From IMG/VR virus record IMGVR_UViG_3300037297_000066, positions 186,001 through 250,000 of that record: a DNA stretch of 64,000 bases; one strand, given 5' to 3'. How positions within the stretch are numbered: position 1 is the first letter of the stretch; every line of letters begins with the position of its first letter. Under the pieces are notes generated by a model. The model ran no database searches. It was not told where the DNA came from and saw only the letters and a list, made by a program, of their open reading frames with translations. This document shows, one piece after another, positions 1 to 64,000 of the stretch. The translations under genes were made by a program, and so were the position numbers.

Positions 1-518
1 TCGTACCCCAGAAAGTTCAGAATAGCTCGGGTGATGTCGTCTTGAAGGAAGCTCCGGCCTTGAGCGACTCGAAACTGGAGCTCCTCCGGTGAAAGCAAGT
101 GGCTCCCGGCCAACGCTAGCCTCTGGTACACCGCAACGTCCCACTCACCATCATCAGGACGGTACCACGTAGCCGCAGCGCCCAAGAAGTACTCCCCTAA
201 CCTAGAGCCCCCGTGGAATGCCTCCTCAACCGCCTCCACCAAATGCACGTACCGGGCCCCCGGCTCGCCTCGGAAGGGCCCCTCATAGGAAGGCCCCGAC
301 TCCTTCCTCGACAGCGCTTCCATGATGAAAGGCGTTAGAGGGATCGGGATCTGACTTAGATCCTGAGGGATCTCCCTTCCGCTGGAAGTGACCGCCCACA
401 CAGTGAAGACCCCTCCCTTTGGAACCACTTGGATCTCGTACCAGGAAGTCGAATCCTCGCTCTCGGCTACCCTGTACATATCCGTTCCCACCAGCTTGCT
501 GGAAGCGACGATCTTCAT
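1..518 (-). CDS. Array paralogue 1 (3' end outside window)
   Basis: ATG at 518 overlaps stop of 515..1039 (ATGA); MKIVASS...IPIPLTPFIMEAL...LGEY...FRVAQGRSFLQDDITRAI matches family motifs. Confidence 0.85.
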   Translation of the reverse strand, partial: MKIVASSKLVGTDMYRVAESEDSTSWYEIQVVPKGGVFTVWAVTSSGREIPQDLSQIPIPLTPFIMEALSRKESGPSYEGPFRGEPGARYVHLVEAVEEAFHGGSRLGEYFLGAAATWYRPDDGEWDVAVYQRLALAGSHLLSPEELQFRVAQGRSFLQDDITRAILNFLGY

Positions 519-1039
519 GCCTGCCCCCGAGCCCTACTCACCACCTCCACAATGGCTCGGGTGATAGCCTCTGGAGAGTAGGCGTTTTCATGAGACCGAC
601 GTAATTGCCGTTCTTGCTCCGTCAAGTCTAGATGGTAATGGCTGACAACGTATTGGTACACCTCAGGATCCCAATCAGAATCACTGGGGTAGTGCCACCT
701 TTCCGCAGCCAAGTAACCCCCCAAGTTGTGCCAGAGCTCCACCTCCCTCTCAACCACACTCACCAACAGGTCGTAGCCATACTCAGGACCCTGAGGGTCT
801 CCTTGGAAGACCCCCTGGTAAGGCCCAAGCTCCCCTTTCGACAAGCTCAGAGCTTCCAGAATGGAGGGCAGCAGGAACAACGGTATAGCCCCAATCCGGA
901 CAGGAGAGCCCCCCTCAAGGACCTCGTAGAGATACACCACCATCCCCACCCGGATCTGGTAGCTAACCCGAGAGGCTCTGCTCTCAGCCACCGTGTAGGT
1001 GTCTAAGCCCTCCACGGTCTCAACGCCAATGAGCTTCAC
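515..1039 (-). CDS. Array paralogue 2
   Basis: IPLFLLPSILEAL, LGGY, YSPEAITRAIVEV. Confidence 0.85.
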   Translation of the reverse strand: MKLIGVETVEGLDTYTVAESRASRVSYQIRVGMVVYLYEVLEGGSPVRIGAIPLFLLPSILEALSLSKGELGPYQGVFQGDPQGPEYGYDLLVSVVEREVELWHNLGGYLAAERWHYPSDSDWDPEVYQYVVSHYHLDLTEQERQLRRSHENAYSPEAITRAIVEVVSRARGQA

Positions 1040-1599
1040 GGTTCAGGCTCCCGTAGCCGTGTCACCACCTCCACCACAGCCCGGGTGATGCTTTCCTGAC
1101 CGTACGTCTTACCCCTTATCAACCGAAACCGACACTCCCCGTTGGTAAGTCGGTACATATCGTTGTTCACCACATAGAGGTATTGACTTCGAGTCCAGTC
1201 CGACCTCCGAGGGTTGACCCAGTTGTTGACAGTGCGAGAATGCCGGTAGGTACCAAGGCCGCTCGATCTCGACTGAGCAAAAGCCGCCTCCACTTGCCCG
1301 ACTAACCTTTTGTAACTCGCAGAACGATCCCCAGGCTCCTCCCCAAAGGACCCCACACAAGGGACCTGCTCGCCCCGGGTGGCCTCCAGGATGAACGGAG
1401 TCAGAAAGATCGGAATCGAGTTCAACCGGATTGGGTGCCCTTCCAAAGACGCCCAGTGCCACACCTGGTAGGACCCTCGCCCTCTTTCAGGGCCATCGGT
1501 CCGATAGACACGGATCTCGTAGCCCTCAGACTCAGACTCATCAACGGCTACCCGATAAGTGTCGAGACCGTCTTGCCTGTGCTTCCCAATGAAATGCAT
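1036..1599 (-). CDS. Array paralogue 3
   Basis: IPIFLTPFILEA, LGTY, YGQESITRAVVEV; class-B promoter upstream. Confidence 0.85.
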   Translation of the reverse strand: MHFIGKHRQDGLDTYRVAVDESESEGYEIRVYRTDGPERGRGSYQVWHWASLEGHPIRLNSIPIFLTPFILEATRGEQVPCVGSFGEEPGDRSASYKRLVGQVEAAFAQSRSSGLGTYRHSRTVNNWVNPRRSDWTRSQYLYVVNNDMYRLTNGECRFRLIRGKTYGQESITRAVVEVVTRLREPEP

Positions 1600-1604
1600 C
1601 CATC

Positions 1605-2162
1605 CTACCGTACACCAAGAGACGCCCCAAACCGCCGACTAAGTACCTCCAGGACCGCTTGGGTGATCTCCGCTTGAGTGAACCGCATCCCCAGTCGAAG
1701 CCGAAACTGAACCTCTTCAGCTGTGAAAAAGTACCCCTCACTCATCGCTACCCCCCGGTAAGCCTCCTCACTCCACCCAACCTGGCCCGGCTCATACCAA
1801 TCCCCCTCAAACGTTCGGTAACTCCCCAACGCAACACCACTAGACTCACTCTCTTCCTCGATCATTTGAACCAGGGCAGCGTAGTCGGAGCTCCCCCCAC
1901 CCTCCCTAAAAGGGCCCTCCCCACACGGGGCAGGCTCAGCAGCCAACAACTGCAAAATGAACGTAACTAGTCCCTCGGGTAGCCAGTCTGCCGCCCCGAA
2001 GAAACGATTCCCACTCCGACGTTGAAGCACATCGAAATGCCTTCCTCCTTCTGAGCCCTTACGGCGAACCAAGATCTTGTAGGCAGTGGTGCCCGGCCCC
2101 TCCGAGACCTCACAAACCATCACGTGACCGCTGTTATTGAACTCGGTGATCCCAAAGCCCAC
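1605..2162 (-). CDS. Array paralogue 4
   Basis: GTG 2162 follows upstream stop; LGSY, FRLRLGMRFTQAEITQAVLEV. Confidence 0.8.
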   Translation of the reverse strand: MGFGITEFNNSGHVMVCEVSEGPGTTAYKILVRRKGSEGGRHFDVLQRRSGNRFFGAADWLPEGLVTFILQLLAAEPAPCGEGPFREGGGSSDYAALVQMIEEESESSGVALGSYRTFEGDWYEPGQVGWSEEAYRGVAMSEGYFFTAEEVQFRLRLGMRFTQAEITQAVLEVLSRRFGASLGVR

Positions 2163-2166
2163 TACC

Positions 2167-2775
2167 TTACTCCCTACTGCGACGCTCGTACAACACGTCC
2201 AAAACAGCCTGGGCAATGTCCTCACGACTGTAGCCGTCCTGGTACGCAGTGGCATAGAAATTCAGCTCATCCGGCCGAAGCTGAACCGGGGGCCGCAGTG
2301 CCTCAAAGTAACCAGCCTGAGACCAATCAGGGTCGGAAAACATAACCCACCCACCCCCACGCCTGGGATACGCCCCCGTCACAGTCCCCACACTGACAGA
2401 CCTGTGCGCCCACAACCTCAAGTGCTCAAGGTCGAGATCGTTAGCATCGTACCCTGACTCACTACCATCCTCGTAGTCCCAGGCAGGCTCCCCTCTCCAC
2501 ACACCCTCAGGAATAGTGCCCTCCGGCACTCCCCCAGCCTCCTGACAAACCCAAAGGATCGATGTGAGCAGGCTCATGGGCCAAAACAGCTCCAACTCCC
2601 ACCCTTGGGGGGCCAACCGACGGATTTGAACCACCGGGGAACTCTTCGGGTCAACCTGAACCTCAACCCGGTACCTGCAGCTCGTGTCCTCGGACCACAC
2701 CACCTCACGTTGGTAGATCTGAGTGGCCCCCTCCTGCCTCGTGGAATCTCGTCCAGCGACTACAATCCAGGTCAC
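2167..2775 (-). CDS. Array paralogue 5
   Basis: GAY, W..P.W, YSREDIAQAVLDV. Confidence 0.8.
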   Translation of the reverse strand: MTWIVVAGRDSTRQEGATQIYQREVVWSEDTSCRYRVEVQVDPKSSPVVQIRRLAPQGWELELFWPMSLLTSILWVCQEAGGVPEGTIPEGVWRGEPAWDYEDGSESGYDANDLDLEHLRLWAHRSVSVGTVTGAYPRRGGGWVMFSDPDWSQAGYFEALRPPVQLRPDELNFYATAYQDGYSREDIAQAVLDVLYERRSRE

Positions 2776-3350
2776 TGACGCCCCCTACCGTGGCTCATCA
2801 AGCGTGCCTCAGTTTCCCGGAAGACCCGTATCCGAACCCGGTCACCAACGAAAGGCCCCTGACGAGTCAGCACGGCCACCCGAAACATACCCCGGTCCAA
2901 AACCCGGACCCATGCGTGGAAGAAGCCAGCATCGTTCACCCACATCGCTCGAACAATCCCGTAGAACTCTTGATACTCACGCCCACGAGCATCCACAAGG
3001 TAGTTTACTCCCTCCTCCCACTCGACGTGGCTCCCTAATGACTCACGCACCAGCGGCTCCTCCTCTACCCCCTGAACAGCCTGAGGGTCGGAAAACGCTC
3101 CCATCTGGTCCGGCCTACGAACCTCCGAGAACGCCTTCATGATGAAGGGCAACAACTTCTCTGGGATGGTATGAAGCACAATGCGGCGCCAGCTCATGTC
3201 CTGATCTTGAACGTAGACCTCGAATTGGTACGGGTGATGGATCTGGGTGGGAGAGTAAACCCACAGCTCGTACCGGGGCCAACCCTCCAGAGTCTCACCG
3301 ATCACGTAGACCGTTTTGACCCCCTCACACTGGGTGTCGAGAATATGCAC
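2772..3350 (-). CDS. Array paralogue 6 (family N-domain, different C-terminus)
   Basis: MHILDT..VYVIGE..IPEKLLPFIMKAF..GAF; lacks the QEEITRA tail. Confidence 0.75.
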   Translation of the reverse strand: MHILDTQCEGVKTVYVIGETLEGWPRYELWVYSPTQIHHPYQFEVYVQDQDMSWRRIVLHTIPEKLLPFIMKAFSEVRRPDQMGAFSDPQAVQGVEEEPLVRESLGSHVEWEEGVNYLVDARGREYQEFYGIVRAMWVNDAGFFHAWVRVLDRGMFRVAVLTRQGPFVGDRVRIRVFRETEARLMSHGRGRQ

Positions 3351-4186
3351 TAGAACGGAACCTGCCTGTCGTGGATCGCCTGAATCACAGCCTCAGTGAT
3401 AGCCTCTTGGCCGTAGGCAGGTTCATGCTCATGCCTAAACCTACGCTCACCTCCGCTCAAAAAGATAGGGAGTATCTGGACCGTGCGCCGGTACTCACCA
3501 GGATCCCAAAGGATATTCCAAGCCGACATGAACTCCCCATCAACCAGAAGATAGTTTCCTAACCTCTGGCCTTCGTTCAAGGCCCTCTCAACCAACGCCC
3601 CCAATCGAACGGGGGGCTCAGTCTGAACAACAGGCTCGGGAATACGAGACGCCCCCACCACTTCCAAGATCGCTTCCGTGATCTCATCCTGGCTGAACAC
3701 CCTCCCATGGTCCCGCCGAAAACACTCCTCGGGAATGTCCGAGGCTCCTACACCATGCGTGTAAGCGTTCCGGTACTCAGCCTCATCCCAGTCGGAATCT
3801 CTAATCCCGTGCCAGACCTCGTCGGCATAATAACCCCCCAAATCCACCCCCCTCTCCAGGGCCTCACCCACCCGGTCCCTCAGGTAGGACAAGGCCCGAT
3901 CCAATGAGGCGGTGTGGCCCACCGGTTCCTGAAAGAGCTCTTCCTGGCAAGAAGTAGGCTGGCTCAGAGCTTGTAGGATGAACGGCACCAAGAAGAGAGG
4001 CACCATGTCGATCGGCTGAGAAACCCCTCTAACCGTAGCTCGATGACGCACCTGGTATGCATCCCCTTCCTCCGCAGGATCCAAAGGAGGAACTACCCAG
4101 ATCTCATACCAAGAAACAGAGTCCTCCCGCTCGGCCACTTTGAAGGCTTTCCCCTTGACGAGCTTCTGCAGCGGGATGAACAACAT
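3350..4186 (-). CDS. Array paralogue 7, duplicated C-domain
   Basis: FSQDEITEAILEV and YGQEAITEAVIQA; leaderless start after GGTGTATGGT. Confidence 0.85.
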   Translation of the reverse strand: MLFIPLQKLVKGKAFKVAEREDSVSWYEIWVVPPLDPAEEGDAYQVRHRATVRGVSQPIDMVPLFLVPFILQALSQPTSCQEELFQEPVGHTASLDRALSYLRDRVGEALERGVDLGGYYADEVWHGIRDSDWDEAEYRNAYTHGVGASDIPEECFRRDHGRVFSQDEITEAILEVVGASRIPEPVVQTEPPVRLGALVERALNEGQRLGNYLLVDGEFMSAWNILWDPGEYRRTVQILPIFLSGGERRFRHEHEPAYGQEAITEAVIQAIHDRQVPF

Positions 4187-4207
4187 GCCCTCACCATACA
4201 CCACAGG

Positions 4208-4756
4208 TCAAATCCCCATTCGCCTCAAAACCCTCAGGATGGCCTGCGTGATCTCATCCTGAAAGAAACTCCGACCCCACATGATCCGAAACCGGAGCTC
4301 ATCCAGGGAGGGATTATCACCGGCATCCTCAACCGTCTCCCGGTACTCGTCAGCGTCCCACCCCTCATCACCAGGAAAGAACCAGTCCCCTTGAAGGGAG
4401 CCCGTAGGATAGGCCCCCAAGGCAAGATCATCCTCTCCCAAAGCCCTCTCTACAGCTGTCTCCAAAGCGGACTCTGAAGTAACTTCCCCGCTGGAAGCCT
4501 CACCCCCGAAAGGCCCCTCTTTTACCGAAACACGCTCCCACTCCAACACCTGGAGCGCAAATGGTACCAAGCAGGCCGGAAGCCCCTTCAGAGGGACAAC
4601 CTGCCCATACCGTAACTGCTTGGCCGCATGTACCCGTAGACTGGTCTCGCTCTCAGCCGGACGAACCATCAGGTGGTACGGACCAGCGTCACCCTCTTCC
4701 TCCCCAATGAGGTAAACCCTACCTTGATGGGAGTGCTCAACCCCGATGATCTTCAT
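4208..4756 (-). CDS. Array paralogue 8
   Basis: LGAY, FRIMWGRSFFQDEITQAI. Confidence 0.85.
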   Translation of the reverse strand: MKIIGVEHSHQGRVYLIGEEEGDAGPYHLMVRPAESETSLRVHAAKQLRYGQVVPLKGLPACLVPFALQVLEWERVSVKEGPFGGEASSGEVTSESALETAVERALGEDDLALGAYPTGSLQGDWFFPGDEGWDADEYRETVEDAGDNPSLDELRFRIMWGRSFFQDEITQAILRVLRRMGI

Positions 4757-5343
4757 GTGTCCAAAAAGCTCCGAAGAATTTCGTCTATGACGGCCATAAT
4801 AGCCCGGGTGATCTCCTCCTGCGTAAACCGAGCCCCCTGAGTGAGCCGGAATACCACCTCCTCAGAGCTGAGCTGAGAGGGTCGCTCTCTCACAACCGCC
4901 AGGTACTCCTGGAGCTCCCACTGGGGAACCGTAAACCTAACCCATATAGGAGGCCCCATCCCGATCCGGTTGGAGTTGGAATAAGCCCCAAGCCACTGTC
5001 CCTGATGTATAACCTGAGCCACCTCGTGCCTCAATGCCCCCACATCAGGTGTGTAGTCCTCAGGCTCATCCCCAAACGCTCCCCCCTTGGGTAATCCGGA
5101 CCTCAACCCAAAATTGGTCACCTGCAGGATGAACGGGACGAGAAAGCTGGGAACCACTCCCAGGCGGTTAGGGGGACCCCCAGCGCCATTCTGATGAAAG
5201 ACCGCAAAGTGCTCCCTGTCACCCCCAGGGTTGTACACCCGGATCACGTAGACGTAGGGAGACTCATCATCCTCCGTTACCTTGTAGACAGCCGGGTTGA
5301 ACCCCGTCTCGGTGCCTTTACGCTCGGTACTGAGTATCCTCAC
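4753..5343 (-). CDS. Array paralogue 9
   Basis: GTG 6 nt after GGTGTATGGT; FRLTQGARFTQEEITRAI. Confidence 0.85.
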   Translation of the reverse strand: MRILSTERKGTETGFNPAVYKVTEDDESPYVYVIRVYNPGGDREHFAVFHQNGAGGPPNRLGVVPSFLVPFILQVTNFGLRSGLPKGGAFGDEPEDYTPDVGALRHEVAQVIHQGQWLGAYSNSNRIGMGPPIWVRFTVPQWELQEYLAVVRERPSQLSSEEVVFRLTQGARFTQEEITRAIMAVIDEILRSFLDT

Positions 5344-5362
5344 TCCCCCACCATACACCAAA

Positions 5363-5923
5363 TCACCCCGGGCCCCGCCATTTCCCCACCACCTCCACAA
5401 TGGCTCGGGTGATCTCGTCTTGATTGAAGGTCCGGCCCCACTCTAACCGAAACCGGATCTCAGCCGAGGAACTCTCCTCCCCCCAGTTGATTACACGCTC
5501 TCGGTACTCATCAGGATCCCACTCTGGATCCTGATGATTGCGTCGTACCATCCAGCCGTCCTGCCGGGTGGTATCACGTATGTAATAGGACCCTAAATCT
5601 ACCCTATCCAAAACCCCCCTAACCGCCTCCAGGAGCTCCGAGTAGTCCCGGGTGGCCCATCCCTTAGCTTCCTCCCCAAACGCTCCCACAGGGGCAGTAG
5701 GGGGCCCTCCAAGCGCTTCCAGGATGAAGGGCAGCAAAAAGGACGGAGTCCGTTCTAGTTTTACACTGGGACCACCCCGAGAGTTACGACGGTAGGTAGC
5801 AAAGTGAGCCCCCATGGACGAACGAAGCACCTCAATCCGATAGGTCTCTTCAGATGCCTCGTCCTCGGCCAGAACATACAAAGTCGTGTCCCTACTCGGG
5901 AGCACCTCGATGATCCGCATCAC
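5363..5923 (-). CDS. Array paralogue 10
   Basis: LGSY, FRLEWGRTFNQDEITRAIVEV; close to paralogue 12. Confidence 0.85.
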   Translation of the reverse strand: MMRIIEVLPSRDTTLYVLAEDEASEETYRIEVLRSSMGAHFATYRRNSRGGPSVKLERTPSFLLPFILEALGGPPTAPVGAFGEEAKGWATRDYSELLEAVRGVLDRVDLGSYYIRDTTRQDGWMVRRNHQDPEWDPDEYRERVINWGEESSSAEIRFRLEWGRTFNQDEITRAIVEVVGKWRGPG

Positions 5924-5929
5924 TCTCCC

Positions 5930-6727
5930 CTACCTGGCACGACCCAGCAGCCCCTGCACCACCAAGTCGGTGATCAATGCCTGGCTATGCCCAAAGCCGT
6001 TTTCACTGCGGAACTGACGCTCCTCCCGAGTCAGATTGTGGGTAAAATAGGTGGCTGTGTGCCGATACCGCTCAGCATCCCAGACAGCATCCTCAGGGTA
6101 AGTCCACACCCCCTCATTATCGCTCGGGTAGGCCCCCAAAGGCACACCCTCGTTCAAAGCGTCGAAAACCCGGGTTCGGAGCGGGGCCTCCTGCCCAGAT
6201 CCTTCAGAATTAGGCCCACGAGCCTGAGCCTGCTCCAGCACAACCTCCACAACCGCCTCCGTAATGGCCTCCTGGGTTAACATCTGGCCGGGGTGGAGCC
6301 TAAATTGGATCTCATTGTCAGCAAGATGGTAGCCCTCGTTCAAACTCACACGCCGGTACTCGTTGGCATCCCACCTGGGATTGCTGGGCATTATCCACCC
6401 AGAATCAGGAGGCCCGGTCTGATAGGTCCCAAAACCAACACCTGTGTCCCTGATCAACCGAACCAGATCCGAAGGGTCCCCCGAAAGGGACTCCCCCGAG
6501 AACTCACTCCCCACCCGAGCCCGAGTGGAAACCACTTCCAGAATGAACGGAAGCAAAGCCACCGGGATGGTCTGGAGCCTTACACAGTCCTCCCGCTCGC
6601 AACGGTAGATCTCTAAAAAGCTGTTTTCCTGATAAAAACATAGCTCGTATTTCGGCCGGCAATCCGGACCCTCCCCAATCACGTAGATCTTAGAAGTCCC
6701 CCTTCGCCTGGTGTCGAGTATCCTCAC
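5930..6727 (-). CDS. Array paralogue 11, duplicated C-domain
   Basis: TQEAITEAVVEV and HSQALITDLVV; leaderless GTG. Confidence 0.85.
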   Translation of the reverse strand: MRILDTRRRGTSKIYVIGEGPDCRPKYELCFYQENSFLEIYRCEREDCVRLQTIPVALLPFILEVVSTRARVGSEFSGESLSGDPSDLVRLIRDTGVGFGTYQTGPPDSGWIMPSNPRWDANEYRRVSLNEGYHLADNEIQFRLHPGQMLTQEAITEAVVEVVLEQAQARGPNSEGSGQEAPLRTRVFDALNEGVPLGAYPSDNEGVWTYPEDAVWDAERYRHTATYFTHNLTREERQFRSENGFGHSQALITDLVVQGLLGRAR

Positions 6728-6746
6728 TCCCCCACCATACACCGAC

Positions 6747-7619
6747 TTACCCCGGGCTCGAACCAGAGTCCGTGCCCCCAATAATCCCGCTCTCCCGCAA
6801 CTCCTCCACCACAGCCCGGGTGATGGCCTCACTCCCATAGCTCGAAATAGCACCCCTGAACCGTCGCTCCCCTTCGCTCAAATCTACGTTGGAATGACGG
6901 GCCACCCGCTCATAAACCTCAGATACCCAGCACACCATCTCAGGGGTAACCCATTGACCGTTCAGAGATAGATAGGACCCTAGGGATACCCCAGAGCTCA
7001 AAGCTTCACTCACCCTGGCCCTCAACATCCCAAGGGAAGGCGCCTCCTCCACACTCCTATCCCTCCACCGGGGCTCAGCCAGTACCTCCACAATGGCCCG
7101 AGTGATCTCATCCTGGCCAAAGGTCCGGCCCCACAAAAGTCGGAACTCTAGCTCCTCAGGTGAAAGCTCGGCCCCAGACTCGGAAACATAGTCTAGGTAC
7201 TCTGCCTCGTCCCACCCAGGATCGTCCCTGTAGCGAAACGTATACCCCGGTCGCTGCTCTGGCCTAGGAACCGGATAGCTCCCAAGGTAAGGGCCCTCCT
7301 CCAAAGCTGCTCTCGCTACCTCCAAAAGCTCCTGGTAGTCGTGGGTGACCCAACCCCTAGGCTCTTCCCCAAACGCCCCAGTCGGGAACCCGAAGCCATC
7401 CCCGAGCACCTGAAGCACACAAGGCATCAGGAAGGAAGGGACATGCTCCATTTTCACACTGGGACCCCCACGGGCCTGACGGCAGTAGACAGCGAAGTAA
7501 AGCGTTCCCCTCGCACCCCTCATTACCTCAATCCGATAGGTCTCCTCAGACTCCTCGTCCTCAGCCAGTCTGTAGTGGGTCCTATTCTCACCCCGGATGG
7601 TGTCGATGACCCGTAGCAT
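6747..7619 (-). CDS. Array paralogue 12, duplicated C-domain
   Basis: FGQDEITRAIVEV and YGSEAITRAVVEE; leaderless ATG. Confidence 0.85.
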   Translation of the reverse strand: MLRVIDTIRGENRTHYRLAEDEESEETYRIEVMRGARGTLYFAVYCRQARGGPSVKMEHVPSFLMPCVLQVLGDGFGFPTGAFGEEPRGWVTHDYQELLEVARAALEEGPYLGSYPVPRPEQRPGYTFRYRDDPGWDEAEYLDYVSESGAELSPEELEFRLLWGRTFGQDEITRAIVEVLAEPRWRDRSVEEAPSLGMLRARVSEALSSGVSLGSYLSLNGQWVTPEMVCWVSEVYERVARHSNVDLSEGERRFRGAISSYGSEAITRAVVEELRESGIIGGTDSGSSPG

Positions 7620-7641
7620 GCCCCCACCATACACCAGAACC

Positions 7642-8190
7642 TCAGGGGAACGTCCCCACTCGCTCCCCCAAGAGCAGGAGAACCTCCCGGGTGATCTCCT
7701 CCTGCGTAAACCGAGCCCCATGGCGAAGCCGAAACCGAACCTCCTCCGGCGTGAGTAGATTCCCCCAATACTGAACTACCCTCTCGTACTCCTCAGAATC
7801 CCACCCCTCACGCCCGGGCTCGGACCACCCCCCTCCATGGACCCTCTGGTAGCTCCCTAGCTCTACCCCCACCTCCTGGAAAAACTCCTCAACCAGCTGG
7901 GCCAGAGAGTCCGGGCCCTCAGGAGCGTCTAGAAATGGGCCCTCATAAGCCCCAGGGTCCTCCCCCATGGCCTGTAGGACAAAAGGCACCAGTCTGAATG
8001 GAACGGCCTTCAACTCTACCCACGCAACCCCAAAATCGCTCCGATAGTAGATGTGGACAAACCCGAGCTCCTGAGTGGAAGGGGCCGGACGTACCCAAAT
8101 CCGAAACAGAATGGGAGAACCCTCGCTCTCCCCTACCGTGTGGACGAAAGTCAGGTCCTCAGACCGCTGCTCGACCTTGAGAATGCGCAC
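7642..8190 (-). CDS. Array paralogue 13
   Basis: FRLRHGARFTQEEITREV; leaderless GTG. Confidence 0.85.
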   Translation of the reverse strand: MRILKVEQRSEDLTFVHTVGESEGSPILFRIWVRPAPSTQELGFVHIYYRSDFGVAWVELKAVPFRLVPFVLQAMGEDPGAYEGPFLDAPEGPDSLAQLVEEFFQEVGVELGSYQRVHGGGWSEPGREGWDSEEYERVVQYWGNLLTPEEVRFRLRHGARFTQEEITREVLLLLGERVGTFP

Positions 8191-8225
8191 CCCTTCACCA
8201 TACACGAGCACACCCCCACTCCTCC

Positions 8226-8267
8226 AGGGGGAAGAACCCTTGCGGGATGAGAAGAGTCCTTCCCCCT
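8226..8267 (-). repeat. Hairpin E copy 1 (16-bp stem, loop CTCATCCCGC)
   Basis: Fully paired on minus strand with G-U pairs; same loop as 9295-9336. Confidence 0.7.
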
Positions 8268-8307
8268 CCAACTTGACCCTTTAACCCAAACCTGTGAGAA
8301 TTGGCCC

Positions 8308-8514
8308 ATGGCCCCAAAACCTGACCTGGCCTCAGTCTTCAAGGCGCTAGACGCTCACGACCTGCCCTTCCTGTCCAATATGGGCCAAAGCACCGCCCAC
8401 CTCCTGGACGAGAATAACCCCAACGGGGTGGTCGTCCTCCGGGATGAGAGAGGAAATGACCGCCTCTACATGCCCCGTAGCGTCTGGGATGAGCTACGAG
8501 CTGGCAGATGCTAG
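8308..8514 (+). CDS. Hypothetical protein
   Basis: 68-aa ORF filling the gap, opposite to the array. Confidence 0.55.
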   Translation: MAPKPDLASVFKALDAHDLPFLSNMGQSTAHLLDENNPNGVVVLRDERGNDRLYMPRSVWDELRAGRC

Positions 8515-8829
8515 CGAGTTCAGAATCTCTGCCACAATGGCATCGGAGATCTCCTCCTGGTCGTAATACCGCCCCCAAACAAAGCGGAACTGAAGTTCAC
8601 CATCTAGCAATAGACTGGGAGCCTCTGCAACCGTGTCCAGATAGTCAACTAAACTCCACCCACCCGTAGCTGGAGTCACCAGGGGGAAGTCTTCCCCTTC
8701 CCCCTCAGATCCATAGAACTGACCAAGCTCTACCCCATTTTCCAAGGCTTGTTTCACCGAAGCCTGAAGATCCCCATCAAGAGTCGTGTCAATAGAGTCA
8801 TCAAACGGACCCTTAGGCAAAACCAGCAT
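8494..8829 (-). CDS. Array paralogue 14 (C-domain only)
   Basis: GPF, LGQFY, FRFVWGRYYDQEEISDAI. Confidence 0.8.
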   Translation of the reverse strand: MLVLPKGPFDDSIDTTLDGDLQASVKQALENGVELGQFYGSEGEGEDFPLVTPATGGWSLVDYLDTVAEAPSLLLDGELQFRFVWGRYYDQEEISDAIVAEILNSLASASS

Positions 8830-9245
8830 CAGTGGTCCGTAAGGGCCCGCTTGAGCCCCTGGTACAACGCCTCTACCCTCGGCCAGTTCAACCCCATCAA
8901 GGGAACCTTCAGTTGAGCAGTCCCCACCCGGACCTTCACACCCTCACTGTCGGCTATGACCAGTGAAAGATGCTTCGGGTCCCAGCACAACCATACGGGT
9001 CGCCCCAAACGCTCCAGAGCCCCCTCCACATCACAAAAGGGTAGCTTGTCGTCATCTACGACCGTCCCCCGATACTCGATGCCCAGTAGCTGAGCTAGTA
9101 CCTCCCCCAGCCCCGTAGAACGGCCCTTTCCCCATACCTCGTCCCGGTAGGTCTCGTAGACCACCCCGAAAGCTTCCGGGGGCTCAGCCCTCTTCCAACC
9201 CTCCTGGGTCGGTACGTAGACCTTTGTGTCGTCTCGGATGCCCAT
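8829..9245 (-). CDS. Hypothetical protein
   Basis: ATG 6 nt after GGTGTACAGT. Confidence 0.75.
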   Translation of the reverse strand: MGIRDDTKVYVPTQEGWKRAEPPEAFGVVYETYRDEVWGKGRSTGLGEVLAQLLGIEYRGTVVDDDKLPFCDVEGALERLGRPVWLCWDPKHLSLVIADSEGVKVRVGTAQLKVPLMGLNWPRVEALYQGLKRALTDH

Positions 9246-9294
9246 GGCCTGACTGTACACCACAAGAGAGCTCCCCCGAAAGGGCTCAGGCCCA

Positions 9295-9336
9295 AGGGAG
9301 AAGATTCCTTGCGGGATGAGAAGGTTCCTTCCCCCC
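9295..9336 (-). repeat. Hairpin E copy 2
   Basis: Same 10-nt loop, stem sequence differs but still pairs. Confidence 0.7.
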
Positions 9337-9421
9337 TCACACCCCTCCCCCCATGGGGATGGCCCGGCGTAGCCCCGCCACCCCCCACAGAACTTAGCTA
9401 GGTAAGGGCTGTGAGCGGCCC
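9336..9421 (-). ncRNA. Candidate structured element related to 17347-17492
   Basis: Shares CTCACA/TGTGAG outer stem, GTTCT(C)GTGGGGG(G)TGGCGGGGC and CCCATGG. Confidence 0.4.
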
Positions 9422-9651
9422 CCAAGGCCCGCTTCCTTCTTAGCTACCTCGATTACCTCAAGTACTAGCATTCGAAGGAGTACTTGAGACGTGGGAGGAA
9501 AATGGCCGATGAGCTCTTGGACACCCTCCAAACAAGCCCTCTGAAGCTCCCCCACTGATACTCCTTGGCGAAGCCCCACGCTGAGCTGTCGAGCTAGATC
9601 CATGAACATGGCTGTGTCTTTCTCTACCTGCTCTTCTTTCGAGATGGACAT
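9394..9651 (-). CDS. Hypothetical protein
   Basis: ATG 6 nt after GGTGTACGGT. Confidence 0.7.
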   Translation of the reverse strand: MSISKEEQVEKDTAMFMDLARQLSVGLRQGVSVGELQRACLEGVQELIGHFPPTSQVLLRMLVLEVIEVAKKEAGLGGRSQPLPS

Positions 9652-9699
9652 ACCCTCACCGTACACCAGCCTCCTGAGCCCCCTACTAGGTTTTCTTTG

Positions 9700-10320
9700 G
9701 GAGGCCCCTCCCCCAAAAGGTCCCCCAGGGAGGGGTTGGGGCCTATGTAGGCGTATTCTCTCAGGGTTTCGGGGAGGCGTAAAAATCCTGCGGACAAAAA
9801 GGCCGGACATTTCGTGATGAAGAATCTTAGGGAGGTTTTGTACGTAAAGCCGTCTTTTCCCGGGGTTTTTGGATATACCGGCTCATTGGCCGAATCCGGC
9901 CCATGGGCAAAGCAACGATCAGGCCAAGGCACAGCTTTGAGATTCTGTCAATATTATTCGACTCCGGCCCTACGAATCATTGGTCATACCGGCCCACGGG
10001 TCATTTTAGGGCCGGGGCCCGGGGCTTCGCCGGGGCCGACGGCTGGAGGTTGCCCTGTTGGGGGGAGGGCCGGGGAATGGCGGAATCGAAGCAAGGAATT
10101 GACAACTCCCTATTTGGAAGATCCGGAATTTGGAAATCCCTAAGTTGGGCATTGCCGAATTACAAAATGCACAATCCCACCGCCGGCCCCTGGTGGGGGG
10201 AACCGAGGTGGGATCAGGTAGACAAAAAGGTGAGCGGCCCGGCCCTGGGCGTGGGGGGGAAACGCCTCTGGGGCCAGACCGCTCTGGAGCCTCGACAGTA
10301 GATCGGGCAGGTCGCCTTGT
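9700..10320. other. Non-coding region with 7 CCGGCCC heptamers and A/T tracts (origin or terminus candidate)
   Basis: No convincing ORF; heptamers at 9896, 9964, 9989, 10009(-), 10067(-), 10183, 10239. Confidence 0.4.
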
Positions 10321-10326
10321 CCAGAC

Positions 10327-10378
10327 AAAACGACTGACCCCCTCCAGACACAGCAGCCAATGAGGGGGTCATAGTCGT
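10327..10378 (-). terminator. Intrinsic terminator-like hairpin
   Basis: ACGACT-AT-GACCCCCTC...GAGGGGGTC-AGTCGT followed by TTT on the minus strand. Confidence 0.65.
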
Positions 10379-10452
10379 ACGCAGAGACTCGATTATAGTG
10401 CTACTCGATAGGGCCTCCGTTCCTTGATGGTTGTAGGGTTGTTGTTACGCTC

Positions 10453-10686
10453 TCAGGAGAAGAAGTTGGTCTCGGTCCGGTCGTCGTACTGGTCCACGGC
10501 CTGGGCCCGGTACTTGCCGTCCGCACACAGGAACACTCGGCAGTAGGTCCCGAAGAGGATTCGGAACCCCCGGTACTTCTCGGTTCCGTCCGTGGTGTAC
10601 TCGTCGTCCAACCAATCGGTCTGGGGGCCAGTTCTCCAGCGGTTTCCGGTGTTCAGCTTGAAGCAGTGTTCGGCGTGGTGAGTCAT
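10453..10686 (-). CDS. Hypothetical protein (class-A cassette)
   Basis: ATG 6 nt after motif A. Confidence 0.8.
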   Translation of the reverse strand: MTHHAEHCFKLNTGNRWRTGPQTDWLDDEYTTDGTEKYRGFRILFGTYCRVFLCADGKYRAQAVDQYDDRTETNFFS

Positions 10687-10692
10687 GTCTCT

Positions 10693-10721
10693 ATTACACG
10701 TGAGAGGGTTGGATCTTAACC
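10693..10721 (-). promoter_or_regulatory. Class-A promoter 1
   Basis: GGTTAAGATC-N12-GTGTAAT, ATG after 6 nt. Confidence 0.8.
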
Positions 10722-10735
10722 CGGGCTCCTCGGAA

Positions 10736-11059
10736 TCAGTACGCCTCGGCCCAGCCGCCACACTTGGGGCACCGGATACGCTGACCGGGCCGGTAGCCGA
10801 AGGACAGGAGGTCCTCGCAGGCACCGCACTGGCACTCCCCGTTGCTGCTGCGTCGGGGCCGGGGGCTGCTGGTGCCCTTCGAGGATTCGGTCTGGACCAG
10901 GGTCACCTTGCCGTCGGTCCAGAGGACACGTTGCACTGTGGCTGTCCAGGTCTTGCCGGCCTTGGTGTTGATCTCGATGATGGCGCCTTGTTGAACTGAA
11001 CCCTGAACTCGGGCACCCCAGGAGCCGTCACGGAGCTTGGAGGGAGTTGCTTTCGTCAT
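10736..11059 (-). CDS. Small protein with Cys-rich Zn-binding C-terminus
   Basis: CQCGAC..CPKCG; motif A start. Confidence 0.8.
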   Translation of the reverse strand: MTKATPSKLRDGSWGARVQGSVQQGAIIEINTKAGKTWTATVQRVLWTDGKVTLVQTESSKGTSSPRPRRSSNGECQCGACEDLLSFGYRPGQRIRCPKCGGWAEAY

Positions 11060-11065
11060 GCCCTT

Positions 11066-11094
11066 ATTACACGTGAGGGGCTCCGATCTTAACC
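11066..11094 (-). promoter_or_regulatory. Class-A promoter 2
   Basis: Motif A, ATG after 6 nt. Confidence 0.8.
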
Positions 11095-11125
11095 CGGGCC
11101 CCTTTCAAAAAATCAGAGACGGCTG

Positions 11126-11154
11126 GGTTAAGATCCAACCCTCTCAGGTGTAGT
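11126..11154 (+). promoter_or_regulatory. Class-A promoter 3
   Basis: Motif A, ATG after 6 nt. Confidence 0.8.
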
Positions 11155-11160
11155 GAGATC

Positions 11161-11361
11161 ATGGCATACCCGTACAACAACTGGGCCATCAAGCACGACG
11201 AACTAGGATTCTACGACGGCACCCTCCACGGGAAGCCCTGGTTTGGGGCGGACCAGTATGACGCCCACGGCTACCGGACCCGGAAGGATGCCCAGGCTGT
11301 GATAGACGGGGACCCCGAAGGGTTCAAGAACGCCCGGCCAGTGAACCTGAAGAAGTTGTAG
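11161..11361 (+). CDS. Hypothetical protein (class-A cassette)
   Basis: Motif A start. Confidence 0.8.
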   Translation: MAYPYNNWAIKHDELGFYDGTLHGKPWFGADQYDAHGYRTRKDAQAVIDGDPEGFKNARPVNLKKL

Positions 11362-11524
11362 AGGGAAGCCCTGCTACGGCTCTGCCCAGAGCCTCCCCTA
11401 GGCTACCCTCAGGGAACAGGTCAGCAGCCCAGGCTCCTGCCTCTTGAATCTCAGCTCGAAGGCGACGCTTCCCAGCTGGGGTTCTGAGGTAGGCGGCCAG
11501 GGCCTGTTCTTCTTGTGGAGTCAT
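11324..11524 (-). CDS. Hypothetical protein
   Basis: MTPQEEQALAAYLRTPAGKRRL; last gene of a minus-strand operon. Confidence 0.6.
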   Translation of the reverse strand: MTPQEEQALAAYLRTPAGKRRLRAEIQEAGAWAADLFPEGSLGEALGRAVAGLPSTTSSGSLAGRS

Positions 11525-11530
11525 CTCGAC

Positions 11531-11578
11531 CCAGAGTAGGCCCCCAGGGAGGGGCTGTCTACTCCCTGGGGGCTCTGG
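11531..11578. terminator. Strong intergenic hairpin
   Basis: CCCCCAGGGAG/CTCCCTGGGGG 11-bp stem plus CCAGAG/CTCTGG. Confidence 0.55.
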
Positions 11579-11806
11579 TCAGATGTTGCGAATCAGGGCG
11601 TCCCGGCCCTTTCCAGTGGCAGCGTAGTGCCCCCTGGGGCCCCGGTGCACCCAGAGCTTCTTAGCCATCCTCAGGAGGGTAAGGGAGGCCCAGGCTGAGG
11701 CTGTCTGGGGAGGCTTGCCCCCGACGTCGATGCCCACCCGGGTGGGGGAGACGTAGCCGCCTTCGGCCACGAGATAGCCCAGGATGGCTTCTTCTTTGGA
11801 GGTCAT
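11579..11806 (-). CDS. Winged-helix-like DNA-binding protein
   Basis: AILGYL..SPTRVG..L.RM.K..V...RGHYAAT.KG. Confidence 0.65.
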   Translation of the reverse strand: MTSKEEAILGYLVAEGGYVSPTRVGIDVGGKPPQTASAWASLTLLRMAKKLWVHRGPRGHYAATGKGRDALIRNI

Positions 11807-12057
11807 GCGGCCTTCTTCTGGGACCGTTCCCGGCATTTCTTGAGTTGAGAGAGGATTGACTTGCCCTCCTCGGAGACTTCGTAGCGACGGCCGTGTTGGT
11901 CCACCAACCCGTGCCGAACCAACTTCTGGAGGGGAGAGGCGGCCCAGAGGGGGGCGATGCTATGGTGATGGTTACCGACCAAAACCCCGATCTTCGTGAG
12001 GGAGGTGGGGCCCCTGCGGGCCAGGAAGGCTAGGATCGATTCCTGTCGGAGGGTCAT
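11803..12057 (-). CDS. Winged-helix-like protein, paralogue of 11579
   Basis: SILAFL..LQKLVRHGLV..RRYEVSEEG. Confidence 0.65.
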   Translation of the reverse strand: MTLRQESILAFLARRGPTSLTKIGVLVGNHHHSIAPLWAASPLQKLVRHGLVDQHGRRYEVSEEGKSILSQLKKCRERSQKKAA

Positions 12058-12263
12058 CAGATCCTCACAATGGAGTCAGGGGCCACTCCGAAGTGGTCCA
12101 AGAGCCACTCTTCGGCCGTGTTCCTTCGGAGCTCGAAGGACAGGACGACCTCTCTGTTGCCCCCCACGATGTTGCTGGGCATGTCTGTGTGCAGGTAGAC
12201 CCGATCGACGCCCATCTTGTCGTAGACGACGTTGACCCGGGTGACTTGGAAGTGAGGAGTCAT
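12057..12263 (-). CDS. Hypothetical protein
   Basis: SD GAAAGGA upstream; downstream of class-A promoter 4. Confidence 0.75.
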   Translation of the reverse strand: MTPHFQVTRVNVVYDKMGVDRVYLHTDMPSNIVGGNREVVLSFELRRNTAEEWLLDHFGVAPDSIVRI

Positions 12264-12294
12264 TGGGTTCCTTTCAGGTGTGGAGCCTACTTCT

Positions 12295-12323
12295 ACTACA
12301 CGTGAGGGGGCTGGATCTTAACC
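12295..12323 (-). promoter_or_regulatory. Class-A promoter 4 (leadered)
   Basis: Motif A followed by about 25-nt leader with SD. Confidence 0.75.
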
Positions 12324-12324
12324 C

Positions 12325-12525
12325 TCACCGGAAGGTAACACTCCGACGCCTCTTGCACTCGACCAGAAGGCCCGCTGCCGACAGCTTCCGGAGGTAGCGG
12401 ATGGCCACCTCTCGGGAGGGGAGGCCCAAGGCTCTCCTGGCATCATGAGCCGTGAAGGGCCTGTCCGGGTAGACGCCTCGGAGGAAGTCAGCGTTCCGGG
12501 CGTCGTCCTGGGTTACCTTGGCCAT
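12325..12525 (-). CDS. Small HTH-like protein
   Basis: FTAHDARRALGLPS..RYLRKLSAAGLL; motif A start. Confidence 0.7.
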   Translation of the reverse strand: MAKVTQDDARNADFLRGVYPDRPFTAHDARRALGLPSREVAIRYLRKLSAAGLLVECKRRRSVTFR

Positions 12526-12531
12526 GCCCTT

Positions 12532-12560
12532 ATTACACGTGAGGGGGTTGGATCTTAACC
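12532..12560 (-). promoter_or_regulatory. Class-A promoter 5
   Basis: Motif A, ATG after 6 nt. Confidence 0.8.
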
Positions 12561-12577
12561 CTGATCGGAGAGAGGGG

Positions 12578-12769
12578 TCAGTCCTTCACGACCCGGGGCA
12601 TCATGCGAGCGGTAGCCCCGTACCTTCGGGCACGCTCGTTGGCCTGTTCTAGGGTGAGGCCCCGAGCTGAGATGTAGTGAGGCTCGCCCCCGATTCGGAC
12701 CTCCACGTGGTAGGTGGGCTCCTTGGGCTCCTCGGGGGAGATGTTCTTGGAAGTGTTGTCGGTTGCCAT
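12578..12769 (-). CDS. TYHVE..RGLTL..VVKD family protein
   Basis: Paralogue of 12940 and 13887; motif A start. Confidence 0.8.
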   Translation of the reverse strand: MATDNTSKNISPEEPKEPTYHVEVRIGGEPHYISARGLTLEQANERARRYGATARMMPRVVKD

Positions 12770-12775
12770 GCCCCT

Positions 12776-12804
12776 ATTACACGTGAGGGGGTTGGATCTT
12801 AACC
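12776..12804 (-). promoter_or_regulatory. Class-A promoter 6
   Basis: Motif A; perfect 12-bp hairpin GACCCCCGGGAG just upstream. Confidence 0.8.
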
Positions 12805-12906
12805 CTGAACGTAGTGACCCCCGGGAGTTTCTGAGGCTCCCGGGGGTCGGGGTTCGGAGTTCTAACAGATATACCCCACCATACACCGGAGCTCAGGGTT
12901 TGGAGC

Positions 12907-12943
12907 CAGGTTTTTTGAGGGGTCAGGTTTTTTGAGGGGTCAG
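12907..12943. repeat. 17-bp tandem duplication CAGGTTTTTTGAGGGGT
   Basis: Two adjacent copies at the gene end. Confidence 0.7.
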
Positions 12944-13263
12944 TCCTTCACGACCCAAGCTTTCATGGGATGGTACTTCTGAGCCCACCTCTGGGCCTCT
13001 TCGAGAGTACGCCCCCGAGGGGACACGACGACAGGGTAACTCCTCACATGGATCTCCACGTGAAAGGTGGGCTCTGGAGTGGGGTTCTTCTTGGCTTCCC
13101 ACCGGGCCAGGACGGCCTGGCACCGGGTGCAGTTGACGTGCTCCTTGGCGGACGTGGTGCTGTGAGCTCGTCGGTTCCCACACACGGGCCTTCCTCCCCC
13201 GGTTTGGGAGAAGTGCATCACGAGGCCCTTGCGGGTCTTTTTGCTGGGGGTGCCGGTTGCCAT
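12940..13263 (-). CDS. Zn-finger + VVKD family protein
   Basis: H..CG..CTRC then TFHVE..RGRTLEEA..VVKD. Confidence 0.8.
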   Translation of the reverse strand: MATGTPSKKTRKGLVMHFSQTGGGRPVCGNRRAHSTTSAKEHVNCTRCQAVLARWEAKKNPTPEPTFHVEIHVRSYPVVVSPRGRTLEEAQRWAQKYHPMKAWVVKD

Positions 13264-13269
13264 GCCCCT

Positions 13270-13298
13270 ATTACACGTGAGGGGGGCCGATCTTAACC
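13270..13298 (-). promoter_or_regulatory. Class-A promoter 7
   Basis: Motif A, ATG after 6 nt. Confidence 0.8.
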
Positions 13299-13432
13299 CG
13301 GCCCGTGGGTATAAAAACAGGCCCGACCCGAGACCCGAAGCACCCATAACTCCCCGTATGGGGGCCTCGGATCGGGGGAAAAACGGGGTGAATTTTCGAC
13401 CGGGGTTCGATATCAGAAATAGCCTGGCCCGG

Positions 13433-13461
13433 GGTTAAGATCCGAGGCTCCCAGGTGTATT
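13433..13461 (+). promoter_or_regulatory. Class-A promoter 8
   Basis: Motif A variant (GTGTATT), ATG after 6 nt. Confidence 0.75.
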
Positions 13462-13467
13462 AGGGGC

Positions 13468-13593
13468 ATGAGCAAGAAGACGATGGTCACCCTGGCTTGT
13501 TGGATGCTCGCCCTGGCAACCTCGTCTGCTCAGACACCCCCCAAGGCCCGGACAGTGGAGCTCGAAGCCACCCTGGTTCAGGCCACCCTGTGA
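13468..13593 (+). CDS. 41-aa signal-peptide-like protein (not in ORF track)
   Basis: MSKKTMVTLACWMLALATSSAQ...; motif A start. Confidence 0.65.
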   Translation: MSKKTMVTLACWMLALATSSAQTPPKARTVELEATLVQATL

Positions 13594-13601
13594 GGACCCC
13601 C

Positions 13602-13835
13602 ATGAACGCCTACCTGATTCACAAGGACAAGATGGCCCGGATCGCCTTCCCCGATGACGCCCCTTCCGAGGTAGTGGACCGGATCAAGCGGGCCGTGGCC
13701 TCCCACATGACCCACCCCGATGGGATCCGACGCCCGGAGATGAGGGTGTGTGGGTGCCGGGTCTACTGGGCCTCCCCACTGTACTACTCGGACGTCCCCT
13801 CGGACCGCATCGAGTCGGCCTCGGACTACGTCTGA
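13602..13835 (+). CDS. Hypothetical protein
   Basis: GAGG SD before MNAYLIH. Confidence 0.7.
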   Translation: MNAYLIHKDKMARIAFPDDAPSEVVDRIKRAVASHMTHPDGIRRPEMRVCGCRVYWASPLYYSDVPSDRIESASDYV

Positions 13836-13851
13836 GAATCGCTCCTCTCCG

Positions 13852-13880
13852 GGTTAAGATCCAACCCTCTCAGGTGTAGT
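13852..13880 (+). promoter_or_regulatory. Class-A promoter 9
   Basis: Identical to copies 3, 10, 11. Confidence 0.8.
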
Positions 13881-13886
13881 GAGATC

Positions 13887-14156
13887 ATGGCAAGAAAACC
13901 TCGTCCTGACTGCCCCAACTGTGGGCATTCCCGGTGGACCTACAGGCTGTCCCAGCACTACTGGGCTTGTCAGAGGTGCCATGCCACCTGGGCGACGAAC
14001 GCCTACCAGAACAGGCCCCAAACCTACCACGTGGAGACCCGTCCACGTTACTCCGTCTCCAAGCGGGGGCTCACTCTCGTCGAGGCCCAACACAAGGCCC
14101 GAAAGTACAACTCCACCCATTTCCCCCAAGCCCACGTCGTGAAGGACGCATCATGA
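13887..14156 (+). CDS. Zn-ribbon + VVKD family protein
   Basis: CPNCG..CQRC, TYHVE..RGLTL..VVKD. Confidence 0.8.
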   Translation: MARKPRPDCPNCGHSRWTYRLSQHYWACQRCHATWATNAYQNRPQTYHVETRPRYSVSKRGLTLVEAQHKARKYNSTHFPQAHVVKDAS

Positions 14157-14362
14157 ACAAGAACGAAGTTTGGAAACGCTACCGTCGAGGCGACCACATC
14201 ACGGACCACGAGCTGGAAGTGCTCCTCAAAGACACGAAGCGGGCTCTGGACTCCCTGGTCTACCGGAACGACTACGGAGTCGTCACCCTGGCCCTGGCTG
14301 CGGATGTGGCCGCCCTGGAGGGGTACCAGCGTTCCCGGGAAATCCGGAAGCTCGAAGGCTGA
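14153..14362 (+). CDS. Hypothetical protein
   Basis: ATGA overlap, SD AAGGA. Confidence 0.75.
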   Translation: MNKNEVWKRYRRGDHITDHELEVLLKDTKRALDSLVYRNDYGVVTLALAADVAALEGYQRSREIRKLEG

Positions 14363-14374
14363 GCCCCCTCTCCG

Positions 14375-14403
14375 GGTTAAGATCCAACCCTCTCAGGTGT
14401 AGT
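14375..14403 (+). promoter_or_regulatory. Class-A promoter 10
   Basis: Motif A, ATG after 6 nt. Confidence 0.8.
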
Positions 14404-14409
14404 GAGATC

Positions 14410-14637
14410 ATGGCACAGAACAAGACCCCTGGTGGATTCAAGGTAACCCCCGCCCGTGCTGGGCAACCCCCGGTGGGTTCCAAGGTGGCCGTCAAGGCCC
14501 GAGTCAACCCCCTGGACTGGCCCTACAAGGACCGGGAGGGGACGGTCCTCGGCTACTCGGTCCCCCACGGGTTTGCCGTCCTCTCCTCCCATGGAGAGGA
14601 GCTCCTCATCCACCCCGAGAACCTGGACCTGGTCTGA
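14410..14637 (+). CDS. Small SH3/KOW-like beta protein
   Basis: VGSKVAV..YKDREGTVLG..LIHPENLDLV. Confidence 0.7.
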   Translation: MAQNKTPGGFKVTPARAGQPPVGSKVAVKARVNPLDWPYKDREGTVLGYSVPHGFAVLSSHGEELLIHPENLDLV

Positions 14638-14655
14638 GCAGAAATCGTAGGCCCG

Positions 14656-14684
14656 GGTTAAGATCCAACCCTCTCAGGTGTAGT
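14656..14684 (+). promoter_or_regulatory. Class-A promoter 11
   Basis: Motif A, ATG after 6 nt. Confidence 0.8.
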
Positions 14685-14690
14685 GTAGGT

Positions 14691-14981
14691 ATGACCAACG
14701 CAACCCTCCGAATGGTCCCTCAGGAAGCGGTAGACCCCCGGACCACTGAGGCCCGCTACAGCCACCCAGCCGTCTGCCACTGGTTCCCGACCACGCAGGC
14801 TTGGACCTGGGACGGAGGGGATGCCCTGGTGGTCGTGACCGGCCACTGCCCCGAGGTTCAGCCCTACGTGATCCTCAGGGTCGAGGACAAGGTTCACGTG
14901 GTCCCCGCTGAGGGGCTCACCTCGGCCGCTAGGGCCTTCGGGCTCGACCTGGCTCTGGCCCCCCTCCCCGAGGAGAACTAA
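14691..14981 (+). CDS. Hypothetical protein
   Basis: Motif A start. Confidence 0.75.
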   Translation: MTNATLRMVPQEAVDPRTTEARYSHPAVCHWFPTTQAWTWDGGDALVVVTGHCPEVQPYVILRVEDKVHVVPAEGLTSAARAFGLDLALAPLPEEN

Positions 14982-15418
14982 TGCAGGTCGTCATCCTGAG
15001 AGGGCTCCCGGGGTCAGGCAAGAGCTACATGGCCCGTACCATTGAGGGGGCCGTGGTCTGCTCGACGGACGACTACTTCGTGGACGGGGACGGACACTAC
15101 AAGTGGGAGGGAGCCAAGGTCCACTGGGCTCACAAGCAGTGCTTCCGGAAGTTCCTGCGGACCCTCCAGGAGGGCACGGCTCAGGTGGTGATTGTGGACA
15201 ACACTAACCTCCTGGCTTGGGAGATCGCCCCCTACTACCAGCTGGCTGAGTCCCTCGGGCACCAGGTGGTGATTGTGACCATCGAGGCCCCGGTGGAGCT
15301 CTGCAAGCGTCGGAACGTCCACGAGTGCCCCCCTGAGGTCATCGACCGGAGATACCGGGCTATGGTCCTGGAGCAGCTACCCCCCTACTGGGAGCACATT
15401 GTTCACCGGGAGGGTTAA
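14981..15418 (+). CDS. AAA_33 / N4BP2-like P-loop (polynucleotide) kinase
   Basis: LRGLPGSGKS Walker A, STDDYF, IVDNTN, RNVH. Confidence 0.88.
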   Translation: MQVVILRGLPGSGKSYMARTIEGAVVCSTDDYFVDGDGHYKWEGAKVHWAHKQCFRKFLRTLQEGTAQVVIVDNTNLLAWEIAPYYQLAESLGHQVVIVTIEAPVELCKRRNVHECPPEVIDRRYRAMVLEQLPPYWEHIVHREG

Positions 15419-15441
15419 GATCTGGGCCCCTCACGTGTAGT
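15413..15441 (+). promoter_or_regulatory. Class-A promoter 12 (no start codon at +1)
   Basis: Motif A; predicted +1 at G15448. Confidence 0.75.
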
Positions 15442-15447
15442 TATGGT

Positions 15448-15633
15448 GAACGGACGACATACCAGGACACGCCGAGAACAGCCTAGTGAGAGGTTCTGAC
15501 CGGCAGCGGCCCACGGGGGCGGGGAGATCTAGGCCCTGGAGAAACCCTTTGACAGATCCCCCCGAGGCCGGGCCTCATTAGCGGTCAGTCAGTCTCGGTA
15601 CTGGGGTCTCGCCTTGTGGGTTCTATGTCGTTC
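15448..15633. ncRNA. Candidate convergent sRNA pair with long central hairpin
   Basis: Two facing class-A promoters; both predicted transcripts start GAACG..ACATA; nested stems 15496-15588. Confidence 0.55.
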
Positions 15634-15639
15634 CCTTCC

Positions 15640-15668
15640 ATTACACGTGAGGCCCTCAGATCTTAACC
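15640..15668 (-). promoter_or_regulatory. Class-A promoter 13 (no start codon at +1)
   Basis: Motif A; predicted +1 at 15633. Confidence 0.75.
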
Positions 15669-15856
15669 TGAGGGGGGCGGAAATTACGCTTTGACCCCGG
15701 GAGGCTCCCGCACCGATCGCAACACTCCCCGGGCTGTCCCTGGGAGTCGGTGCAGAGGACCCCTTCCCGGGGGAGGGGGCGGCCACAGTTTGAGCAGTGG
15801 CGGCCCTGCCAGTAGGAGGGGTCGGGGGAGGGAGGCTTGGGGGAGGCGTGGGGCAT
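15656..15856 (-). CDS. Small Cys-rich Zn-finger protein
   Basis: CSNCG..CCDRCG; motif A start. Confidence 0.7.
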   Translation of the reverse strand: MPHASPKPPSPDPSYWQGRHCSNCGRPLPREGVLCTDSQGQPGECCDRCGSLPGSKRNFRPPQVKI

Positions 15857-15862
15857 GTCCCT

Positions 15863-15891
15863 ACTACACGTGAAAGGGCCAGATCTTAACC
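15863..15891 (-). promoter_or_regulatory. Class-A promoter 14
   Basis: Motif A, ATG after 6 nt. Confidence 0.8.
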
Positions 15892-15896
15892 CATGG

Positions 15897-16058
15897 AGAA
15901 AGGAAAGCCCCAAGCAGGGGGCCAGGGGCTTTCCGGTATCCTGTCGATCAGCATGTCAAAAATTCCGGAGTCGATCCCGGATTACGCTTTAGCAGGCTAA
16001 CACCTACTTCGGAGGCCCTCTGGCCTGGGCTCTCGGTGCGGGTTCTTGATTCCTCATG
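15897..16058 (-). ncRNA. Candidate ~160-nt sRNA or 17-codon peptide transcript
   Basis: Promoter A15, micro-ORF 16004-16057, ends in GGAAAGCCCC/GGGGCTTTCC-TTT hairpin. Confidence 0.45.
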
Positions 16059-16064
16059 TTCTCT

Positions 16065-16093
16065 ACTACACGTGAGGGGCCCAGATCTTAACC
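16065..16093 (-). promoter_or_regulatory. Class-A promoter 15
   Basis: Motif A, ATG after 7 nt. Confidence 0.75.
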
Positions 16094-16350
16094 CGTGGTG
16101 TATGGTAGGTGTGTATTTCAGGTCTCTAAGGTAAGGAAGGGCTCCTCCGGGGGCCCTTCTCGCTATTTTCCCTTTGGACAGGCTCTAGACGCATGAGGGC
16201 AGTTCTACGCCGGCTTCGACGTCGGCTCATACTACGGTGGTACCAGCGGTGTGCCTGCTGTGGGAGGGTGTACTGTCGGGCTTCCCGTCGGGCCGGGGAC
16301 GGAGTATGCTCAGCCACCTGCCAGGTATTGATTGACTCAGGGACTGAGGT

Positions 16351-16536
16351 ATGGAGCTCACATACATCGCATCGACCGTCGGGGTGATAGTAGGACTTGC
16401 CCTTGGGTTGTGGGTGGGTGAGATCCGAAGTAGTCGAGCATACCGAAGAGGGGTTGAGGATGAGCACCGGAGGGCAGGCCGGTGTTGGGTGAGGCAGCAG
16501 GTCGAGGGGCAGCTGCCCCCCGGAGTAGGTCAGTAG
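16351..16536 (+). CDS. Small membrane protein
   Basis: N-terminal TM, AYRRGVEDE; GAGGT SD. Confidence 0.6.
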   Translation: MELTYIASTVGVIVGLALGLWVGEIRSSRAYRRGVEDEHRRAGRCWVRQQVEGQLPPGVGQ

Positions 16537-17035
16537 GCCAATCGACAATCGAGTGTCGATTTCGGTTGCCCGGGGTGGACGGGTGTGCCTGCGGTTCAAC
16601 CACCGGCCCGCCGTAAAAAAACCGCTCCATTAACTTTTTCGGTTGTACCGAGAGTGGAAATGGGCACATTCAATGTCCGTGAATCCAGAAACTGTCGGGG
16701 GGTCAAAATCCCAGTAATTCAGACCCTCCTTGGGGGGAGGGGGACCCTTTTGGAGTCCCTGAGCTCTGGAATGGATCTCGAAATTTTCTAGGGTTCGGAA
16801 ATTTCTGGGAGATCTGGGTTAAACCAGGGGTTTGGCTCATGCTCCCCTGGGGGGCCAAGCAGATTCCCTAGCCTGGGTTGGTAGTTCTGGGGGCCGTAGT
16901 GTACAGTGATGGAGGCAGGGCCCTCTTTTGTGCCCACCTCTTTGGCACCGGGTCCGTCATTGCCCGTTATCTTTCCGGGGGGTCCTGCCACTTACTTCTA
17001 GCCACGAGCCTTTTTTTAGGGCTACCTTCGGGGCC

Positions 17036-17290
17036 ATGGTCAACAACAAGAAGCCGGGCCGTCCCCCGACCCCCAAGAAGTCTCAGTTACTCCCTCCTCA
17101 AGTGACCACGGTTGCCCAATGGTACCGGACCGGACTTTTCAATAGCGAAGAGGAAGCCAGGGGGGCGTTCAGACTCGCTCACCAGCAAGGGCTCGATGGG
17201 ATGGGGACAGGGGTTTCGGCGTGGATGGGGTTGCACGAGCAGGAGTACGACTCCTGGATGCGAGACGACTCCCTCCCTCCGAAGAGGTAA
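17036..17290 (+). CDS. Hypothetical protein with AT-hook-like KPGRP
   Basis: MVNNKKPGRPP..WMGLHEQEYDSW. Confidence 0.7.
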   Translation: MVNNKKPGRPPTPKKSQLLPPQVTTVAQWYRTGLFNSEEEARGAFRLAHQQGLDGMGTGVSAWMGLHEQEYDSWMRDDSLPPKR

Positions 17291-17346
17291 CATTTCTCAG
17301 AGCCCGTCTCCTGACTCTATGAGGGGGCCCTGAGGGGTTTGGCTGA

Positions 17347-17498
17347 CCCGATGGGCCCTCACACCTCCAGGGGAGAGAAAGGCTCTCTGGGGGCGTTCTC
17401 GTGGGGGTGGCGGGGCCTTAGGGGTTGCATGGTTCCTCTGGGGTCCCGCCCTCTCCTAGGAGTCCCATGGTTCTGGGGGTGTGAGCCTCGGGATTTTT
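17347..17498 (+). ncRNA. Candidate multi-stem structured RNA
   Basis: 13-bp outer and 16-bp inner stems fully paired only with + strand G-U pairs; T-tract after. Confidence 0.55.
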
Positions 17499-17521
17499 GG
17501 CCCGGTGGACTTTTTGGCTAG

Positions 17522-18277
17522 TTAGGCCGTCTGGACTGGCCAGTAAAAGGCTTCCCCTTCCAGCTCGAACCTAGTACCGGGTTTGACTCGGTAGGAGGGG
17601 CTCTTGACGCCTACGAAGCGGACTTCCTCGCAATGGTATCTGAGGGCATCGAGGAGCACAGGCTCTTTGGGCCTACAACCGAACACATCGGTCACACGAT
17701 CTTGGAGGGTACCCAAGTCGAGGGTGTCCTCTTGCAGGAGGATAGCGACTTGTTTTTCCAGGTCATTTGGGGGGAGGAAGCGGAAGGGCCCTGAGGGTTC
17801 TTGGCTGAGGCGCAGCTGCAGGGTGAGCAGGGCATCTTCCCCACTCCTTGAGCCCAAGTTAGGCCATTTGTCTTTACGCAGGTCACGGCAGACTTTTTGG
17901 CCGTGGGTGAGGACCAAGGGGATGTCGTGGAGCAGGGCTGCTTCGAGGAGGGCTTCCCAATCCTCCGAGTCTTGGTGTTGGGTGAGGGCCAAGATGTCGT
18001 GGTAGGCGAGGTAGACCTGTTTCCAGGAGCGGCAATTGGAGAAGCAGGCCCCGAAGGTAGCGGCATCAATCAGGCAGAGGGCCAGTTCTTCGTCGTCCAG
18101 GGATTCGATGACCTCGACAGCTTGCCCCAGGGTGAGGAATTCTTCCTCTCCGAAGACGAGGGCTGTCAGGCAGGCAGCGGGGGTTATCTTCAGCAAGTCA
18201 GCCAGGGCTTGGAGGTTCTTCTGGAAGGCTTGGGGGTTGTTGACGGGCCATTCGAGGGAGATGGTTGTATTGGGCAT
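17522..18277 (-). CDS. Hypothetical protein
   Basis: 251 aa; ATG after GGTGTATGGT. Confidence 0.8.
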   Translation of the reverse strand: MPNTTISLEWPVNNPQAFQKNLQALADLLKITPAACLTALVFGEEEFLTLGQAVEVIESLDDEELALCLIDAATFGACFSNCRSWKQVYLAYHDILALTQHQDSEDWEALLEAALLHDIPLVLTHGQKVCRDLRKDKWPNLGSRSGEDALLTLQLRLSQEPSGPFRFLPPNDLEKQVAILLQEDTLDLGTLQDRVTDVFGCRPKEPVLLDALRYHCEEVRFVGVKSPSYRVKPGTRFELEGEAFYWPVQTA

Positions 18278-18296
18278 GCCTCACCATACACCGGGG

Positions 18297-18506
18297 CTAC
18301 CAGGCACCGACGTCGCAACTGATGCCTTGGGGCCAGGGGAGCTGGAGGAGGACTGGGCCATCTTCGTCTTGGGGACCTTCCACGACACAGAGGCCGCTCC
18401 CTCCCTCGATGAAAATGTGGGGGTCCTGGGCCCCCTGGGCTTTGGCTGTTTGGATGCAGTCTTGGAGGAGTTTCTCCCACCGGCGAGCCAGTTGTTTTTG
18501 GGTCAT
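18297..18506 (-). CDS. Hypothetical protein
   Basis: ATG 6 nt after GGTGTACCCT. Confidence 0.7.
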   Translation of the reverse strand: MTQKQLARRWEKLLQDCIQTAKAQGAQDPHIFIEGGSGLCVVEGPQDEDGPVLLQLPWPQGISCDVGAW

Positions 18507-18512
18507 GGGTAG

Positions 18513-18537
18513 AGGGTACACCGGTTTGGTGTATGGT
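18513..18537. promoter_or_regulatory. Back-to-back class-B promoter pair
   Basis: AGGGTACACC-ggttt-GGTGTATGGT between divergent ATGs. Confidence 0.7.
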
Positions 18538-18544
18538 GGAGGGT

Positions 18545-18817
18545 ATGTCGAAAAACTCAACGCAGCTCGACCAACTGCGAGCCGAGACGGGTGCCGCTTT
18601 GGAACGTTACGGAGTGGCTTGTATGTCTTTGGCCAAGGCGATGGTGGAATACGAAATGGAACATAGCTCGGTTCCTCCTCTCCACTACTCGAAAGACGAT
18701 CCCAGGATGACTCGTATCATCGCCGCTCACAGGGAGATCGATAGAACGGAGCGTCTTGCAAGAGAGGCCAAGGTCCGCCTCCAGGAGGCTGAGACTTCTT
18801 CAGAGGTGGTGGAGTAA
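18545..18817 (+). CDS. Hypothetical helical protein
   Basis: Class-B start. Confidence 0.75.
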   Translation: MSKNSTQLDQLRAETGAALERYGVACMSLAKAMVEYEMEHSSVPPLHYSKDDPRMTRIIAAHREIDRTERLAREAKVRLQEAETSSEVVE

Positions 18818-18844
18818 AAAGATCCCCAACTTGGGGATCTTTTT
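18816..18844. terminator. Bidirectional intrinsic terminator
   Basis: AAAAAGATCCCCAA-C-TTGGGGATCTTTTT perfect inverted repeat. Confidence 0.8.
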
Positions 18845-18861
18845 GGTGTACTCTCCTGGGG

Positions 18862-19115
18862 ATGGGAAGAAGAACGCTGCCCTGGCCTTTGGGGATGCCC
18901 CGGACTCGGGAGAACGAGCATTTGTACCAATCGCATGTGGCGTTGGTATTGGGTTGGCCGGTTCGGTCTTTCTGGCACTGGCTCAGGAGTTTTGGGGGAC
19001 GTTCATGAAGAGGGGAGTCAAGACGCAGCTTCTGGTGCTTGAGATTGCGGTACTCTTGGAGGGGGTGGCACTCATGTGGCATTTGGTCCACACGCATGGG
19101 GATTGGTTTTGGTGA
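18862..19115 (+). pseudogene. Two-TM membrane protein, possibly frameshifted
   Basis: Promoter-defined ATG 18862 is out of frame with the TM-coding frame ending 19115. Confidence 0.35.
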
Positions 19116-19214
19116 GCTTTGCCTCAAAAGGGGATTTTCTGGTTTGACAAGGCAAGCTTTTTCGGAAGAAATGAGGGGGAAACAACTCCAGCTCTGCGGT
19201 TTTAAGGCAGAGAC
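19116..19214 (-). repeat. ~99-bp dispersed repeat D, copy 1
   Basis: Near-identical to 40108-40206 and to the reverse complement of 43514-43611. Confidence 0.9.
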
Positions 19215-19215
19215 C

Positions 19216-19752
19216 TCAGTCAACCAGTAGGGGGTGGCAGTACATTGGGAAGCGGGTGAAGTCTATGGGGGGCCTCACCTGTTTCTCCCCTGAGGGTGGT
19301 TTCCAGTGGAGCTGCTCATCACGTTCATCGGGGAGGTAGGCCCACCCTGGGGGGATTTCTCGGGAGACGTAGACCCTGAGCTTGTTGTAGTTACCGATGT
19401 GACCATCTTGGAGTTCTTCTCGACGTAATTCGGGGGTGAACTCGGGGTCATGCCGGAGGGTAACCAGGTCGATAGCGTTGAGGTAGCAGATACCTTCTCT
19501 GTAGGAGAGGGTGTCTTGGAGTTCCTGGAGGGTAGCTCGGGTTAGATTTCCGGCTGCTGTCTCCATGGCTTGCCACATATCGAGTTCAGGCTCGGTGGCT
19601 TCTCGGGTCTCACTTTTCCAGCCTGCGTGTTCGGTGAGCCACCCGATGCGTACATGGGGGTTGGGGCTCATCTCGATGTGGAAGGCCAGGTGGCAGCGTC
19701 CGGCGATACGTTTGGCTCGGACGGTATGGGAATCCCAGGGCTCGTAGGGCAT
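19216..19752 (-). CDS. Hypothetical protein with capsid-like C-terminal segment
   Basis: YLNAIDLVTLR..REELQDGHIGNY..VYVSREIPPG; resemblance by eye only. Confidence 0.7.
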   Translation of the reverse strand: MPYEPWDSHTVRAKRIAGRCHLAFHIEMSPNPHVRIGWLTEHAGWKSETREATEPELDMWQAMETAAGNLTRATLQELQDTLSYREGICYLNAIDLVTLRHDPEFTPELRREELQDGHIGNYNKLRVYVSREIPPGWAYLPDERDEQLHWKPPSGEKQVRPPIDFTRFPMYCHPLLVD

Positions 19753-19826
19753 GGGCCCAGTCTACCATTTCCGGCCCCTGAGGGAGCTCTTGAGTCCCGG
19801 GGTTCGGAGATTTTCTGGGGGGTCCG

Positions 19827-19855
19827 GGTTAAGATCTGGGCTTCCCAGGTGTAGT
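19827..19855 (+). promoter_or_regulatory. Class-A promoter 16
   Basis: Motif A, ATG after 6 nt. Confidence 0.8.
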
Positions 19856-19861
19856 AGGGGC

Positions 19862-20080
19862 ATGGCTACAAAGTCCGAAACAACCTGGAGTACGGTTGTT
19901 GAAGCCAAGAAGGGTCTTCGCCAACATTTGGGGCGTCTCTCATGGCTCAAGGTGGTCACGGCTAGCTATGACGCTCAAGGCTACCACCTTCTGGTCAAGG
20001 TACGACGAATCGATGCTGAGGTACGGGCGGCCGTGGGGGAGACTTTCCAAGGGGTTCGGGTAAAGACCGAACTAGGGTAA
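19862..20080 (+). CDS. Small alpha/beta protein (F.G.PV family)
   Basis: Similar to 30557 and 31298. Confidence 0.75.
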   Translation: MATKSETTWSTVVEAKKGLRQHLGRLSWLKVVTASYDAQGYHLLVKVRRIDAEVRAAVGETFQGVRVKTELG

Positions 20081-20088
20081 GGCAAGGC

Positions 20089-20370
20089 ATGACCACGAAA
20101 GTTGTTCAAGAAGAGAGCTGGGAAAACGGTGATCTTAAGGTAGGCTTCAAGATCATCTGGGAGTCTGGGGAAGAAGGTTCTTCTGAGGGGGGCTACGTGG
20201 TAGAGGTTTTTGAGCTCCTGATCGGGCTACCTATTCGGGTGACCCGGTTGTCCCGGGCTTCTGACCTAGTAGTGGCGCTTTTTGCGTGTGAAGGGGTCAA
20301 GGCTGGGTTTTACGCTGCTGGGTTCAAGCCTTTGGTTGGTGTGGCTGGAGGAGAGCTGACCAGGTCATAA
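20089..20370 (+). CDS. Hypothetical protein
   Basis: Operonic ORF. Confidence 0.65.
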   Translation: MTTKVVQEESWENGDLKVGFKIIWESGEEGSSEGGYVVEVFELLIGLPIRVTRLSRASDLVVALFACEGVKAGFYAAGFKPLVGVAGGELTRS

Positions 20371-20391
20371 TCCCAGGCACAGGTAAGACGG

Positions 20392-20799
20392 TCACGGGAG
20401 CTCGGCGACTGCCTGAAGGAGCTCGGGTGAGGGGCGGATACTCTGGGGTTCAGGGTAGCTACAGAGGATTAGCTCGGTATCTGGGGTCAGGCTTTTGAGG
20501 AAGCGCCGGCACTCCTTGTAGACGGGGGAACCTTCCAGGGCTTTCAGGGCAGTTTCCAGCTGGTCTGGGTGGTCATTGAGGTTTTGGATGAGCCAGCATT
20601 GGAGCTCTTGGGGGGAGATTTCCAGATCTTGTATAGCCTGGAGCATTCGGTTGATGGGGGGTTCTAGTTTCCCCATGAGTTCCAGCAAGAAGGCGGTGAT
20701 TTCTTCACCGTCGAACTCTTCACACAGTTGTTCGGCGGCAGCTTCGGTCGAGGTGGTTTGGTCTTTGACCAGCTGTTCGATTCGTTGTTTCAGGTCCAT
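20392..20799 (-). CDS. Hypothetical helical protein
   Basis: 135 aa; GTGTAGAAT upstream. Confidence 0.7.
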   Translation of the reverse strand: MDLKQRIEQLVKDQTTSTEAAAEQLCEEFDGEEITAFLLELMGKLEPPINRMLQAIQDLEISPQELQCWLIQNLNDHPDQLETALKALEGSPVYKECRRFLKSLTPDTELILCSYPEPQSIRPSPELLQAVAELP

Positions 20800-20846
20800 G
20801 GGGTTTCTCGACGGGGATTCTACACGATTTGGTGTATGGTGGGGGT

Positions 20847-21161
20847 ATGTCTGATCCCCCGGTGACGAACGAAGAGGTTGAGTCCTTCTTGAAGGTGTCT
20901 TTGGAGCGTTCTAGAACTCCGAGGGAGGCCCTGGTGGTTTGGGAGGTCTGCCGTTTGGTTGACCACGGTCGAGCTCACCTGACTCCGCCGGGGGTTCCCC
21001 CCAGTTCCCCTAGAGATGCTTTTCCGCCGCTCCCAAAGATTCCGCTCACGTTCTTTTCCCTGGGTGGGGGCCTGACGCAGCGAATCAAGGTTTCCGAGTT
21101 GCTGTGGGTGACGGCAGCGGTGGGGGCTTTGATGGTACTTTGTTGGTTTCTAATCCACTGA
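20847..21161 (+). CDS. C-terminally anchored membrane protein
   Basis: Class-B start; C-terminal TM. Confidence 0.7.
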   Translation: MSDPPVTNEEVESFLKVSLERSRTPREALVVWEVCRLVDHGRAHLTPPGVPPSSPRDAFPPLPKIPLTFFSLGGGLTQRIKVSELLWVTAAVGALMVLCWFLIH

Positions 21162-21170
21162 GAGGTAGTC

Positions 21171-21515
21171 ATGACGGTTTTGAACGGGGACGGATCTCCT
21201 GATTGGGAGGTCATCGAGCCTTCCGACATGTTGTTTGCGGTGACTCTGGATGGTCGTGACCCGGAAGGGAACGAGATCGAGGATGGCCCCACGGTGATCA
21301 TGTGTCCCCGGGAGTACTGGGAGGAAAACCTAGAGTGTTGGGACGACGACATCGCCTACGACTGGGTAGAAGAGAACGTCCCGGAGGAGCTGGAGCAGGG
21401 GATGGAGTCCACGTTCTACTTCGACAACAGGGACGATTGGCCGAGCATCCGGGATCGTTTGTTGAAGGCGGGGTTCAAGGAAGAGCCTCGGCTTTGGGAG
21501 GCCCCACCTGGGTGA
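21171..21515 (+). CDS. Acidic hypothetical protein
   Basis: GAGGT SD; D/E-rich. Confidence 0.75.
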   Translation: MTVLNGDGSPDWEVIEPSDMLFAVTLDGRDPEGNEIEDGPTVIMCPREYWEENLECWDDDIAYDWVEENVPEELEQGMESTFYFDNRDDWPSIRDRLLKAGFKEEPRLWEAPPG

Positions 21516-21529
21516 ATGTGGGGAGTCCG

Positions 21530-21558
21530 GGTTAAGATCCGGGTCCCCCAGGTGTAGT
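21530..21558 (+). promoter_or_regulatory. Class-A promoter 17
   Basis: Motif A, ATG after 6 nt. Confidence 0.8.
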
Positions 21559-21564
21559 AGGGGC

Positions 21565-21960
21565 ATGGAAGAGACAAAGCCACAGGTTGTTTGGAGCAAG
21601 TTCGACTTCATTAAGAGGCGAGGGAACCGCTACACTTTCGAGAGCCCTTTGAGTATCGGAGTCGAAAAGTACCTCTACATCGAGATCTGGAAGCGTCCCC
21701 TGGGAGGGTGGACGGGCCGCCTCGGGGACGAACTGCTCCCCCCATTCACTGAGGTGAGGCCGGAGTCTTTGAACAGCGCCACCAAGGAAGCGGCTCTGAT
21801 AGAGCTTCTGGACTGTTGGAGGGAGGCCCGCTCGTACCTGTTGAAGCTGGGGATGCGCAATCGCAGATCAGCTTCTCGCAAGCCGAAACGTCGTACTATT
21901 CCCTCACACCTGAGGGTGATCGAGGGTGGGCGCCGGGACGATTCTCCATTTCGCTACTAG
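21565..21960 (+). CDS. Hypothetical protein, C-terminal LRVIEGG
   Basis: Motif A start. Confidence 0.8.
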   Translation: MEETKPQVVWSKFDFIKRRGNRYTFESPLSIGVEKYLYIEIWKRPLGGWTGRLGDELLPPFTEVRPESLNSATKEAALIELLDCWREARSYLLKLGMRNRRSASRKPKRRTIPSHLRVIEGGRRDDSPFRY

Positions 21961-21968
21961 GTACCACC

Positions 21969-22163
21969 ATGGACGACTTTCGATACCAACAGAAGCGGTT
22001 CTGCATTGGGGGCCCCCGGGGGAACAAGTTCCGGTACGGGTGCCCTTGCTGCCGGATCATTGGGGACCCGGTTCGGTTCCGGCGGGCCACTCGCAAGTGG
22101 GCGAAGGGGCGTCTGCGAGGGACTACGTCCCAGTTCCTACGCAACTGGGAGAGTCAGTACTAG
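21969..22163 (+). CDS. Small basic CPCC protein
   Basis: IGGPRG..CPCC. Confidence 0.65.
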   Translation: MDDFRYQQKRFCIGGPRGNKFRYGCPCCRIIGDPVRFRRATRKWAKGRLRGTTSQFLRNWESQY

Positions 22164-22172
22164 GGGGATCCT

Positions 22173-22376
22173 TTGACCCTACACGAGCGAATCGCTGAGG
22201 CCCTGGGCTGGAGCGTAGAGCAAGTCCAACAGTTCAACTTCCAGCAGCTCCGGGAGCTCGTGAGTTCGGTCTCCCCAAAGCTTGCTTGGGAGCTCACCTG
22301 TCTGATCCGGGGCGGGGGATACATTCTGGGGGCACCCCTTCGGGGCCCAGAGAAAAACCCCGGCGTGTGGGGGTAA
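22173..22376 (+). CDS. Hypothetical protein
   Basis: LHERIAEALGWS. Confidence 0.65.
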   Translation: MTLHERIAEALGWSVEQVQQFNFQQLRELVSSVSPKLAWELTCLIRGGGYILGAPLRGPEKNPGVWG

Positions 22377-22414
22377 ACCAGACACCGGGGGGGTTAAGAG
22401 GGATTTCTAGGCCC

Positions 22415-22894
22415 TCAAGAGGGAAGCCTAGGCTTGGAGCTCGGGGTTGTCAAACTTCCCCTAGGCATCGGGGTTTCGAGAGGCTTCGAAACGGATGTGA
22501 GAGCAGGTTTCGGGGGTGTAGGGGTATCAAAGGGGGCCCAGAGCTCCAGCAGGTGCTGGAACCTGGCTTGCAGGAACTTCCGGACTTCCGGTTCATCCGC
22601 CTGGCAAACCTCGACTTCGAGACCGGCGTGAGAGCCCTTCCCCTGGAAGAAGACGAAGATCTTCAAGAGGCCGTCTCGGTAGTAGGGGTCGGGACCCGGT
22701 TGGTAGCCTTCTTCTGTTGAATCGGTCCAATCCCACCGGAAGACCAGGCTTCTAGAGGGGCAGGAGCCCTCCCAATCGGAGAGGAAGTCTGCCCAGGATC
22801 GGTAGTGTTCGTTGGGGGACCCACTGCTACCGGTACCGTAGTAATGGTCTCCGGTGCAATAGCCCGGGTGGTCAACTTCCCACAGGTGAGTCAT
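22415..22894 (-). CDS. Phage hypothetical protein
   Basis: HLWEVDHP.YC..LVFRWDW. Confidence 0.75.
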   Translation of the reverse strand: MTHLWEVDHPGYCTGDHYYGTGSSGSPNEHYRSWADFLSDWEGSCPSRSLVFRWDWTDSTEEGYQPGPDPYYRDGLLKIFVFFQGKGSHAGLEVEVCQADEPEVRKFLQARFQHLLELWAPFDTPTPPKPALTSVSKPLETPMPRGSLTTPSSKPRLPS

Positions 22895-22900
22895 GGATCC

Positions 22901-23452
22901 TCACGGGGAGCAGTTTAGGCGGGAGTCATACCACTTAAGGAGTGCTTTCAGAAGGCGGGGCCCTTCCTTGAACCAGAACTTGGGACTGGCCGAGCAGACG
23001 TGGAAGCCCACGAGGTTAGACTGGGCCACGACTCTCCAAGGTACCCGTACGGTGTACCCCCACTTGGCCCCTTCCTCTGGGGCGATGTCCGTATAGTAGT
23101 TGCTGGGAGCGGGTTCTTTGAAGGCTAGGATATCCAGGAGCCGTTGGAAGTCTTCTTGGATGACCTCAGAGGGTAGGGCATTCACAGCCACAACGTCGAT
23201 GAAGCTAGTGACTTCGTTGTCCCCGAGGGGGATGACGGTTTTTCTGTCCACCAGTTTGACATCCCACTGGTCGAAGTGATCCTTGTCGATTTGGGTGGTG
23301 AGGGGGAAGCCAGACTTGCCGTGGTCGTAGTGGAAGAAGTGGTCTGCCTCGGAGGGTTCAAGGCTAGGATTTGGGCCAGAACCGTGACAGTGCCCCGGCA
23401 GAGCTGGGTGTTTTTCGTAGTTGCGTAGAATGTGTTGGGCAGAGAGGTACAT
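22901..23452 (-). CDS. Hypothetical protein
   Basis: Long ORF; start uncertain (23452 or 23470). Confidence 0.7.
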   Translation of the reverse strand: MYLSAQHILRNYEKHPALPGHCHGSGPNPSLEPSEADHFFHYDHGKSGFPLTTQIDKDHFDQWDVKLVDRKTVIPLGDNEVTSFIDVVAVNALPSEVIQEDFQRLLDILAFKEPAPSNYYTDIAPEEGAKWGYTVRVPWRVVAQSNLVGFHVCSASPKFWFKEGPRLLKALLKWYDSRLNCSP

Positions 23453-23484
23453 CGCTTTCTCTTTTATCACAATGGTTGGGTGTC

Positions 23485-24039
23485 ATGCAGAAAATCGCCA
23501 ATTCTGATGAGCTCCAGGTAGAACTCCAAAGGATTCTAGCTACATGTCGAGGCCCAGATCGACCAAGCCGTATTTTGATCGCTAGGGACTTGAGAGTTCT
23601 CGCTCATTGTCTTGTGGCGATGGAGCATCCGTCCGAAGAAGCCAAGAAGAAGTACCTCAGTGAGCATCCGGACGCTGATCCCAAAAACCATACGGTGAAG
23701 GATGGGGGTGTGGACAAGGCGCAAGGGGCTGTCAACGATTGGCTGAAAAAGAACCCAAAGGTCATGATGGGATTGATTCAGTCAATGTCTTCGGAAGCCA
23801 AGAAGGACAAACAACCGTTCGGGATGAGAGACGCCCGTTCTGCTTTGAAAGCTTGGTTCGATGGTAAGGAGCCTTCGGATCCGAAAGGTAAAGCGGCTTG
23901 GCGTTACATGACCTCAGACAAAGGCAAGAAAGCCTTAGGGAAGCTCACCAAGGGAGTGGGAGACGCTCTGAAGAAGGGTGGGGGGAAGGTCGGCTTCCGA
24001 GACATTGCCAAGGCCGTAGATACCTGGATGAGCTATTAG
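23485..24039 (+). CDS. MQKIA-leader protein, Lys-rich
   Basis: N-terminus shared with 35694. Confidence 0.8.
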   Translation: MQKIANSDELQVELQRILATCRGPDRPSRILIARDLRVLAHCLVAMEHPSEEAKKKYLSEHPDADPKNHTVKDGGVDKAQGAVNDWLKKNPKVMMGLIQSMSSEAKKDKQPFGMRDARSALKAWFDGKEPSDPKGKAAWRYMTSDKGKKALGKLTKGVGDALKKGGGKVGFRDIAKAVDTWMSY

Positions 24040-24061
24040 AGAGGTTGCCAATCTCGGGAGC

Positions 24062-24394
24062 TCAAGAACCTTTTCTAACGGCTTTCTCGAAGCGTTCCAA
24101 AGCTTTGAGTTCCCCTTGGAGCTTTTTCCGGAGCTCTCTTTTCCGAAAGGCTAGACCTCGGAGGTAGTCCCGATAGGCCACATCCAAGGCTTCGAAGGGG
24201 TCAGAAAGAATACGATCCAGGGTACTCCCTCTTTCGTTATCCTGGGGGTGTGAGACATGGGCGACCCATCCATCCCTGTTCACGGGCCAAGCTCTGAATC
24301 TCAGACGGGAGGAGGGTTTAGACTTGAGGATGCCGGGTTCGGAGTGATCGACCGTCATCCCTTTCCAAGTGGATCTGGGCTTACTTGTGCTCAT
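24062..24394 (-). CDS. W.G..S..RL / AL..AY coiled-tail family protein
   Basis: Paralogue of 24391, 32056, 43133. Confidence 0.75.
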   Translation of the reverse strand: MSTSKPRSTWKGMTVDHSEPGILKSKPSSRLRFRAWPVNRDGWVAHVSHPQDNERGSTLDRILSDPFEALDVAYRDYLRGLAFRKRELRKKLQGELKALERFEKAVRKGS

Positions 24395-24762
24395 GAGATC
24401 GGGTCTTCCTGGGCAGCCTTCTCGAAGCGCTCAATGTCCTTGAGGTCTTTCTGAAGCGTCCTCCTTCTTCGGGCTAGCTTCTGGAGGTAGTTTTGGTGAG
24501 CGGCTTTGAGGGCAGCCTGGGGCTCGGAGCACAAGCCTTTTTGGCACCAGCCCACGTTTTCTGTGGTGAAGGGATCTCTCGGGTGTCGGATCTCGGCACC
24601 CCACCATTTAGCTTTCTCTGGAGCAGCGGCGACCCAGTTTCTACCATCCAAACCATAGAGCCAGACGTACAAACGAGCACTGGGCTTTGACCGGTAACTG
24701 GCTGCTTCCCCTTTGTGGAGACGGATACCATTCCAGGCTGTAGGGATCTCTGGAGTACTCAC
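24391..24762 (-). CDS. Same family protein
   Basis: GTGA overlap; SKPSARL, ERFEKA. Confidence 0.75.
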   Translation of the reverse strand: MSTPEIPTAWNGIRLHKGEAASYRSKPSARLYVWLYGLDGRNWVAAAPEKAKWWGAEIRHPRDPFTTENVGWCQKGLCSEPQAALKAAHQNYLQKLARRRRTLQKDLKDIERFEKAAQEDPIS

Positions 24763-25349
24763 AGGACGCCTTCGGCTTTCTCCACGAGTTCTCGCATGGC
24801 TTGGCGAATGGGCTCCATAGCTTTGGTGAGGCCGGGTTTGGCCAGCTTCTTGATTCGTTCTTCGTAACCTTTCGTACCAACGCTTGCCTTTTTCATGAGC
24901 TCCATCCAATTGGGAAGGGTGGAGAGCATACTGTGTGAAGCCTCCTCGGGGTAGACATAGACTCCGAACGTATCCACTTGGCACCAGTGGAGGCGTTCAG
25001 GGACCTTCCGTTTGTATTCGGGTCCTATGACGGGCCACGACTCGAACCCATCGTAGCGGAGGTAAGGGACGGGTACGGGGAAGGGTTTCTCAACCTCATT
25101 GATAGAGAAGCCTCGTTGCCGCCGGCCCCAGTTGAGGGCAACCCACCGGAGAATGGCGAAGACGAACTCCTTGGGGACCCCATGGGTGGTGGAGTATTTG
25201 AGCCCGAGCCTTCCCTTCTCGACCCACCAGGGGGATCCGTAGGGCCACTTGAAGACTTCCAGGGGTTCGGGGGTGTGTTTTTCTAGGAACTCACCCACCT
25301 GTTCGGCTTTTCGGGGGGAACGACAAACGACTTCGAGACTGGCGCCCAT
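24759..25349 (-). CDS. MGASL..RYDGFE.WPV family protein
   Basis: Paralogue of 32436; class-B start. Confidence 0.8.
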   Translation of the reverse strand: MGASLEVVCRSPRKAEQVGEFLEKHTPEPLEVFKWPYGSPWWVEKGRLGLKYSTTHGVPKEFVFAILRWVALNWGRRQRGFSINEVEKPFPVPVPYLRYDGFESWPVIGPEYKRKVPERLHWCQVDTFGVYVYPEEASHSMLSTLPNWMELMKKASVGTKGYEERIKKLAKPGLTKAMEPIRQAMRELVEKAEGVL

Positions 25350-25397
25350 GGGGGCACTATACACCGGAGCGGGTCACTTGTGGTGTACAGTTGACTT

Positions 25398-25610
25398 ATG
25401 TTACGGGTGAACATGTTGTCCAAACCAAGAAGAGCCGGTCCCACTCCTCCTCTGCTCTTAGGGGCTTTTCTGGCTTTGACCATCATCTTCATGTCGGTGT
25501 GGGCGACCCTGCACAACCCAGATGTGAAACCTGTTGTGGAGGACAATCTTGGGGCTTCGCCTTGCATTTGCCAGTGCAAGTGTGAGCCGTGCCCTTCGGT
25601 CAGGGAGTGA
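25398..25610 (+). CDS. Small membrane protein with CxCxCxC
   Basis: Class-B start, TM. Confidence 0.65.
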   Translation: MLRVNMLSKPRRAGPTPPLLLGAFLALTIIFMSVWATLHNPDVKPVVEDNLGASPCICQCKCEPCPSVRE

Positions 25611-25643
25611 CTTTTCATAGGTTTTGGGATAGCCTCCCGGACC

Positions 25644-25967
25644 ATGACGGAACGAAGGCTTGCTTGGACTCGGGAGCGACGGGCAGCTATGTGGGCGATA
25701 GTCGAGCTCACGAAGCTGATCGGGGACATCCGGAACCGGGATCTTGCCTGGGTAGAAGGAGATCTTCGGAGGCTTCGGGGGGACATTCGTCACCACCTGA
25801 AGCTCAAGGACAACTGTTCCAAATGCCAAGGACGGGGGCTCTGTCCTGGCAGGCCCATGCTTCATCCGGCCATTGGGCAGATCCCCTGCGATGTGATCTG
25901 CTCGGCTTGCTCAGGAACGGGTCAGGACCCCAAGGAGGAGCTCAATCAGGAGGAAACTCTTCCTTGA
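25644..25967 (+). CDS. DnaJ-type CxxCxGxG Zn-finger protein
   Basis: CSKCQGRG..CSACSGTG. Confidence 0.7.
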   Translation: MTERRLAWTRERRAAMWAIVELTKLIGDIRNRDLAWVEGDLRRLRGDIRHHLKLKDNCSKCQGRGLCPGRPMLHPAIGQIPCDVICSACSGTGQDPKEELNQEETLP

Positions 25968-26148
25968 CGATGGCCGTGACGCTCAGGTGACCGGTGGGAC
26001 GGTACAGGCGAATCACATCGACAACCCTCCATCGCCCTTGTGTGAAGAGGATCACCTCTCCAATGCGAGGGCTTTCGGGAACGTCGTTGAAGTTATTCAG
26101 GAGAGCTCCATGGGGGGCGTCCATTCGAAATTCTAGGTAGATGCTCAT
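25942..26148 (-). CDS. Small beta protein
   Basis: PRIGEVI..WRVVDV; similar to 46228. Confidence 0.7.
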   Translation of the reverse strand: MSIYLEFRMDAPHGALLNNFNDVPESPRIGEVILFTQGRWRVVDVIRLYRPTGHLSVTAIVKEEFPPD

Positions 26149-26801
26149 TTGAAGAGTTTTTCCTTGAGAGCCTGGATATCGTCGAGGCAGAGGTATCGCT
26201 GACCGTGGAATATAGCAGCTTCTCTATGGTCCTCGGGAAGACACAAAACGTAGTCGATGAAGTCTTTGAGTTGTTTCTTGGGCCGTTTTTCCTTTAGGCC
26301 GTCATCTTCAGTCATCAGAGGCAGCAGCTTGTCGATCTGGTCGAAAACGGGTTTCAGGTCTGGACGCAGGTAAGGAGCGAAGAAGTCTCTACATTGTTGT
26401 TTGACACTCTCTCCTTGGAGGTGGGTGAGGGCCCGTTCGATGATAGCGATGGCTTCTTCGCTGTACATCTTGGAGAGAACGTTTCGTTCAAAGAGACGGG
26501 CCTTGGCGTACTCGGATCTAGACAAAAGAGTGGCCAAGGTAATGGCCTTTTCCTCCCGATCCTCTTCGAGGATTTCTTCCTCGGTCCAGGGGCGAATGAT
26601 GACTTTGACTCGTTGACCGTAAAAGAAGGCTGCCTCCTCCAGTTCCTCTTCGTTCAGGTACATGACGAGGTTCGTGCCTCTGGACACGACCTGCAGTCTT
26701 CCGGCGGCCTTCCTACTGAGGGGGTGTTGGTTGTTCTCGTCCGTACCGATGCTCTTGACGGTGCAGAAATCTAGGGAGATGCCTTTGGTGATGTTTTCCA
26801 T
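26145..26801 (-). CDS. Hypothetical protein
   Basis: ATG 26801 just after the upstream stop. Confidence 0.75.
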   Translation of the reverse strand: MENITKGISLDFCTVKSIGTDENNQHPLSRKAAGRLQVVSRGTNLVMYLNEEELEEAAFFYGQRVKVIIRPWTEEEILEEDREEKAITLATLLSRSEYAKARLFERNVLSKMYSEEAIAIIERALTHLQGESVKQQCRDFFAPYLRPDLKPVFDQIDKLLPLMTEDDGLKEKRPKKQLKDFIDYVLCLPEDHREAAIFHGQRYLCLDDIQALKEKLFK

Positions 26802-26809
26802 GATGGGGG

Positions 26810-27037
26810 CTACTTTCTGCGGACTTGAGCTAAAGTGTCTCGCAGATCTTCGTAGAGTCCCCGTACTTCGGGACTCATTCTTGATCCTCGATTGATCAAA
26901 GCAATGACGGTTTCGGCCTGCAGGATCTCGGCTTGTCTTTGGGTCACCTTGAGGGTCACCTTGTAGACGGTTTGCCGACTGGCCTTGGTTTCGTACTCTC
27001 TGCCCACGGGTGCGGGGTCTGCGAAGTCTTTGCTCAT
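26810..27037 (-). CDS. Hypothetical protein
   Basis: Class-B start. Confidence 0.7.
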   Translation of the reverse strand: MSKDFADPAPVGREYETKASRQTVYKVTLKVTQRQAEILQAETVIALINRGSRMSPEVRGLYEDLRDTLAQVRRK

Positions 27038-27117
27038 ACGCCTCACCATACACCGGGGGGTTGGGTTGACGGCTTGGATTCTGAGTTTTTGGTGTATGGT
27101 GGAAGAAGCGAGGAACG

Positions 27118-27417
27118 ATGCCCAGAAAACCAGTAATCATCTATCGGGAGAGCCTCACGTTACCAGGATTGGTAGGCAATCCCCGATCGAACACTTTGCT
27201 CAAAGCCTTCAACGAGGCATGGGGTTTCCCAGGGGGCGCCTGCCACAAGATTGAGGGAGGCCAGTACGTTGACGCAAAGCCTTTCCCTGAGGGGTTTGAG
27301 GAAGCCCAGGCTCAACTCTACAGATCCGAGCTTGTCTACGTAGAGGTCTCGGTCTACAAAGACGGATCTCGAAAGCTCAAACTCGTGGGCTCTCCGGAGA
27401 GGGATCATGACCGCTAG
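27118..27417 (+). CDS. Hypothetical protein
   Basis: Class-B promoter with short SD leader. Confidence 0.7.
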   Translation: MPRKPVIIYRESLTLPGLVGNPRSNTLLKAFNEAWGFPGGACHKIEGGQYVDAKPFPEGFEEAQAQLYRSELVYVEVSVYKDGSRKLKLVGSPERDHDR

Positions 27418-27787
27418 CCTTCCAGAGACGCTGACTTGGCGGGGACAGACCCTGAAGGATCTCAAGGAAATGAACCCTCAGGTGGGGGTGGAATACGTGG
27501 GGTATGTAGAGAGCTCCAAGATCAGCGTTTATTCGTGGGAGCCGGAGCCGGGTCTGCAGAGGATTTGGTACGCTAACATAGGAGCCTCTGGAACCGCTTA
27601 CGAAGAAGGCGGATGGGAGGCTGCCTTGGAAGAGGCTCTTCGAAGGCACAAAAAAGTCATTGCCAGTCACGAGAAGTTCTTGCAGGAAGCCCGTTGGCTG
27701 CAGGAAGTGTTGGATCCTACTTTCGATCCAAACCCCCCTCCAGAGCTTCCCCCTTTGGCGCCCCCCAAGGACTCGGGAGAGCGTTAG
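27407..27787 (+). CDS. Hypothetical protein
   Basis: LPETLTWRG..EAALEEA. Confidence 0.75.
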   Translation: MTASLPETLTWRGQTLKDLKEMNPQVGVEYVGYVESSKISVYSWEPEPGLQRIWYANIGASGTAYEEGGWEAALEEALRRHKKVIASHEKFLQEARWLQEVLDPTFDPNPPPELPPLAPPKDSGER

Positions 27788-27824
27788 TTCAGGTTGCTGA
27801 AGTATGGGGCAGGCCCTTAGGCCG

Positions 27825-27853
27825 GGTTAAGATCCAGCTCTCTCAGGTGTAAT
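27825..27853 (+). promoter_or_regulatory. Class-A promoter 18
   Basis: Motif A, ATG after 6 nt. Confidence 0.8.
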
Positions 27854-27859
27854 GTAGGC

Positions 27860-28036
27860 ATGGCTAAGAGAAGCAAGAGGCTACCGCCTCACTCACGCCC
27901 TTGTTGTTCGGACCCCCGTCCCGAATACCACAGCAGTTGGAAGGACGAGACGGGTCTTTGTGCCAACTGTGGCCGGAGGTACAGTCCCGGTACGGTGGCC
28001 TACTGGAGGAAGTACCCTCAGGGGCACAAGCGTTAG
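27860..28036 (+). CDS. 58-aa Zn-ribbon protein (not in ORF track)
   Basis: PCCSDP..CANCGRRY; motif A start. Confidence 0.75.
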   Translation: MAKRSKRLPPHSRPCCSDPRPEYHSSWKDETGLCANCGRRYSPGTVAYWRKYPQGHKR

Positions 28037-28114
28037 TTCAGGTTCGGCCCTCAACCTAAAACAGCGGGTCCCCTATTTTAGGTTGCTCAAGTAGCGACCT
28101 GGTGTACAGTGGGG

Positions 28115-28417
28115 GTGAGCAGGGGCTTCTTTTCAGACCTAATTCGGGGTCGTCTCGTGCTAAACGAAGCCCCTGCCAAACCCTTCATGCTGAAGCTACT
28201 GGAGAAGACGGTTGAAGCCCTCACAGGGGAGCCTGTAGAGGTCCTCAGGGCTCGGAGCCTGGAGGAGGGTCGTAGGCTGGCGGAGCTACGGAACGGGGCT
28301 CCTATGCGATTCTCGGGGGATCCAGAGGGTGTCATCCTTACCCACGAGAGGGTTGAGGCTGATTTGGACCGAGCTCTGGACCAAGATCCGCGTTTTGTGG
28401 ATCTTGGTGTACGGTAG
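28115..28417 (+). CDS. Hypothetical protein
   Basis: GTG after GGTGTACAGT. Confidence 0.65.
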   Translation: MSRGFFSDLIRGRLVLNEAPAKPFMLKLLEKTVEALTGEPVEVLRARSLEEGRRLAELRNGAPMRFSGDPEGVILTHERVEADLDRALDQDPRFVDLGVR

Positions 28418-28421
28418 GGGA

Positions 28422-28539
28422 GGCAGGGCCCTAGGGCTTTGGCAATCGGCTCCCGGGCTCCAACCCCGGGGGCCTTCTTCCGGGGGTCCTGCCACTAAAC
28501 TCCCCCGGTGTGTTGAGGACCTATCAGGGGGAGATTTTT
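28422..28539 (+). ncRNA. Candidate sRNA: promoter, stem and terminator
   Basis: GGTGTACGGT places +1 on the first base of stem GGCAGGGCCCT/GGGGTCCTGCC; second hairpin then TTTTT. Confidence 0.6.
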
Positions 28540-28548
28540 CAAGGTTCG

Positions 28549-28577
28549 GGTTAAGATCCGGCTCCCTCACGTGTAGT
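28549..28577 (+). promoter_or_regulatory. Class-A promoter 19
   Basis: Motif A, ATG after 6 nt. Confidence 0.8.
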
Positions 28578-28583
28578 AGGTAC

Positions 28584-28736
28584 ATGACGCAATATCCCGA
28601 AGCAATTCCTGGTGAGAGCCGTTACGTTGACTTCGACGAGGAGACCCAGTGCTGGGGCATCTTTGGAGAGGACAGCGGACACTGCTACGAGTTGTACAGT
28701 GACAGGCAGGAGGCTCGGGACCGGCTGCAATCGTAG
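28584..28736 (+). CDS. 50-aa acidic protein
   Basis: Motif A start. Confidence 0.75.
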   Translation: MTQYPEAIPGESRYVDFDEETQCWGIFGEDSGHCYELYSDRQEARDRLQS

Positions 28737-28747
28737 GATCATGGGCC

Positions 28748-28789
28748 GAGGGGTCCTTCTGGCTTCTTCATTCCCCAGAGGGGCCCCTC
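28748..28789 (+). terminator. 15-bp hairpin after the gene
   Basis: GAGGGGTCCTTCTGG/CCAGAGGGGCCCCTC, loop CTTCTTCATTCC. Confidence 0.55.
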
Positions 28790-28816
28790 TCCCACCACCT
28801 CCAAGAAAGGGTACAA

Positions 28817-29176
28817 GTGGCGCGTAAACACTTGATGCGTGTGGTTTTGAAAGAAGCTGGGCCGGTGGATCTCTACGGAGAGAAAGAGCTGTCGGTCGCT
28901 GACTACAGCCAGCTGTCGCAGATCGCCAAGACTCTTCAGGACGGAGGAGTCCAGTTCAAGGTGAAGCTGACAGATCCGAACATGGAGGTGTGGGTGCCGT
29001 CAGCCCAACAGTTTGTCGAGGCTCTCAGCTTGGTTGGTGACCCGAAGGCGGTTCTGGCTCAGGTCCAGTCGGTTATAGAGGGGCCTGCTTGCTCTGGTAG
29101 CGGGCCCCAATGCCCGGAGATGATGAGTAGGTTGGGCCGGTACCGTAGGCAGCACAGAAGCAAGGCGGCCAAGTAG
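28817..29176 (+). CDS. Hypothetical protein
   Basis: 119 aa; purine-rich SD. Confidence 0.7.
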   Translation: MARKHLMRVVLKEAGPVDLYGEKELSVADYSQLSQIAKTLQDGGVQFKVKLTDPNMEVWVPSAQQFVEALSLVGDPKAVLAQVQSVIEGPACSGSGPQCPEMMSRLGRYRRQHRSKAAK

Positions 29177-29237
29177 ACAGGGCTGTCCCCTGATCCCCTC
29201 CAGCTTTAAGCTTCAACCTCCTAACTGGAACAGGTCC

Positions 29238-29597
29238 ATGGGCAAAACAAGGATAGACTATCACGGTGGGGCGTCGAAAGAGGTATCCACCAAGGTTTGG
29301 TACCTAGAGGATATCCCCGACACTACCTTTTACCGTCAGCTGGAAGAGAGGGTTCGTCCGTTGGTGTACGTCCTACGTCAGCACGGTATCAACACTGAGA
29401 GCTCCTGTCACCACAGGGGGTACATTCAAGTTGATGGGAGTGCGTTCTCAAACAACGTCCATTTTTCTAGGGAGCTGTACTTCGCAATGTACGAGGTTAA
29501 CTGCCTACCCTACAACGTTCGGTGTGAACGGTACGTGGATGAGACGGGCCACTTCCACGAGATTTGCCGTATCCAGAGCGAGTTGTTGAAGATTTGA
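29238..29597 (+). CDS. Hypothetical protein (RPLV..L..G..T.SSC motif)
   Basis: Recurrent phage motif. Confidence 0.7.
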   Translation: MGKTRIDYHGGASKEVSTKVWYLEDIPDTTFYRQLEERVRPLVYVLRQHGINTESSCHHRGYIQVDGSAFSNNVHFSRELYFAMYEVNCLPYNVRCERYVDETGHFHEICRIQSELLKI

Positions 29598-29632
29598 GGC
29601 TCGTGTTCCAACCTCTCGGTGTATGGTGGGGC

Positions 29633-30499
29633 ATGCAGATCCGACAACTGAGCTACGAAGAAGCCGTCGAACGTCACCCCGAGCAGGTGCAAGCCATCAT
29701 CACGAAGCTCCGCAAGAGCAGGAGCAAGTCGAAGGAAACAGCCCCCGAGGCCATGAAGTGGAGCTACGAGTGTTCCGTCACGATTGAGGGCTCTGGACGC
29801 CTTGATCAGGTCTTGGCGGCATCTCAACGTATAAAGAGCATGTCCACGGAGGAGCAGATTGCTGACGAAGTGCGCCGGACTCACACCGCACTTTCAGGAT
29901 CGGCTGGGAGATGGGGATGGTCTGAGAAGGTTCCCAACCCTCCTGAGGTAGAGGAGAGGGTCAGAGCTCATTTCCGGGAGCGTGAAGAAGATCAGAAGAA
30001 GATGGATCAGATGTCCCCTGAGGAGCGGGAAGAGAGCTTCCAGGCGACTTTGGGAGCCTTCTTTGGGGGAGGGGGTGTGGCCCTCACCATGGGAGGGGGT
30101 GGCCGGGCCCAACTTTCTCGAACCCCTGAGGAGTTCAACCAGGCTCAGCAAAGGGGGCCCGGGGTGGGGGCCTTGAATCCGGATTTCGATGGGGAACCGG
30201 AGACGCTCAACTTTTTCGGAGTCGAGCTGACGTTGAACCAGCAAGCCTACCCGCAGGTAGCTTTCTGGGAGGGAACGTTGGATACGGGACCAGCGAGTCA
30301 AATCCGTGTCAAGCTGGAAAAGTTCCCTGAAAATCCCCTCATTCCTCGATATGCTGTGCTAGTTTCCTTCAAAGGGAAAACCCCTGCTCAGGTCTTCCAC
30401 ATGACATCCACTGGGAACTCTTGGGAGGATCTGCAGGAGCGATTCCGAAGTCAGGCTCAAGAGATTTCTAGAACTCTCAAGGTTCTCTGCGGGGAGTAG
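29633..30499 (+). CDS. Hypothetical protein
   Basis: Class-B start; PETLNFFG segment similar to 33908. Confidence 0.8.
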   Translation: MQIRQLSYEEAVERHPEQVQAIITKLRKSRSKSKETAPEAMKWSYECSVTIEGSGRLDQVLAASQRIKSMSTEEQIADEVRRTHTALSGSAGRWGWSEKVPNPPEVEERVRAHFREREEDQKKMDQMSPEEREESFQATLGAFFGGGGVALTMGGGGRAQLSRTPEEFNQAQQRGPGVGALNPDFDGEPETLNFFGVELTLNQQAYPQVAFWEGTLDTGPASQIRVKLEKFPENPLIPRYAVLVSFKGKTPAQVFHMTSTGNSWEDLQERFRSQAQEISRTLKVLCGE

Positions 30500-30556
30500 G
30501 CCGAGGCTTCTCAACCTACGGACATTCTGGTTGTGGGTTCAGAGTCGGCATATACC

Positions 30557-30802
30557 TCAGAAGCTTAAGGCGCTGAAGGATCCCCGAAGCTTGAACTTGC
30601 TACTGGTGACAACGGGGTGGCCTTCGAAGATGTGAGGCACCTGGACTTGCACGGGTGCCTCGGGGACATTCGGTTTGAGGACGGCGAGCAGGGTGGTCTT
30701 GCCTTCGGTGTCTTGGACGAAGCCTGTGTGGTCGAGCCAAGGCTTTGGTCCGATTCGTTTTCGGAGTCTCCAAGCGGCCTGCAAAGCTTCGTGGGAGGTC
30801 AT
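30557..30802 (-). CDS. F.G.PV family protein
   Basis: Class-B start; PHIFEGHPV. Confidence 0.7.
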   Translation of the reverse strand: MTSHEALQAAWRLRKRIGPKPWLDHTGFVQDTEGKTTLLAVLKPNVPEAPVQVQVPHIFEGHPVVTSSKFKLRGSFSALSF

Positions 30803-30845
30803 GTTTGGACTATACACCAGGACCTCTTGCAGGTAGGGTAGACAA

Positions 30846-31028
30846 ATGGCGGGAGACGACTCCAAACAGCTTCAAGAGGCTATCGACCATTGTTTGGAGA
30901 AAGCCAAGGGTGGGAGCAAGTGTGCTCAAGATCACGCTCAGCTAGCCTACTGGCTCATCGAGCTTCGAGAATGCAGAAAGGTATCTGGGAATGGCAACCG
31001 GCGTAGGACTGATTCTTCAGGAACGTAA
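30846..31028 (+). CDS. Small phage protein
   Basis: EAIDHC..CAQDHAQLAYWLIEL. Confidence 0.7.
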   Translation: MAGDDSKQLQEAIDHCLEKAKGGSKCAQDHAQLAYWLIELRECRKVSGNGNRRRTDSSGT

Positions 31029-31332
31029 CCGTCAGATCGAAGAAGAGGGGTGGACGCCCGAGCATGACGATGAGCACACGGGGGGAGAGCTAGCTTTGGT
31101 AGCAGCTTTGTTTGCCTCTCCGATGGATCTGTTTCGTCGTTCCCGGTCAGGGTTAGGCTACAGTGACCCGTGGCCCGAAGACTGGGACCGTAGGTGGGAC
31201 AAGCGCACTACGGTCGTGGATACTTCGAGCAGAATCAAGGTACTCGTCAAAGCGGGAGCCTTGATCGCTGCAGAGATCGACCGGCTACAAAGAGAACTCA
31301 GGGCTGAGACGGAGGATTCCCAGCCTTCATGA
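30991..31332 (+). CDS. Conserved phage protein (EGWTPEHDD family)
   Basis: ERNRQIEEEGWTPEHDDEH..GELA..LVKAGALIAAEIDRL. Confidence 0.85.
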   Translation: MATGVGLILQERNRQIEEEGWTPEHDDEHTGGELALVAALFASPMDLFRRSRSGLGYSDPWPEDWDRRWDKRTTVVDTSSRIKVLVKAGALIAAEIDRLQRELRAETEDSQPS

Positions 31333-31525
31333 CGTGAGCCAGAAGGGGGATACCTTCAAACTCTGAGGGGAGTCCGTCAATGGTCTTCTGGTCCTTGACG
31401 AAGACTCGGATTCGGAACCCGTCTTGGTTCAATGACAGGTTCGAAGCCACGACTCCCAGGTTTGAGTCCTGTTGCTTCTGGAATCGGTACAGGGACTGCA
31501 ACTTCTCTGGGTACTGGTCGATCAC
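31298..31525 (-). CDS. F.G.PV family protein
   Basis: LPSEFEGIPL. Confidence 0.65.
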   Translation of the reverse strand: MIDQYPEKLQSLYRFQKQQDSNLGVVASNLSLNQDGFRIRVFVKDQKTIDGLPSEFEGIPLLAHVMKAGNPPSQP

Positions 31526-31535
31526 GGGGGCCCCT

Positions 31536-31731
31536 TCAGTGGGTGGTTGATTCTGGCTTTCCCAGGTCTACCCATTGAGAGATAGACCGCAAGACGCCCA
31601 TGACAGATCGGGCTCGGTAAGCTCGGGTTTGCATGGTATGGATGTCCCATATGGGAAGGTTGGCATTCTCCATGGCCTGGGTAGCGACCTGGATCAGGGA
31701 TTCCTTGGAGAGCTCGGGAGGAGCGGGCGCC
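31536..31731 (-). CDS. Hypothetical protein
   Basis: GAGGGAG SD before MAPAPP. Confidence 0.55.
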
Positions 31732-31767
31732 ATGGGTCTCCCTCGGGGATTGTAGGCCCGCACAGGT

Positions 31768-32034
31768 TCAGTCCTCTTCCCGGGATGTCAGGGGCATCCC
31801 CACGGCCTTCATGGAGGGGAGCAACTGTTTGGACGTCTGGGGACACCCACAGTGGGGGCAGTAGAAGATCCGGGGATCTGAGCGTGGGTGGTAGGTGAAA
31901 CTCTCGTGGCAGTTGTAGCACTGCACGTCTAGCTCACACACAGATCCTCTCATGCGTTGAAACACGGCGGTGATAGCTGTGGGATCGGCTTTAGGTTTGG
32001 GAGCGTTAGCGGTAGTCAATGTAAGACCCCTCAA
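31768..32034 (-). CDS. Zn-ribbon protein
   Basis: CYNC..CPHCG. Confidence 0.65.
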   Translation of the reverse strand: MRGLTLTTANAPKPKADPTAITAVFQRMRGSVCELDVQCYNCHESFTYHPRSDPRIFYCPHCGCPQTSKQLLPSMKAVGMPLTSREED

Positions 32035-32055
32035 GATGATAGTTGAGCTATTTCA

Positions 32056-32427
32056 CTATAACAGATGGTTCTTGCATCGGGCCCAACGCTCTAGCTCTCT
32101 TTGAGCTTCTTTCTCATGCTGTTCTAGTTTCCTGACGCACTGTCGATAGGCATCTTCGAGGGCTACGTGGGCGTCTCGGAAAACTCGGGTAGTGATGCCT
32201 CGGATAGAGGGTTCTTTGGGGTACTTTACCTCGGCTTCCCACCGAACAATGGGATTGTCTTTCGTGGGGTTGTTGCAGATGTGATTCTCAACATCCAAGC
32301 CATAGACCCGAAACCAGAGTCGAGCTGTTTTAGCGGACGTCAGGAAGCCTGGGTGAGGGCGGTAGACCTTCATTTTCCTCCACCATTGGGGGACTAGCAT
32401 GGAGGCTGTTTTTCTGGATTTTGCCAT
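32056..32427 (-). CDS. Coiled-tail family protein
   Basis: Paralogue of 24391. Confidence 0.75.
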   Translation of the reverse strand: MAKSRKTASMLVPQWWRKMKVYRPHPGFLTSAKTARLWFRVYGLDVENHICNNPTKDNPIVRWEAEVKYPKEPSIRGITTRVFRDAHVALEDAYRQCVRKLEQHEKEAQRELERWARCKNHLL

Positions 32428-32435
32428 GGGTATTC

Positions 32436-33020
32436 TCAGATGGTCATTAGACAGGGAAGGATACCTCTCAAGGCGGTTCGAACTGGCTCTAGTCGTTCTT
32501 CCAGGAGGGGGCCCGCTGCTTCTTCTAGTCGGTCGTAGATCCCGGGAGTGTGGGGTTGGCACTCGTAGTAGATCTTCTCGGTGTCTGGGTAGTCCTTGAT
32601 GAGGGGGTAAGTCCTTCCGAGTTGAATGGGGAGTCCCAGCTCATCCACTCTACACCACTGGAGAGAGGAAGTGACTACGTGAGAGTAATCGGGTGCTAGC
32701 ACCGGCCAATTCTCGAACCCATCATACCGAACGTAAGGTACCGGTTGAGGGAACGGGTTCGGGGCTTCTCGGATCTTGAAGCTCCGTTGCCGCCGGCCGT
32801 AGTTGCAGGCAATCCAACGGAGAACGGCATAGACGAAGACTTTGGGCGCTCCGTAGTAGTTGGAGTACTTGATGCCCAGGTGACGTTTGTTTAACCGCCA
32901 GAAGGGGCGTTCAGAATGTCCCAAGTAGCTAAGGTGCCGAGGGGTGTACTTGTCGAGAGTTTGATGGATTTGAGTAGCTTCTTGGGGGGATCGGAAGACG
33001 ACGGCTAGAGAAGCACCCAT
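32436..33020 (-). CDS. MGASL family protein
   Basis: Paralogue of 24759. Confidence 0.8.
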   Translation of the reverse strand: MGASLAVVFRSPQEATQIHQTLDKYTPRHLSYLGHSERPFWRLNKRHLGIKYSNYYGAPKVFVYAVLRWIACNYGRRQRSFKIREAPNPFPQPVPYVRYDGFENWPVLAPDYSHVVTSSLQWCRVDELGLPIQLGRTYPLIKDYPDTEKIYYECQPHTPGIYDRLEEAAGPLLEERLEPVRTALRGILPCLMTI

Positions 33021-33028
33021 GGCTCGCC

Positions 33029-33469
33029 TCAATTGGGTTTGGGGTCTCCTGCTACCATATCCTGGAGGTCGGACTCCATTTCCGGGTGAATGGCAGCGGC
33101 CGTAGCCATGGTTAAGAGTTTCCAAGGGCTGAGTTGTCTCCAACCTCCGGATTCTTTCATTTCCTGTAGGACTCCCCGAGGATCTTCAGTGATACGACGA
33201 GCGATCTCATCTCGTTGTTCGGTGGTAGTGATGTAGGGTCGCATGGGTTTCAAGGTTGACTTGGCGGCCATGAGTTGAAACCGAATCCAACAGTTTCCTA
33301 CGGTGAATCCCAACCACGAGTCGGAGGCGTTGGTGCCAGTGTGGTTCTTTTGCACCACCGGGCTTTCGAAACGGATAGCTGCGGTGCACACTGCTGTGAA
33401 GAAGGCGCAGATGTTGTTGAAGTCGAAGACTTCAAGGGACTGGGGGGAAGGTTTCTGGTCGGTCATCAT
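33029..33469 (-). CDS. Hypothetical protein
   Basis: AGGTGG SD; resembles 42114. Confidence 0.7.
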   Translation of the reverse strand: MMTDQKPSPQSLEVFDFNNICAFFTAVCTAAIRFESPVVQKNHTGTNASDSWLGFTVGNCWIRFQLMAAKSTLKPMRPYITTTEQRDEIARRITEDPRGVLQEMKESGGWRQLSPWKLLTMATAAAIHPEMESDLQDMVAGDPKPN

Positions 33470-33659
33470 ACCACCTGTATCTGAAGTAGAGTTTCCAAAC
33501 GAGTCGGTAAAGAGAACGTTGGGTGCCTTCGTGGAACTGCCAGCAGCGCCGGTCCATCCAGTCAAGAACACGCAACGCCCCAGCTTTGATGAAGTAGGAG
33601 GGGGGCCGGTTAGCCCTTCGGGTATTGTGTTCGAGAGGCTCCCAAACCCACCCGCTCAT
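33432..33659 (-). CDS. Hypothetical protein
   Basis: TAATG coupling. Confidence 0.55.
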   Translation of the reverse strand: MSGWVWEPLEHNTRRANRPPSYFIKAGALRVLDWMDRRCWQFHEGTQRSLYRLVWKLYFRYRWYDDRPETFPPVP

Positions 33660-33847
33660 TAGTCCCCCTGAAGGCTGTTGTTGAGAGAGTTGTTGATGCT
33701 CCACTCACCGTACGAAGCGGCGCAACTAATGACCACGCTGAAAATGAAGATACAGACGGAGATGACGGTCGCCCCAACCTTCATGATCTTTCGTCTTCGC
33801 CGGCCGCCTTCCAGAAGCTTCTGTTCCAAATCGCCAAGGTCTGTCAT
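33659..33847 (-). CDS. Small membrane protein
   Basis: Class-B start; single TM. Confidence 0.7.
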   Translation of the reverse strand: MTDLGDLEQKLLEGGRRRRKIMKVGATVISVCIFIFSVVISCAASYGEWSINNSLNNSLQGD

Positions 33848-33907
33848 GCCAGAGACTATACACCAGAAAGAAGCTCTTCAATCCCGAACTTTGGTGTATC
33901 ATGAACT

Positions 33908-34447
33908 ATGCCTGAGCTTCCTGAAAAACTGTCGTTCTTTGGTCACGATCTTCTGAAAAAGACCCTCTACCCAGCAGAGGACGGGTACACCATTTGGGAA
34001 GGGGAGTTCGTACTCGCTGGCAGCAAATGGCGAGTGAAAGCTCACTGGATGCCAGAGAACCGGCGAACCTTAGGTCACACGAAGCCGTGGTATATGGACG
34101 TTTCTTTTGAGGGAGGGAGCTCGATGGGTTCCGGGGACACCTGGGAAGAAGCCCAGGCTGACTTCTGGAATCGGGTGAAGCCGACACGGGATACTCTCGA
34201 TGCTCTCAAGTACCCCCCTGAGAGGTATTCGGACTACTTGGAAACAGGTCTTCGCTACATCCTTTCCACAGCCATAATCGAACCCATGCATTCCAAAGAT
34301 CGGGCGACGGCGGCTTATGCTGCGGTGATGCTCCAGAAGCTTGGGTACGAGGTGGAGGAGAGCATCCTTCAGGAGCTCGGATCCAAGGGAGGGACGGACC
34401 TTGACCAACTGGCCGAAGTCCGGGATCAGATGGGGCAATTCGAGTAA
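33908..34447 (+). CDS. Hypothetical protein
   Basis: Class-B start (TATCAT). Confidence 0.8.
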   Translation: MPELPEKLSFFGHDLLKKTLYPAEDGYTIWEGEFVLAGSKWRVKAHWMPENRRTLGHTKPWYMDVSFEGGSSMGSGDTWEEAQADFWNRVKPTRDTLDALKYPPERYSDYLETGLRYILSTAIIEPMHSKDRATAAYAAVMLQKLGYEVEESILQELGSKGGTDLDQLAEVRDQMGQFE

Positions 34448-34501
34448 TCCCGAGTTCACAGGGAGATTCCGATCCCACTCGAACTGGTGTATGGTGGGGG
34501 C

Positions 34502-34753
34502 ATGCGGTTCGACGAACAGGTACGTGTCAGCAGAGAAACAGCCCAAACCGTGTGTTCGGCCGAAAACCTAGTTGGGGGAGTCCGAGCAACGGCTGAGTGC
34601 AAAGGTCTAGGGTGGCTTTGCTACTCTGCCGAGGGCCGGCACTACATCGCCATGTATCTGGAAGGGGAGAGTGTCGATCTGGACAGCGTCTTCGAGGCGG
34701 ATAAGGACGACATTCTGCTCTACAGCATTGATCCCAAAGAGGTTTTTCAGTGA
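34502..34753 (+). CDS. Hypothetical protein
   Basis: Class-B start. Confidence 0.75.
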   Translation: MRFDEQVRVSRETAQTVCSAENLVGGVRATAECKGLGWLCYSAEGRHYIAMYLEGESVDLDSVFEADKDDILLYSIDPKEVFQ

Positions 34754-35298
34754 CCTGCATCGCTGCTATTGCGGCAAATGGCGTAGTCTGGATGGGAGGG
34801 GATTCCCAAGGGACCTACGAGAACAGCAACTCCATCATTTCTCTCAAGACCCCCAAGGTTTTCCGGATAGGGCCTTACCTGGTTGGAAACTGCGGGACGC
34901 TTCTCGTCGGGAATTCGTTGCTGTACCACACGGAGTTGCCGGACCCTCCCAAGACGGGACTCATGCGATTCCTTTCTCACAAGGTGGTTCCCGTTTTCAG
35001 GAAGAGTCTTCAGGAAAGAGGGAATTCGTACGGCTTCCCTGGCACCACAGGCATTTTGCTAGGCGTTCTGGGAAAGCTGTTCATGATTGATGCGAACTCG
35101 CAGCACTACGAGGTTCGAGAAAGCTACCACGCCATTGGCACCGGGGAGGCCGTTGCTCGGGGATCCCTCCACACTTCGGCTTGCCTGTGTCCTAAAAAGA
35201 GCCCCAAGGTTCGTCTCAAGCTGGCTTTAGAAACGGCCGAGAAGTACAACAACAGTGTTCGGGGGCCCTTCGTCATCCTTCGAGGAGCGCATGTTTGA
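34750..35298 (+). CDS. HslV/proteasome-beta-like Ntn threonine peptidase
   Basis: N-terminal MTCIAA, GGDSQ, K, AIGTG..ARG. Confidence 0.8.
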   Translation: MTCIAAIAANGVVWMGGDSQGTYENSNSIISLKTPKVFRIGPYLVGNCGTLLVGNSLLYHTELPDPPKTGLMRFLSHKVVPVFRKSLQERGNSYGFPGTTGILLGVLGKLFMIDANSQHYEVRESYHAIGTGEAVARGSLHTSACLCPKKSPKVRLKLALETAEKYNNSVRGPFVILRGAHV

Positions 35299-35491
35299 GG
35301 GGGCCTCGCCGGCTGAGCTTGATCCCGAGGGGGTTTGGGAAGAGCCTCCCAAGCAGGTTTCCAACTATTCTCCGGTCCGGGACTGGGGACTTTGGGTGGT
35401 GGGACTGACGGTACCTGTGACGTTCTTGGTGTTGTGGACCCTATGGCACTTCTTTCCAGGGGTATGGGATTGGCTGCAGAGTCCCTTGTGA
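35291..35491 (+). CDS. Small membrane protein
   Basis: GAGGAG SD; TM. Confidence 0.7.
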   Translation: MFEGASPAELDPEGVWEEPPKQVSNYSPVRDWGLWVVGLTVPVTFLVLWTLWHFFPGVWDWLQSPL

Positions 35492-35519
35492 AGCCTTCCT
35501 AAGCCTTCCAGGGATGTGG

Positions 35520-35672
35520 GCCCAGGAAGAGAGGGGAACGCAACAGGGCCCCTCCTCGTCGGACTATGGTACTATGCCGGCGGGGTCCCCAGAGTACCCA
35601 GTCTTCAACTCCGAGAAATCCCCTTCTGGGGGCCCCGTTTCTTAGGCCGGCGTTCCGAATTCTCTTGTGGGC
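35520..35672 (+). ncRNA. Candidate structured RNA with stem related to 17409 and 28422
   Basis: GGCGGGGTCCCCAGAG/TTCTGGGGGCCCCGTT 16 bp with G-U; outer GGAACGC/GCGTTCC and GCCCA/TGGGC. Confidence 0.5.
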
Positions 35673-35693
35673 AACCTATCGGCAGAGGTTGTC

Positions 35694-36158
35694 ATGCAGA
35701 AGATCGCTGGTCCCCGAGAACTCCAGGCCGAGCTCCACCGACTCTTGGAGCAGGTGAAGACGAACCCCAACCGGGCAGAGCTGGCTCAGGAGCTGAGGAC
35801 CCTGGTGGCGAGGCTGGACAAGACGTCCAACTGGTGGACGACTGTCCTTTTCCGGGACAACAACAACACGTTCAACTTGACGGTAGCTGGAGGGATGACT
35901 CCCGGGGGGTGGTCATCCCTCGACTACGTGCTGGGCGAGTTGAACGGCCGCATCAAGAAGGCGATGAGTCAGACCCAGACGTATCTGGAGGGCCTGGGCT
36001 ACCAATTCCGCTCTGCTCCTCATCGAGTCATGGGAGACGACAAAAAGGAAAAGTACGTAGGGTGGGCTACCTACGGACTCAAGCCCCAGGATCGGGACCT
36101 GCAAGCGGACCTCAAGGCCAGTCCGGTGAAGGCGTACATCCGAGAAGGTGGGATGTAG
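35694..36158 (+). CDS. MQKIA-leader protein
   Basis: N-terminus shared with 23485. Confidence 0.8.
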   Translation: MQKIAGPRELQAELHRLLEQVKTNPNRAELAQELRTLVARLDKTSNWWTTVLFRDNNNTFNLTVAGGMTPGGWSSLDYVLGELNGRIKKAMSQTQTYLEGLGYQFRSAPHRVMGDDKKEKYVGWATYGLKPQDRDLQADLKASPVKAYIREGGM

Positions 36159-36182
36159 ACCCTCCTGGGGGGATCACGGTGT

Positions 36183-36659
36183 CTAGCTGACAGGGATCGG
36201 CGGCAGGGTAGCCAGGAAGTTCCTGAGGGTTTTCTCAAACAAGTTGAGCTGCCCACTGAGCCAGAGAACCTGCTTGGCGATCATGTCGTAGTCGCCCTCC
36301 TGGTTAAGGCGCAGCATGACTCCTGCTTGCATCTCACGCTCGAAGGGACGGGGGCTGCCCCTGCGGCAGGTGTAGCCGTAGACTAGAGCTAGCCCGTTCT
36401 CTTCAGGCTTCCCCTTGCAGTTGGTTCGTACACACAGGTAGACGTCATATTCTCCTGAGGGTGTGACATACTGAAGGTCCTTCAGAATGGGCCACTCCTT
36501 GGTCTTGATCTGGGCTGGCCATTCCTTGGTGAGGTAGACACAGATCTTTGGGAGCGCCTCGTATTCCTTGGGAGACTCAGGCCGTTTGGCTTTGGCCACA
36601 GCCTTCTGCAGGTTTTTCTTGGTGGGGGCCTTCTTGGCTCTTGTGTTGGTACGTGTCAT
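36183..36659 (-). CDS. Hypothetical protein, Lys-rich N-terminus
   Basis: Class-B start. Confidence 0.75.
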   Translation of the reverse strand: MTRTNTRAKKAPTKKNLQKAVAKAKRPESPKEYEALPKICVYLTKEWPAQIKTKEWPILKDLQYVTPSGEYDVYLCVRTNCKGKPEENGLALVYGYTCRRGSPRPFEREMQAGVMLRLNQEGDYDMIAKQVLWLSGQLNLFEKTLRNFLATLPPIPVS

Positions 36660-36698
36660 GCCGCTACCATACACCAACTCTCAGGACAGGAGCGTGGA

Positions 36699-37214
36699 AT
36701 GTTGGGAGTGGAGGCCCAGAAGGCTTACGACGTAGCATGCAAGTATGATCGCTCGATCAAGGCCACGGATCCCAGGCTGTGTCGGATGGTTATCATTCGG
36801 GACACTGATGAGATGACCAGCATGGTTTTCGATCGGGCTTTCGTTGTAGTCTACAAGGCACACTACCTGGTTTTCACGGAGCACCAGGGGTTTCATGTCT
36901 TCGACCGAAACACATACGACGTGTTGCAGCTGCTACGGAGAGTCATCCAGCCCCTGGACAATCAACGAGCGTTCGATGAGGATCCTCCAGGACCCTGGCC
37001 CGGAGAGATGTGCCGACGATGTGGGAAACGCAACACGGTAGGCTTCACGGTTTCTGACGAGCTCTGGACCAAGGTAGTTGGGGACCCCCACACAGTCAGG
37101 TGTTTGACCTGTTTTGACGAAGAGGCTCAGGAGAAGGGTGTACGGTACACAGGTCAGGACATTCTGGAGTTCTACCCTGTATCTTGGAGCGATTGGGAAG
37201 ATGATGACGCCTGA
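36699..37214 (+). CDS. Hypothetical protein with C-terminal CxxC..CxxC
   Basis: CRRCG..CLTC. Confidence 0.7.
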   Translation: MLGVEAQKAYDVACKYDRSIKATDPRLCRMVIIRDTDEMTSMVFDRAFVVVYKAHYLVFTEHQGFHVFDRNTYDVLQLLRRVIQPLDNQRAFDEDPPGPWPGEMCRRCGKRNTVGFTVSDELWTKVVGDPHTVRCLTCFDEEAQEKGVRYTGQDILEFYPVSWSDWEDDDA

Positions 37215-37491
37215 ACACACGAAGCAGTTGCTGAGAAACTATCGAAAGCTTTTGGCGAGGTATGGCGCTAACAAGCTCGCTCCGGATTCTCCTTCACTAA
37301 CAGGAGGCTACTACACCACAGTTCAGAAACTAGAACACATGGCTTGGATGTGCGAGGAAGCTTTGACGTTCGTCGATGAGAAGTTCGACAAAGCTCAGAG
37401 ATGGTTGGGGTTCATCCAGGGGATCCTGTGGGCCACCAACCTGAAGACCATCTCCAAGATGCGAGACGAGAGCCGGTCCCCTGAACTGTAG
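37201..37491 (+). CDS. Conserved phage protein
   Basis: HMAWMC..DKAQRWLGFIQG. Confidence 0.8.
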   Translation: MMTPEHTKQLLRNYRKLLARYGANKLAPDSPSLTGGYYTTVQKLEHMAWMCEEALTFVDEKFDKAQRWLGFIQGILWATNLKTISKMRDESRSPEL

Positions 37492-37499
37492 GATAAGCT

Positions 37500-38186
37500 A
37501 TGTCGAATCTGTACGATACGGTCAAGGAGCTCAAGAGCCGTTACCATAGCTTCGGAAAGGATGTGAATCTTGAGGAAGGCCCCACAACCGTAGAAGTTTC
37601 GACCTACGATCTCGCCCGGCTCTTTGCGGTTTTTGACGTTGAACCCCCTCCGATTCGGGAACCTTGGGAGGGCTCCCCTCTTCGGGAAGCTTCCGCTCGT
37701 CTCGCCCGAGCCATCACTCCTCTTCTGGACGGAACTCGGGGGCATTTAGATCTTTACGAGCTCCATAGAGCTCATGAGGCTTGTCTAGAAGCCTTGAAGA
37801 CGGATGCCGAGCTGGAACGCTTGTCAAAGACTCACCCGTCTGATGAGGACATCGATCTTGCTCGTATCGAGGGCGGTATTGTCACCCTTCAGCATATGAG
37901 TGAAGATCTAGAAGAGAAAAGAGGGTTGGGAGGTTTGGATATCTCGGACGTGTTCGAAAGCCTACGGGAAATGTACAAGGCTTTGAAGGCCCAGTTCGAC
38001 ATCCAGAATGGCGACCGAGAGAAGCGTGCTCAAGAAGTGCGGAAGGTATTGGACCTGCTGGGTTCATTGGGGGTAAGCAACCCCAACGTCGAGGCCGCCT
38101 TGTACACTCTGGCCAATGCGGGTCCGCCTCCTGGAAGAGAGACTCAGGCTACCTCAGCCAGTCTGGGCTTGAAGGACTCTGAGTGA
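37500..38186 (+). CDS. Hypothetical helical protein
   Basis: 228-aa ORF in operon. Confidence 0.75.
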   Translation: MSNLYDTVKELKSRYHSFGKDVNLEEGPTTVEVSTYDLARLFAVFDVEPPPIREPWEGSPLREASARLARAITPLLDGTRGHLDLYELHRAHEACLEALKTDAELERLSKTHPSDEDIDLARIEGGIVTLQHMSEDLEEKRGLGGLDISDVFESLREMYKALKAQFDIQNGDREKRAQEVRKVLDLLGSLGVSNPNVEAALYTLANAGPPPGRETQATSASLGLKDSE

Positions 38187-38518
38187 ACGAGATCCGTCTG
38201 TTTCCCTGGGAGTTAGATTCGATGGGAGAGTATTCTTGTACTCTCCCCTCATGCACGACTCTCTGGAAGATGTGGAAGTGTGACAAGAATGCCTACCGCA
38301 ACATTCCAGGAGAGAAGCGGTTGGAACCTCACTGGGTAGTGGGACAGTACGTTCCTCACCTTGGGGGTGATCCGAAACTAGTGAGCATCCGGTGGTTTGA
38401 AGTCAAGCTCAGGGAAGGGCCCAAGCCGCTTGGTTGGGTAGCCCCTGACTGGAGCAACCATCAACCACGTGCTCAGACGTTGCCCCACTCGAAATCGGAG
38501 TCTTCTTGTACCAACTGA
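38183..38518 (+). CDS. Phage hypothetical protein
   Basis: EYSCTLPS.T..KMWK. Confidence 0.75.
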   Translation: MNEIRLFPWELDSMGEYSCTLPSCTTLWKMWKCDKNAYRNIPGEKRLEPHWVVGQYVPHLGGDPKLVSIRWFEVKLREGPKPLGWVAPDWSNHQPRAQTLPHSKSESSCTN

Positions 38519-38724
38519 ACCTTGTAACCTTTACCGGTCCCCACTTCTGAGGCCGGAAAGTCTACAAGGCGTCCGATGCCTTTGACTTCCAGTAGGAGAT
38601 AAATACCGTACCCGCCATGAACGAAGACGGCCACGATTCGCCCAATCCTTCCTTGGAGATCGGACTTGGAGCTGGACTTGTCGAACCTGACTTTCCGGTT
38701 CAGTAGGTTGCTCTGCACTGACAT
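38473..38724 (-). CDS. Small SH3-like protein
   Basis: RKVRF..LQGRIGRIVAV; GGAGG SD. Confidence 0.7.
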   Translation of the reverse strand: MSVQSNLLNRKVRFDKSSSKSDLQGRIGRIVAVFVHGGYGIYLLLEVKGIGRLVDFPASEVGTGKGYKVQLVQEDSDFEWGNV

Positions 38725-39449
38725 GGCCCACCTTCCTTGCCGCTATTGTAGAGAACCGTGTAGATAGTGTTACCGGGAATCAGCTGGTAGAGACGCTGCC
38801 CTTTCTTGCCCTTGCTGACGTTGACTAGCCCGATCTGGACTAGTCCGGTGAGAGCTTTGAGGACATCGGTCCGGCTGTATTCAACACGCCCAGACCATGT
38901 GGTCTCATCCAAGATCTTCTTGAACGGAAGGGGTTCTTTTCGGTTCTTGAAAATAGCTACGTACACAGCGTAGGTCACTTGGGGGAGTCCTTCGGGAAGG
39001 GAGTGACACCAGTACAGATCCCTGTCGCTGAACCAGAATACAGTTCCAGGGCGTACTGTCCAGGGGCCTTCTCTACTTCCGACGCAGCACTTGGAAGCCG
39101 CTTCTTCGATGGTGTTTCGAGAGATTCGGGCTCCGAAGCGTCTCTCCAGTTCTGCCTGCAGGAAGGAGCAGCTGACGGGACTTCTACTATAGGCCGATCT
39201 TCCGTAGATGTCCGGTAGCTCGTTTCCTCCCCCTATGAGCATGGCGATGTGAACGAAGAGGGGGTAGCACATGGTTCCCGGGGAGAACCTATCAGGATAG
39301 AGCCTTTGTTCGGACTTCTCGGCCATCTCGTGGATGGTTAGTAGGTCGTGGTCCGGAAAATGGTTCTTCCAGAGCTCGACGGCCCGAGCGATAGGGAGGG
39401 ATTCTGGGGTAGAGGCGATGATCTTGGCAGCTTGCTGAAGTGTGAACAT
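38700..39449 (-). CDS. Protein with C-terminal winged helix
   Basis: DVLKALTGLVQIGLV..RLYQL; class-B start. Confidence 0.7.
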   Translation of the reverse strand: MFTLQQAAKIIASTPESLPIARAVELWKNHFPDHDLLTIHEMAEKSEQRLYPDRFSPGTMCYPLFVHIAMLIGGGNELPDIYGRSAYSRSPVSCSFLQAELERRFGARISRNTIEEAASKCCVGSREGPWTVRPGTVFWFSDRDLYWCHSLPEGLPQVTYAVYVAIFKNRKEPLPFKKILDETTWSGRVEYSRTDVLKALTGLVQIGLVNVSKGKKGQRLYQLIPGNTIYTVLYNSGKEGGPCQCRATY

Positions 39450-39527
39450 GCCTAACCATACACCGGTCGTCCGGGTCCCCGTTCCAGGTTTTGAGTTTCC
39501 AGGATCTTGCTATGATTTCGCAGGGGC

Positions 39528-40103
39528 ATGTCTCTCTCTACTCGGGTCGCTGCCAAATACGCTGCCAAGGTACAGCGGTCGGCAGTGATCAAGGCTGTCA
39601 AAGAAGCCTTCCTTCGGAGCGGGGGAAACACTCGACTCTTGCAGCAAGATCGAACCCCCGCTTCTATCCCTCTCCTGAGTTTCTGGTGGCCCGAGCGAGC
39701 GGGGTCCAATCTGGATTGGAGCCACTTCACCCAGTTGCTCCAGGCTGGCGGCCTGAAGATCAAAGAGAAGCGTCCCAATGCTGTGAAGGTCGAGTACCCT
39801 GAGCAAACCAAGCCTTCAAAGTCCCGAGGGTTACCTGAAGGCACAGCAGGGTATGTTTGGGCAGGGGTGTTGGCAGGAGCCTACCTGCACGGGAGCCCAA
39901 AGGAAGATCGTTCGGAGCTAAATCACGCTATTTGGGTGGATGCACGAGGTGACTGGCTTGGAGAGAAGACCGCCTGCAACAAGATCAGATTGGATCGGAT
40001 GGCTGACGTAGGCGGTCAGAAATCTCCGTTCTGTTCGGCTTGCGAGTCTAGGGTACGAAGACTCAAGCAGCCCCACCTCCCTAAGTTTGAGAACTTGATC
40101 TAG
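39528..40103 (+). CDS. Hypothetical protein, N-terminal LSTRVAAKY motif
   Basis: 191 aa; C-terminal H..C..CSAC. Confidence 0.75.
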   Translation: MSLSTRVAAKYAAKVQRSAVIKAVKEAFLRSGGNTRLLQQDRTPASIPLLSFWWPERAGSNLDWSHFTQLLQAGGLKIKEKRPNAVKVEYPEQTKPSKSRGLPEGTAGYVWAGVLAGAYLHGSPKEDRSELNHAIWVDARGDWLGEKTACNKIRLDRMADVGGQKSPFCSACESRVRRLKQPHLPKFENLI

Positions 40104-40107
40104 ATAG

Positions 40108-40206
40108 GCTTTGCCTCAAAAGGGGTGATTCTGGTTTGACAAGGCAAGCTTTTTCGGAAGAAATTAGGGAGAAGTAACGCCAGCTCTGCGGCTCACAAGC
40201 AGAGAC
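40108..40206 (-). repeat. Dispersed repeat D, copy 2
   Basis: Loop differs, stem CTCTGC/GCAGAG conserved. Confidence 0.9.
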
Positions 40207-40238
40207 ATCTAGACAGCTCTCACCAAGGAGAGGGGTCC

Positions 40239-40958
40239 TCATCTAGCAGAGGTATTCGAACACCTTTCCAGCATAAGCATGGCTTGTTTGGAAGGGGAGT
40301 ACTTACGAACGACTTCGGGCCACCCTTTTTCCAAGAGTGTGCTGGCAAGCTCAAATGCCAAGTACACGTCTATGGAGATTGAGATGGTACCGTCTGTGAC
40401 CAGGAAGGTATCTTTGCTTTCGGGCTGCAGTTCAATCGTCTTGTTGCCACTCCCGATAATTTTGCCTGAAAAAGGCCACTCTAGGGGAGCTCGTTCAGGA
40501 ATCATTGGGAGGGGGCCCCAGAGGACGTCTCGCTCGTCTTGAATGAGCACTGAATGTGGAGGAGTGTCTTTAGGGTCGTTCAAGACTCTCAGATTAGGGC
40601 CCCGGGGTCTCGTGTTATGGAAAGGATCGGGTATGTGTATGTCTGGAGTTACGTAGACAGTTCTTGTTCTTAGGTCCAGAGCTTCGATGAGAGCCACGTA
40701 AGTGCAGACACGGTCTACCAAAGCGGCTTCAAGTCCTTCTTCGTACAGACGAAGGGAGGTCACCCGAGTGGGTACCGGCCCTTCTTCACGAAGGGGTGAC
40801 AGGTAGCCCACCTTTTGATCCATGTGTGCTACTCGCCAGGGGAACCCACTTTGATCCAACAGTTTGGTCTTGAGAGGGATGACAGGGTTTTTGAAACAAA
40901 CGGCTACGCAGGGTTGGCAGCTTGTGATCTCAGTATCGATCTTGATCTTTGGAGCCAT
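40239..40958 (-). CDS. Hypothetical protein
   Basis: Class-B start (TATAGT). Confidence 0.75.
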   Translation of the reverse strand: MAPKIKIDTEITSCQPCVAVCFKNPVIPLKTKLLDQSGFPWRVAHMDQKVGYLSPLREEGPVPTRVTSLRLYEEGLEAALVDRVCTYVALIEALDLRTRTVYVTPDIHIPDPFHNTRPRGPNLRVLNDPKDTPPHSVLIQDERDVLWGPLPMIPERAPLEWPFSGKIIGSGNKTIELQPESKDTFLVTDGTISISIDVYLAFELASTLLEKGWPEVVRKYSPSKQAMLMLERCSNTSAR

Positions 40959-41018
40959 GTCGGTACTATACACCTACTCTGAAGGCCGAGGGGGTCTTTT
41001 GGTGTACGGTGGATTGCA

Positions 41019-41336
41019 ATGCCTAAACCCCCTGGTGAGTTGACGAACAAGGACGACATCTTCATCACAGTGAAGGTGTGCAAGAGGCCCGTTCCGTCCA
41101 GCCATGTGGTTGAGTTGACGGGCCTCCATTTGGGGACCGTCAACCGAAGACTCGGGGAACTGGTGAAGGAGGGGAAGCTTCTTCGGCAGTACCTTTACCC
41201 AGAGGGGAAGCATCGAGGAGAGTTCTACTACCGGCTGCCTGGGGTGGCTCCTTTGAAACTGCCGCCCAAGCAGTTCAACTGCAAGACCGTTCGAATCCGT
41301 CGAGCTAAAGGACTCTCTACCAAGGGGAACCGGTGA
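41019..41336 (+). CDS. Winged-helix DNA-binding protein
   Basis: VVELTGLHLGTVNRRLGELVKEGKL. Confidence 0.75.
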   Translation: MPKPPGELTNKDDIFITVKVCKRPVPSSHVVELTGLHLGTVNRRLGELVKEGKLLRQYLYPEGKHRGEFYYRLPGVAPLKLPPKQFNCKTVRIRRAKGLSTKGNR

Positions 41337-41758
41337 GTAACATTGTAAGGTTGCTGGGAGAAGGAGGTTCCCGAAAAGTCTACCTTCTCAGGTCAGGGAA
41401 TGTTTTGAAGATCGAGAAAGATGTTTGTATCGCAGACAACGATGTTGAAGCTCGGATCTACCAATTAGCAAGAGAGTTAGGACTGCAACATCGGTTAGCT
41501 CAATGCCACCTGCGTTCCGACGGACTCGTAATGGAGTACGTAGACACCACTGCGCAATGTTTGGGTAAAAAGCTTCCTGTGTGGACCAGGTTGATCGACA
41601 ACAACCAAGTGGGGTTCAACCGAAAGGGTGTGTTGGTGGCTTATGACTACACCAACCTTTTACCTCAGGAACCTGCCGTCTACTTTGACGGCTCTCGTTT
41701 CTCAGTAAAATCTGAGAAGGAAGCGTTGGAGGAAACCCTTCGTCTGATGCAGAAATAG
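41333..41758 (+). CDS. Minimal protein-kinase-like protein
   Basis: LGEGGSRKVY, VLK, N..E, LVMEY, NNQVG, YDY. Confidence 0.65.
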   Translation: MSNIVRLLGEGGSRKVYLLRSGNVLKIEKDVCIADNDVEARIYQLARELGLQHRLAQCHLRSDGLVMEYVDTTAQCLGKKLPVWTRLIDNNQVGFNRKGVLVAYDYTNLLPQEPAVYFDGSRFSVKSEKEALEETLRLMQK

Positions 41759-41807
41759 GCTTTTTTCGCTTGTTTAAGTGACCTACTTACTGGTATAGAG
41801 TTGATCA

Positions 41808-41932
41808 ATCGCTGGGTGGGGCAAGGTCCCATCCGTCAACCGTCGGAATCGACCGAATGGAGTGATGTGACAGGGAGAGTCACCTGGGGTGGTCCCGCCC
41901 AGAAAACACGGGACTCAATCACAGGTGGAATA
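41808..41932 (+). promoter_or_regulatory. Structured 5' leader with GGA-loop hairpins
   Basis: Hairpins GTCG-GAAT-CGAC and GTGAC-AGGGAGA-GTCAC among others. Confidence 0.4.
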
Positions 41933-42121
41933 ATGGACGAACTACCGACTGTCAATCTCCAGGAACTCGAACGTCTAGCAATTCAGCAAGCCCTCCGGCA
42001 AGTGGACGGTAATCGAGTAGCGGCCGCCAAGTTGCTGGGGATCGGAAGAGCCACTCTTTACCGGAAGCTGCAAGAACTGAGGAATTCCGGGATCAGTGTC
42101 GAGTCTAGTAGAGATGTCTGA
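41933..42121 (+). CDS. Stand-alone Fis-family HTH (HTH_8) protein
   Basis: LQELERLAIQQAL..GNRVAAAKLLGIGRATLYRKL. Confidence 0.9.
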   Translation: MDELPTVNLQELERLAIQQALRQVDGNRVAAAKLLGIGRATLYRKLQELRNSGISVESSRDV

Positions 42122-42467
42122 TCACACTTGTTCCAGCTTGGACGAATACCTGGCTGCTTTGAAAGCCCAAGTGGCTGCTCACGGAAAAGGGCAGTTGGAG
42201 GCGTTCGACCAACTGCACTGCCTCACAGTGGGGTTCAAGTCCCCCTCGGGCACGTGGTCTCTCCCCTTGGGAGCCCTCAAGCGAGCTTTCCAAACCGACA
42301 CGTGGAGAAGGAATACCGAGCTGGAAAACACGTACCGTAGAATGGGAGGAACAACTCCCTTGCAGACGATGACTCGTACCCCTCCAAGGGAAGAGCTCGT
42401 GTCCTCGTATCTTAAGCGTGTACGGGAAGCCATTGAAGACGGGGAGAAAGACTACCTAGCTCGGTAG
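42114..42467 (+). CDS. Hypothetical protein
   Basis: Overlap coupling. Confidence 0.7.
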   Translation: MSDHTCSSLDEYLAALKAQVAAHGKGQLEAFDQLHCLTVGFKSPSGTWSLPLGALKRAFQTDTWRRNTELENTYRRMGGTTPLQTMTRTPPREELVSSYLKRVREAIEDGEKDYLAR

Positions 42468-42487
42468 TCTCTTTCTACTTTCGCTGG

Positions 42488-42556
42488 AGTGCCTCTGGGA
42501 GGGAGGCCCCGCCTCGTTACCCAGTCCCCCCGCAGTCCCCTCCCAGAGGCACTTTT
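42488..42556 (+). terminator. 16-bp stem, long C-rich loop, T-tract
   Basis: AGTGCCTCTGGGAGGG/CCCTCCCAGAGGCACT-TTT. Confidence 0.7.
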
Positions 42557-42582
42557 CGACCGTGGCCGAATTGTATGGGGAG

Positions 42583-42611
42583 GGTTAAGATCTGGGCCCC
42601 TCGGGTGTAGT
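42583..42611 (+). promoter_or_regulatory. Class-A promoter 20 (ATT at the start position)
   Basis: Motif A; 5' part identical to copy 12. Confidence 0.65.
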
Positions 42612-42676
42612 GAGGGTATTGGCCAAGCCACTTTCGTAAGGCAGGCCAGATAGCCGGTGTACAGTCGAGGTGACCA

Positions 42677-42901
42677 GTGTCCGATCAAACCCAAGATCCC
42701 AACGACCTGATTGACGAGGCAGAGGAGAGTCTTCGAGAGTGCGTGAAGACTCTCAAAGCTCTTAGGAAGGCTGCTCCCAGTCTGGAACCCGTTCTTCGAG
42801 TTTACACGTTGGGGAATCTGGAAGCGTTTCTGGAGGAGCGGCAGCCAGGGTCGATCAGCGACCTTCGGGACCGTCTGGAGGAAGACGAATGCGACGCATA
42901 G
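42677..42901 (+). CDS. Hypothetical protein
   Basis: Class-B promoter plus GAGGTG SD. Confidence 0.7.
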   Translation: MSDQTQDPNDLIDEAEESLRECVKTLKALRKAAPSLEPVLRVYTLGNLEAFLEERQPGSISDLRDRLEEDECDA

Positions 42902-43122
42902 TCAAGAGCCGACCCACGAAGCAGAACATCTGGGTTCAACGGAGCAAGACCGGGATAAACAGCTTCGTCATCGTGGTTCAGAACCATAAGCACCTCCCGG
43001 GATCAATGATCGACGGGAAGTTCGTGAGCCGCCTGTCAGCGAACCAGAACCACGCCATCACCCGAGCCATCAAGGCAGAAGACTTCGCTCCTTGTTGGGC
43101 GATCCCCGCTAACACGAGGTAA
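42889..43122 (+). CDS. Hypothetical protein
   Basis: GGAGG SD. Confidence 0.6.
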   Translation: MRRIVKSRPTKQNIWVQRSKTGINSFVIVVQNHKHLPGSMIDGKFVSRLSANQNHAITRAIKAEDFAPCWAIPANTR

Positions 43123-43132
43123 CCAGGCAACC

Positions 43133-43501
43133 ATGAGCAAGAGAAGTCGAGTGAGGCGCATCCAGAAGTGGAGGGGGCACAGGGTTCGGTACGTGTGCGC
43201 TGGATGGGTGAAGAGTCTGAAGACGGCCAAACCCTTGCAGTTCGAGGCTACGGCTGTTCGCAACTACTCCTTGTACGGCCCCTCCGAAAACACAAACCGT
43301 TGGCGGGTTTCAATCTGCCATTCCAAGTTCCCTAGCATAGGGGGTTTCACAGTTTACGAAGGCGTCGAAGGTCTGGAGGCGGCCTTGGAAGCGGCCTACA
43401 AGGATCTCCAAAACAAACTCTGGAAGGAACGAGATCGACTGCATGAGGAGGAGCGTACTTTGCTTAAAGCTCTCAAGGACCTGCTCTGGGTCACCCCTTG
43501 A
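43133..43501 (+). CDS. Coiled-tail family protein
   Basis: KWRG..AALEAAY. Confidence 0.75.
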   Translation: MSKRSRVRRIQKWRGHRVRYVCAGWVKSLKTAKPLQFEATAVRNYSLYGPSENTNRWRVSICHSKFPSIGGFTVYEGVEGLEAALEAAYKDLQNKLWKERDRLHEEERTLLKALKDLLWVTP

Positions 43502-43513
43502 AAACCCGAGGTA

Positions 43514-43611
43514 GTCTCTGCCTTAAAACCGCAGAGATGGCGTTGTTTCTCCTCATTTCTTCCGAAAAAGCTTGCCTTGTCAAGCCAGAATCACCCCTTT
43601 TGAGGCAAAGC
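43514..43611 (+). repeat. Dispersed repeat D, copy 3 (inverted)
   Basis: Reverse complement of copies 1 and 2. Confidence 0.9.
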
Positions 43612-43625
43612 CCCCGAGGTACAAC

Positions 43626-43910
43626 ATGAAGATCGAACGAATTCTGTGGGAAAGAGTGGCAGTGGTGTGTTCCTGTAACCCCGAACACAACGAGGAGTTT
43701 TCGAACGCCACTGTCACAGTACAACCCCAGGTGAACGGCGTTGAGATTCGAGAAGAAGGGGTTTCCAGACAGGGGCGGTCCGCTTTGTACGCCAAAGCCA
43801 AACTGAAGGCCCTGACTTCGAACAGCCTGGTGTTCGAGGCATGCTGGTGGTCGGCGCCTGTCAAGGGAGAGGCGGTATTCGTCCCCGTGACGATCACAGC
43901 CACCTTCTAA
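43626..43910 (+). CDS. Hypothetical beta protein
   Basis: GAGGT SD. Confidence 0.7.
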   Translation: MKIERILWERVAVVCSCNPEHNEEFSNATVTVQPQVNGVEIREEGVSRQGRSALYAKAKLKALTSNSLVFEACWWSAPVKGEAVFVPVTITATF

Positions 43911-43947
43911 ACGATAGTGTTTTCTACCTCTCGCACATGATACTCCA

Positions 43948-44166
43948 ATGCGTTGCAACTTCTGTGGTGGGGTGGCCCTCCCGGCTACGGGCTGTGCGTA
44001 CGGCCCCCGAACCATCTCTTGCTGGAGGTGTACGCTGGAGTGTTGGAAGTGGGTTCGGCAGCACACAACCCGTCGGAGTAGAAAGTGGCCTAACCTCTCT
44101 TTCTACGAAGCGGCCGGCAAGTACGGACCTGGGACTATCTGGCCTGTGAAAAACAGGAGCTCCTGA
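43948..44166 (+). CDS. Small Zn-finger protein
   Basis: CNFCG..CWRC. Confidence 0.65.
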   Translation: MRCNFCGGVALPATGCAYGPRTISCWRCTLECWKWVRQHTTRRSRKWPNLSFYEAAGKYGPGTIWPVKNRSS

Positions 44167-44255
44167 ACCCGTCTTGGTGTAGGGTTCCATGAGGCTCTTG
44201 CTTGCTTCTGGTGGGGAGCCTCTGAACACAGACCCACCAGAAGCGCATCCACAGT

Positions 44256-44549
44256 GTGACGCCCATGCCCAAAGACTCAGAGCTTCCTCCCCTTCCCCAT
44301 ATGAACGGAAACTACACAGATAAACCCTCCTATGGTTGTGCTCTCACTGCGATCATTTTGCTGGTAGTGTTGGTGGGAGTCGTGTTGTTCTGTGGTCTCC
44401 GATCTGACCAGATCAAGGAAGAGCACAACCGGTTCCGGGAGAAGTGTAGGGCTGAAGGGGGCGTTACCTACTACCAGGATTTGGAGAACAACGTTGGCAA
44501 GCTGGTGTGCGTGAAAGGGGGTACCGAACGTGTCGTCGAAGACAGGTGA
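44256..44549 (+). CDS. Membrane-anchored protein with Cys pair
   Basis: TM; CRAEGG..LVCV. Confidence 0.7.
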   Translation: MTPMPKDSELPPLPHMNGNYTDKPSYGCALTAIILLVVLVGVVLFCGLRSDQIKEEHNRFREKCRAEGGVTYYQDLENNVGKLVCVKGGTERVVEDR

Positions 44550-44712
44550 CAAGGCCCGAGCTCGATGGAGTCTCGGGGGCTCCTACCCAGGGAGTGCCTA
44601 TGACCTTTCGAACCGTGCCAAACCCGAGCGTCCTAAAATCAAGCATCACGGGCCCCGCAACTCCCCGGGCCCGGGGAGCGCCTACGATCTTTCGACTCGT
44701 CCAAAGTGGTAA
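44530..44712 (+). CDS. 60-aa protein with duplicated PGSAYDLS
   Basis: The two repeat copies differ only at synonymous positions. Confidence 0.6.
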   Translation: MSSKTGDKARARWSLGGSYPGSAYDLSNRAKPERPKIKHHGPRNSPGPGSAYDLSTRPKW

Positions 44713-44736
44713 TTCTCTTTTCCTATTGCCTAGGTA

Positions 44737-45291
44737 ATGACCCAGAGAACTGCCAAAGGCCGAGTAGACATCAAGATCGAGGGATGGGGCGGGGCACGCA
44801 AGATTCCTGTGAAACAGCTCAGGAATTTCGCCAAGGATGTCCTCACCATACCCCAAGCAGGCTTCGACAGCTTCGGACAAAAAGTCCAACTGGACGACAA
44901 GTACCTGGCCAAGCTGAAGGCTGTCGTCGAGAAACATGGCTTGAGGTTGGGTCCTCAAGAGAAGGCCCGAAGCTACTGGGGGCCGAAGGATACGAAGGTT
45001 GCTGTGATCGCTGTTCGCTACGCTGTTGAACAGCAAAGGCGTGAGGCGGCAGCCAAGAAGCCTGTTGAGTTCACACGGGTGGTGTTGATGAAGAACAAGG
45101 AGGGGAAGGTTCTGAAGAAGCCTTTGCTTCAGAAATTCGTCAAAGAGGTCCAACAAGCCATCCCTGAAGCTACTTGGCAAGCAGCTTCAGACGCCCTTGT
45201 GATCCCTAAAAAGTCTCGAAAGAAGCTCACCCCGATCTTGACCAAGTACTGGGTGAACATTCAGTATGAGAGGTTCGACCACAACGAGTAG
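44737..45291 (+). CDS. Lys-rich hypothetical protein
   Basis: 184-aa ORF. Confidence 0.75.
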   Translation: MTQRTAKGRVDIKIEGWGGARKIPVKQLRNFAKDVLTIPQAGFDSFGQKVQLDDKYLAKLKAVVEKHGLRLGPQEKARSYWGPKDTKVAVIAVRYAVEQQRREAAAKKPVEFTRVVLMKNKEGKVLKKPLLQKFVKEVQQAIPEATWQAASDALVIPKKSRKKLTPILTKYWVNIQYERFDHNE

Positions 45292-45424
45292 CCCCGAGCT
45301 TGGGGGTGGTTGATGCCAGAGTACATACAAGACAACAGTCCTGAGGCCACGGGGGAGTGGGTGCAGTGGAACGACCCGGGGACCACGGGAGAATTTGTCT
45401 ACTGGGTGCCGCCTTCAAGGGTGT

Positions 45425-45871
45425 ATGCTCTTGGGCATGATCACTTTCGAGGAAGCACAGAAGTGGCATCGGCGGTTCACGTGGGACGACCGCATCACGC
45501 CGGGGGCCGCTAGAATCAGCGTGGATGTCAGTGGCTCGGGGCTGTACCAAGCGTTGGGCTCGGCCGTTGCTCTGCAGAAGAACCAGGGGAAGATCCCTCA
45601 GGTCATCCTGATCCCTTGGGCCTGGGCTGCCCTTCTTTCGGAGTTCTCGCACGAGCATTTCTCGAAAGGTGGTCGGCTGAAGGACCTTACGCTCTGCTAC
45701 AGCGACTACGATCCATTGCTGTGGGGCTACTTTGCGCTCTTCCAGGGAATCGATGTCTTTGCCAGCCATCTCGTCAGTTCCAGACAGTTTCCCGCTTGTG
45801 TGTGCGCCAGTCGGGACCCCCACCAAATGAACGAGGGGGAGAACCTCGTCATCCTGGAAGAAGCTACGTAG
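45425..45871 (+). CDS. Hypothetical protein (possible capsid-like segment)
   Basis: LLWGYFALFQGIDVFASHLV; start uncertain. Confidence 0.55.
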   Translation: MLLGMITFEEAQKWHRRFTWDDRITPGAARISVDVSGSGLYQALGSAVALQKNQGKIPQVILIPWAWAALLSEFSHEHFSKGGRLKDLTLCYSDYDPLLWGYFALFQGIDVFASHLVSSRQFPACVCASRDPHQMNEGENLVILEEAT

Positions 45872-46193
45872 CCCCTGGGTAGTAGTTTCGGGGCAGATGC
45901 TCATCGTAGTCTACCAAGCGCCAGTGATCGATTTGCTGACTGCTCAGCTCAGATCGCATCTGGACGAGCCTCTTCCGTTCTTTTTCGGGAAGGTTCTTCC
46001 AGAGCTCGTTTTGTCCGTAGTACGAGGGGCCTGCCAGGGTTCCTGTCACCCAGGTGAGGTAGCGTTTCCCACAGATCTCTCGTACGGAGATTTGGGGTTC
46101 TGGCCCTAATCGCTCGGCGAACCGAAGGGTTTGGTCTTCCCCATGCTTCTTGATGATAGGTTCCAGATCGTAAATGAAGAGTCCGATTGGCAT
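45864..46193 (-). CDS. Hypothetical protein
   Basis: Class-B start. Confidence 0.75.
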   Translation of the reverse strand: MPIGLFIYDLEPIIKKHGEDQTLRFAERLGPEPQISVREICGKRYLTWVTGTLAGPSYYGQNELWKNLPEKERKRLVQMRSELSSQQIDHWRLVDYDEHLPRNYYPGAT

Positions 46194-46199
46194 GCTGGT

Positions 46200-46222
46200 A
46201 CCGTACACCGCCGGTGTACAAT
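46200..46222. promoter_or_regulatory. Back-to-back class-B promoters 3 bp apart
   Basis: ACCGTACACC-gcc-GGTGTACAAT between ATGs at 46193 and 46228. Confidence 0.75.
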
Positions 46223-46227
46223 GAGGT

Positions 46228-46413
46228 ATGATCAGATTGGAAGTCCGAGACGTAACAGGAACCATCCTGAAACCCTTTACTTCGGTGGACGCGGTCCCTC
46301 CAACAGGAGCTCAGATGCGGTTCAACCGTGTTGCCTACAAGATCGTTCACCAAGAATGGGAATACGAAGGGGTATACCCCATCGTCAGGCTGTTCGTCCG
46401 AAAAGCAAAGTAG
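46228..46413 (+). CDS. Small beta protein
   Basis: Class-B start. Confidence 0.75.
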   Translation: MIRLEVRDVTGTILKPFTSVDAVPPTGAQMRFNRVAYKIVHQEWEYEGVYPIVRLFVRKAK

Positions 46414-46436
46414 CTCACCTGTAAGCGAGATAGAGC

Positions 46437-48020
46437 ATGCCTGAGCTCTCTAAAGCTTTGGAGGAGAATCTTCATGCCGCTGTGAAGACAGCCAGAGAGA
46501 AGCACATAGCTATCTGGAAAGAGGCGCTGGAGGAGCACCAGAACCATCCGAGCTTTAGGACCAAACAAGACCCAATAAAAAGGCTACTTGGGTTCACCTG
46601 TGAGTGTGGGGGAAGTGTTCAGGAGTGGATGGTTGATGTCTGCGACCTGAAGAGAGTGGAAAAAGAAGCTCGTCAAAGATTGATGAGAATCCTGCATAAC
46701 AAGCGGAACTGTGGGAACAAGGCCAGAAAACGGAAAGCTCGTAGGGCTCAGGTCAAAGCCTGGTCTATACTCTGTCGGCATCTCACTCGGGAACAGAAGC
46801 GAGAACTACGCCACCTCCAACGGTTCCAAGTCCAAGGACAGGATGGGAAAACTTACGAAATACGTTCCAACAACATCCACAACATCCGACGCTTGGACGA
46901 GGAGGGGGAGCCTGACTACGCTTTCTGTCTCGTGACCAACACTCAGGTCTCTGGAACGGTCCCCATCTTCGACACCATCTTGACCCAGAAGGTGTTGTTG
47001 GAAGGGGCCCTCCGAGTCTTCTTGGAAACAGCGCACGCTGAGAGTCTGAAAACAGGGGAGATTTTCGAGAACGGACTCCACCTGATCGATGCTTCGAAGA
47101 CTCCCAAAGTTATTTGGAAGCGAGGCTCTTTAGGAGAAGTGTTGAGGACAGCCCGTGAGACTCGTAACCTACAAGTAGTCACGAAACCTCGGATCTGGAG
47201 GCTATGCGATAGGGGGACTCCCGAGATTTTGACGATTGACGTGGTCTACGCTGATGCCACTTACGACACTCTTGAAGGGGTGGGGTGGGTACTAGATCCG
47301 GAACTAGGAGTGACTGTCCAGTTCGGAGATCTGCTGAAGGTCCCCCCTATCACCAAACCAGACACTCGAAAGTGCCTCATCAAACTATTCACAGGTGTCC
47401 CTGCTTCTGTTTACCCCACCTTTGACCAAGTACTGAATCACTTTCGAACGGCTGATTTGCCCTGGATGTTCACCCTCTCCCATCCGATGACAGAGTACCC
47501 TGACAAGATACGAGGGGTGTTCCGAATCGAAGACAAGCTTCTTCCCGTGGGGAAAATCTACTGCCTGTCAGAAGCCTCGATGGTGGGCATGCACGTGGTT
47601 TGGCAAGAGAGTGATGACCGAGGCTTTGCCCTCTTCAACCTGAATGGTATCTGCATCTACGAGACTGGGATATGTCGAAGAAAACTGCTAAGGCCAGTAC
47701 CAAGAAGCCGGCTAAGAAGCGTCAGTCGAAGCCGAGGCCACAACAAGCAAAAGCACCGGCCAAGGCCAAGAAGAAGCCCGCCAAATCGAAGGCTCAGCCG
47801 AAGCGTGTTGCCAAGAAAGCGGCCAAGAGGCAGACTCGAAAGTCCCAGCCCCAGCCGAGGAAACCCCAGTCCCTCCCTGAAGGCTTCTTGCTCAAGGTCG
47901 AATGGGACCCGGAGAGTAGTGAAGACAAGCAAGTTGCTAACCGCATCTACCAAAGGCAGTGTAGAGCCCGACATCGCCTGTACACCATTGCCAAGGATGG
48001 GAAAATTGGAGAACGTCTAA
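46437..48020 (+). CDS. Multidomain hypothetical protein (3' end overlaps next gene)
   Basis: LTREQ..FQVQGQDGKTYEI..D.ILTQKVLLE domain. Confidence 0.75.
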   Translation: MPELSKALEENLHAAVKTAREKHIAIWKEALEEHQNHPSFRTKQDPIKRLLGFTCECGGSVQEWMVDVCDLKRVEKEARQRLMRILHNKRNCGNKARKRKARRAQVKAWSILCRHLTREQKRELRHLQRFQVQGQDGKTYEIRSNNIHNIRRLDEEGEPDYAFCLVTNTQVSGTVPIFDTILTQKVLLEGALRVFLETAHAESLKTGEIFENGLHLIDASKTPKVIWKRGSLGEVLRTARETRNLQVVTKPRIWRLCDRGTPEILTIDVVYADATYDTLEGVGWVLDPELGVTVQFGDLLKVPPITKPDTRKCLIKLFTGVPASVYPTFDQVLNHFRTADLPWMFTLSHPMTEYPDKIRGVFRIEDKLLPVGKIYCLSEASMVGMHVVWQESDDRGFALFNLNGICIYETGICRRKLLRPVPRSRLRSVSRSRGHNKQKHRPRPRRSPPNRRLSRSVLPRKRPRGRLESPSPSRGNPSPSLKASCSRSNGTRRVVKTSKLLTASTKGSVEPDIACTPLPRMGKLENV

Positions 48021-48109
48021 CTACCTTCAACGAGAAGGCAGGGGCGTTCATGGTACTCAGGGGATTCACGGTTTGGGATCAAATTCAGGAGAATACCAAT
48101 GAAGCATGA
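47672..48109 (+). CDS. Histone H1-like Lys/Ala-rich protein
   Basis: KKTAKA/KKPAKK repeats; ends TVWDQI. Confidence 0.75.
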   Translation: MSKKTAKASTKKPAKKRQSKPRPQQAKAPAKAKKKPAKSKAQPKRVAKKAAKRQTRKSQPQPRKPQSLPEGFLLKVEWDPESSEDKQVANRIYQRQCRARHRLYTIAKDGKIGERLTTFNEKAGAFMVLRGFTVWDQIQENTNEA

Positions 48110-48326
48110 GATGAACATCTTAGGACAAGAAGGCCACACCTGCTGCACTTGGGACCCGAGCAACCCCGAAAGTGTGTCCGCTGCCAATGAGACCTTCGAA
48201 GGGTTGAGATCCCAAGGCTATCGAGCGGCTGCCATGAACGCTGATGGATCTACGGGGTCTTTCGTGGAGAGTTTCGATCCTAGTTCTGAGAACATCCTGT
48301 TCGTCCTTCCCGTTGTGGGAGGGTAG
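48099..48326 (+). CDS. Small protein ending in di-Gly
   Basis: TWDP..A..TF..L..GY..FDP..PVVGG. Confidence 0.8.
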   Translation: MKHEMNILGQEGHTCCTWDPSNPESVSAANETFEGLRSQGYRAAAMNADGSTGSFVESFDPSSENILFVLPVVGG

Positions 48327-48360
48327 ACCGTGTTCGTGGGGCTCACCCTTTGGTGACGTC

Positions 48361-48648
48361 GTGCTTAGAGTCGTCGGGAAGACTGAAGAAGGTCAGCTCA
48401 TAGTAGCGGGTGTCTACCGCTACTACGAAACGACGGGGCTACCCCTCGACGTGATGTTTGATTGCCTTCGTCAGAAGGGGGCCATCCCTGACTGGTTGAC
48501 CTTTTACGTGGAGGCTGTCCGAGCCGGGATGAAGCACGAACGCATCCTGGCCAAGCTGGATCCAGCCCTCGTTGACGCTTACGGTTTCGCCTTCCGAGAC
48601 GTTGTGATAGAACGTTTGGAACTGGTGACTCGTCATTGGACGGAGTAG
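48361..48648 (+). CDS. Alanyl-tRNA-synthetase-fragment-like protein
   Basis: GVYRYYETTGLPLD..DW..F resembles AlaRS F.LYDTYGFP.D. Confidence 0.5.
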   Translation: MLRVVGKTEEGQLIVAGVYRYYETTGLPLDVMFDCLRQKGAIPDWLTFYVEAVRAGMKHERILAKLDPALVDAYGFAFRDVVIERLELVTRHWTE

Positions 48649-48652
48649 CGCT

Positions 48653-49219
48653 ATGGAACGACGAACGATCATGAAGGTTTTGGGCTTGCTTCCTTTCGCA
48701 GGGGGCCTTTCAGCAAAGCCTGCTAGAGCTAGTTTCGAGCCCGATGAATCCGAAGGGATTTCCTACGTCTGGCTGGCTCGCACAGGACCTGAGGATTTCG
48801 AGAGACAGCTACAGTCAAAGGGGTCTGCCATTTGGTGGAACTGTCCTCTCCAACGCAGGTTCCAAGAGGGTATAGAAGAGTCGGAAGCCAAGTTGCGTAG
48901 GCGGGGCCTCCAACCCATCTTGGAAGGGCCTTTTCACTTCATGTTTCGCCAAGGGGAGGAGCGAGAACCGTGGGGCGGTCCTGCTTGGAACGAGCCGCTT
49001 CATTTGGAAAATGCCGGAATCATCTTCAGGGATCGCCGGTGGGGAACCATCCTTCGGGCTTTTGACTTGAGGCGAAGGGCCTTGTGCTCGGAGCTCATGA
49101 CCCCGAAAACAGGAATGTCCTTCCGTGCCTACGACGAACTTGCAGAGAAGAGGTTTGGATGGCCCACGGAGGTTTGTGCCTGCTACAAGGTTCGTAAGCT
49201 GCCTGGCTTTGCAGGGTGA
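48653..49219 (+). CDS. Protein with Tat-like signal
   Basis: MERRTIMK..PARA; paralogue of 49232. Confidence 0.7.
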   Translation: MERRTIMKVLGLLPFAGGLSAKPARASFEPDESEGISYVWLARTGPEDFERQLQSKGSAIWWNCPLQRRFQEGIEESEAKLRRRGLQPILEGPFHFMFRQGEEREPWGGPAWNEPLHLENAGIIFRDRRWGTILRAFDLRRRALCSELMTPKTGMSFRAYDELAEKRFGWPTEVCACYKVRKLPGFAG

Positions 49220-49231
49220 GGGCAGGCTTTC

Positions 49232-49714
49232 ATGCCAATCAGAGCCTACGCCATTCCAGGGAGGTGTTGCGAACAAGCCATCGTGGTGTGGTCTACAGTC
49301 CTAGGCCCTTCTGACTTCAAACAATCTAACTGGGGAGGCCAACCTTTTTTCACAGGCTGCATCAAAGGCAAGTTCGAGCAGGGCATGCAAGAGACACTGG
49401 GTTGGATGAAGCTCAAAGGTCTAGAGGTTGTTCCTGATAGCTACATCAACTTTGTGTTTCAGCGGCAGGAAGAACCTTGGGGAGATAGATCGCTCAAAGA
49501 CACTCTAGTAGCAGAAGCGAAAGGCAGCTTGGGAGAGAGACGTTTCGACATTGTGGACCGAGCCTGGCAAATACTGGATACGGAGGCTAGCGTACGTCTA
49601 CGACCTCCAGAGCCAGGCAAAACACCCTCAAGTTCCCGAGGGGCTGCTATGGAGGCTTTCGGGTTGCCTGATGGTTTGGAAGTATCGATCTTGGCTAGGA
49701 CCATCGAACCATGA
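49232..49714 (+). CDS. Paralogue of 48653 without signal
   Basis: GP.DF..GL....F.F..EPWG. Confidence 0.7.
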   Translation: MPIRAYAIPGRCCEQAIVVWSTVLGPSDFKQSNWGGQPFFTGCIKGKFEQGMQETLGWMKLKGLEVVPDSYINFVFQRQEEPWGDRSLKDTLVAEAKGSLGERRFDIVDRAWQILDTEASVRLRPPEPGKTPSSSRGAAMEAFGLPDGLEVSILARTIEP

Positions 49715-50613
49715 CTGACTTCATCTTCGATTGTGAGACCGGGGACCCGGACGACATTCTCACCGTTATCCTGCTCGCTACGCACCCTAGGAGCCGTCTC
49801 AGGGCCGTTACGGTAACCCCGGGGACCCGAGGCCAGGTCGGGGTCGTAAAGCACGTCTTGGGGCTCCTAGGGCTCCCCAAGGTGCCAGTGGGGTCAGCCA
49901 AGCCGGACCACCCCAAGAACTGCGTCTCGGATTTCCACTACCACTGGCTTGGAAGGGATATTCCGGACGCTGAGCCGGATGGTTACGGCTACGAAATCAT
50001 CCACGACGTTCTGGTGCCTCCGCCGGGGCTCATCGTGGAGGATTACGGCCCGAGAGGAGAAATCGAGCCCGTCACCATTGTGACAGGGGCTCCTCTCACG
50101 AACATCTGGGAGGCTATCAAGCACGGGGTTCGTATTCCCAGCATCTACATCCAGGGAGGATTCGCCGGAGACAACCTGGTGGCCCCTGAGGACCGGCTAG
50201 AGAAGTTTGCTGGGAAGACGACGGTAGCCACCTGGAACCTGGGAGGCAACTCTAAGGCAGCGGAGGGGGTTCTTGCTTCTGGCTTGGTAGGAGAACGACA
50301 CCTAATCGGGAAGAACATCTGTCACGGAGTGACCTACACGGCCGAACTTCACGAGAAGGTCAAGCAGGTCGATCACCTGGAGGTGTTGGCCTCAGCAATG
50401 ACCTCTTATCGGGCTCGTCACAGTCACAACAAGGCGCTCCACGATCCTCTGGCAGCATGCACAGCCCTTGACCCAAGCATCTGTACGTTCGTCGAAGCCC
50501 AGGTCTACCGGGAGAAGGGGCAGTGGGGATCCCGAGCTATGGCTGGGACTGACACTTGGGTAGCGGTCAAGCATGACCAAGAGCGGTTCGAGCAAGTGTT
50601 CCTGGGAGGCTGA
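49711..50613 (+). CDS. Inosine-uridine-type nucleoside hydrolase
   Basis: DCETGDPDD, TGAPLTN, TWN, LHDP. Confidence 0.88.
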   Translation: MTDFIFDCETGDPDDILTVILLATHPRSRLRAVTVTPGTRGQVGVVKHVLGLLGLPKVPVGSAKPDHPKNCVSDFHYHWLGRDIPDAEPDGYGYEIIHDVLVPPPGLIVEDYGPRGEIEPVTIVTGAPLTNIWEAIKHGVRIPSIYIQGGFAGDNLVAPEDRLEKFAGKTTVATWNLGGNSKAAEGVLASGLVGERHLIGKNICHGVTYTAELHEKVKQVDHLEVLASAMTSYRARHSHNKALHDPLAACTALDPSICTFVEAQVYREKGQWGSRAMAGTDTWVAVKHDQERFEQVFLGG

Positions 50614-50614
50614 G

Positions 50615-51001
50615 ATGAAGACGAGCGTAATCCAAAGCAAGCTGAAGGAGATCGTAGGGAACGAACCCAACAGATACCAAAAGGCTGTCGTTGCACTGAG
50701 AAAGGGAGCGTTGCAACTTCAAGAGGCGATGGGAAAGCCTTTCAAAGTGTGGTTCAAACCGAGCGAATTTTGCAGCGAGCACCACATACGGTTTCATCTG
50801 AAGGTGGTGTCTGAGGGGAAGCTCGACGAGACTCTTTTCTCAGCCCTCGTGTCTTCTGAAGGATTCCCCATCGTCTTCAGAGACCACAACTACGAACGCC
50901 AGGCTTCTTGTGCTGGAAAAGTCGGAGCTTGTATGGCGGAGATGCTGAACAACCCGAGTCTGAATCTACGTCTTCGGGGAATCCTGATTCTCGGGAGGTG
51001 A
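50615..51001 (+). CDS. Hypothetical protein
   Basis: GGAGG SD. Confidence 0.7.
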   Translation: MKTSVIQSKLKEIVGNEPNRYQKAVVALRKGALQLQEAMGKPFKVWFKPSEFCSEHHIRFHLKVVSEGKLDETLFSALVSSEGFPIVFRDHNYERQASCAGKVGACMAEMLNNPSLNLRLRGILILGR

Positions 51002-51376
51002 GCTTGGGCTAGGAGGTAGCTCTCCTACGGCCACACAGAAGGCTCTAACCACTGCCTTGGCCTCATCAGTGACTGGATTTTCAGCCACCCGTCGGGCAGA
51101 AAGGGTCACTCGGAAGTATCGGTATGTGGGGCTCTCCCAGTAACCGCTGCCAGCCGTCTTCAACATACGCAGCCCATTCCGGAAATCTGGGCAGTGGGGC
51201 CTGCCTGGTCCATTGTACGTGGTCCACTGCTTAGCCCAGGAGTTCCCCTCAGAGGCGGCCTTCCTCACTACCTCTGTGAAGATGTAGTCACAAGCCAGAA
51301 AGCTGGGTTCTGGCAGCGTGTTACAGATAGCAACTGCTAACTCTTCGGCTATCTTGAGAACCTTCGACTCATCCAT
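50966..51376 (-). CDS. Hypothetical protein
   Basis: 136-aa ORF. Confidence 0.65.
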   Translation of the reverse strand: MDESKVLKIAEELAVAICNTLPEPSFLACDYIFTEVVRKAASEGNSWAKQWTTYNGPGRPHCPDFRNGLRMLKTAGSGYWESPTYRYFRVTLSARRVAENPVTDEAKAVVRAFCVAVGELPPSPSSPPENQDSPKT

Positions 51377-51573
51377 GGGACTACCCCTCTTGGACGAAGG
51401 AGCCTCCCCAACCTATGAAGGATCGACCCCCTGGACTGCAACCTTTCTACTTCATCAACCAAGTCCAGGCTCAAGTCAATGAGATCTACGGCCCCACTGT
51501 GTTTTTTGAGCCAGGCCCGTAAAGCCTCAGGATCCGATGAGGTTACCCATCTAGCAGAACGCTTCAGTTGCAT
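51349..51573 (-). CDS. Hypothetical protein
   Basis: Class-B start. Confidence 0.65.
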   Translation of the reverse strand: MQLKRSARWVTSSDPEALRAWLKKHSGAVDLIDLSLDLVDEVERLQSRGSILHRLGRLLRPRGVVPWMSRRFSR

Positions 51574-51609
51574 GCCTAACCATACACTCTCTGGTGTATG
51601 GTGCTAGCT

Positions 51610-51786
51610 ATGAAACGCTTCAAAGCAGTCGCTGTCCTCAACACGGATACCAACGAGAGGTTTGCCCAGGAACTGGAAAGGGCCTTGAACGGACTGGATT
51701 CTGAGGGGTACGATCCGGACTCTGGCTTCAGCTACCAGAATGGCAACCATGTGGTGATCGTAGGAAAAAGGAAGCCCTGTAAATGA
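51610..51786 (+). CDS. Small protein, DUF4177-like
   Basis: LERALN.LDSEGY; class-B start. Confidence 0.65.
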   Translation: MKRFKAVAVLNTDTNERFAQELERALNGLDSEGYDPDSGFSYQNGNHVVIVGKRKPCK

Positions 51787-52598
51787 ACCGACTGATTTTC
51801 GTTACTCTTGCGTTGCTGCTGTCCGCTTGCGAGAGGACCCAGCCCCCCACCTTTTTCGATCAGCTCCTGGACGCCTCCCCTCCTCAGAGCCCTTGGAGTT
51901 TGGAAGAAATTCTCTACTCTCACAATGTGGAGTGGCCCACGCTACCCATCGTGGAAGGGGCGTGGTGTGCTATGGACACCATGTACTGGTGGCACCGGGC
52001 AGAAGCCTCTTTGGACAAGGATGCCTTGGTTCTCGACAAGGAGGACGGAGAGTGGCACCTGTGGGTCTACAGCTACATATGGGATCTAGGCAATGATCCG
52101 GTACCGGGACGAGGCACAGACATATGGTCTACGGTTCACTGTAAGATCAACCCAGAACTCAAACGGTTGCAGGACTTGTCCGATGACATTCCCTGGAAAC
52201 GAAACCAGTTCGAGTTCTACCAAAACCACTACTGGGGAATGTGTGAGAGGGCGCATTCCGATGATGAGCGGGTCACAGGGTGGAGTCGATCTTTGATTAG
52301 GCTGCAAGGGTTAGGAGGACGAGTAACGCTGAGCATTGGAAGCGTTGACAGGCTCTTCTCACAAGATCCTATAGAGGAGGAAGACCGGATCTCAGGAGGG
52401 TGGGCTGAGATGGGAACCTGCCCCTGGATCGACCACCCTTACCCGAAAGAGGAGTTGACCTCGAAAGACCGGGACCGAGTCAAGAAGTGGGTCTGGTCAC
52501 CGTTGGGAGAAGACGCTGAGCTAGACGACACGGCTGAAGAGGCTACGGCCCGGACTCGTGAGTACATCGAAAGCCAGAATTCTCTTTTGCACCAGTGA
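51783..52598 (+). CDS. Lipoprotein
   Basis: Signal with lipobox LSAC. Confidence 0.8.
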   Translation: MNRLIFVTLALLLSACERTQPPTFFDQLLDASPPQSPWSLEEILYSHNVEWPTLPIVEGAWCAMDTMYWWHRAEASLDKDALVLDKEDGEWHLWVYSYIWDLGNDPVPGRGTDIWSTVHCKINPELKRLQDLSDDIPWKRNQFEFYQNHYWGMCERAHSDDERVTGWSRSLIRLQGLGGRVTLSIGSVDRLFSQDPIEEEDRISGGWAEMGTCPWIDHPYPKEELTSKDRDRVKKWVWSPLGEDAELDDTAEEATARTREYIESQNSLLHQ

Positions 52599-52783
52599 TT
52601 ATGATGAGCAGCCGAACTCGAAACCTGATCTTTGCTTACCGTCAGAACAACCCTGCTCTGCCGTGGAAGGACTTACTTGAGCTCATCTCCAAAGAGGTTG
52701 GAGTTCCCGAAGAGGTGGTCAGCAAGGTGCTTCTGGACCGCCTACGGTTGGAAGCTTTGGTAGGCCCTGTCGCTTTCGTATGA
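52595..52783 (+). CDS. Small hypothetical protein
   Basis: GTGA overlap. Confidence 0.6.
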   Translation: MIMMSSRTRNLIFAYRQNNPALPWKDLLELISKEVGVPEEVVSKVLLDRLRLEALVGPVAFV

Positions 52784-52816
52784 CTGAACTCACCTACGTT
52801 AGTGTACAGTCAGAGC

Positions 52817-53203
52817 ATGGGTGTTTTCGGAAACAGGTCTCACGTAGTCAAGTGGCATTCTGAAATCCCTCCCGAAAGGGCGGATGCCAAACCCTCTATC
52901 CAGGCAGGGAATCCTGATCCGACTTTCTTCAAGATCCAACAGTTCCTATCCATCGGTAGATACACCGCTGTACGGATTCGTTACCCTACCTGCACCAACT
53001 ACCAAGGAATGAAGATCCTAGTCTACGAGGCCACCCAAGAACAGGTTGAGAAGCAACGTGCCTTAGATCCCCACTTCTCGGAGAATGCTATGTTCTTCTC
53101 TCCAGTGGCTCGGTTTGAACCTACGGACAAAGGTTGGGGCCTGGCCCGCAAGTTCATGGAGGCTCTCACCCCCACTGTGTGGGACCAGATAGTCGAGGAG
53201 TAG
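52817..53203 (+). CDS. Phage protein, C-terminal TVWDQI
   Basis: NPDP..YP.CTNY.G.KILVY..DPHF..PVARFEPT..GW. Confidence 0.8.
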   Translation: MGVFGNRSHVVKWHSEIPPERADAKPSIQAGNPDPTFFKIQQFLSIGRYTAVRIRYPTCTNYQGMKILVYEATQEQVEKQRALDPHFSENAMFFSPVARFEPTDKGWGLARKFMEALTPTVWDQIVEE

Positions 53204-53210
53204 TAACGGC

Positions 53211-53657
53211 CTAAGCTGGCAGCTCTGGAAGCCGGGCTTTCCAGGATTCTCTTAGAGCTTGTCTGCGATCGTTAACGAACTGCTGCAGTTCTCTGTCTAG
53301 CTGTTTGAACTGAGTGATCCTCATTCGAAGGATCCGAGCCGTTCCTGACTCAGTGTCGTAGAGAGCTACCCCGAACCGAAGATTTTTCGGATTATCGGCT
53401 AGGACGGCGTTGTCTTGACCCAAAGCCTCTAGGTAGGCATCAAGGTCAACATCTTCGACTGAAGGAGAAAGTTCCTTCCCAAGGAAGGGCCAGACGACGC
53501 GAAGGCTTTCCTCATCCTCGGGCTTCCCGCGGAAACCCACGTAGCCGAGACAAGCCCGTTCAGGCTCATCTGCTGAAACTACAGACCATCCTTCTGCTCG
53601 CAGCCTGGCCGCTTCCTGCAGGAGGCTCTCCCCGCTGGATACGATTCTAATCTCCAT
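53211..53657 (-). CDS. Hypothetical protein
   Basis: 148-aa ORF. Confidence 0.7.
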   Translation of the reverse strand: MEIRIVSSGESLLQEAARLRAEGWSVVSADEPERACLGYVGFRGKPEDEESLRVVWPFLGKELSPSVEDVDLDAYLEALGQDNAVLADNPKNLRFGVALYDTESGTARILRMRITQFKQLDRELQQFVNDRRQALRESWKARLPELPA

Positions 53658-53687
53658 AGTATCTATGGAGATTTCACAAATAGATCC

Positions 53688-54332
53688 TCAAAGGCGGGGA
53701 GCAACCCCTAGAGCTTTTCGTTCTTCGGGGGTTAGCTTTTGGAGGCCCGAGGCTTGGAGTTCCCGTCTCTTTTGAGTCTCTTCCGATGCGTAGTCATCCC
53801 CGATCTCGAATTTGAAAGAGGGTTGCCGAGAGTCGAAGATTGACACAGTACCGTCTCCCCAAACCATGATGGTCCAGTGCTGAATCTCTCCCTTCCCTTC
53901 CCCGATCTCGTACTTGAGATAGTCTTCAGCGACACGAAGCTTTGTGAACACTCCTAGGGCCTCGTAGCCCCCTTTGGGAGTCACCACGTAACCTGTGACG
54001 ACGTGTCCTTGACTTTGGGGGTGACGGAACTTCATGCTTTCCCTCTTTCTGCGGTTTTCCGCTCTTCGCCTACGTCGTTTAGCAGTTCGAGAATACTGCT
54101 TGTAGTCAGAAATCCCACTGAACACAATCTCTTGTTCGGTATGTGGGGTCTTCCCAACGGGCCCCCGAACGATGACATCGTCTAGCTTGCCCCACGGACG
54201 AAGGGCCTCTTCATCCAGGGAGCGTTGTTTGACGATACCCACGGCTTCAGTGATGTTGTTTGCTTGCAGGTAGCCGGTGTGTTCAGTGCCGGCACACCCG
54301 GCGCTACTGGAGACGATTTGATACTTTGGCAT
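53688..54332 (-). CDS. Hypothetical protein (possible two-gene fusion)
   Basis: Internal M after a basic tract; ends LQKLTPEERKALG. Confidence 0.7.
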   Translation of the reverse strand: MPKYQIVSSSAGCAGTEHTGYLQANNITEAVGIVKQRSLDEEALRPWGKLDDVIVRGPVGKTPHTEQEIVFSGISDYKQYSRTAKRRRRRAENRRKRESMKFRHPQSQGHVVTGYVVTPKGGYEALGVFTKLRVAEDYLKYEIGEGKGEIQHWTIMVWGDGTVSIFDSRQPSFKFEIGDDYASEETQKRRELQASGLQKLTPEERKALGVAPRL

Positions 54333-54598
54333 CAGGCCCTCTGGTTGTGTCGCTTGAGACGGCGGCGTTCTCGCTTGGAAAGGAAGGGCTCCACTTCCAG
54401 GTCCCTGCAGGTGAAGGTCTTCCCTTGGTTTGGACAGCTGGCCCCATGGCCTTTTTCGAACCTAGGATGGTAGTACTCTCCTCTCCCACTACAAGGTTCA
54501 AGGTCTCTCATGATAACCCCGCAGCCTTTGCAGACAGCCCTTCGGTAGACACCGTGGGGCCCATCGGGGAAGTTCTGCCCTCGGTTGAGCGTGTCCAT
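54332..54598 (-). CDS. Small Zn-binding protein
   Basis: CKGC..H..C; class-B start. Confidence 0.7.
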   Translation of the reverse strand: MDTLNRGQNFPDGPHGVYRRAVCKGCGVIMRDLEPCSGRGEYYHPRFEKGHGASCPNQGKTFTCRDLEVEPFLSKRERRRLKRHNQRA

Positions 54599-54606
54599 CC
54601 TCCTCA

Positions 54607-54629
54607 CCATACACCAACTGGTGTATGGT
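54607..54629. promoter_or_regulatory. Back-to-back class-B promoters
   Basis: ACCATACACC-aact-GGTGTATGGT. Confidence 0.75.
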
Positions 54630-54634
54630 GTACC

Positions 54635-55150
54635 ATGCTCAAGAACTTTCCCGTAATGGAACTCTCGGAAGCGATAGAGAACATCGGCGTGGCAGCCAAG
54701 GTCAAGGCAGAGCCTGGTTGGTACACTGTAATTGGGCTGCCCCTGACTGAGGAAGATTCTGAAGTCCTTACCGAAGAAGGGAAGAAGGCCGACACGCAGT
54801 TGTTAGTCTTCGAGATCAAGGAATGGGGCCTGCCCAATCCTCTCATTCGTCCAGAAACCACGGTCCCCAAGCCTGACCTTTCTCTGTTTGGCCTTGAAAA
54901 GATGGAAGTCACTCCGGATCTGGTGAAGCTGACCATGAAAAACCTTCCGGCGTGGTTGCCTCTTCACCCAAACGATTCCTCGAAGTTCCTTGCTCCTTTG
55001 CTGACCGTTGCGATCTACTCTCCTGGGGAGGTAGCGAGTGCTGAAGAAGCCTTGGCCCGAACTCAAAAGTCGCTGAAGGCAGCGACTGAAGGCTTGAAGG
55101 CAGAGGACTCTACAGGAGATCTGTTCGGGGACTTGTTCAGGAGGGGCTGA
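54635..55150 (+). CDS. Hypothetical protein
   Basis: Class-B start. Confidence 0.75.
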   Translation: MLKNFPVMELSEAIENIGVAAKVKAEPGWYTVIGLPLTEEDSEVLTEEGKKADTQLLVFEIKEWGLPNPLIRPETTVPKPDLSLFGLEKMEVTPDLVKLTMKNLPAWLPLHPNDSSKFLAPLLTVAIYSPGEVASAEEALARTQKSLKAATEGLKAEDSTGDLFGDLFRRG

Positions 55151-55452
55151 TGGGCTGGGCTTCTGCTCACATAGCCTCTCTCCAAGAAGGCAAGACCGTG
55201 TCCTTTCGGCCCCGGGGAAACTCGATGGCTCCTCGAATCAGGTCGGGTCAGCTCTGTACCGTGGAGCCCGTGGAGCCCGATGCAATCCGGAAGGGGGACA
55301 TCGTCCTGTGCAAGGTCAGGGGCTCGGAATACCTGCATCTGGTAAAATCAGTCCAGGGGCGCCGCTTCCTCATCGGGAACAACCGAGGAGGTATCAACGG
55401 ATGGATTGGTTCTACCAGTGTATTTGGCCGGCTGACCAAAGTGGAGACGTAG
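55150..55452 (+). CDS. S24/S26 peptidase-like protein
   Basis: GNSMAP.I.SG, GDIVL, YLHLV, GNN. Confidence 0.75.
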   Translation: MGWASAHIASLQEGKTVSFRPRGNSMAPRIRSGQLCTVEPVEPDAIRKGDIVLCKVRGSEYLHLVKSVQGRRFLIGNNRGGINGWIGSTSVFGRLTKVET

Positions 55453-55552
55453 GTATCCGTCGAACTCTCCTCTCGAACAAGCCTCTACCTAGCATGAGCT
55501 GCCGTGGGCTACTTGTTGCATTTTTTCTTCCTGAATGGTGTAGGATTTCTTC

Positions 55553-56299
55553 GTGAGCCTCCCTGATCTGAGAGTAGAGAAAGCCTACATCCTCCACCGG
55601 GAAGACTACCCCATCAACGCTGTGGCCAGTACGGCCTTGCACGGTTTCCAGGAGCTGGGGATTGAGACGGCCCCCATCCACGGATTTGGGGACATCCAGG
55701 AGCTAACAGACCTGGGGCCCACTGTGATGGTGGAAGGGTGGCTCCAAACCGTCTGGGAGGCCCTGGAGAGGGTGGGTATCAAACCCCCTCCTCCCCTCGA
55801 CTACCCAGAGGAGCTGAGACCATTTCTAGGGAGAGATCTCTGGAAGGATACTCTGGGGAACGTCCGACGAGGAGTTCAGAAGGTCTTCGTCAAACCTGTG
55901 AAGGCCAAACTTTTCACCGGAGTCATATGGGACGGGGGCTGGGAAGCTCGTCGAAGAACAGTGACTTGCGACGACTCCACCGAGGTCTGGGTAGCCTCTA
56001 CTCTTGAGTTCAAGGCTGAGTTTCGGGCCTTTGTTCTGGATGGCCGGTTGCTGGATGTACGGAGGTACAAGGGGGATTGGTGGCACTCGCCTTCTCGAAA
56101 GGTGGTCGAGGCCGCCGTGAAACGCTACAAATCTGCCCCACGAGCCTATTGCCTAGATTTCGGCGTGACGAAAGACCGGTTCACCTGTCTGGTGGAAGCC
56201 AATGACGGATACGCCTTCGGGCACTACGGACTGCACCACGTCCTTCTGGCCAGGATGCTAGCTGCCAGGTGGGAGGAACTCACCAATTCACTTGTGTAG
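55553..56299 (+). CDS. ATP-grasp domain protein (DUF4343/R2K-like)
   Basis: DYPEEL..LGR, FVKP..KLFTG, EFR.FV, DFG, LVEAND. Confidence 0.85.
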   Translation: MSLPDLRVEKAYILHREDYPINAVASTALHGFQELGIETAPIHGFGDIQELTDLGPTVMVEGWLQTVWEALERVGIKPPPPLDYPEELRPFLGRDLWKDTLGNVRRGVQKVFVKPVKAKLFTGVIWDGGWEARRRTVTCDDSTEVWVASTLEFKAEFRAFVLDGRLLDVRRYKGDWWHSPSRKVVEAAVKRYKSAPRAYCLDFGVTKDRFTCLVEANDGYAFGHYGLHHVLLARMLAARWEELTNSLV

Positions 56300-56395
56300 A
56301 CGGATAGGTAGGAGCGGCCGTCCCCGGGAGGTTGCTGTCTCCTGATGGCCAGTGCGCCAAGCCTCTCTGTCCCAGTGTGTTCCTCCCGGGGACCT

Positions 56396-56737
56396 TTACC
56401 CCTCAGGCCACGACCCACAATCGTAAAGCTCCTTTTCAGAAGCGTGTGGCGGGATCTTCCTCTTGGCGGAGAGTCCCCCATGCTCTTGGAAGAGCTTGCC
56501 GATAGGACAAGGCTTTCCTCGTTTGGGAAGGAAATCTGGGTCGTAGTTGGAGTTTCCGTAGATGTGGCAGGGGCTGCCCTTGAACCAGGACTCCCCGTGG
56601 ACGGCACAGCAGGCTTGAGAGCCCTCAAAGGATAGGTGGGGGCACTGACGTCCTTCGGGTTTCAGAACAGCCTTGTCTTCGATCCTAATGACGACGGCCA
56701 TGGTGATACAGCAGTTTCCGCAACGCTGGCAGATCAT
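56396..56737 (-). CDS. YkgJ-like CxxCxxCC protein
   Basis: CQRCGNCC..CPHL..CAVH. Confidence 0.8.
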   Translation of the reverse strand: MICQRCGNCCITMAVVIRIEDKAVLKPEGRQCPHLSFEGSQACCAVHGESWFKGSPCHIYGNSNYDPDFLPKRGKPCPIGKLFQEHGGLSAKRKIPPHASEKELYDCGSWPEG

Positions 56738-56800
56738 AGGCAAGTCTCCTGAGGCAGATACTCTACCCTACCGTACACCACTTGGTGTATGGTCCCTCCT

Positions 56801-57091
56801 ATGAAACGGTACTTGCTGCTGCTGTGCCTTCTGGCGTTGGGGTGCGAGGAGCGGGTTGTTACCAAAGCTGACACAGCTGCTTCAGCTTCAGCCGTGATTT
56901 CAGCTTCTGCACAACCACAGGTTTCCAAGGCTCCACCCCCTCCCCCTTGTATGGATACCCTCTACAATTTGGCCAACTACAAGTCCATCCAATGCAGCTC
57001 GAACCAAACTATGGGGGTTCCTGCCAACGGAGTGGTAGTATGCAGGTGCAAGGAACAACCGTATCCAACCGGAGAGGACGCTCTAGAATGA
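56801..57091 (+). CDS. Cys-rich lipoprotein 1
   Basis: LALGC lipobox; C.D..C..Q..CRC. Confidence 0.85.
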   Translation: MKRYLLLLCLLALGCEERVVTKADTAASASAVISASAQPQVSKAPPPPPCMDTLYNLANYKSIQCSSNQTMGVPANGVVVCRCKEQPYPTGEDALE

Positions 57092-57327
57092 AAGCTCTAC
57101 TGTTCTTGGTTGCTTTGACACTCCTGGGGTGCGAGTACTCCCCTGGGAACAATGAAAAGGAGAAGCCTTGCCAGGATGCCCTCATCAAATTGGACTCTTG
57201 GACGGTATCTGCTGTCGTTTGCCGGGACAACCAAGAGATGAAGATCTTGGATCAAGAACGAGTCCTCTGCATGTGCAAGGATTCGAAGAGCCTGGTCTCC
57301 TCTTCCAAGGAGCTCGAAGCCAAATGA
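57088..57327 (+). CDS. Cys-rich lipoprotein 2
   Basis: LLGC; same Cys pattern; ATGA overlap. Confidence 0.85.
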   Translation: MKALLFLVALTLLGCEYSPGNNEKEKPCQDALIKLDSWTVSAVVCRDNQEMKILDQERVLCMCKDSKSLVSSSKELEAK

Positions 57328-57617
57328 AAGCTCTGCTACTCCTGGTTACTTTGTTTGTCTGGGGATGCGAAGCCTCATCCTCCATCAAAGGTTCCGAAGA
57401 CAAGTGCAAAGACTCAGTCATCAAGCTTGCTACTATAGGCGGCCAAACCAGGGAGTGCCAACCTGGTCAACAGATCGAGAAGGTGAACGACAACACCTTT
57501 TTGTGCCGTTGCAAGACTCCTGCTTCTGTCCAAGCGGTTGGGGTCCCTGCTCCTGTCCAAGCGGTTGTTGCTGAACCAGCTCCTGAACCTGCTGAAGAGG
57601 AAGGCGGCTTGGAGTAG
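57324..57617 (+). CDS. Cys-rich lipoprotein 3
   Basis: VWGC; same Cys pattern; ATGA overlap. Confidence 0.85.
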   Translation: MKALLLLVTLFVWGCEASSSIKGSEDKCKDSVIKLATIGGQTRECQPGQQIEKVNDNTFLCRCKTPASVQAVGVPAPVQAVVAEPAPEPAEEEGGLE

Positions 57618-57627
57618 GGTCCTAAGC

Positions 57628-58386
57628 GTGTACTGGTTGAGCCTTGACTGGGACTTCTTCTGTCGGGAAGAGTCGGAGTGGGACTGGGGCCACGCCGAAA
57701 CGGACTTGTTCCAGACAGCTGTGTGGGAGATCCGAGCCGCACAACTAGAAAACCCTCGCAAGACTACAGCTCTCCTTCCGTACCCAAAGCCTTTTCTCAA
57801 GCGACTGGCTGCTCATCTCGACTTCGAGGGATGTCGGTTCCTCCAGGCAGCTGACAGCCACAAATACGCTTTTCGTACCTTCGAAGAAGCCTACGAGGGG
57901 ACCATCCTTCAGATAGATGCCCACCACGACATTGCCTACAGCGCCCGGGACACGGTGGACCCGAACAAAGTGGACTGCTCTAACTGGTTAATCCAGAGAC
58001 TGGCCAGTAGACCAAACCTCAAGCTCGTAGTGGTGTACCCTCCTTGGAAAGGGCTTAGGGAGGCCGCCGACATCCATCGGTTGGTACCCCAGGAAATCCT
58101 GTCTAGGGTGGAGTTTCGGGTATGGCCTAATTTGCCGCCACCAGGAACTGTCTCTGGAGCGTTTTGCTGTCGTTCAGGAGGCTGGGCTCCCCCCTGGCAT
58201 GATAGGGCCTTCACGAGGTTCCTAGCCGGGCTAGAAGAGGTGTGTGGGTGTAGCCGGCAGATGGTTCAGGAGCTCCCCGTCCGGAAGTTCTCCTGGAAGA
58301 GGGTCAAGGCCCTTGCTGGGGGAATAGCCTCCTTGAAAGACCCCACTTCCACGGCCCGGGACCGAATCTTAGAGGGTGTAGTGTAG
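57628..58386 (+). CDS. Arginase/UPF0489-like metallohydrolase
   Basis: SLDWDFF, DSH, IDAHHD, CSNW. Confidence 0.7.
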   Translation: MYWLSLDWDFFCREESEWDWGHAETDLFQTAVWEIRAAQLENPRKTTALLPYPKPFLKRLAAHLDFEGCRFLQAADSHKYAFRTFEEAYEGTILQIDAHHDIAYSARDTVDPNKVDCSNWLIQRLASRPNLKLVVVYPPWKGLREAADIHRLVPQEILSRVEFRVWPNLPPPGTVSGAFCCRSGGWAPPWHDRAFTRFLAGLEEVCGCSRQMVQELPVRKFSWKRVKALAGGIASLKDPTSTARDRILEGVV

Positions 58387-58410
58387 AGCGTTGCTCTGGT
58401 AGAGTGGGCC

Positions 58411-59340
58411 ATGGCCAACTATCCTTTCAAGTCTGCCAGAGACGCTCTCCTGAGGGCCTCGGAGAAAGCGAAGTCCAGCCACCCGGAAATAGACACTCCG
58501 TTGTCTCGGGAAGATATCGCTCTTTTGCTCCAGCACATGCGGCCCCCGTGCAAGCTCCATGGTCTGTGCTCTGGGGAACTCGAAGATGTGCCTCCAGCCA
58601 CACGGGCGTTCTACCTTCCGGAGACGGGACACACCTGGTACTTCTGTGATGAGTGCGACTTCGACGATGAGCATTTCGAAGATCACAGAGAGGAGTTGGA
58701 AGTCTGTTACGGAAAGTGGCCGCCTGCTTTCTTGGTCACTGACCTGCCGTGGGCAGATGCGATTCGCAGAGCTCAGAAGGCTCTGGATCCTGAGGGATGG
58801 TTCGAGAAGCAACGACAAGCCTATCTCAAGAACCAGCAGTACTTGGAGAGCATGAAAGACTGGCCGGAAACAACCGACCTTCAAGTTTCCGTTCGGCAAG
58901 CCTTTCTCTCTCTGGCCCATGCGTTGAAGCCCTGGCTACCCCAAGCCAGTTACTGCCCTGCCACTACACACGTTCTAGACGATTACGAAACATGGCGGGA
59001 CCTTGGACTGGCCCAAGAGGTGGTTGAGGTGGAGAGTCGAATCCTTTTCCTGACCTCGAAGGACAACAAGGTAGGGGTAACCCTAACGCCTATTCACATC
59101 CTGAGAAAAGGACGGTTCTCCGCTATCCTGACCTTCAACATGTTTCCTAGTGCAGGATCCAAGTCGGAGATGAATCTTTCTTGGAGGCAACAGATCGTAG
59201 TGCGCCGAACAGACTCTCAGGCCATAATTGCAGAACTCCAAGGTAGTCGCTGGAAGGGAACGCCCCTAGCCGAGCTTCTCAGAAAGGATCTGGCCCAATG
59301 TTTGTCAGAGACGGAACCAAGTACGGTGGCCCCGGACTGA
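58411..59340 (+). CDS. Hypothetical protein
   Basis: 309 aa; GGTAGAGT 5 nt before ATG. Confidence 0.8.
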   Translation: MANYPFKSARDALLRASEKAKSSHPEIDTPLSREDIALLLQHMRPPCKLHGLCSGELEDVPPATRAFYLPETGHTWYFCDECDFDDEHFEDHREELEVCYGKWPPAFLVTDLPWADAIRRAQKALDPEGWFEKQRQAYLKNQQYLESMKDWPETTDLQVSVRQAFLSLAHALKPWLPQASYCPATTHVLDDYETWRDLGLAQEVVEVESRILFLTSKDNKVGVTLTPIHILRKGRFSAILTFNMFPSAGSKSEMNLSWRQQIVVRRTDSQAIIAELQGSRWKGTPLAELLRKDLAQCLSETEPSTVAPD

Positions 59341-59544
59341 GCGAATGCTACCGCCCCTCGGAGGCTGACCCCGTCGTCGAGGTGGTGGTGGGTAAAGTCA
59401 GTTCCCGGCCTGACTACATGACAGTTTCTCAGTGTCGTCGTAGGCTCGACCAGGTCCTGGGGTTGCTGGAGTGGCACTCGAACGAGTTCGACGAGGATCA
59501 GCTCACATTCCTCAGGACCGAAGCTGACCATCTGAAGAAAGCGC

Positions 59545-59973
59545 TCAAACTCTGAGGGGCAAGTACCTTCGGAGTTCCTCGGGGGGATCCCACCAATCTT
59601 CTAGTTGAGGGGCTAGCTCTTCTTCGTACTTGGGATCGACATACCAGATTCCGAATCGAACCAGCCTTGGTTTGCCGGGGCCCAGGTAGAGAGGGCGTCT
59701 TATGGTCACCATGAGGACACCCGTTTTGCGTCGTAGTTTCTTGGCGACCTTTTTGATGTCTCCACGGACGTGAGTAACCGGTGCCTGTAACATGTGAGGG
59801 GCCACCCTCAAGAACCCGACAGGGCGCCAGCAAAGCTTCTTAGGCTCTTCAGGATAGAGCTGATGTCCACAAGTTTTGCAGCGTTTGACCAGGTTTGCCC
59901 ACATCATACTCTCCGGCGGACAGTCCGTTACTACATGGGCAGCATCAGAAACCTTGTCGTAGTAGACTCGCAT
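59545..59973 (-). CDS. Hypothetical protein
   Basis: ATG 6 nt after GTGTATAAT. Confidence 0.75.
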   Translation of the reverse strand: MRVYYDKVSDAAHVVTDCPPESMMWANLVKRCKTCGHQLYPEEPKKLCWRPVGFLRVAPHMLQAPVTHVRGDIKKVAKKLRRKTGVLMVTIRRPLYLGPGKPRLVRFGIWYVDPKYEEELAPQLEDWWDPPEELRRYLPLRV

Positions 59974-59980
59974 GGCCGGA

Positions 59981-60301
59981 TTATACACTAGTACGAGCGA
60001 CGAGGCCCTCTGCCACCAAGGCATCTAGCAGCAGGGACATGTGACCGCTTTCCTTGTTGTCCCATTCGCAGACGATCTCACAGCCTTGGAACACTCCGTT
60101 TGCTCGAAGACGTTTGACCCGGGGCCTCACAACCGTGTCTCGGTTCAAGCCCAGGAAACGAGCAATCCTGTCAGCGTTGGGGCCCACCTGAAGGGAGGCC
60201 AACAAGATTCTGACGCTGTCCTTCACGGGGAAGTTGTCTTCAGAGAAGAAGGGATCCTGAAGAATCCTCTCAATCTCCTGCAATGTCTGCTCTTTGCTCA
60301 C
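59981..60301 (-). CDS. HTH-like protein
   Basis: RIARFLGLNR..RLRANGV; class-B start. Confidence 0.7.
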   Translation of the reverse strand: MSKEQTLQEIERILQDPFFSEDNFPVKDSVRILLASLQVGPNADRIARFLGLNRDTVVRPRVKRLRANGVFQGCEIVCEWDNKESGHMSLLLDALVAEGLVARTSV

Positions 60302-60356
60302 GCCCTACCATACACCAGTTGGTGTACAGTAGGCACATGGCTCTTGGAGAAGGTTC

Positions 60357-60827
60357 GTGATCATTCGAGTCAAGCGTTTCCGGGGAGAGCCTGCTGTGTG
60401 GAGGGTAATACCCGTTTGGGATGAGTGCCCTCAGTCTTTGGTGTTGGCCACCCCCATTGACAACACTGTCAGTGATTACAACGGGATAATGGTCAGCTCA
60501 GGCCCCGAGGGCGTTCTCAACGAACCTGTAATCCTCAAACCGGATGATAATACCATATGGGAAGGGGACACATACGGGTTGTACTACCTCAGCTTGCAAA
60601 ACCAGAGCTGGTTCGTAACCGATGACGAATGGGATAGGTACGTTGTGGAGCTCCTGGCTTACAAAGGGTATCTCAAGATTGGCATGTTTTCTCACGGACA
60701 CGAGGCCCACAGGATGGAGGTGTGGTATCCTCTTCCCCAGAACTTTAGACCCGGAAAGCCCCTCCCCCATCAGGAAGTTCCCACCAGTTGGGAACGCTTG
60801 CTCAATGTACCAAGAGTGGATCACTAG
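60357..60827 (+). CDS. Hypothetical protein, C-terminal PTSWERL
   Basis: Coupled to a 7-codon leaderless uORF (60337-60360). Confidence 0.7.
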   Translation: MIIRVKRFRGEPAVWRVIPVWDECPQSLVLATPIDNTVSDYNGIMVSSGPEGVLNEPVILKPDDNTIWEGDTYGLYYLSLQNQSWFVTDDEWDRYVVELLAYKGYLKIGMFSHGHEAHRMEVWYPLPQNFRPGKPLPHQEVPTSWERLLNVPRVDH

Positions 60828-60846
60828 GTGGAGAGCTAACTCTCCG

Positions 60847-61104
60847 ATGGCTCAAGGGAGCTGCAGGTCGGCAGCTCTGAAGATGGCAGCCGCCTTTCCG
60901 GAGCTACGAGTAGCTCAAGGATGGGTAAGCATCCCCGCCGTCAATGGCCTGTCTCGGTTGCAGCCCATCCCGGGGGCAATCATGGTGGTGGGGCAGAAAG
61001 CCAGGGCCACTCATTGGTGGTGTGTGGCTCCCGACGGAAGCGTGTGGGACCCAACTGGTGATCAGTTCACCCTGATCTACGAGTACATCGAAGCCAAGCC
61101 ATGA
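60847..61104 (+). CDS. Minimal papain/transglutaminase-like protein
   Basis: Cys (GSC), His (HWW), Asp (DPT..QF) in triad order. Confidence 0.6.
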   Translation: MAQGSCRSAALKMAAAFPELRVAQGWVSIPAVNGLSRLQPIPGAIMVVGQKARATHWWCVAPDGSVWDPTGDQFTLIYEYIEAKP

Positions 61105-61316
61105 CCTGGTCTTGCCCGACCTGTGGAGCTCGGCACAACGATCCTCCCATCTGGGTAGTCCCGGTAGCCTTTGTTGGGGACCATCGTTCCATCTTCTACT
61201 GCTGTCAGTGTGATGCCCAGATCTGTATCCGTTGCTACGTGGAGCACACTGAGAAACAACACCCAAGACGATTCACCAGTTGGTTGGGACAAGACCGGAA
61301 GCGCCGGAAGTTCTAG
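61101..61316 (+). CDS. Zn-finger protein
   Basis: CPTC, CCQC, CIRC..H..H. Confidence 0.7.
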   Translation: MTWSCPTCGARHNDPPIWVVPVAFVGDHRSIFYCCQCDAQICIRCYVEHTEKQHPRRFTSWLGQDRKRRKF

Positions 61317-62257
61317 GTCCTCCAGCTCGGAGGGAACTCGCTTTGTCCCCGAAGGAGATTCTGGTCTAGCTCAACGAGCTCCAGGTAGTCCTCTACGGTG
61401 TCGAACTCTTTCATTGCGTCGGGACCGTAGTAGGCCCCCGCCAGAGCTCCCGTGATGGCGGCATTGGTGTCAGTGTCCCCTCCTCCATGCACGGCCATGT
61501 GGACGGCATCCTTGAAGCTCTCTGTAGCCAGGAAGCAGTAAAAGGCGGCCGGCACTGATTCCGTGACACAAGCCCCCGTTCCCATGTCTATTAAAGTGGC
61601 CAAAGAGGACTCCTTACGAGCCTTTATGGCCGCTGTTCGGACACCTTTGACCACTTTGTACAGGTGCTCGTTCTGCAGCTGGAAGGCTCTGGACACCAGG
61701 TGGTGGTCGAGCGTTTCCAACACGTAGGCCGGGACATCCTGTTTCTGGATCCCAAGCCGGGCGTAGAAGACTCCCAAGGCCACGATTGCCGCTCCGATCT
61801 TGGCCTCCATACTGTCGTGGGTCAAAGCTGAATCTTGGGAGGCTACTGCGATGATCTTGTTCGGGTCTCGGAAAAACATCCCAATGGGGGCGGCCCTCAT
61901 AGCAGATCCATTGCCTTTCGACCCTTTGATTCCTGGGTCAGGGTACCCTCGCAGTATCCGTCGAAGAGCGTGGTTGGTGGTGTCTCCGATCCCTCGGAGA
62001 TCTTTAGACTTGTACCACTCAAGGTAGCTCTGGCTGACCTCGTGGGGATCAAACTCGTTGCATTGCAACAAACTTTGAGCCAAGGCCCGAGCCATCTTGG
62101 TATCATCGGTCCACTGGCCAGCTTTCAAGTTAGCGTTGATGGGGCTGACGCTGTCTCGGAATCGCCCATCCCAGTTCATCAGGTTTTTGCCCGTGAAGTG
62201 GTGAGTCTCGAAGGGCATTCCGAGAGCATCCCCAATGGCTAGTCCGAGTACGCTCAT
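61313..62257 (-). CDS. ADP-ribosylglycohydrolase (DraG/ARH family)
   Basis: GDALG, WTDDT, GNGSAMR, TH, GGDTDTNAAITGALAGA; GAGGAG SD. Confidence 0.93.
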   Translation of the reverse strand: MSVLGLAIGDALGMPFETHHFTGKNLMNWDGRFRDSVSPINANLKAGQWTDDTKMARALAQSLLQCNEFDPHEVSQSYLEWYKSKDLRGIGDTTNHALRRILRGYPDPGIKGSKGNGSAMRAAPIGMFFRDPNKIIAVASQDSALTHDSMEAKIGAAIVALGVFYARLGIQKQDVPAYVLETLDHHLVSRAFQLQNEHLYKVVKGVRTAAIKARKESSLATLIDMGTGACVTESVPAAFYCFLATESFKDAVHMAVHGGGDTDTNAAITGALAGAYYGPDAMKEFDTVEDYLELVELDQNLLRGQSEFPPSWRT

Positions 62258-62310
62258 GGAAGACTCCTCAAAGTCGATCTCCAATTTTGTCAAACGGTGT
62301 ACAGTAAGGC

Positions 62311-62724
62311 GTGGCTCTAGGCAAGTACGGTACTCACGGGATTCAGTGTGTTTGTGGAGCGGTAGAACAACTAGCAACACTCGGCAAACACCGGTACGAC
62401 AGACAGCCCCAACAATACCTTCCCAAAGGCTGGTCTCGATGGGGCTGGAAGTACTTTCTCTGTGACAAGTGTTCCGAAAACAAGGACCTCCTGGAAGAAC
62501 TGCATCACTCCTACGTATCCCTCAGTATCAAATCAAACTCAGGGTCCTGGTGTGTAGATCTGGTCGAAGGCGGAGTGAACCTCTGCAAAGAGGAGACCGT
62601 TGTGCTTCGAGTGGAGCCTCGGGAGCCTGTGGTTTACCTTCTGGGGGAACCTTTCGACGGAGGCGTGGAGGAAGCTTTAGCGTCTTCCTTGGCCAAGAGC
62701 TGGTTGGCTGAGAACGGAGGCTGA
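62311..62724 (+). CDS. Zn-binding hypothetical protein
   Basis: CVCG..CDKC; class-B start. Confidence 0.7.
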   Translation: MALGKYGTHGIQCVCGAVEQLATLGKHRYDRQPQQYLPKGWSRWGWKYFLCDKCSENKDLLEELHHSYVSLSIKSNSGSWCVDLVEGGVNLCKEETVVLRVEPREPVVYLLGEPFDGGVEEALASSLAKSWLAENGG

Positions 62725-62726
62725 CC

Positions 62727-63767
62727 ATGGGCCCTGAAGAGCTCCGAAAACTCCGGGAGAAAGCAGCCGACTTGCAAGAAGAGATGCTCTCTCATTTACC
62801 TCCAGCTCAGCGAGTGTGCCCTCCCAAACGTGATCTTGTCGAGATGGGGAAGGCTCTTTGGACGCAGAGTTACCGTCATAGTCAGGATGATGGAGAAGCT
62901 TTCGGCCACCTTTTCTGGTGGTTCCGAGAGATGGCTAAACTGAAGCCCGAGATAGTGCCTTTGGCCTCGGCTTTCATTTTCCTGCCTCAAGAGCAGATCC
63001 TGCAGTGGTGGTCAGCTCGATGGGCAGACCAAGGGTTTCCCACCTTTCAGCTCGGTCACAAGTACGCTGCTGCCCTCATGGCCACTATGGTGCGGCCCCA
63101 GGATGTGCAGGACATCAGACCTCCCTTCAAGGCGTTCTTAATCGAGGTACCCAAAGGGTTGTTGAGCGTCTGTCACACTGAACAGGACAAGCAGTACCCC
63201 ATCATCAAAGTTGCCGTGCACTACAATCTCCGGCCAGATGGTGAAGCGTCTTGGAACTACTCAGCCTTGACCGAAGGCCCAGTCACTACTTGGAAGCATG
63301 GGCTTCCCACAAAGGTTTTGGCAGGCGAAGAGTTTGAAGGAGCTATGGAGGACTGGGAAAGCTACTCTTTCGCTTTCGAATGGGGCGATCAGGACGAAAG
63401 GGTCAACGCTCTAATTTCTCGTCTCATTGTGGGCGTTTGCTTGACGGCTTCCTCTCCGGACGAATCCAAGCCCGTAGGCAAGGGCCACCAGAAGTCTGCG
63501 GGCCAGCTTCGAGAGGGCCCGGAGCCTGAGGTACGTACCTACGTGTTGGGGAAGCCTATCAAGCTAGACGTGCGGCAGGCCATCAAGGACTACGTGGCCG
63601 GAGGTATCAGGAAGAGCCCGAGTGTCCAGACGCTCGTGAGAGGGCACTGGAAGAGGCAACCCCACGGACCTCGCTCATCCCTTCGGAAGTGGATATGGAG
63701 AGAGCCTTTCTGGCGAGGACTTGAGAACGCTCCTATCCTGTGTCGCCCCCACCAGATTGGGGAGTGA
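62727..63767 (+). CDS. Conserved phage protein with C-terminal VRGHW motif
   Basis: VRGHWKRQPHGP..RKWIW.EPFWRG. Confidence 0.85.
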   Translation: MGPEELRKLREKAADLQEEMLSHLPPAQRVCPPKRDLVEMGKALWTQSYRHSQDDGEAFGHLFWWFREMAKLKPEIVPLASAFIFLPQEQILQWWSARWADQGFPTFQLGHKYAAALMATMVRPQDVQDIRPPFKAFLIEVPKGLLSVCHTEQDKQYPIIKVAVHYNLRPDGEASWNYSALTEGPVTTWKHGLPTKVLAGEEFEGAMEDWESYSFAFEWGDQDERVNALISRLIVGVCLTASSPDESKPVGKGHQKSAGQLREGPEPEVRTYVLGKPIKLDVRQAIKDYVAGGIRKSPSVQTLVRGHWKRQPHGPRSSLRKWIWREPFWRGLENAPILCRPHQIGE

Positions 63768-63773
63768 TTCCTG

Positions 63774-64000
63774 GTGCTGCACAAGACTAAAAGAGACTCA
63801 CCCTCCCGAACTCTTTGTGGGGTATCCATCGACCATCTTGAGGGAGATGACACGTATACCTGCCTGTCCCTTTCTATGGGAGAGGACACCTGTCCCTTGT
63901 GTCACAGTCTCCAGGGATTTGAGGAAGATCTGGAAACTCTTTCGGACCAACAGGCTACTTGTGAAGAGAGATGCAACATTCTGGAAAGAGAAGTAGGCTT
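63774..64000 (+). CDS. Zn-finger protein, runs off the window
   Basis: MLHKT..TLCG..TCPLC, open to the window end. Confidence 0.55.
   Translation, partial: MLHKTKRDSPSRTLCGVSIDHLEGDDTYTCLSLSMGEDTCPLCHSLQGFEEDLETLSDQQATCEERCNILEREVG

What the first reader, a model, noticed from the sequence alone, without database searches (positions are those of the whole stretch)
18513..60330. Second leaderless promoter class (GGTGTANNNT) forming ultra-compact bidirectional promoters
Seen: more than 30 genes have (G)GTGTANNNT, mostly TATGGT, TACAGT, TACGGT or TATAGT and once TATAAT, 5-7 nt before ATG/GTG with no SD. About 11 divergent gene pairs use back-to-back copies; several are only 3-5 bp apart (18513, 46200, 51579, 54607, 56770, 60307), leaving no room for separate -35 elements outside the opposite gene. 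Classes A and B share GTGTA. Inference: an extended -10-only promoter and largely leaderless translation, suggesting two temporal regulons and possibly a way to escape shut-off of SD-led host translation.
Basis: partly seen in the sequence, partly recalled or inferred. Interest (0 to 1): 0.7.

Follow-up and report, generated by a model that had tools for sequence, protein, structure and literature searches.

The report
Minimal leaderless promoters in a jumbo phage
A 437-kb uncultivated phage places an almost invariant 11-bp "-10-only" promoter-like element (YGGTGTAYRGT) 5-7 bases before the start codon of dozens of small genes, often as back-to-back pairs serving two divergent genes; this is a new sequence variant of a strategy already known from Thermus phages and from Deinococcus and actinobacterial genomes.

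Summary
GTGTANNNT occurs 62 times in the window against 12.9±3.5 in shuffles. It occurs 200 times in the 437-kb phage genome, and in 77 of these an ATG or GTG opening an ORF of at least 40 codons lies exactly 5, 6 or 7 nt downstream (37 of them in the window). Changing any one of G-15, T-14, G-13, T-12, A-11 or T-7 abolishes that peak. There is no -35 signal and no usable SD. The spacer is G-rich and the base before the start codon is a pyrimidine in 81% of sites. Eleven back-to-back divergent pairs lie in the window, seven of them with only 5-7 nt between the 9-mer cores.

The best reading is a -35-independent, extended -10-like promoter read by a sigma-70-family holoenzyme that starts at the start codon and so gives leaderless first cistrons. 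Whether the host primary sigma or a phage sigma-like protein reads it is open. No transcript data, host or motif-sharing relative could be found.

The "escape from SD shut-off" idea is weakened, because virion and replication genes are SD-led. The principle is known from phiYS40, P23-45, Lalka phages and Deinococcus-Thermus. The motif itself and the fixed compact cassette are new.

The parts
18513..18537 (.). Compact back-to-back class B pair with 7 nt between the 9-mers. Minus copy GTGTACCCT leads to ATG 18506 (69 aa). Plus copy GTGTATGGT leads to ATG 18545 (90 aa).
20817..20840 (.). Compact pair with a 6-nt gap. Plus copy leads to ATG 20847 (104 aa, leaderless geometry). Minus copy GTGTAGAAT has a 17-nt leader to ATG 20799 (135 aa).
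25356..25391 (.). Pair with an 18-nt gap. Minus copy leads to ATG 25349 (196 aa). Plus copy leads to ATG 25398 (70 aa).
27045..27100 (.). Pair with a 38-nt gap. Minus copy leads to ATG 27037 (75 aa). Plus copy has a 17-nt leader containing GAGGA, then ATG 27118 (99 aa).
33855..33902 (.). Pair with a 30-nt gap. Minus copy leads to ATG 33847 (62 aa). Plus copy (TATCAT) leads to ATG 33908 (179 aa).
40965..41010 (.). Pair with a 28-nt gap. Minus copy leads to ATG 40958 (239 aa). Plus copy has an 8-nt spacer to ATG 41019 (105 aa).
46200..46222 (.). Most compact pair, with a 5-nt gap. Minus copy TACGGT leads to ATG 46193 (109 aa). Plus copy TACAAT leads to ATG 46228 (61 aa), the first cistron of the plus-strand gene run 46228-51001.
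51579..51602 (.). Compact pair with a 6-nt gap. Minus copy leads to ATG 51573 (74 aa). Plus copy leads to ATG 51610 (58 aa).
54606..54629 (.). Compact pair with a 6-nt gap. Minus copy leads to ATG 54598 (88 aa). Plus copy leads to ATG 54635 (171 aa). No change in the 1.3%-divergent strain of run X3.
56770..56793 (.). Compact pair with a 6-nt gap. Plus copy leads to ATG 56801 (96 aa). Minus copy has a 26-32 nt leader containing CAGGAGA, then a 113-115 aa ORF ending at 56396.
60307..60330 (.). Compact pair with a 6-nt gap. Minus copy leads to GTG 60301 (106 aa). Plus copy leads either to a 7-codon mini-ORF at 6 nt, or through a 26-nt leader (GGAGAAGG) to GTG 60357 (156 aa).
1607..9666 (-). Eight single class B copies, each 6-7 nt before the start of one gene in a co-directional minus-strand array. 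9-mers at 1607, 4193, 5350, 6734, 7626, 8197, 9252 and 9658. Starts at 1599, 4186, 5343, 6727, 7619, 8190, 9245 and 9651. All five products tested (those starting at 1599, 4186, 5343, 6727 and 7619) have no Pfam family.
18283..18291 (-). Single class B copy leading to ATG 18277 (251 aa).
18846..18854 (+). Single class B copy directly after a perfect hairpin followed by a T-run (AAAAAGATCCCCAACTTGGGGATCTTTTT), leading to ATG 18862 (48 aa). This looks like a terminator followed by a promoter.
29619..29627 (+). Single class B copy leading to ATG 29633 (288 aa).
30809..30817 (-). Single class B copy leading to ATG 30802 (81 aa).
34487..34495 (+). Single class B copy leading to ATG 34502 (83 aa).
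36666..36674 (-). Single class B copy leading to ATG 36659 (158 aa).
39455..39463 (-). Single class B copy leading to ATG 39449 (249 aa).
45421..45429 (+). Single class B copy (TATGCT) leading to ATG 45437 (144 aa).
52802..52810 (+). Single class B copy leading to ATG 52817 (128 aa). The non-consensus A at -16 (position 52801) is G in the X3 strain, a change towards the consensus.
55538..55546 (+). Single class B copy (TAGGAT) leading to GTG 55553, an R2K ATP-grasp protein (248 aa). The X3 strain's contigs break at 55519-55527, at the upstream edge of the element.
59980..59988 (-). Single class B copy, the only TATAAT, leading to ATG 59973 (142 aa).
62297..62305 (+). Single class B copy leading to GTG 62311 (137 aa).
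16899..16990 (+). Class B copy (16899-16907) with no ORF behind it. A structured RNA candidate of about 75 nt follows, and its closing helix begins at 16914, the 7th base after T-7. It is a paralogue of the element at 28407.
28407..28494 (+). Class B copy (28407-28415) with no ORF behind it. The paralogous structured RNA candidate has a closing helix beginning at 28422, the 7th base after T-7.

Best explanation
Class B is a compact promoter that needs no -35 element. Its consensus is Y-17 G-16 G-15 T-14 G-13 T-12 A-11 Y-10 R-9 G-8 T-7, followed by a purine- and G-rich discriminator (RRGG) and a pyrimidine at -1. A sigma-70-family RNA polymerase holoenzyme would read it as follows. Sigma region 2 captures A-11 and T-7. 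The GGTG block upstream takes the role of an extended -10 contact that replaces the -35. The G-rich discriminator acts like the GGGA basal element. Transcription then starts about 7 nt after T-7, on the A or G of the start codon, so the first cistron is a leaderless mRNA that ribosomes load at its 5'-terminal AUG. Downstream cistrons use ordinary SDs. In divergent pairs two such elements sit back to back with 1-3 bp between the 11-mers. The two start sites are then about 36-38 bp apart and the two polymerase footprints must overlap. Shown: the motif, its indispensable positions, its spacing and orientation relative to starts, the lack of -35 and SD, and the pair geometry. Inferred: that it is a promoter, where transcription starts, which sigma reads it (host primary sigma is my first choice), and leaderless translation.
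For: - Enrichment: 62 against 12.9 copies in the window.
- Spacing: a sharp 5/6/7-nt peak of ORF-opening ATG/GTG (26/36/15 of 200). It is absent from composition-matched words and lost when any of G-15, T-14, G-13, T-12, A-11 or T-7 is changed.
- T-12, A-11 and T-7 are the signature positions of sigma-70-family -10 elements (established knowledge). PMC12340547 shows TANNNT a few bp before ORFs acting as a -10-only promoter for leaderless genes in Deinococcus-Thermus.
- Information content is below 0.25 bit everywhere from -30 to -40. TTGACA-N16-18-TATAAT-like sites are depleted in 16-36 kb, 1 against 5.7±2.5.
- The base at -1 is a pyrimidine in 62 of 77 sites against 54% in SD-led controls, and +1 is A or G. 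This is the usual start-site preference.
- The spacer is G-rich at -4/-3 (47 and 45 of 77). This resembles the GGGA element at -6/-3, which changes Thermus aquaticus sigma-A affinity about 100-fold (PMC3526302).
- No functional SD.
- The element also occurs with 17-32 nt SD-bearing leaders. It also precedes two paralogous structured RNAs whose closing helix begins exactly at the 7th base after T-7. It therefore acts independently of a start codon, as a promoter would and a translation signal would not.
- Two copies directly follow hairpin plus T-run terminator-like sequences, at window 18846 and genome 304001.
- There are 16 back-to-back pairs against 2 face-to-face.
- No phage RNA polymerase was found by three Pfam models or among 28 large proteins.
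- Precedents: phiYS40 middle and late mRNAs are leaderless (PMC3594737). P23-45 middle and late promoters are of the extended -10 class (PMC7403470). Lalka late promoters carry a special TAGGGT -10, start 6 bp downstream, and include a divergent pair in one short intergenic region (bioRxiv 10.64898/2026.04.20.719267).
Against: - No 5' ends are available: no RNA run was listed.
- There is no comparative support. Relatives at about 45-56% protein identity lack the motif, and no other IMG/VR contig inspected shows it.
- Near-invariance over 9-11 bp is stricter than usual for promoters read by a host primary sigma. TG lies at -14/-13, not the canonical -15/-14.
- The 10-mer plus ATG is not enriched in the 5 genomes with the best ADP-ribosylglycohydrolase matches or in 301 sampled Actinomycetota.
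- The phage encodes at least one sigma-like protein that could read it instead.
- Divergent, highly diverged phage polymerases could have escaped the searches.
Confidence: 0.72

Rival explanations
1. The same promoter function, but class B is read by a phage-encoded sigma-like factor or a phage-remodelled polymerase rather than the unmodified host primary sigma. This would resemble T4 late promoters, which are a single -10-region box read by gp55. The strict 11-bp consensus would then be that factor's own specificity.
For: - Every one of six positions is indispensable and canonical TGnTANNNT is not used.
- The motif is absent from relatives and from sampled candidate host lineages.
- A 261-aa protein at genome 272901-273686 scores 0.97 with sigma-70/ECF clusters in the Atlas feature search. 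It also has a PHROG sigma-factor hit and a C-terminal HTH.
- The neighbouring 386-aa ORF has a weak Sigma70_r2 hit.
- A 223-aa protein carries two region-4-like HTH domains.
Against: - The sigma-like assignments are weak: Pfam hits are below cut-off, the Atlas model has pLDDT 0.59, and only one homologue exists.
- ECF-type sigmas normally need a -35. That fits class A (GGTTAAGATC-N9-CANGTGTA) better than class B.
- The T-12/A-11/T-7 pattern plus a G-rich discriminator is what primary sigmas (regions 2 and 1.2) read.
Confidence: 0.25
2. The element acts in RNA rather than DNA. It would be an unconventional ribosome-loading or translation-enhancer sequence, or an endonuclease processing site that trims polycistronic RNA to leaderless mRNAs.
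For: - The distance to the start codon is fixed.
- In the co-directional array at 1-10 kb every gene carries its own copy, with no obvious terminators between genes.
- The G-rich spacer contains GAGG in some sites.
Against: - In compact pairs the start codons are only about 37 bp apart. An RNA carrying the element would have to start inside the opposite gene, where no promoter-like signal is seen.
- The conserved positions are exactly T-12, A-11 and T-7.
- The element also occurs 17-32 nt upstream of SD-led starts and in front of non-coding structured RNAs.
- SD-like words lie 0-3 nt from the start, too close to act as an SD.
Confidence: 0.06
3. The palindromic pairs (ACCRTACACC-N4-GGTGTAYGGT) are operators for a dimeric phage regulator, and single copies are half-sites.
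For: There are 11 compact inverted repeats with a nearly constant 5-9 nt centre. Several HTH proteins are encoded.
Against: - About 45 of the 77 start-linked sites are single copies.
- Each copy is oriented and spaced relative to its own start codon.
- Pair gaps of 18-74 nt also occur.
- The constant gap follows from packing two 11-bp elements with G-16 and Y-17 intact.
Confidence: 0.05

Closest known systems
Thermus thermophilus phage phiYS40 middle and late genes (Sevostyanova et al. 2007, as summarised in PMC3594737)
   Same: A large phage in which most transcripts of a temporal class lack a leader.
   Different: In phiYS40 the middle and late genes are leaderless. Here the virion genes (terminase, portal, tail) and the replication genes are SD-led, and the leaderless set consists of small genes of unknown function in the central block. 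The host here is unknown and the sample is a wetland or sediment, not a hot spring. I could not read the original paper.
Thermus phage P23-45 middle and late promoters with gp39 (PMC7403470)
   Same: These are -35-independent promoters of the extended -10 class. They stay active when a phage protein displaces sigma region 4 and shuts off -10/-35 promoters. This gives a ready model for how class B could outlast class A and host promoters.
   Different: No gp39 or AsiA homologue was sought or found here. TG is at -14/-13, not TGn. The consensus is far stricter.
Thermus Lalka phage late promoters (bioRxiv 10.64898/2026.04.20.719267)
   Same: A class-specific -10 hexamer (TAGGGT) without a usable -35, with start sites 6 bp downstream of TANNNT. 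Promoters are dense, with no terminators between collinear genes, and one short intergenic region holds two opposed late promoters.
   Different: The hexamer and flank differ (a conserved C at -25 there, GGTG at -16 to -13 here). That phage is 73 kb and temperate. Only one divergent pair is described there, against 16 here with fixed geometry.
The '-10 region adjacent to ORF' mode of Deinococcus-Thermus, and the leaderless genes of Actinobacteria (PMC12340547, PMC3160421)
   Same: TANNNT a few bp before the ORF is sufficient as a promoter, has a spacing requirement relative to the start codon, and has no -35 in most cases.
   Different: Those are degenerate host-wide signals. Here an 11-bp near-invariant word is confined to one phage. 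It is not enriched in 301 sampled Actinomycetota, and Deinococcus-Thermus genomes were not scanned for the word.
GGGA downstream basal promoter element and sigma region 1.2 (Feklistov et al. 2006; PMC3526302)
   Same: A G-rich discriminator immediately after the -10 strengthens promoters that lack a -35. From memory, unverified: the sigma-A aptamer and crystal oligo TGTACAATGGG has TG abutting TA, as class B does (my search for it found nothing relevant).
   Different: Here the G-run is strongest at -4/-3, and A at -3 is not conserved.
Bidirectional promoters from -10 symmetry (Warman et al. 2021; from memory, not looked up)
   Same: Divergent transcription from one very short region.
   Different: That type shares one symmetric -10 region, with start sites about 18 bp apart. 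Here two separate -10 elements lie back to back, with start sites about 36-38 bp apart.

Membership tests
Sigma-70-family -10 promoter element | Hexamer TANNNT with A-11 and T-7 indispensable | tested here: met
   Replacing A-11, T-7 or T-12 removes the start-codon-linked peak.
Sigma-70-family -10 promoter element | Transcription starts 6-9 nt downstream of the hexamer, preferring a purine at +1 after a pyrimidine at -1 | tested here: inconclusive
   No RNA data. Indirect support: the start codon's A or G is the 6th-8th base after T-7, and -1 is a pyrimidine in 81% of sites. Two structured RNA candidates begin at the 7th base.
Extended -10 (TGn) promoter class | TG at -15/-14, one base before the hexamer | tested here: not met
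   TG is at -14/-13 (GGTG-TA). TGnTANNNT gives no peak: 323 copies, 2-8 per offset.
Extended -10 (TGn) promoter class | Works without a -35 element | tested here: inconclusive
   The sequence shows no -35 conservation, and compact pairs leave no room for one. Activity itself was not measured.
Leaderless mRNA | 5' end at or within a few nt of the start codon | not testable with these tools
   No RNA run was listed.
Leaderless mRNA | No SD at functional spacing; AUG preferred | tested here: met
   One of 77 sites has an SD 4-mer at 4 nt or more from the start. ATG 59, GTG 18.
Symmetry-type bidirectional promoter (shared -10, start sites about 18 bp apart) | One -10 region read on both strands | tested here: not met
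   Two distinct 9-mers separated by 5-7 nt, giving an inferred start-site distance of 36-38 bp.
Promoter of a phage-encoded RNA polymerase (T7-like, phiKZ/AR9-like, P23-45 gp64-like) | A phage RNA polymerase gene is present | tested here: inconclusive
   No hit to PF00562, PF00623 or PF00940. For PF00940 the control genomes gave no hit either, so that result is uninformative. No polymerase was found among 28 large proteins. Very divergent enzymes could be missed.
T4-late-type promoter (single -10 box read by a gp55-like sigma) | A gp55/gp33-like factor is encoded | not tested
   Only generic sigma models were run. Sigma-like candidates exist at genome 271310-273686.

The most novel reading that the evidence does not exclude
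Class B is the private promoter of a phage-encoded, region-4-independent sigma-like factor (or of a host polymerase remodelled by phage proteins). Such a factor would need only an 11-bp word. The 26-bp palindromic cassette would then be a true bidirectional unit in which two polymerases compete for mutually exclusive occupancy, partitioning expression between divergent leaderless genes. Class A (GGTTAAGATC-N9-CANGTGTA) would be read through the same GTGTA contact plus a -35-like anchor. Together this would be a two-step sigma cascade in an uncultivated 437-kb phage.
Probability: 0.2. Interest if true: 0.7.

Novelty: new variant of a known kind. Interest (0 to 1): 0.45.

Why it matters
If confirmed, this gives an exceptionally small and well-defined transcription-translation start module: 11 bp of promoter, about 6 bp of discriminator and an AUG. 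It also comes in a bidirectional form of about 37 bp. That is useful as a model for -35-independent promoter recognition with TG abutting the -10, and for competition between overlapping divergent promoters. It would also allow the regulons of a huge uncultivated phage to be annotated from sequence alone, including corrected start codons for about 77 genes and candidate small RNAs. For phage biology it points to a layered programme: class A, class B, then SD-led replication and virion operons. This differs from phiYS40, where the late genes are the leaderless ones.

Tried and rejected
- Close phage relatives by DNA: none in the GenBank phage collection.
- Relatives by protein: huge IMG/VR phages at about 45% identity do not carry the motif. 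A contig whose sigma-like homologue is 56% identical does not either.
- Two window proteins have no IMG/VR relatives.
- The class A pattern was not found elsewhere in IMG/VR.
- RNA evidence: none was listed. Only DNA runs from wetland, marsh and marine-sediment metagenomes hold the sequence.
- Host, via the CRISPR repeat: the phage's own repeat is absent from genome contigs.
- Host, via a window protein: the ADP-ribosylglycohydrolase matches mixed MAGs at 33-47%, many of them Actinomycetota (Geothermincolia, Solincola). This is too weak to name a host.
- Host, via the motif: five of those genomes, and 301 sampled Actinomycetota, show no enrichment of the motif plus ATG. The sample of 301 includes two unpublished genomes, G011 and G098, and the claim does not depend on them.
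- Strain-level conservation: a 1.3%-divergent strain in run X3 has 0 changes in 72 nt of 9-mer cores and 1 in 88 nt of 11-mers (towards the consensus). About 1 change was expected, so the test has no power.
- Rfam found nothing in the window, so the 101-nt 'tRNA-Gly' that ARAGORN reports at 29528-29628 is probably spurious.
- The phiYS40 and P23-45 primary papers are not held. The remembered oligo TGTACAATGGG could not be verified.
- Structure prediction of the sigma-like proteins was not run, because only one homologue exists and the Atlas model is poor.
- A sigma-54, archaeal TATA/BRE or Bacteroidetes-type promoter was considered and rejected from the motif's position and letters alone (established knowledge). 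The genome also carries a tmRNA and uses SDs, which points to a bacterial host.

Full report
**Context**

The window is bases 186001-250000 of a single 437,331-bp virus record with direct terminal repeats (55% G+C). It is therefore a complete genome of an uncultivated jumbo phage. Near-identical DNA occurs only in wetland, marsh and marine-sediment metagenome runs.

The genome encodes:
- DNA polymerase, helicases, ribonucleotide reductase, NAD-ligase and a chaperonin;
- terminase, portal and tail proteins;
- 52 credible tRNAs (ARAGORN lists 53, one of them a dubious tRNA-Gly), a tmRNA and two CRISPR arrays.

No RNA polymerase was recognised.

**Step 1: is the observation real?**

GTGTANNNT occurs 62 times in the window against 12.9±3.5 in shuffles. 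It occurs 200 times genome-wide, concentrated between 140 and 260 kb.

The decisive test is position. An ATG or GTG that opens an ORF of at least 40 codons lies 5, 6 or 7 nt after the final T in 26, 36 and 15 copies. Composition-matched words and all other offsets give 0-5.

The motif was not imposed by my search pattern. Changing any single one of G-15, T-14, G-13, T-12, A-11 or T-7 abolishes the peak, and the canonical extended -10 word TGnTANNNT shows no peak at all.

Positions I did not fix are also biased (renumbered so that the T of TANNNT is -12):
- Y at -17 (69 of 77)
- G at -16 (70 of 77)
- Y at -10 (70)
- R at -9 (63)
- G at -8 (63)
- G at -4 and -3 (47 and 45)

Aligned on the start codon, the base at -1 is a pyrimidine in 62 of 77 sites, against 54% in SD-led control genes. 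No column between -30 and -40 exceeds 0.25 bit.

Only 15 of the 77 sites contain any GGAG/GAGG/AGGA within 20 nt. In 14 of those 15 it ends 0-3 nt from the start codon.

**Divergent pairs**

Only 2 face-to-face and 4 tandem arrangements occur within the same distance.

Seven window pairs have 5-7 nt between the 9-mers. Because G-16 and Y-17 are also conserved, the two 11-bp elements are 1-3 bp apart, which is close to the tightest possible packing. If transcription starts at the 7th base after T-7, the start sites are gap + 31 bp apart, that is 36-38 bp.

The -35 position of each element then falls on the partner's discriminator and first codons.

One correction: in five window pairs one partner is not leaderless. 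Four have 17-32 nt leaders with SD-like words and one has an 8-nt spacer.

**Step 2: what is it?**

Several features point to a DNA-level promoter rather than an RNA-level signal:
- The indispensable positions are the three that define sigma-70-family -10 elements.
- The Y(-1)/R(+1) rule holds at the start codon.
- The same element stands 17-32 nt upstream of SD-led starts.
- It also precedes two paralogous structured RNA candidates of about 75 nt, at window 16899 and 28407. They fold with z = -3.2 and -3.05, and their closing helix begins exactly at the 7th base after T-7.
- Two copies directly follow hairpin plus T-run sequences.
- Canonical -35/-10 promoters are depleted in the region.

Downstream cistrons, and the replication and virion modules, use ordinary SDs 5-10 nt from the start. 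The genome therefore mixes leaderless promoter-proximal cistrons with SD-led genes. All ten class B products I tested have no Pfam family. That is typical of early or middle host-takeover genes, though this is an inference.

**Class A**

The other class is GGTTAAGATC-N9-CA(C/G/A)GTGTA(G/A)T... followed by ATG, in about 40 copies. About 20 are in the window, mostly at 10.7-16.1 kb.

It shares GTGTA with class B but differs in three ways. It has a -35-like upstream block. It lacks T-7. Its ATG sits about 8 nt after GTGTA, against 9-11 nt in class B. The geometry therefore differs by about 2 nt, and the two classes need not be read in the same way.

The phage encodes a 261-aa protein that resembles ECF-type sigma factors (Atlas feature score 0.97, a PHROG sigma-factor hit and a C-terminal HTH). 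A weaker sigma-region-2-like neighbour lies beside it. Two regulons are thus plausible but not shown.

**Step 3: mechanism**

Most likely (0.72), a sigma-70-family holoenzyme binds the 11-bp element without any -35 contact. The GGTG block and the G-rich discriminator would supply the missing affinity. A comparable effect is measured for the GGGA element in Thermus aquaticus (PMC3526302). Transcription would then begin on the start codon and yield leaderless mRNA.

Whether the host primary sigma or a phage factor does this is open. The strictness of the word, the shifted TG, and its absence from relatives and from sampled Actinomycetota keep the phage-factor version alive at about 0.25.

RNA-level and operator explanations are unlikely, for the reasons given under the rival explanations.

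**Step 4: comparison with what is known**

The principle is established in several systems:
- -10-only promoters adjacent to ORFs in Deinococcus-Thermus (PMC12340547);
- leaderless middle and late mRNAs of phiYS40, with the IF2/IF3 idea (PMC3594737);
- class-specific TAGGGT late promoters of Lalka phages, including one opposed pair (bioRxiv 10.64898/2026.04.20.719267).

Class B fails the strict definition of a TGn extended -10. It also fails that of a symmetry-type bidirectional promoter. It works like the former and is not the latter.

The new elements are the word itself, its near-invariance, the abutting TG, the recurrent 36-38 bp bidirectional cassette, and the setting in a huge environmental phage. 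The strategy is not new.

The suggestion that leaderless translation lets the phage escape a shut-off of SD-led translation is weakened, because the phage's own virion genes depend on SDs.

**Limits**

There are no transcript data, no host and no motif-sharing relatives. My gene calls are crude (a codon-usage score). The strain comparison had no statistical power.

Noticed in passing
window 10700-16100 (about 15 copies); also 19828, 21531, 27826, 28568 and 42584; genome-wide about 40: Class A element, GGTTAAGATC-N9-CA(C/G/A)GTGTA(G/A)T..., followed by ATG about 8 nt after GTGTA. It is a roughly 40-bp two-block promoter-like motif, also apparently leaderless. It was not found in any other IMG/VR contig.
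   Followed up: partly
window 16899-16990 and 28407-28494 (+): Two paralogous structured RNA candidates of about 75 nt, with a 5' GGCAGGGCCC... / ...GGGGGUCCUGCC closing helix of 11-13 bp and fold z-scores near -3. Each starts at the predicted +1 of a class B element. They have no Rfam family, and only two copies exist in the genome.
   Followed up: partly
genome 99600-101400 and 109400-111100 (outside the window; minus strand): Two CRISPR arrays, about 38 repeats in all, with a 36-nt repeat containing a GAGGGAGG-loop-CCTCCCTC hairpin. They flank genes that include a helicase-like 690-aa protein and an unassigned 618-aa protein. The repeat is absent from 185,579 species genomes.
   Followed up: partly
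genome 257557-257714 (outside the window): Two adjacent tRNAs with a CUA anticodon (amber suppressors), among the 53 tRNA calls. TAG is frequent just upstream of late-gene starts. I did not test whether TAG is recoded late in infection. Long ORFs read normally under table 11.
   Followed up: no
genome 302878-303261 (outside the window): A phage-encoded tmRNA with tag peptide ANDNAIADQAIAA.
   Followed up: no
genome 271310-273686 and 334433-335104 (outside the window): Sigma-like proteins. One is a 261-aa ECF-like protein, one a 386-aa ORF with a weak region-2 hit preceded by a degenerate class A upstream block, and one a 223-aa protein with two region-4-like HTH domains. A DNA methylase gene follows at 273731.
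   Followed up: partly
window 29528-29628 (+): ARAGORN calls a 101-nt tRNA-Gly that overlaps the class B element at 29619. Rfam's tRNA model does not match it, so it is probably a false positive.
   Followed up: yes
window 55519-55527: In the 1.3%-divergent strain of run X3 the contigs break here, with unrelated sequence on either side, exactly at the upstream edge of the class B element of the ATP-grasp gene. This may be a mosaic or recombination boundary at a promoter.
   Followed up: no
window 4753-5343 and 5930-6727 (-): Two genes in the minus-strand array share an identical promoter, spacer and first codons (GTGTATGGT ggggga GTGAGGATACTC). They are probably tandem paralogues duplicated together with their promoter.
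   Followed up: no
genome 386596-391014 (outside the window): A UvrD-like helicase gene interrupted by an intein.
   Followed up: no

What the first reader, a model, noticed from the sequence alone, without database searches (positions are those of the whole stretch)
19116..19214. ~99-bp dispersed intergenic element in three copies with two conserved hairpins
Seen: copies at 19116-19214, 40108-40206 and (inverted) 43514-43611. Hairpin 1 is GCT(T)TGCCT../..AGGCAAGC followed by T5. Hairpin 2 is CTCTGC/GCAGAG, whose loop differs in copy 2 while the stem is kept. In all three the GTCTCTGC end follows a stop codon within 1-32 bp. The element is more AT-rich than its surroundings and the spacer is also conserved, which is more than a terminator needs. 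Inference: REP/MITE-like mobile unit, 3'-UTR-derived sRNA or protein-binding site.
Basis: partly seen in the sequence, partly recalled or inferred. Interest (0 to 1): 0.7.

Follow-up and report, generated by a model that had tools for sequence, protein, structure and literature searches.

The report
Small jumping DNA element in huge phage
The 99-bp repeat is a miniature non-coding transposon (MITE) that has recently been moving within a 437-kb bacteriophage genome; such elements are known but rarely documented in phages, and no enzyme that moves it was found.

Summary
The window lies in a 437,331-bp virus record with direct terminal repeats. The element has 6 close copies, 1 diverged copy and a few fragments in that genome.

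It is a MITE, not merely a terminator:
- The ends form an imperfect terminal inverted repeat, GGCTTTGCCTCAAAA against GTCTCTGCCTTAAAA (12 of 15).
- 7 of 13 independent insertion sites are flanked by a 9-bp target-site duplication that differs from site to site.
- Insertion sites are polymorphic. A 94-98% identical phage population carries copies where this genome has clean empty sites. A marine-sediment population has an empty site at window copy 3. More distant relatives have an uninterrupted stop-ATG junction at the diverged copy.

All 10 insertions between co-directional genes are antisense, so hairpin 1 plus T5 never faces the reading direction. This suggests selection against a polar terminator.

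No transposase from ten families tested is encoded by the phage. No copy was found in GTDB genomes, GenBank phages, plasmids, or IMG/VR beyond one near-identical fragment. The partner is therefore unknown. GGCTTTG termini plus a 9-bp duplication point, weakly, to an IS5/IS903-group transposase acting in trans.

There is no support for a structured RNA or a sigma-70 promoter.

The parts
19115..19214 (+). MITE copy 1, the flagged copy. It has no target-site duplication and its first base is A instead of G. It exactly fills the gap between two convergent genes: the TGA stop at 19113-19115 of the + gene, and the stop of the - gene at 19216-19218.
   Evidence: also present at this site in marine-sediment runs X4 and X7
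19115..19129 (+). Left terminal inverted repeat (A/G)GCTTTGCCTCAAAA
   Evidence: Matches the reverse complement of the right end at 12 of 15 positions, chance p about 1e-5
19116..19162 (+). Hairpin 1: GCTTTGCCT paired with AGGCAAGC, an inner TCAAA/TTTGA stem that contains TTGACA at 19144-19149, then T5. It looks like a terminator only when read on the element's + strand.
   Evidence: outside the limits of the consensus terminator scan
19192..19214 (+). Hairpin 2 (CTCTGC-N9-GCAGAG) plus the terminal AC, which together form the right terminal inverted repeat TTTTAAGGCAGAGAC
40107..40206 (+). MITE copy 2, lying between convergent genes
   Evidence: absent in an X4 contig, where 40105-40250 is replaced by 38 other bases
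40098..40106 (+). Left target-site duplication of copy 2 (ATCTAGATA)
40207..40215 (+). Right target-site duplication of copy 2 (ATCTAGACA, 8 of 9 matching)
43514..43612 (-). MITE copy 3, antisense between two co-directional + genes (43208-43501 and 43626-43910)
43505..43513 (+). Target-site duplication of copy 3 (CCCGAGGTA on the + strand)
43613..43621 (+). Second target-site duplication of copy 3 (CCCGAGGTA). It contains the GAGG ribosome-binding site of the gene that starts at 43626.
   Evidence: An X4 contig joins 43483 to 43616 through 21 bases, giving ...TTGAAAACCTGAGGTACAACATG, which is a precise empty site.
60347..60355 (.). Empty target site (AACCTTCTC on the + strand). The 94-97% identical phage contig L063 carries a MITE here, flanked by this 9-mer on both sides (8 of 9 matching).

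Best explanation
The element is a roughly 99-bp non-autonomous transposon (a MITE) living in the genome of a 437-kb huge phage from wetland and marine-sediment samples.

Shown:
- It has imperfect terminal inverted repeats and no coding capacity.
- It inserts with a 9-bp duplication of the target.
- It sits at different sites in closely related phage populations, so it has moved recently.

Inferred:
- A DDE-type transposase acts on it in trans. The phage does not detectably encode one, so it most likely comes from an insertion sequence of the unknown host or of a co-resident element.
- GGCTTTG termini plus a 9-bp duplication fit the IS903 group of the IS5 family best. This is a weak lead.
- The left 75 bp (inverted repeat, TTGACA, GAAATG) may be the left end of the parent insertion sequence, with a subterminal binding site or the transposase promoter.
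- Surviving copies are filtered by selection. Read on its + strand the element carries a hairpin followed by T5, and all 10 copies between co-directional genes lie antisense, so that signal never interrupts an operon. Read in the sense of the flanking genes, the element offers stop codons in two frames, two hairpins without a U-tract, and a GAGG 9 nt from its far end.
- Copies without a target duplication lie at borders of strain-specific replacements. The repeats therefore probably also serve as substrates for recombination.
For: Copies: 6 close copies plus 1 diverged copy in the genome.

Inverted repeat: 12 of 15 positions match.

9-bp direct repeats directly abut the element at:
- genome 147285 (CAACGAGTA, 9 of 9)
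- 178596 (TAATCCTCG, 9 of 9)
- 226107 (8 of 9)
- 229514 (TACCTCGGG, 9 of 9)
- 420320 (CTTACCCGA, 9 of 9, next to a 6-nt longer end)
- L063 and L064 in the relative (8 of 9 each)
The chance of 8 or more matches out of 9 is 1e-4 per site.

Empty sites:
- L018 to L029, whose baseplate protein is 60-76% identical, have stop-ATG junctions such as ATCGGATAAGCAGCAATG. This genome has ATCGGGTAAG[element]TCGGGTAAGCAACGATG.
- This genome has the single 9-mer where L063 and L064 carry the element.
- An X4 contig shows a precise empty site at window copy 3, while another X4 contig carries the copy.

Distribution: the element is absent from 5 related huge-phage records of 380-448 kb.

Orientation: 10 of 10 insertions between co-directional genes are antisense.

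Published comparison: IS903B ends read GGCTTTGTTGAATAAATC and it makes a 9-bp direct repeat (PMC10569121). IS903-group elements make 9-bp duplications and carry outward-facing terminal promoters (PMC3281130).
Against: No autonomous partner with these ends was found in any of the following:
- the phage
- IMG/VR
- representative genomes of 185,579 species, using exact patterns only
- GenBank phages or PLSDB plasmids

6 of 13 sites lack a target duplication, including the flagged copy 1.

The IS903 link rests on 7 shared terminal bases and the duplication length. IS1, IS4, IS256 and some IS6 elements can also make 9-bp duplications.

The terminator explanation for the orientation bias is untested.

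Gene calls come from my own crude caller.
Confidence: 0.8

Rival explanations
1. A phage regulatory cassette (promoter plus terminator, like the PeSLs of T4-type phages) that is copied around by homologous recombination rather than by transposition.
For: The element is intergenic, about 100 bp long, and found among small ORFan genes. It contains TTGACA and a hairpin with T5. TTGACA and GAAATG are kept at 16-18 nt spacing even in the two diverged subfamilies that have lost hairpin 1. Several copies lie at borders of strain-specific replacements: L062 next to a 2.4-kb LAGLIDADG endonuclease insert, L060, and window copy 2 in X4. PeSLs behave this way (PMC2839356).
Against: Site-specific 9-bp duplications and precise empty sites are not produced by homologous recombination. 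No sigma-70-like promoter passes the consensus scan, because the second hexamer AGAAAT/GAAATG is poor. The putative promoter points antisense into the 3' end of the neighbouring gene in 10 of 10 co-directional contexts. The phage has a different, far more abundant motif placed directly upstream of start codons (TTAAGATC..CACGTGTAGTAG, more than 35 copies), which is the likelier promoter.
Confidence: 0.08
2. A REP/BIME-like or IS200/IS605-type palindromic element moved by a HUH (Y1/RAYT) transposase.
For: Each end is part of a hairpin: the terminal 8 or so nucleotides pair with an internal segment, so the element resembles two palindromic units. Solo copies of hairpin 2 occur at genome 168919 and 74922.
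Against: HUH-mobilised elements make no target duplication and insert next to a fixed short motif. Here 7 sites carry different 9-bp duplications. There is no Y1_Tnp match in the genome. The TnpB zinc-ribbon family gave only a 14.5-bit sub-threshold hit.
Confidence: 0.03
3. A functional structured RNA (3'-UTR-derived sRNA, mRNA stabiliser or protein-binding RNA) whose spread is secondary.
For: The element always lies just after a stop codon when a gene reads into it. Hairpin 2 has an invariant stem with variable loops. REP-like 3' hairpins are known to stabilise mRNA (general knowledge).
Against: There is no Rfam family match. Fold energies are not distinguishable from shuffles, with z from -2.2 to +0.7. 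No compensatory changes were seen. The 3' arm of hairpin 1 is mutated (CAAGC to CATGC or CATGA) in four copies without compensation, and is lost in two subfamilies. No RNA data exist.
Confidence: 0.07

Closest known systems
Prokaryotic and viral MITEs (the vMITEs of Nadal-Molero et al., NAR 2024, PMC11602168)
   Same: Non-coding and about 100 bp, close to the 104-bp median they report. Has terminal inverted repeats and a target-site duplication, is intergenic, and depends on an external transposase. Occurs in a phage genome.
   Different: That survey found vMITEs in only 0.01% of viral sequences and treats them mainly as host-derived markers. Here no cellular counterpart was found in 185,579 species genomes. 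The family has about 7 copies in one phage and shows insertion polymorphism between phage populations. I could not check whether this record is in their tables, because no supplement is held.
IS903 group of the IS5 family (IS903B, ISPam1, ISPpa8)
   Same: 9-bp target duplication. Termini begin GGCTTTG, as in the IS903B repeat GGCTTTGTTGAATAAATC (PMC10569121). Inverted repeats are 15-27 bp, and a promoter lies in the terminal part (PMC3281130).
   Different: Only the first 7 bases match. No DDE_Tnp_1, DDE_Tnp_1_5 or DDE_Tnp_1_2 gene is present in the phage. No full-length element with these ends was found anywhere searched.
PeSL promoter/stem-loop cassettes of T4-type phages (PMC2839356, PMC4122927)
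   Same: Intergenic repeats of about 100 bp in ORFan-rich regions of a large phage. Contain a stem-loop and a -35-like box. Some copies sit at the borders of gene-cassette replacements between close relatives.
   Different: PeSLs lie in sense orientation upstream of genes, have strong sigma-70 promoters, and spread by recombination without target duplications. This element is antisense, lacks a credible -10 box, and has inverted repeats and target duplications.
MITEs of giant eukaryotic viruses (Pandoravirus 'submariner', pithovirus repeats; cited in PMC13359090)
   Same: Non-autonomous transposons colonising a very large viral genome, presumably mobilised by a transposase from outside the element.
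   Different: Those are eukaryotic Tc1/mariner-type elements in amoeba viruses, not elements of a bacteriophage. A 2026 review lists MITEs for giant viruses but, for large phages, only satellites and homing endonucleases.

Membership tests
MITE (non-autonomous TIR transposon) | Short (under about 500 bp) with no coding capacity | tested here: met
   98-100 bp. The only ATG-led frame is not kept between subfamilies.
MITE (non-autonomous TIR transposon) | Terminal inverted repeats | tested here: met
   GGCTTTGCCTCAAAA against the reverse complement of the right end, GTCTCTGCCTTAAAA: 12 of 15, p about 1e-5.
MITE (non-autonomous TIR transposon) | Target-site duplication of fixed length whose sequence differs between sites | tested here: met
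   9 bp at 7 of 13 sites, all different. 6 sites lack one.
MITE (non-autonomous TIR transposon) | Multiple dispersed copies, with empty sites in relatives | tested here: met
   7 copies here. 6 further sites in a 94-98% identical population, of which three show a simple empty position here (L061, L063, L064), two lie at larger replacements (L060, L062) and L065 lies in a region absent from this genome. Empty alleles also.
MITE (non-autonomous TIR transposon) | A cognate autonomous element with the same ends that encodes the transposase | tested here: not met
   None in the phage, IMG/VR (13, 31, 39), GTDB genomes by exact patterns (25, 30), or phages and plasmids (73, 74). Many accepted MITE families also lack a known partner, so this lowers but does not exclude membership.
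IS5 family, IS903 group (as parent) | 9-bp target duplication and GGC termini | tested here: met
   compared with PMC10569121 and PMC3281130
IS5 family, IS903 group (as parent) | DDE_Tnp_1-type transposase that recognises these ends | tested here: not met
   No PF01609, PF13737 or PF13586 match in the phage. The host genome is unknown, so the test is incomplete.
REP/BIME with RAYT, or IS200/IS605-derived palindromic elements | No target duplication; a HUH Y1 transposase in the genome | tested here: not met
   Target duplications are present. No Y1_Tnp match.
PeSL-type promoter-terminator cassette | Strong sigma-70-like promoter in sense orientation upstream of the next gene | tested here: not met
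   No promoter by the consensus scan. The element is antisense to the flanking genes in 10 of 10 co-directional contexts.
PeSL-type promoter-terminator cassette | Stem-loop that terminates transcription | not testable with these tools
   Hairpin 1 plus T5 exists but falls outside the scan's loop limit. A reporter assay is needed.
Curated RNA family (Rfam) | Match to a covariance model at the gathering score | tested here: not met
   0 matches in the whole window

The most novel reading that the evidence does not exclude
The family is a phage-resident transposon system. It would be mobilised during infection by a transposase that the phage itself encodes in an unrecognised form, or that it reliably meets in its host. 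It would be retained because it shapes the genome in two ways: as an orientation-dependent transcription stop, and as portable homology that lets accessory gene cassettes be swapped between co-infecting huge phages. An example of such a cassette is the LAGLIDADG endonuclease insert that ends exactly at a MITE terminus in L062.
Probability: 0.15. Interest if true: 0.7.

Novelty: new member of a known kind. Interest (0 to 1): 0.5.

Why it matters
MITEs are common in cells but were detected in only about 0.01% of viral sequences (PMC11602168). A recent review of large phages does not list them among the selfish elements of those phages (PMC13359090).

This is a well-supported case in a 437-kb phage. 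It has inverted repeats, target duplications, precise empty sites and between-population polymorphism, so the element was active on the time-scale that separates 94-98% identical genomes.

Three things follow:
- The element gives a concrete handle for finding the uncultured host, because MITEs are reported to be largely genus-specific.
- It allows a test of whether transposition occurs on phage DNA during infection.
- It allows a test of whether dispersed repeats drive cassette exchange in huge phages.

The strict antisense orientation is a natural experiment on transcriptional polarity in phage operons.

Tried and rejected
- Rfam scan of the whole window: no hit.
- RNA folding of three copies on both strands: not significantly more stable than shuffles.
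- Consensus promoter and terminator scan around copy 1: nothing found.
- Exact-pattern scans. The internal 22-mer, the left end plus TTGACA, and the right-end hairpin returned only the 99% relative in IMG/VR. The two-gap MITE pattern and the left-end pattern against GTDB genomes gave nothing, apart from one hit inside a low-GC Bacteroidetes coding region that I judge to be chance.
- blastn against GenBank phages and PLSDB plasmids: no match.
- Six-frame searches of the phage for ten transposase families (DDE_Tnp_1, rve, Transposase_mut, ISL3, TnpB, IS1, IS1595, Y1_Tnp, DDE_Tnp_1_5, DDE_Tnp_1_2): none above cut-off. The weak rve hit lies in a 666-aa ORF that carries an HEMSHH (HExxH-type) motif near its C-terminus and, by eye, a topoisomerase-IB-like N-terminal part; Pfam was not run on it, and I judged it not a transposase.
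- Pairs of inverted-repeat-like 15-mers 1.4 and 3.0 kb apart (genome 205115/206507 and 82086/85097): no target duplication, and the count of such 15-mers is consistent with chance.
- Pfam on genes next to full, truncated and duplication-less copies: no transposase. Hits were a D12 methyltransferase, a helicase and a LAGLIDADG endonuclease.
- Flanking protein of copy 2: no relatives in IMG/VR, so no empty site could be obtained that way.
- Cross-matching the 5' and 3' flanks of duplication-less copies, to test recombination between copies: no matches by eye.
- Supplementary tables of the vMITE survey: not held.

Full report
**1. The observation**

The three copies are real. They lie at window 19115-19214 (+), 40107-40206 (+) and 43514-43612 (-). 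Both hairpins, the T5 run, the variable loop of hairpin 2 in copy 2, and the closeness of the GTCTCTGC end to a stop codon (1, 32 and 12 nt) are all as described. The element is 47% G+C in a 55% G+C genome.

**2. Where the window comes from, and the size of the family**

The window is bases 186001-250000 of a 437,331-bp virus record with direct terminal repeats, estimated to be complete. BLAST and nhmmer over the whole genome find the following:
- six close copies, at genome 57083, 147285, 178596, 205115, 226107 and 229514; the last three are the window copies
- a diverged copy at 420320-420415
- a 5'-truncated copy at 74899-74944
- solo hairpin-2-like pieces at 168919 and 67639

**3. Anatomy**

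The two ends are inverted repeats of each other: GGCTTTGCCTCAAAA against the reverse complement of the right end, GTCTCTGCCTTAAAA. They match at 12 of 15 positions, with a chance probability of about 1e-5.

Each terminus also pairs with an internal segment. Hairpin 1 is therefore the left inverted repeat plus an internal inverted copy that contains TTGACA. Hairpin 2 is an internal CTCTGC plus the right inverted repeat.

Two diverged subfamilies, the 420-kb copy and L060, have lost the outer stem of hairpin 1. They keep the termini, TTGACA, GAAATG at 16-18 nt spacing, and the right 35 nt.

**4. Evidence that it transposes**

Nine-base direct repeats abut the element exactly at genome 147285, 178596, 226107 (8 of 9) and 229514. 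At 420320 the repeat lies next to an end that is 6 nt longer. Every 9-mer is different.

*More distant relatives.* A scan with the neighbouring Baseplate_J-like protein (1150 aa) found 38 related phage loci. In L018 to L029, which are 60-76% identical at the protein level, the upstream gene's stop is followed within 10 nt by the ATG. An example is ATCGGATAAGCAGCAATG. This genome reads ATCGGGTAAG[element]TCGGGTAAGCAACGATG. That is an insertion with duplication of TCGGGTAAG.

*A closely related population.* A metagenome scan with an end-to-end pattern returned nine copies, all from one sample (Ga0272441), on contigs 94-98% identical to this genome.
- Three are orthologous to copies here.
- Six are at other sites.
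- At two of those (L063 and L064) this genome has a single copy of the 9-mer that flanks the element in the relative. One of these lies in the window, at 60347-60355.

*Logan contigs of a marine-sediment run (X4).* These show a precise empty site at window copy 3...TTGAAAACCTGAGGTACAACATG, against this genome's ...TTGAAAACCCGAGGTA[element]CCCGAGGTACAACATG. A second contig in the same run carries the copy. Another X4 contig lacks copy 2. Copy 1 is present in X4 and X7.

*Distribution.* Five related huge-phage records of 380-448 kb have no copy.

The element is mobile.

**5. Copies without a duplication**

Six of 13 sites lack a target duplication: genome 57083, window copy 1, L060, L061, L062 and L065. 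Their contexts are as follows:
- L062 lies at the edge of a 2.4-kb insert that encodes a 762-aa LAGLIDADG endonuclease. This genome has neither the insert nor the element there.
- L060 replaces 44 unrelated bases.
- L061 sits inside the last eight codons of a gene and supplies a new stop codon (TAA).
- L065 lies in a region that is absent from this genome.

I infer that later recombination or deletion at the repeats erased the duplications. This step is not shown.

**6. Context and orientation**

My own codon-usage gene caller gave 603 genes covering 88% of the genome. By these calls:
- 10 insertions lie between co-directional genes, and all 10 are antisense to them (two-sided p about 0.002)
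- 2 lie between convergent genes (window copies 1 and 2)
- 2 lie between divergent genes (L060 and L063)

In the antisense orientation, the transcript of the flanking genes never meets hairpin 1 followed by U5. Instead it sees an A5 run before the hairpin. The simplest reading is that sense insertions are polar and are lost. This is an inference.

RNAfold does build a 44-nt interrupted hairpin ahead of the U-run. The consensus terminator scan does not call it.

Read in the sense of the flanking genes, the element has stop codons in two of three frames and a GAGG 9 nt from its distal end. In L064 the downstream gene appears to restart at a GTG inside the duplicated target, 8 nt after that GAGG.

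**7. What moves it**

Six-frame searches of the phage for ten transposase families found nothing above cut-off. The families were DDE_Tnp_1, rve, Transposase_mut, ISL3, TnpB, IS1, IS1595, Y1_Tnp, DDE_Tnp_1_5 and DDE_Tnp_1_2.

No longer element with these ends exists in the phage. No copy or left end was found in IMG/VR beyond the near-identical fragment, in representative genomes of 185,579 species, or in GenBank phages and PLSDB plasmids. The partner is therefore unknown.

The best lead is the IS903 group of the IS5 family. IS903B ends read GGCTTTGTTGAATAAATC and it makes 9-bp repeats (PMC10569121). IS903-group elements of Paracoccus make 9-bp duplications and carry outward-facing terminal promoters (PMC3281130). 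Only seven terminal bases are shared, so I put this at roughly one in three.

The conserved TTGACA...GAAATG may be a remnant of the parent's left end, either a promoter or a subterminal binding site. It does not pass a sigma-70 consensus test.

**8. Rivals**

- *PeSL-like promoter-terminator cassette* (PMC2839356). This shares the size, the ORFan-rich setting and the association with replacement borders. It cannot explain the target duplications, the empty sites or the antisense orientation. The phage also has a different and much more abundant motif directly upstream of start codons.
- *REP/RAYT or IS200/605-type element.* This is contradicted by the target duplications and by the absence of a Y1 transposase.
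- *Structured RNA.* This has no support: no Rfam hit, ordinary fold energies, uncompensated decay of hairpin 1, and no RNA data.

**9. Novelty**

MITEs in viral sequences are documented but rare. One survey found them in 0.01% of sequences and mostly interpreted them as host-derived (PMC11602168). A 2026 review lists MITEs for giant eukaryotic viruses but not for large phages (PMC13359090).

This is a new member of a known kind. It is unusually well supported, sits in a huge phage, has no detectable cellular counterpart, and shows a strict orientation rule. I could not check whether this record is already in the survey's tables.

The nearest GenBank relatives are distant: an uncultured 485-kb phage at 35% identity and an Acidobacteriota jumbo phage at 28%. 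The host remains unknown.

**10. Verdict**

- Observation: confirmed.
- MITE reading: supported, confidence about 0.8.
- Parent family and functional consequences: inferred only.
- Interest: moderate.

Noticed in passing
genome 99641-111115 (outside the window; locus L072:4640-16115): The phage carries a CRISPR-Cas locus. There are two arrays of a roughly 36-nt repeat (GTCGAGGGAGG..AATCCTC.CTCGGGAGTT.CAAC, period about 74, about 25 units each). They flank genes for Cas8c/Csd1 (618 aa), Cas7 (335 aa) and a ResIII/DEAD helicase (690 aa), which looks like type I-C. In the close relative (L065), a MITE sits about 2.3 kb upstream of the second array, between a different helicase and a 739-aa ORF with no Pfam hit.
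   Followed up: partly
window 10684-21564 (e.g. 10684-10724, 12757-12808, 16055-16099, 19819-19860) and 28548-28580; more than 35 copies genome-wide: A second dispersed 40-45-nt motif, GGGTTAAGATC(Y)GRGCCCCTCACGTGTAGTAG(R)G..CATG. It occurs on both strands and usually ends at a start codon. It is probably the phage's own promoter or regulatory signal (TTAAGA-17-TAGTAG). The copy at window 19819-19860 explains the extra depth at window 19774-19867 in the read layouts; the similar extra depth at window 42428-42611 is not explained, since no copy was listed there.
   Followed up: partly
L062:526-2814 (relative); the corresponding empty position in this genome is about 353712: A 2.4-kb insert in the 94-98% identical phage encodes a 762-aa protein with an HTH, a LAGLIDADG_2 endonuclease domain and a weak DNA-methylase match. 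The insert ends exactly at a MITE terminus. This genome has neither the insert nor the MITE.
   Followed up: partly
genome 426944-432684 (outside the window): A long series of tandem units of about 0.7 kb, roughly 79-81% identical to each other, a few kb downstream of the baseplate gene. Probably a repetitive tail-fibre-like gene.
   Followed up: no
genome 52151-54151 (L070:727-2727): A 666-aa ORF with an HEMSHH (HExxH-type) motif near its C-terminus. By eye the N-terminal part resembles topoisomerase IB, but Pfam was not run on it. It gave the only rve hit (12.6 bits), which I judge spurious.
   Followed up: partly
genome 57844-58773 (L012:3845-4774, - strand): A D12-class N6-adenine DNA methyltransferase (Pfam E = 3e-66), 0.7 kb from the MITE copy at genome 57083.
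   Followed up: no
alignment A2; orthologous pairs genome 147285 with L067, and 178596 with L066: Orthologous MITE copies differ more (about 91-93% identity, counted by eye) than their flanks (95-96%). Several copies in the relative share the CATGC variant in the 3' arm of hairpin 1, whereas all copies in this genome have CAAGC. This suggests gene conversion among copies within each genome.
   Followed up: no
genome 279385-290751 (outside the window): A cluster of short repeats that look like tRNA genes. It was not scanned with ARAGORN.
   Followed up: no
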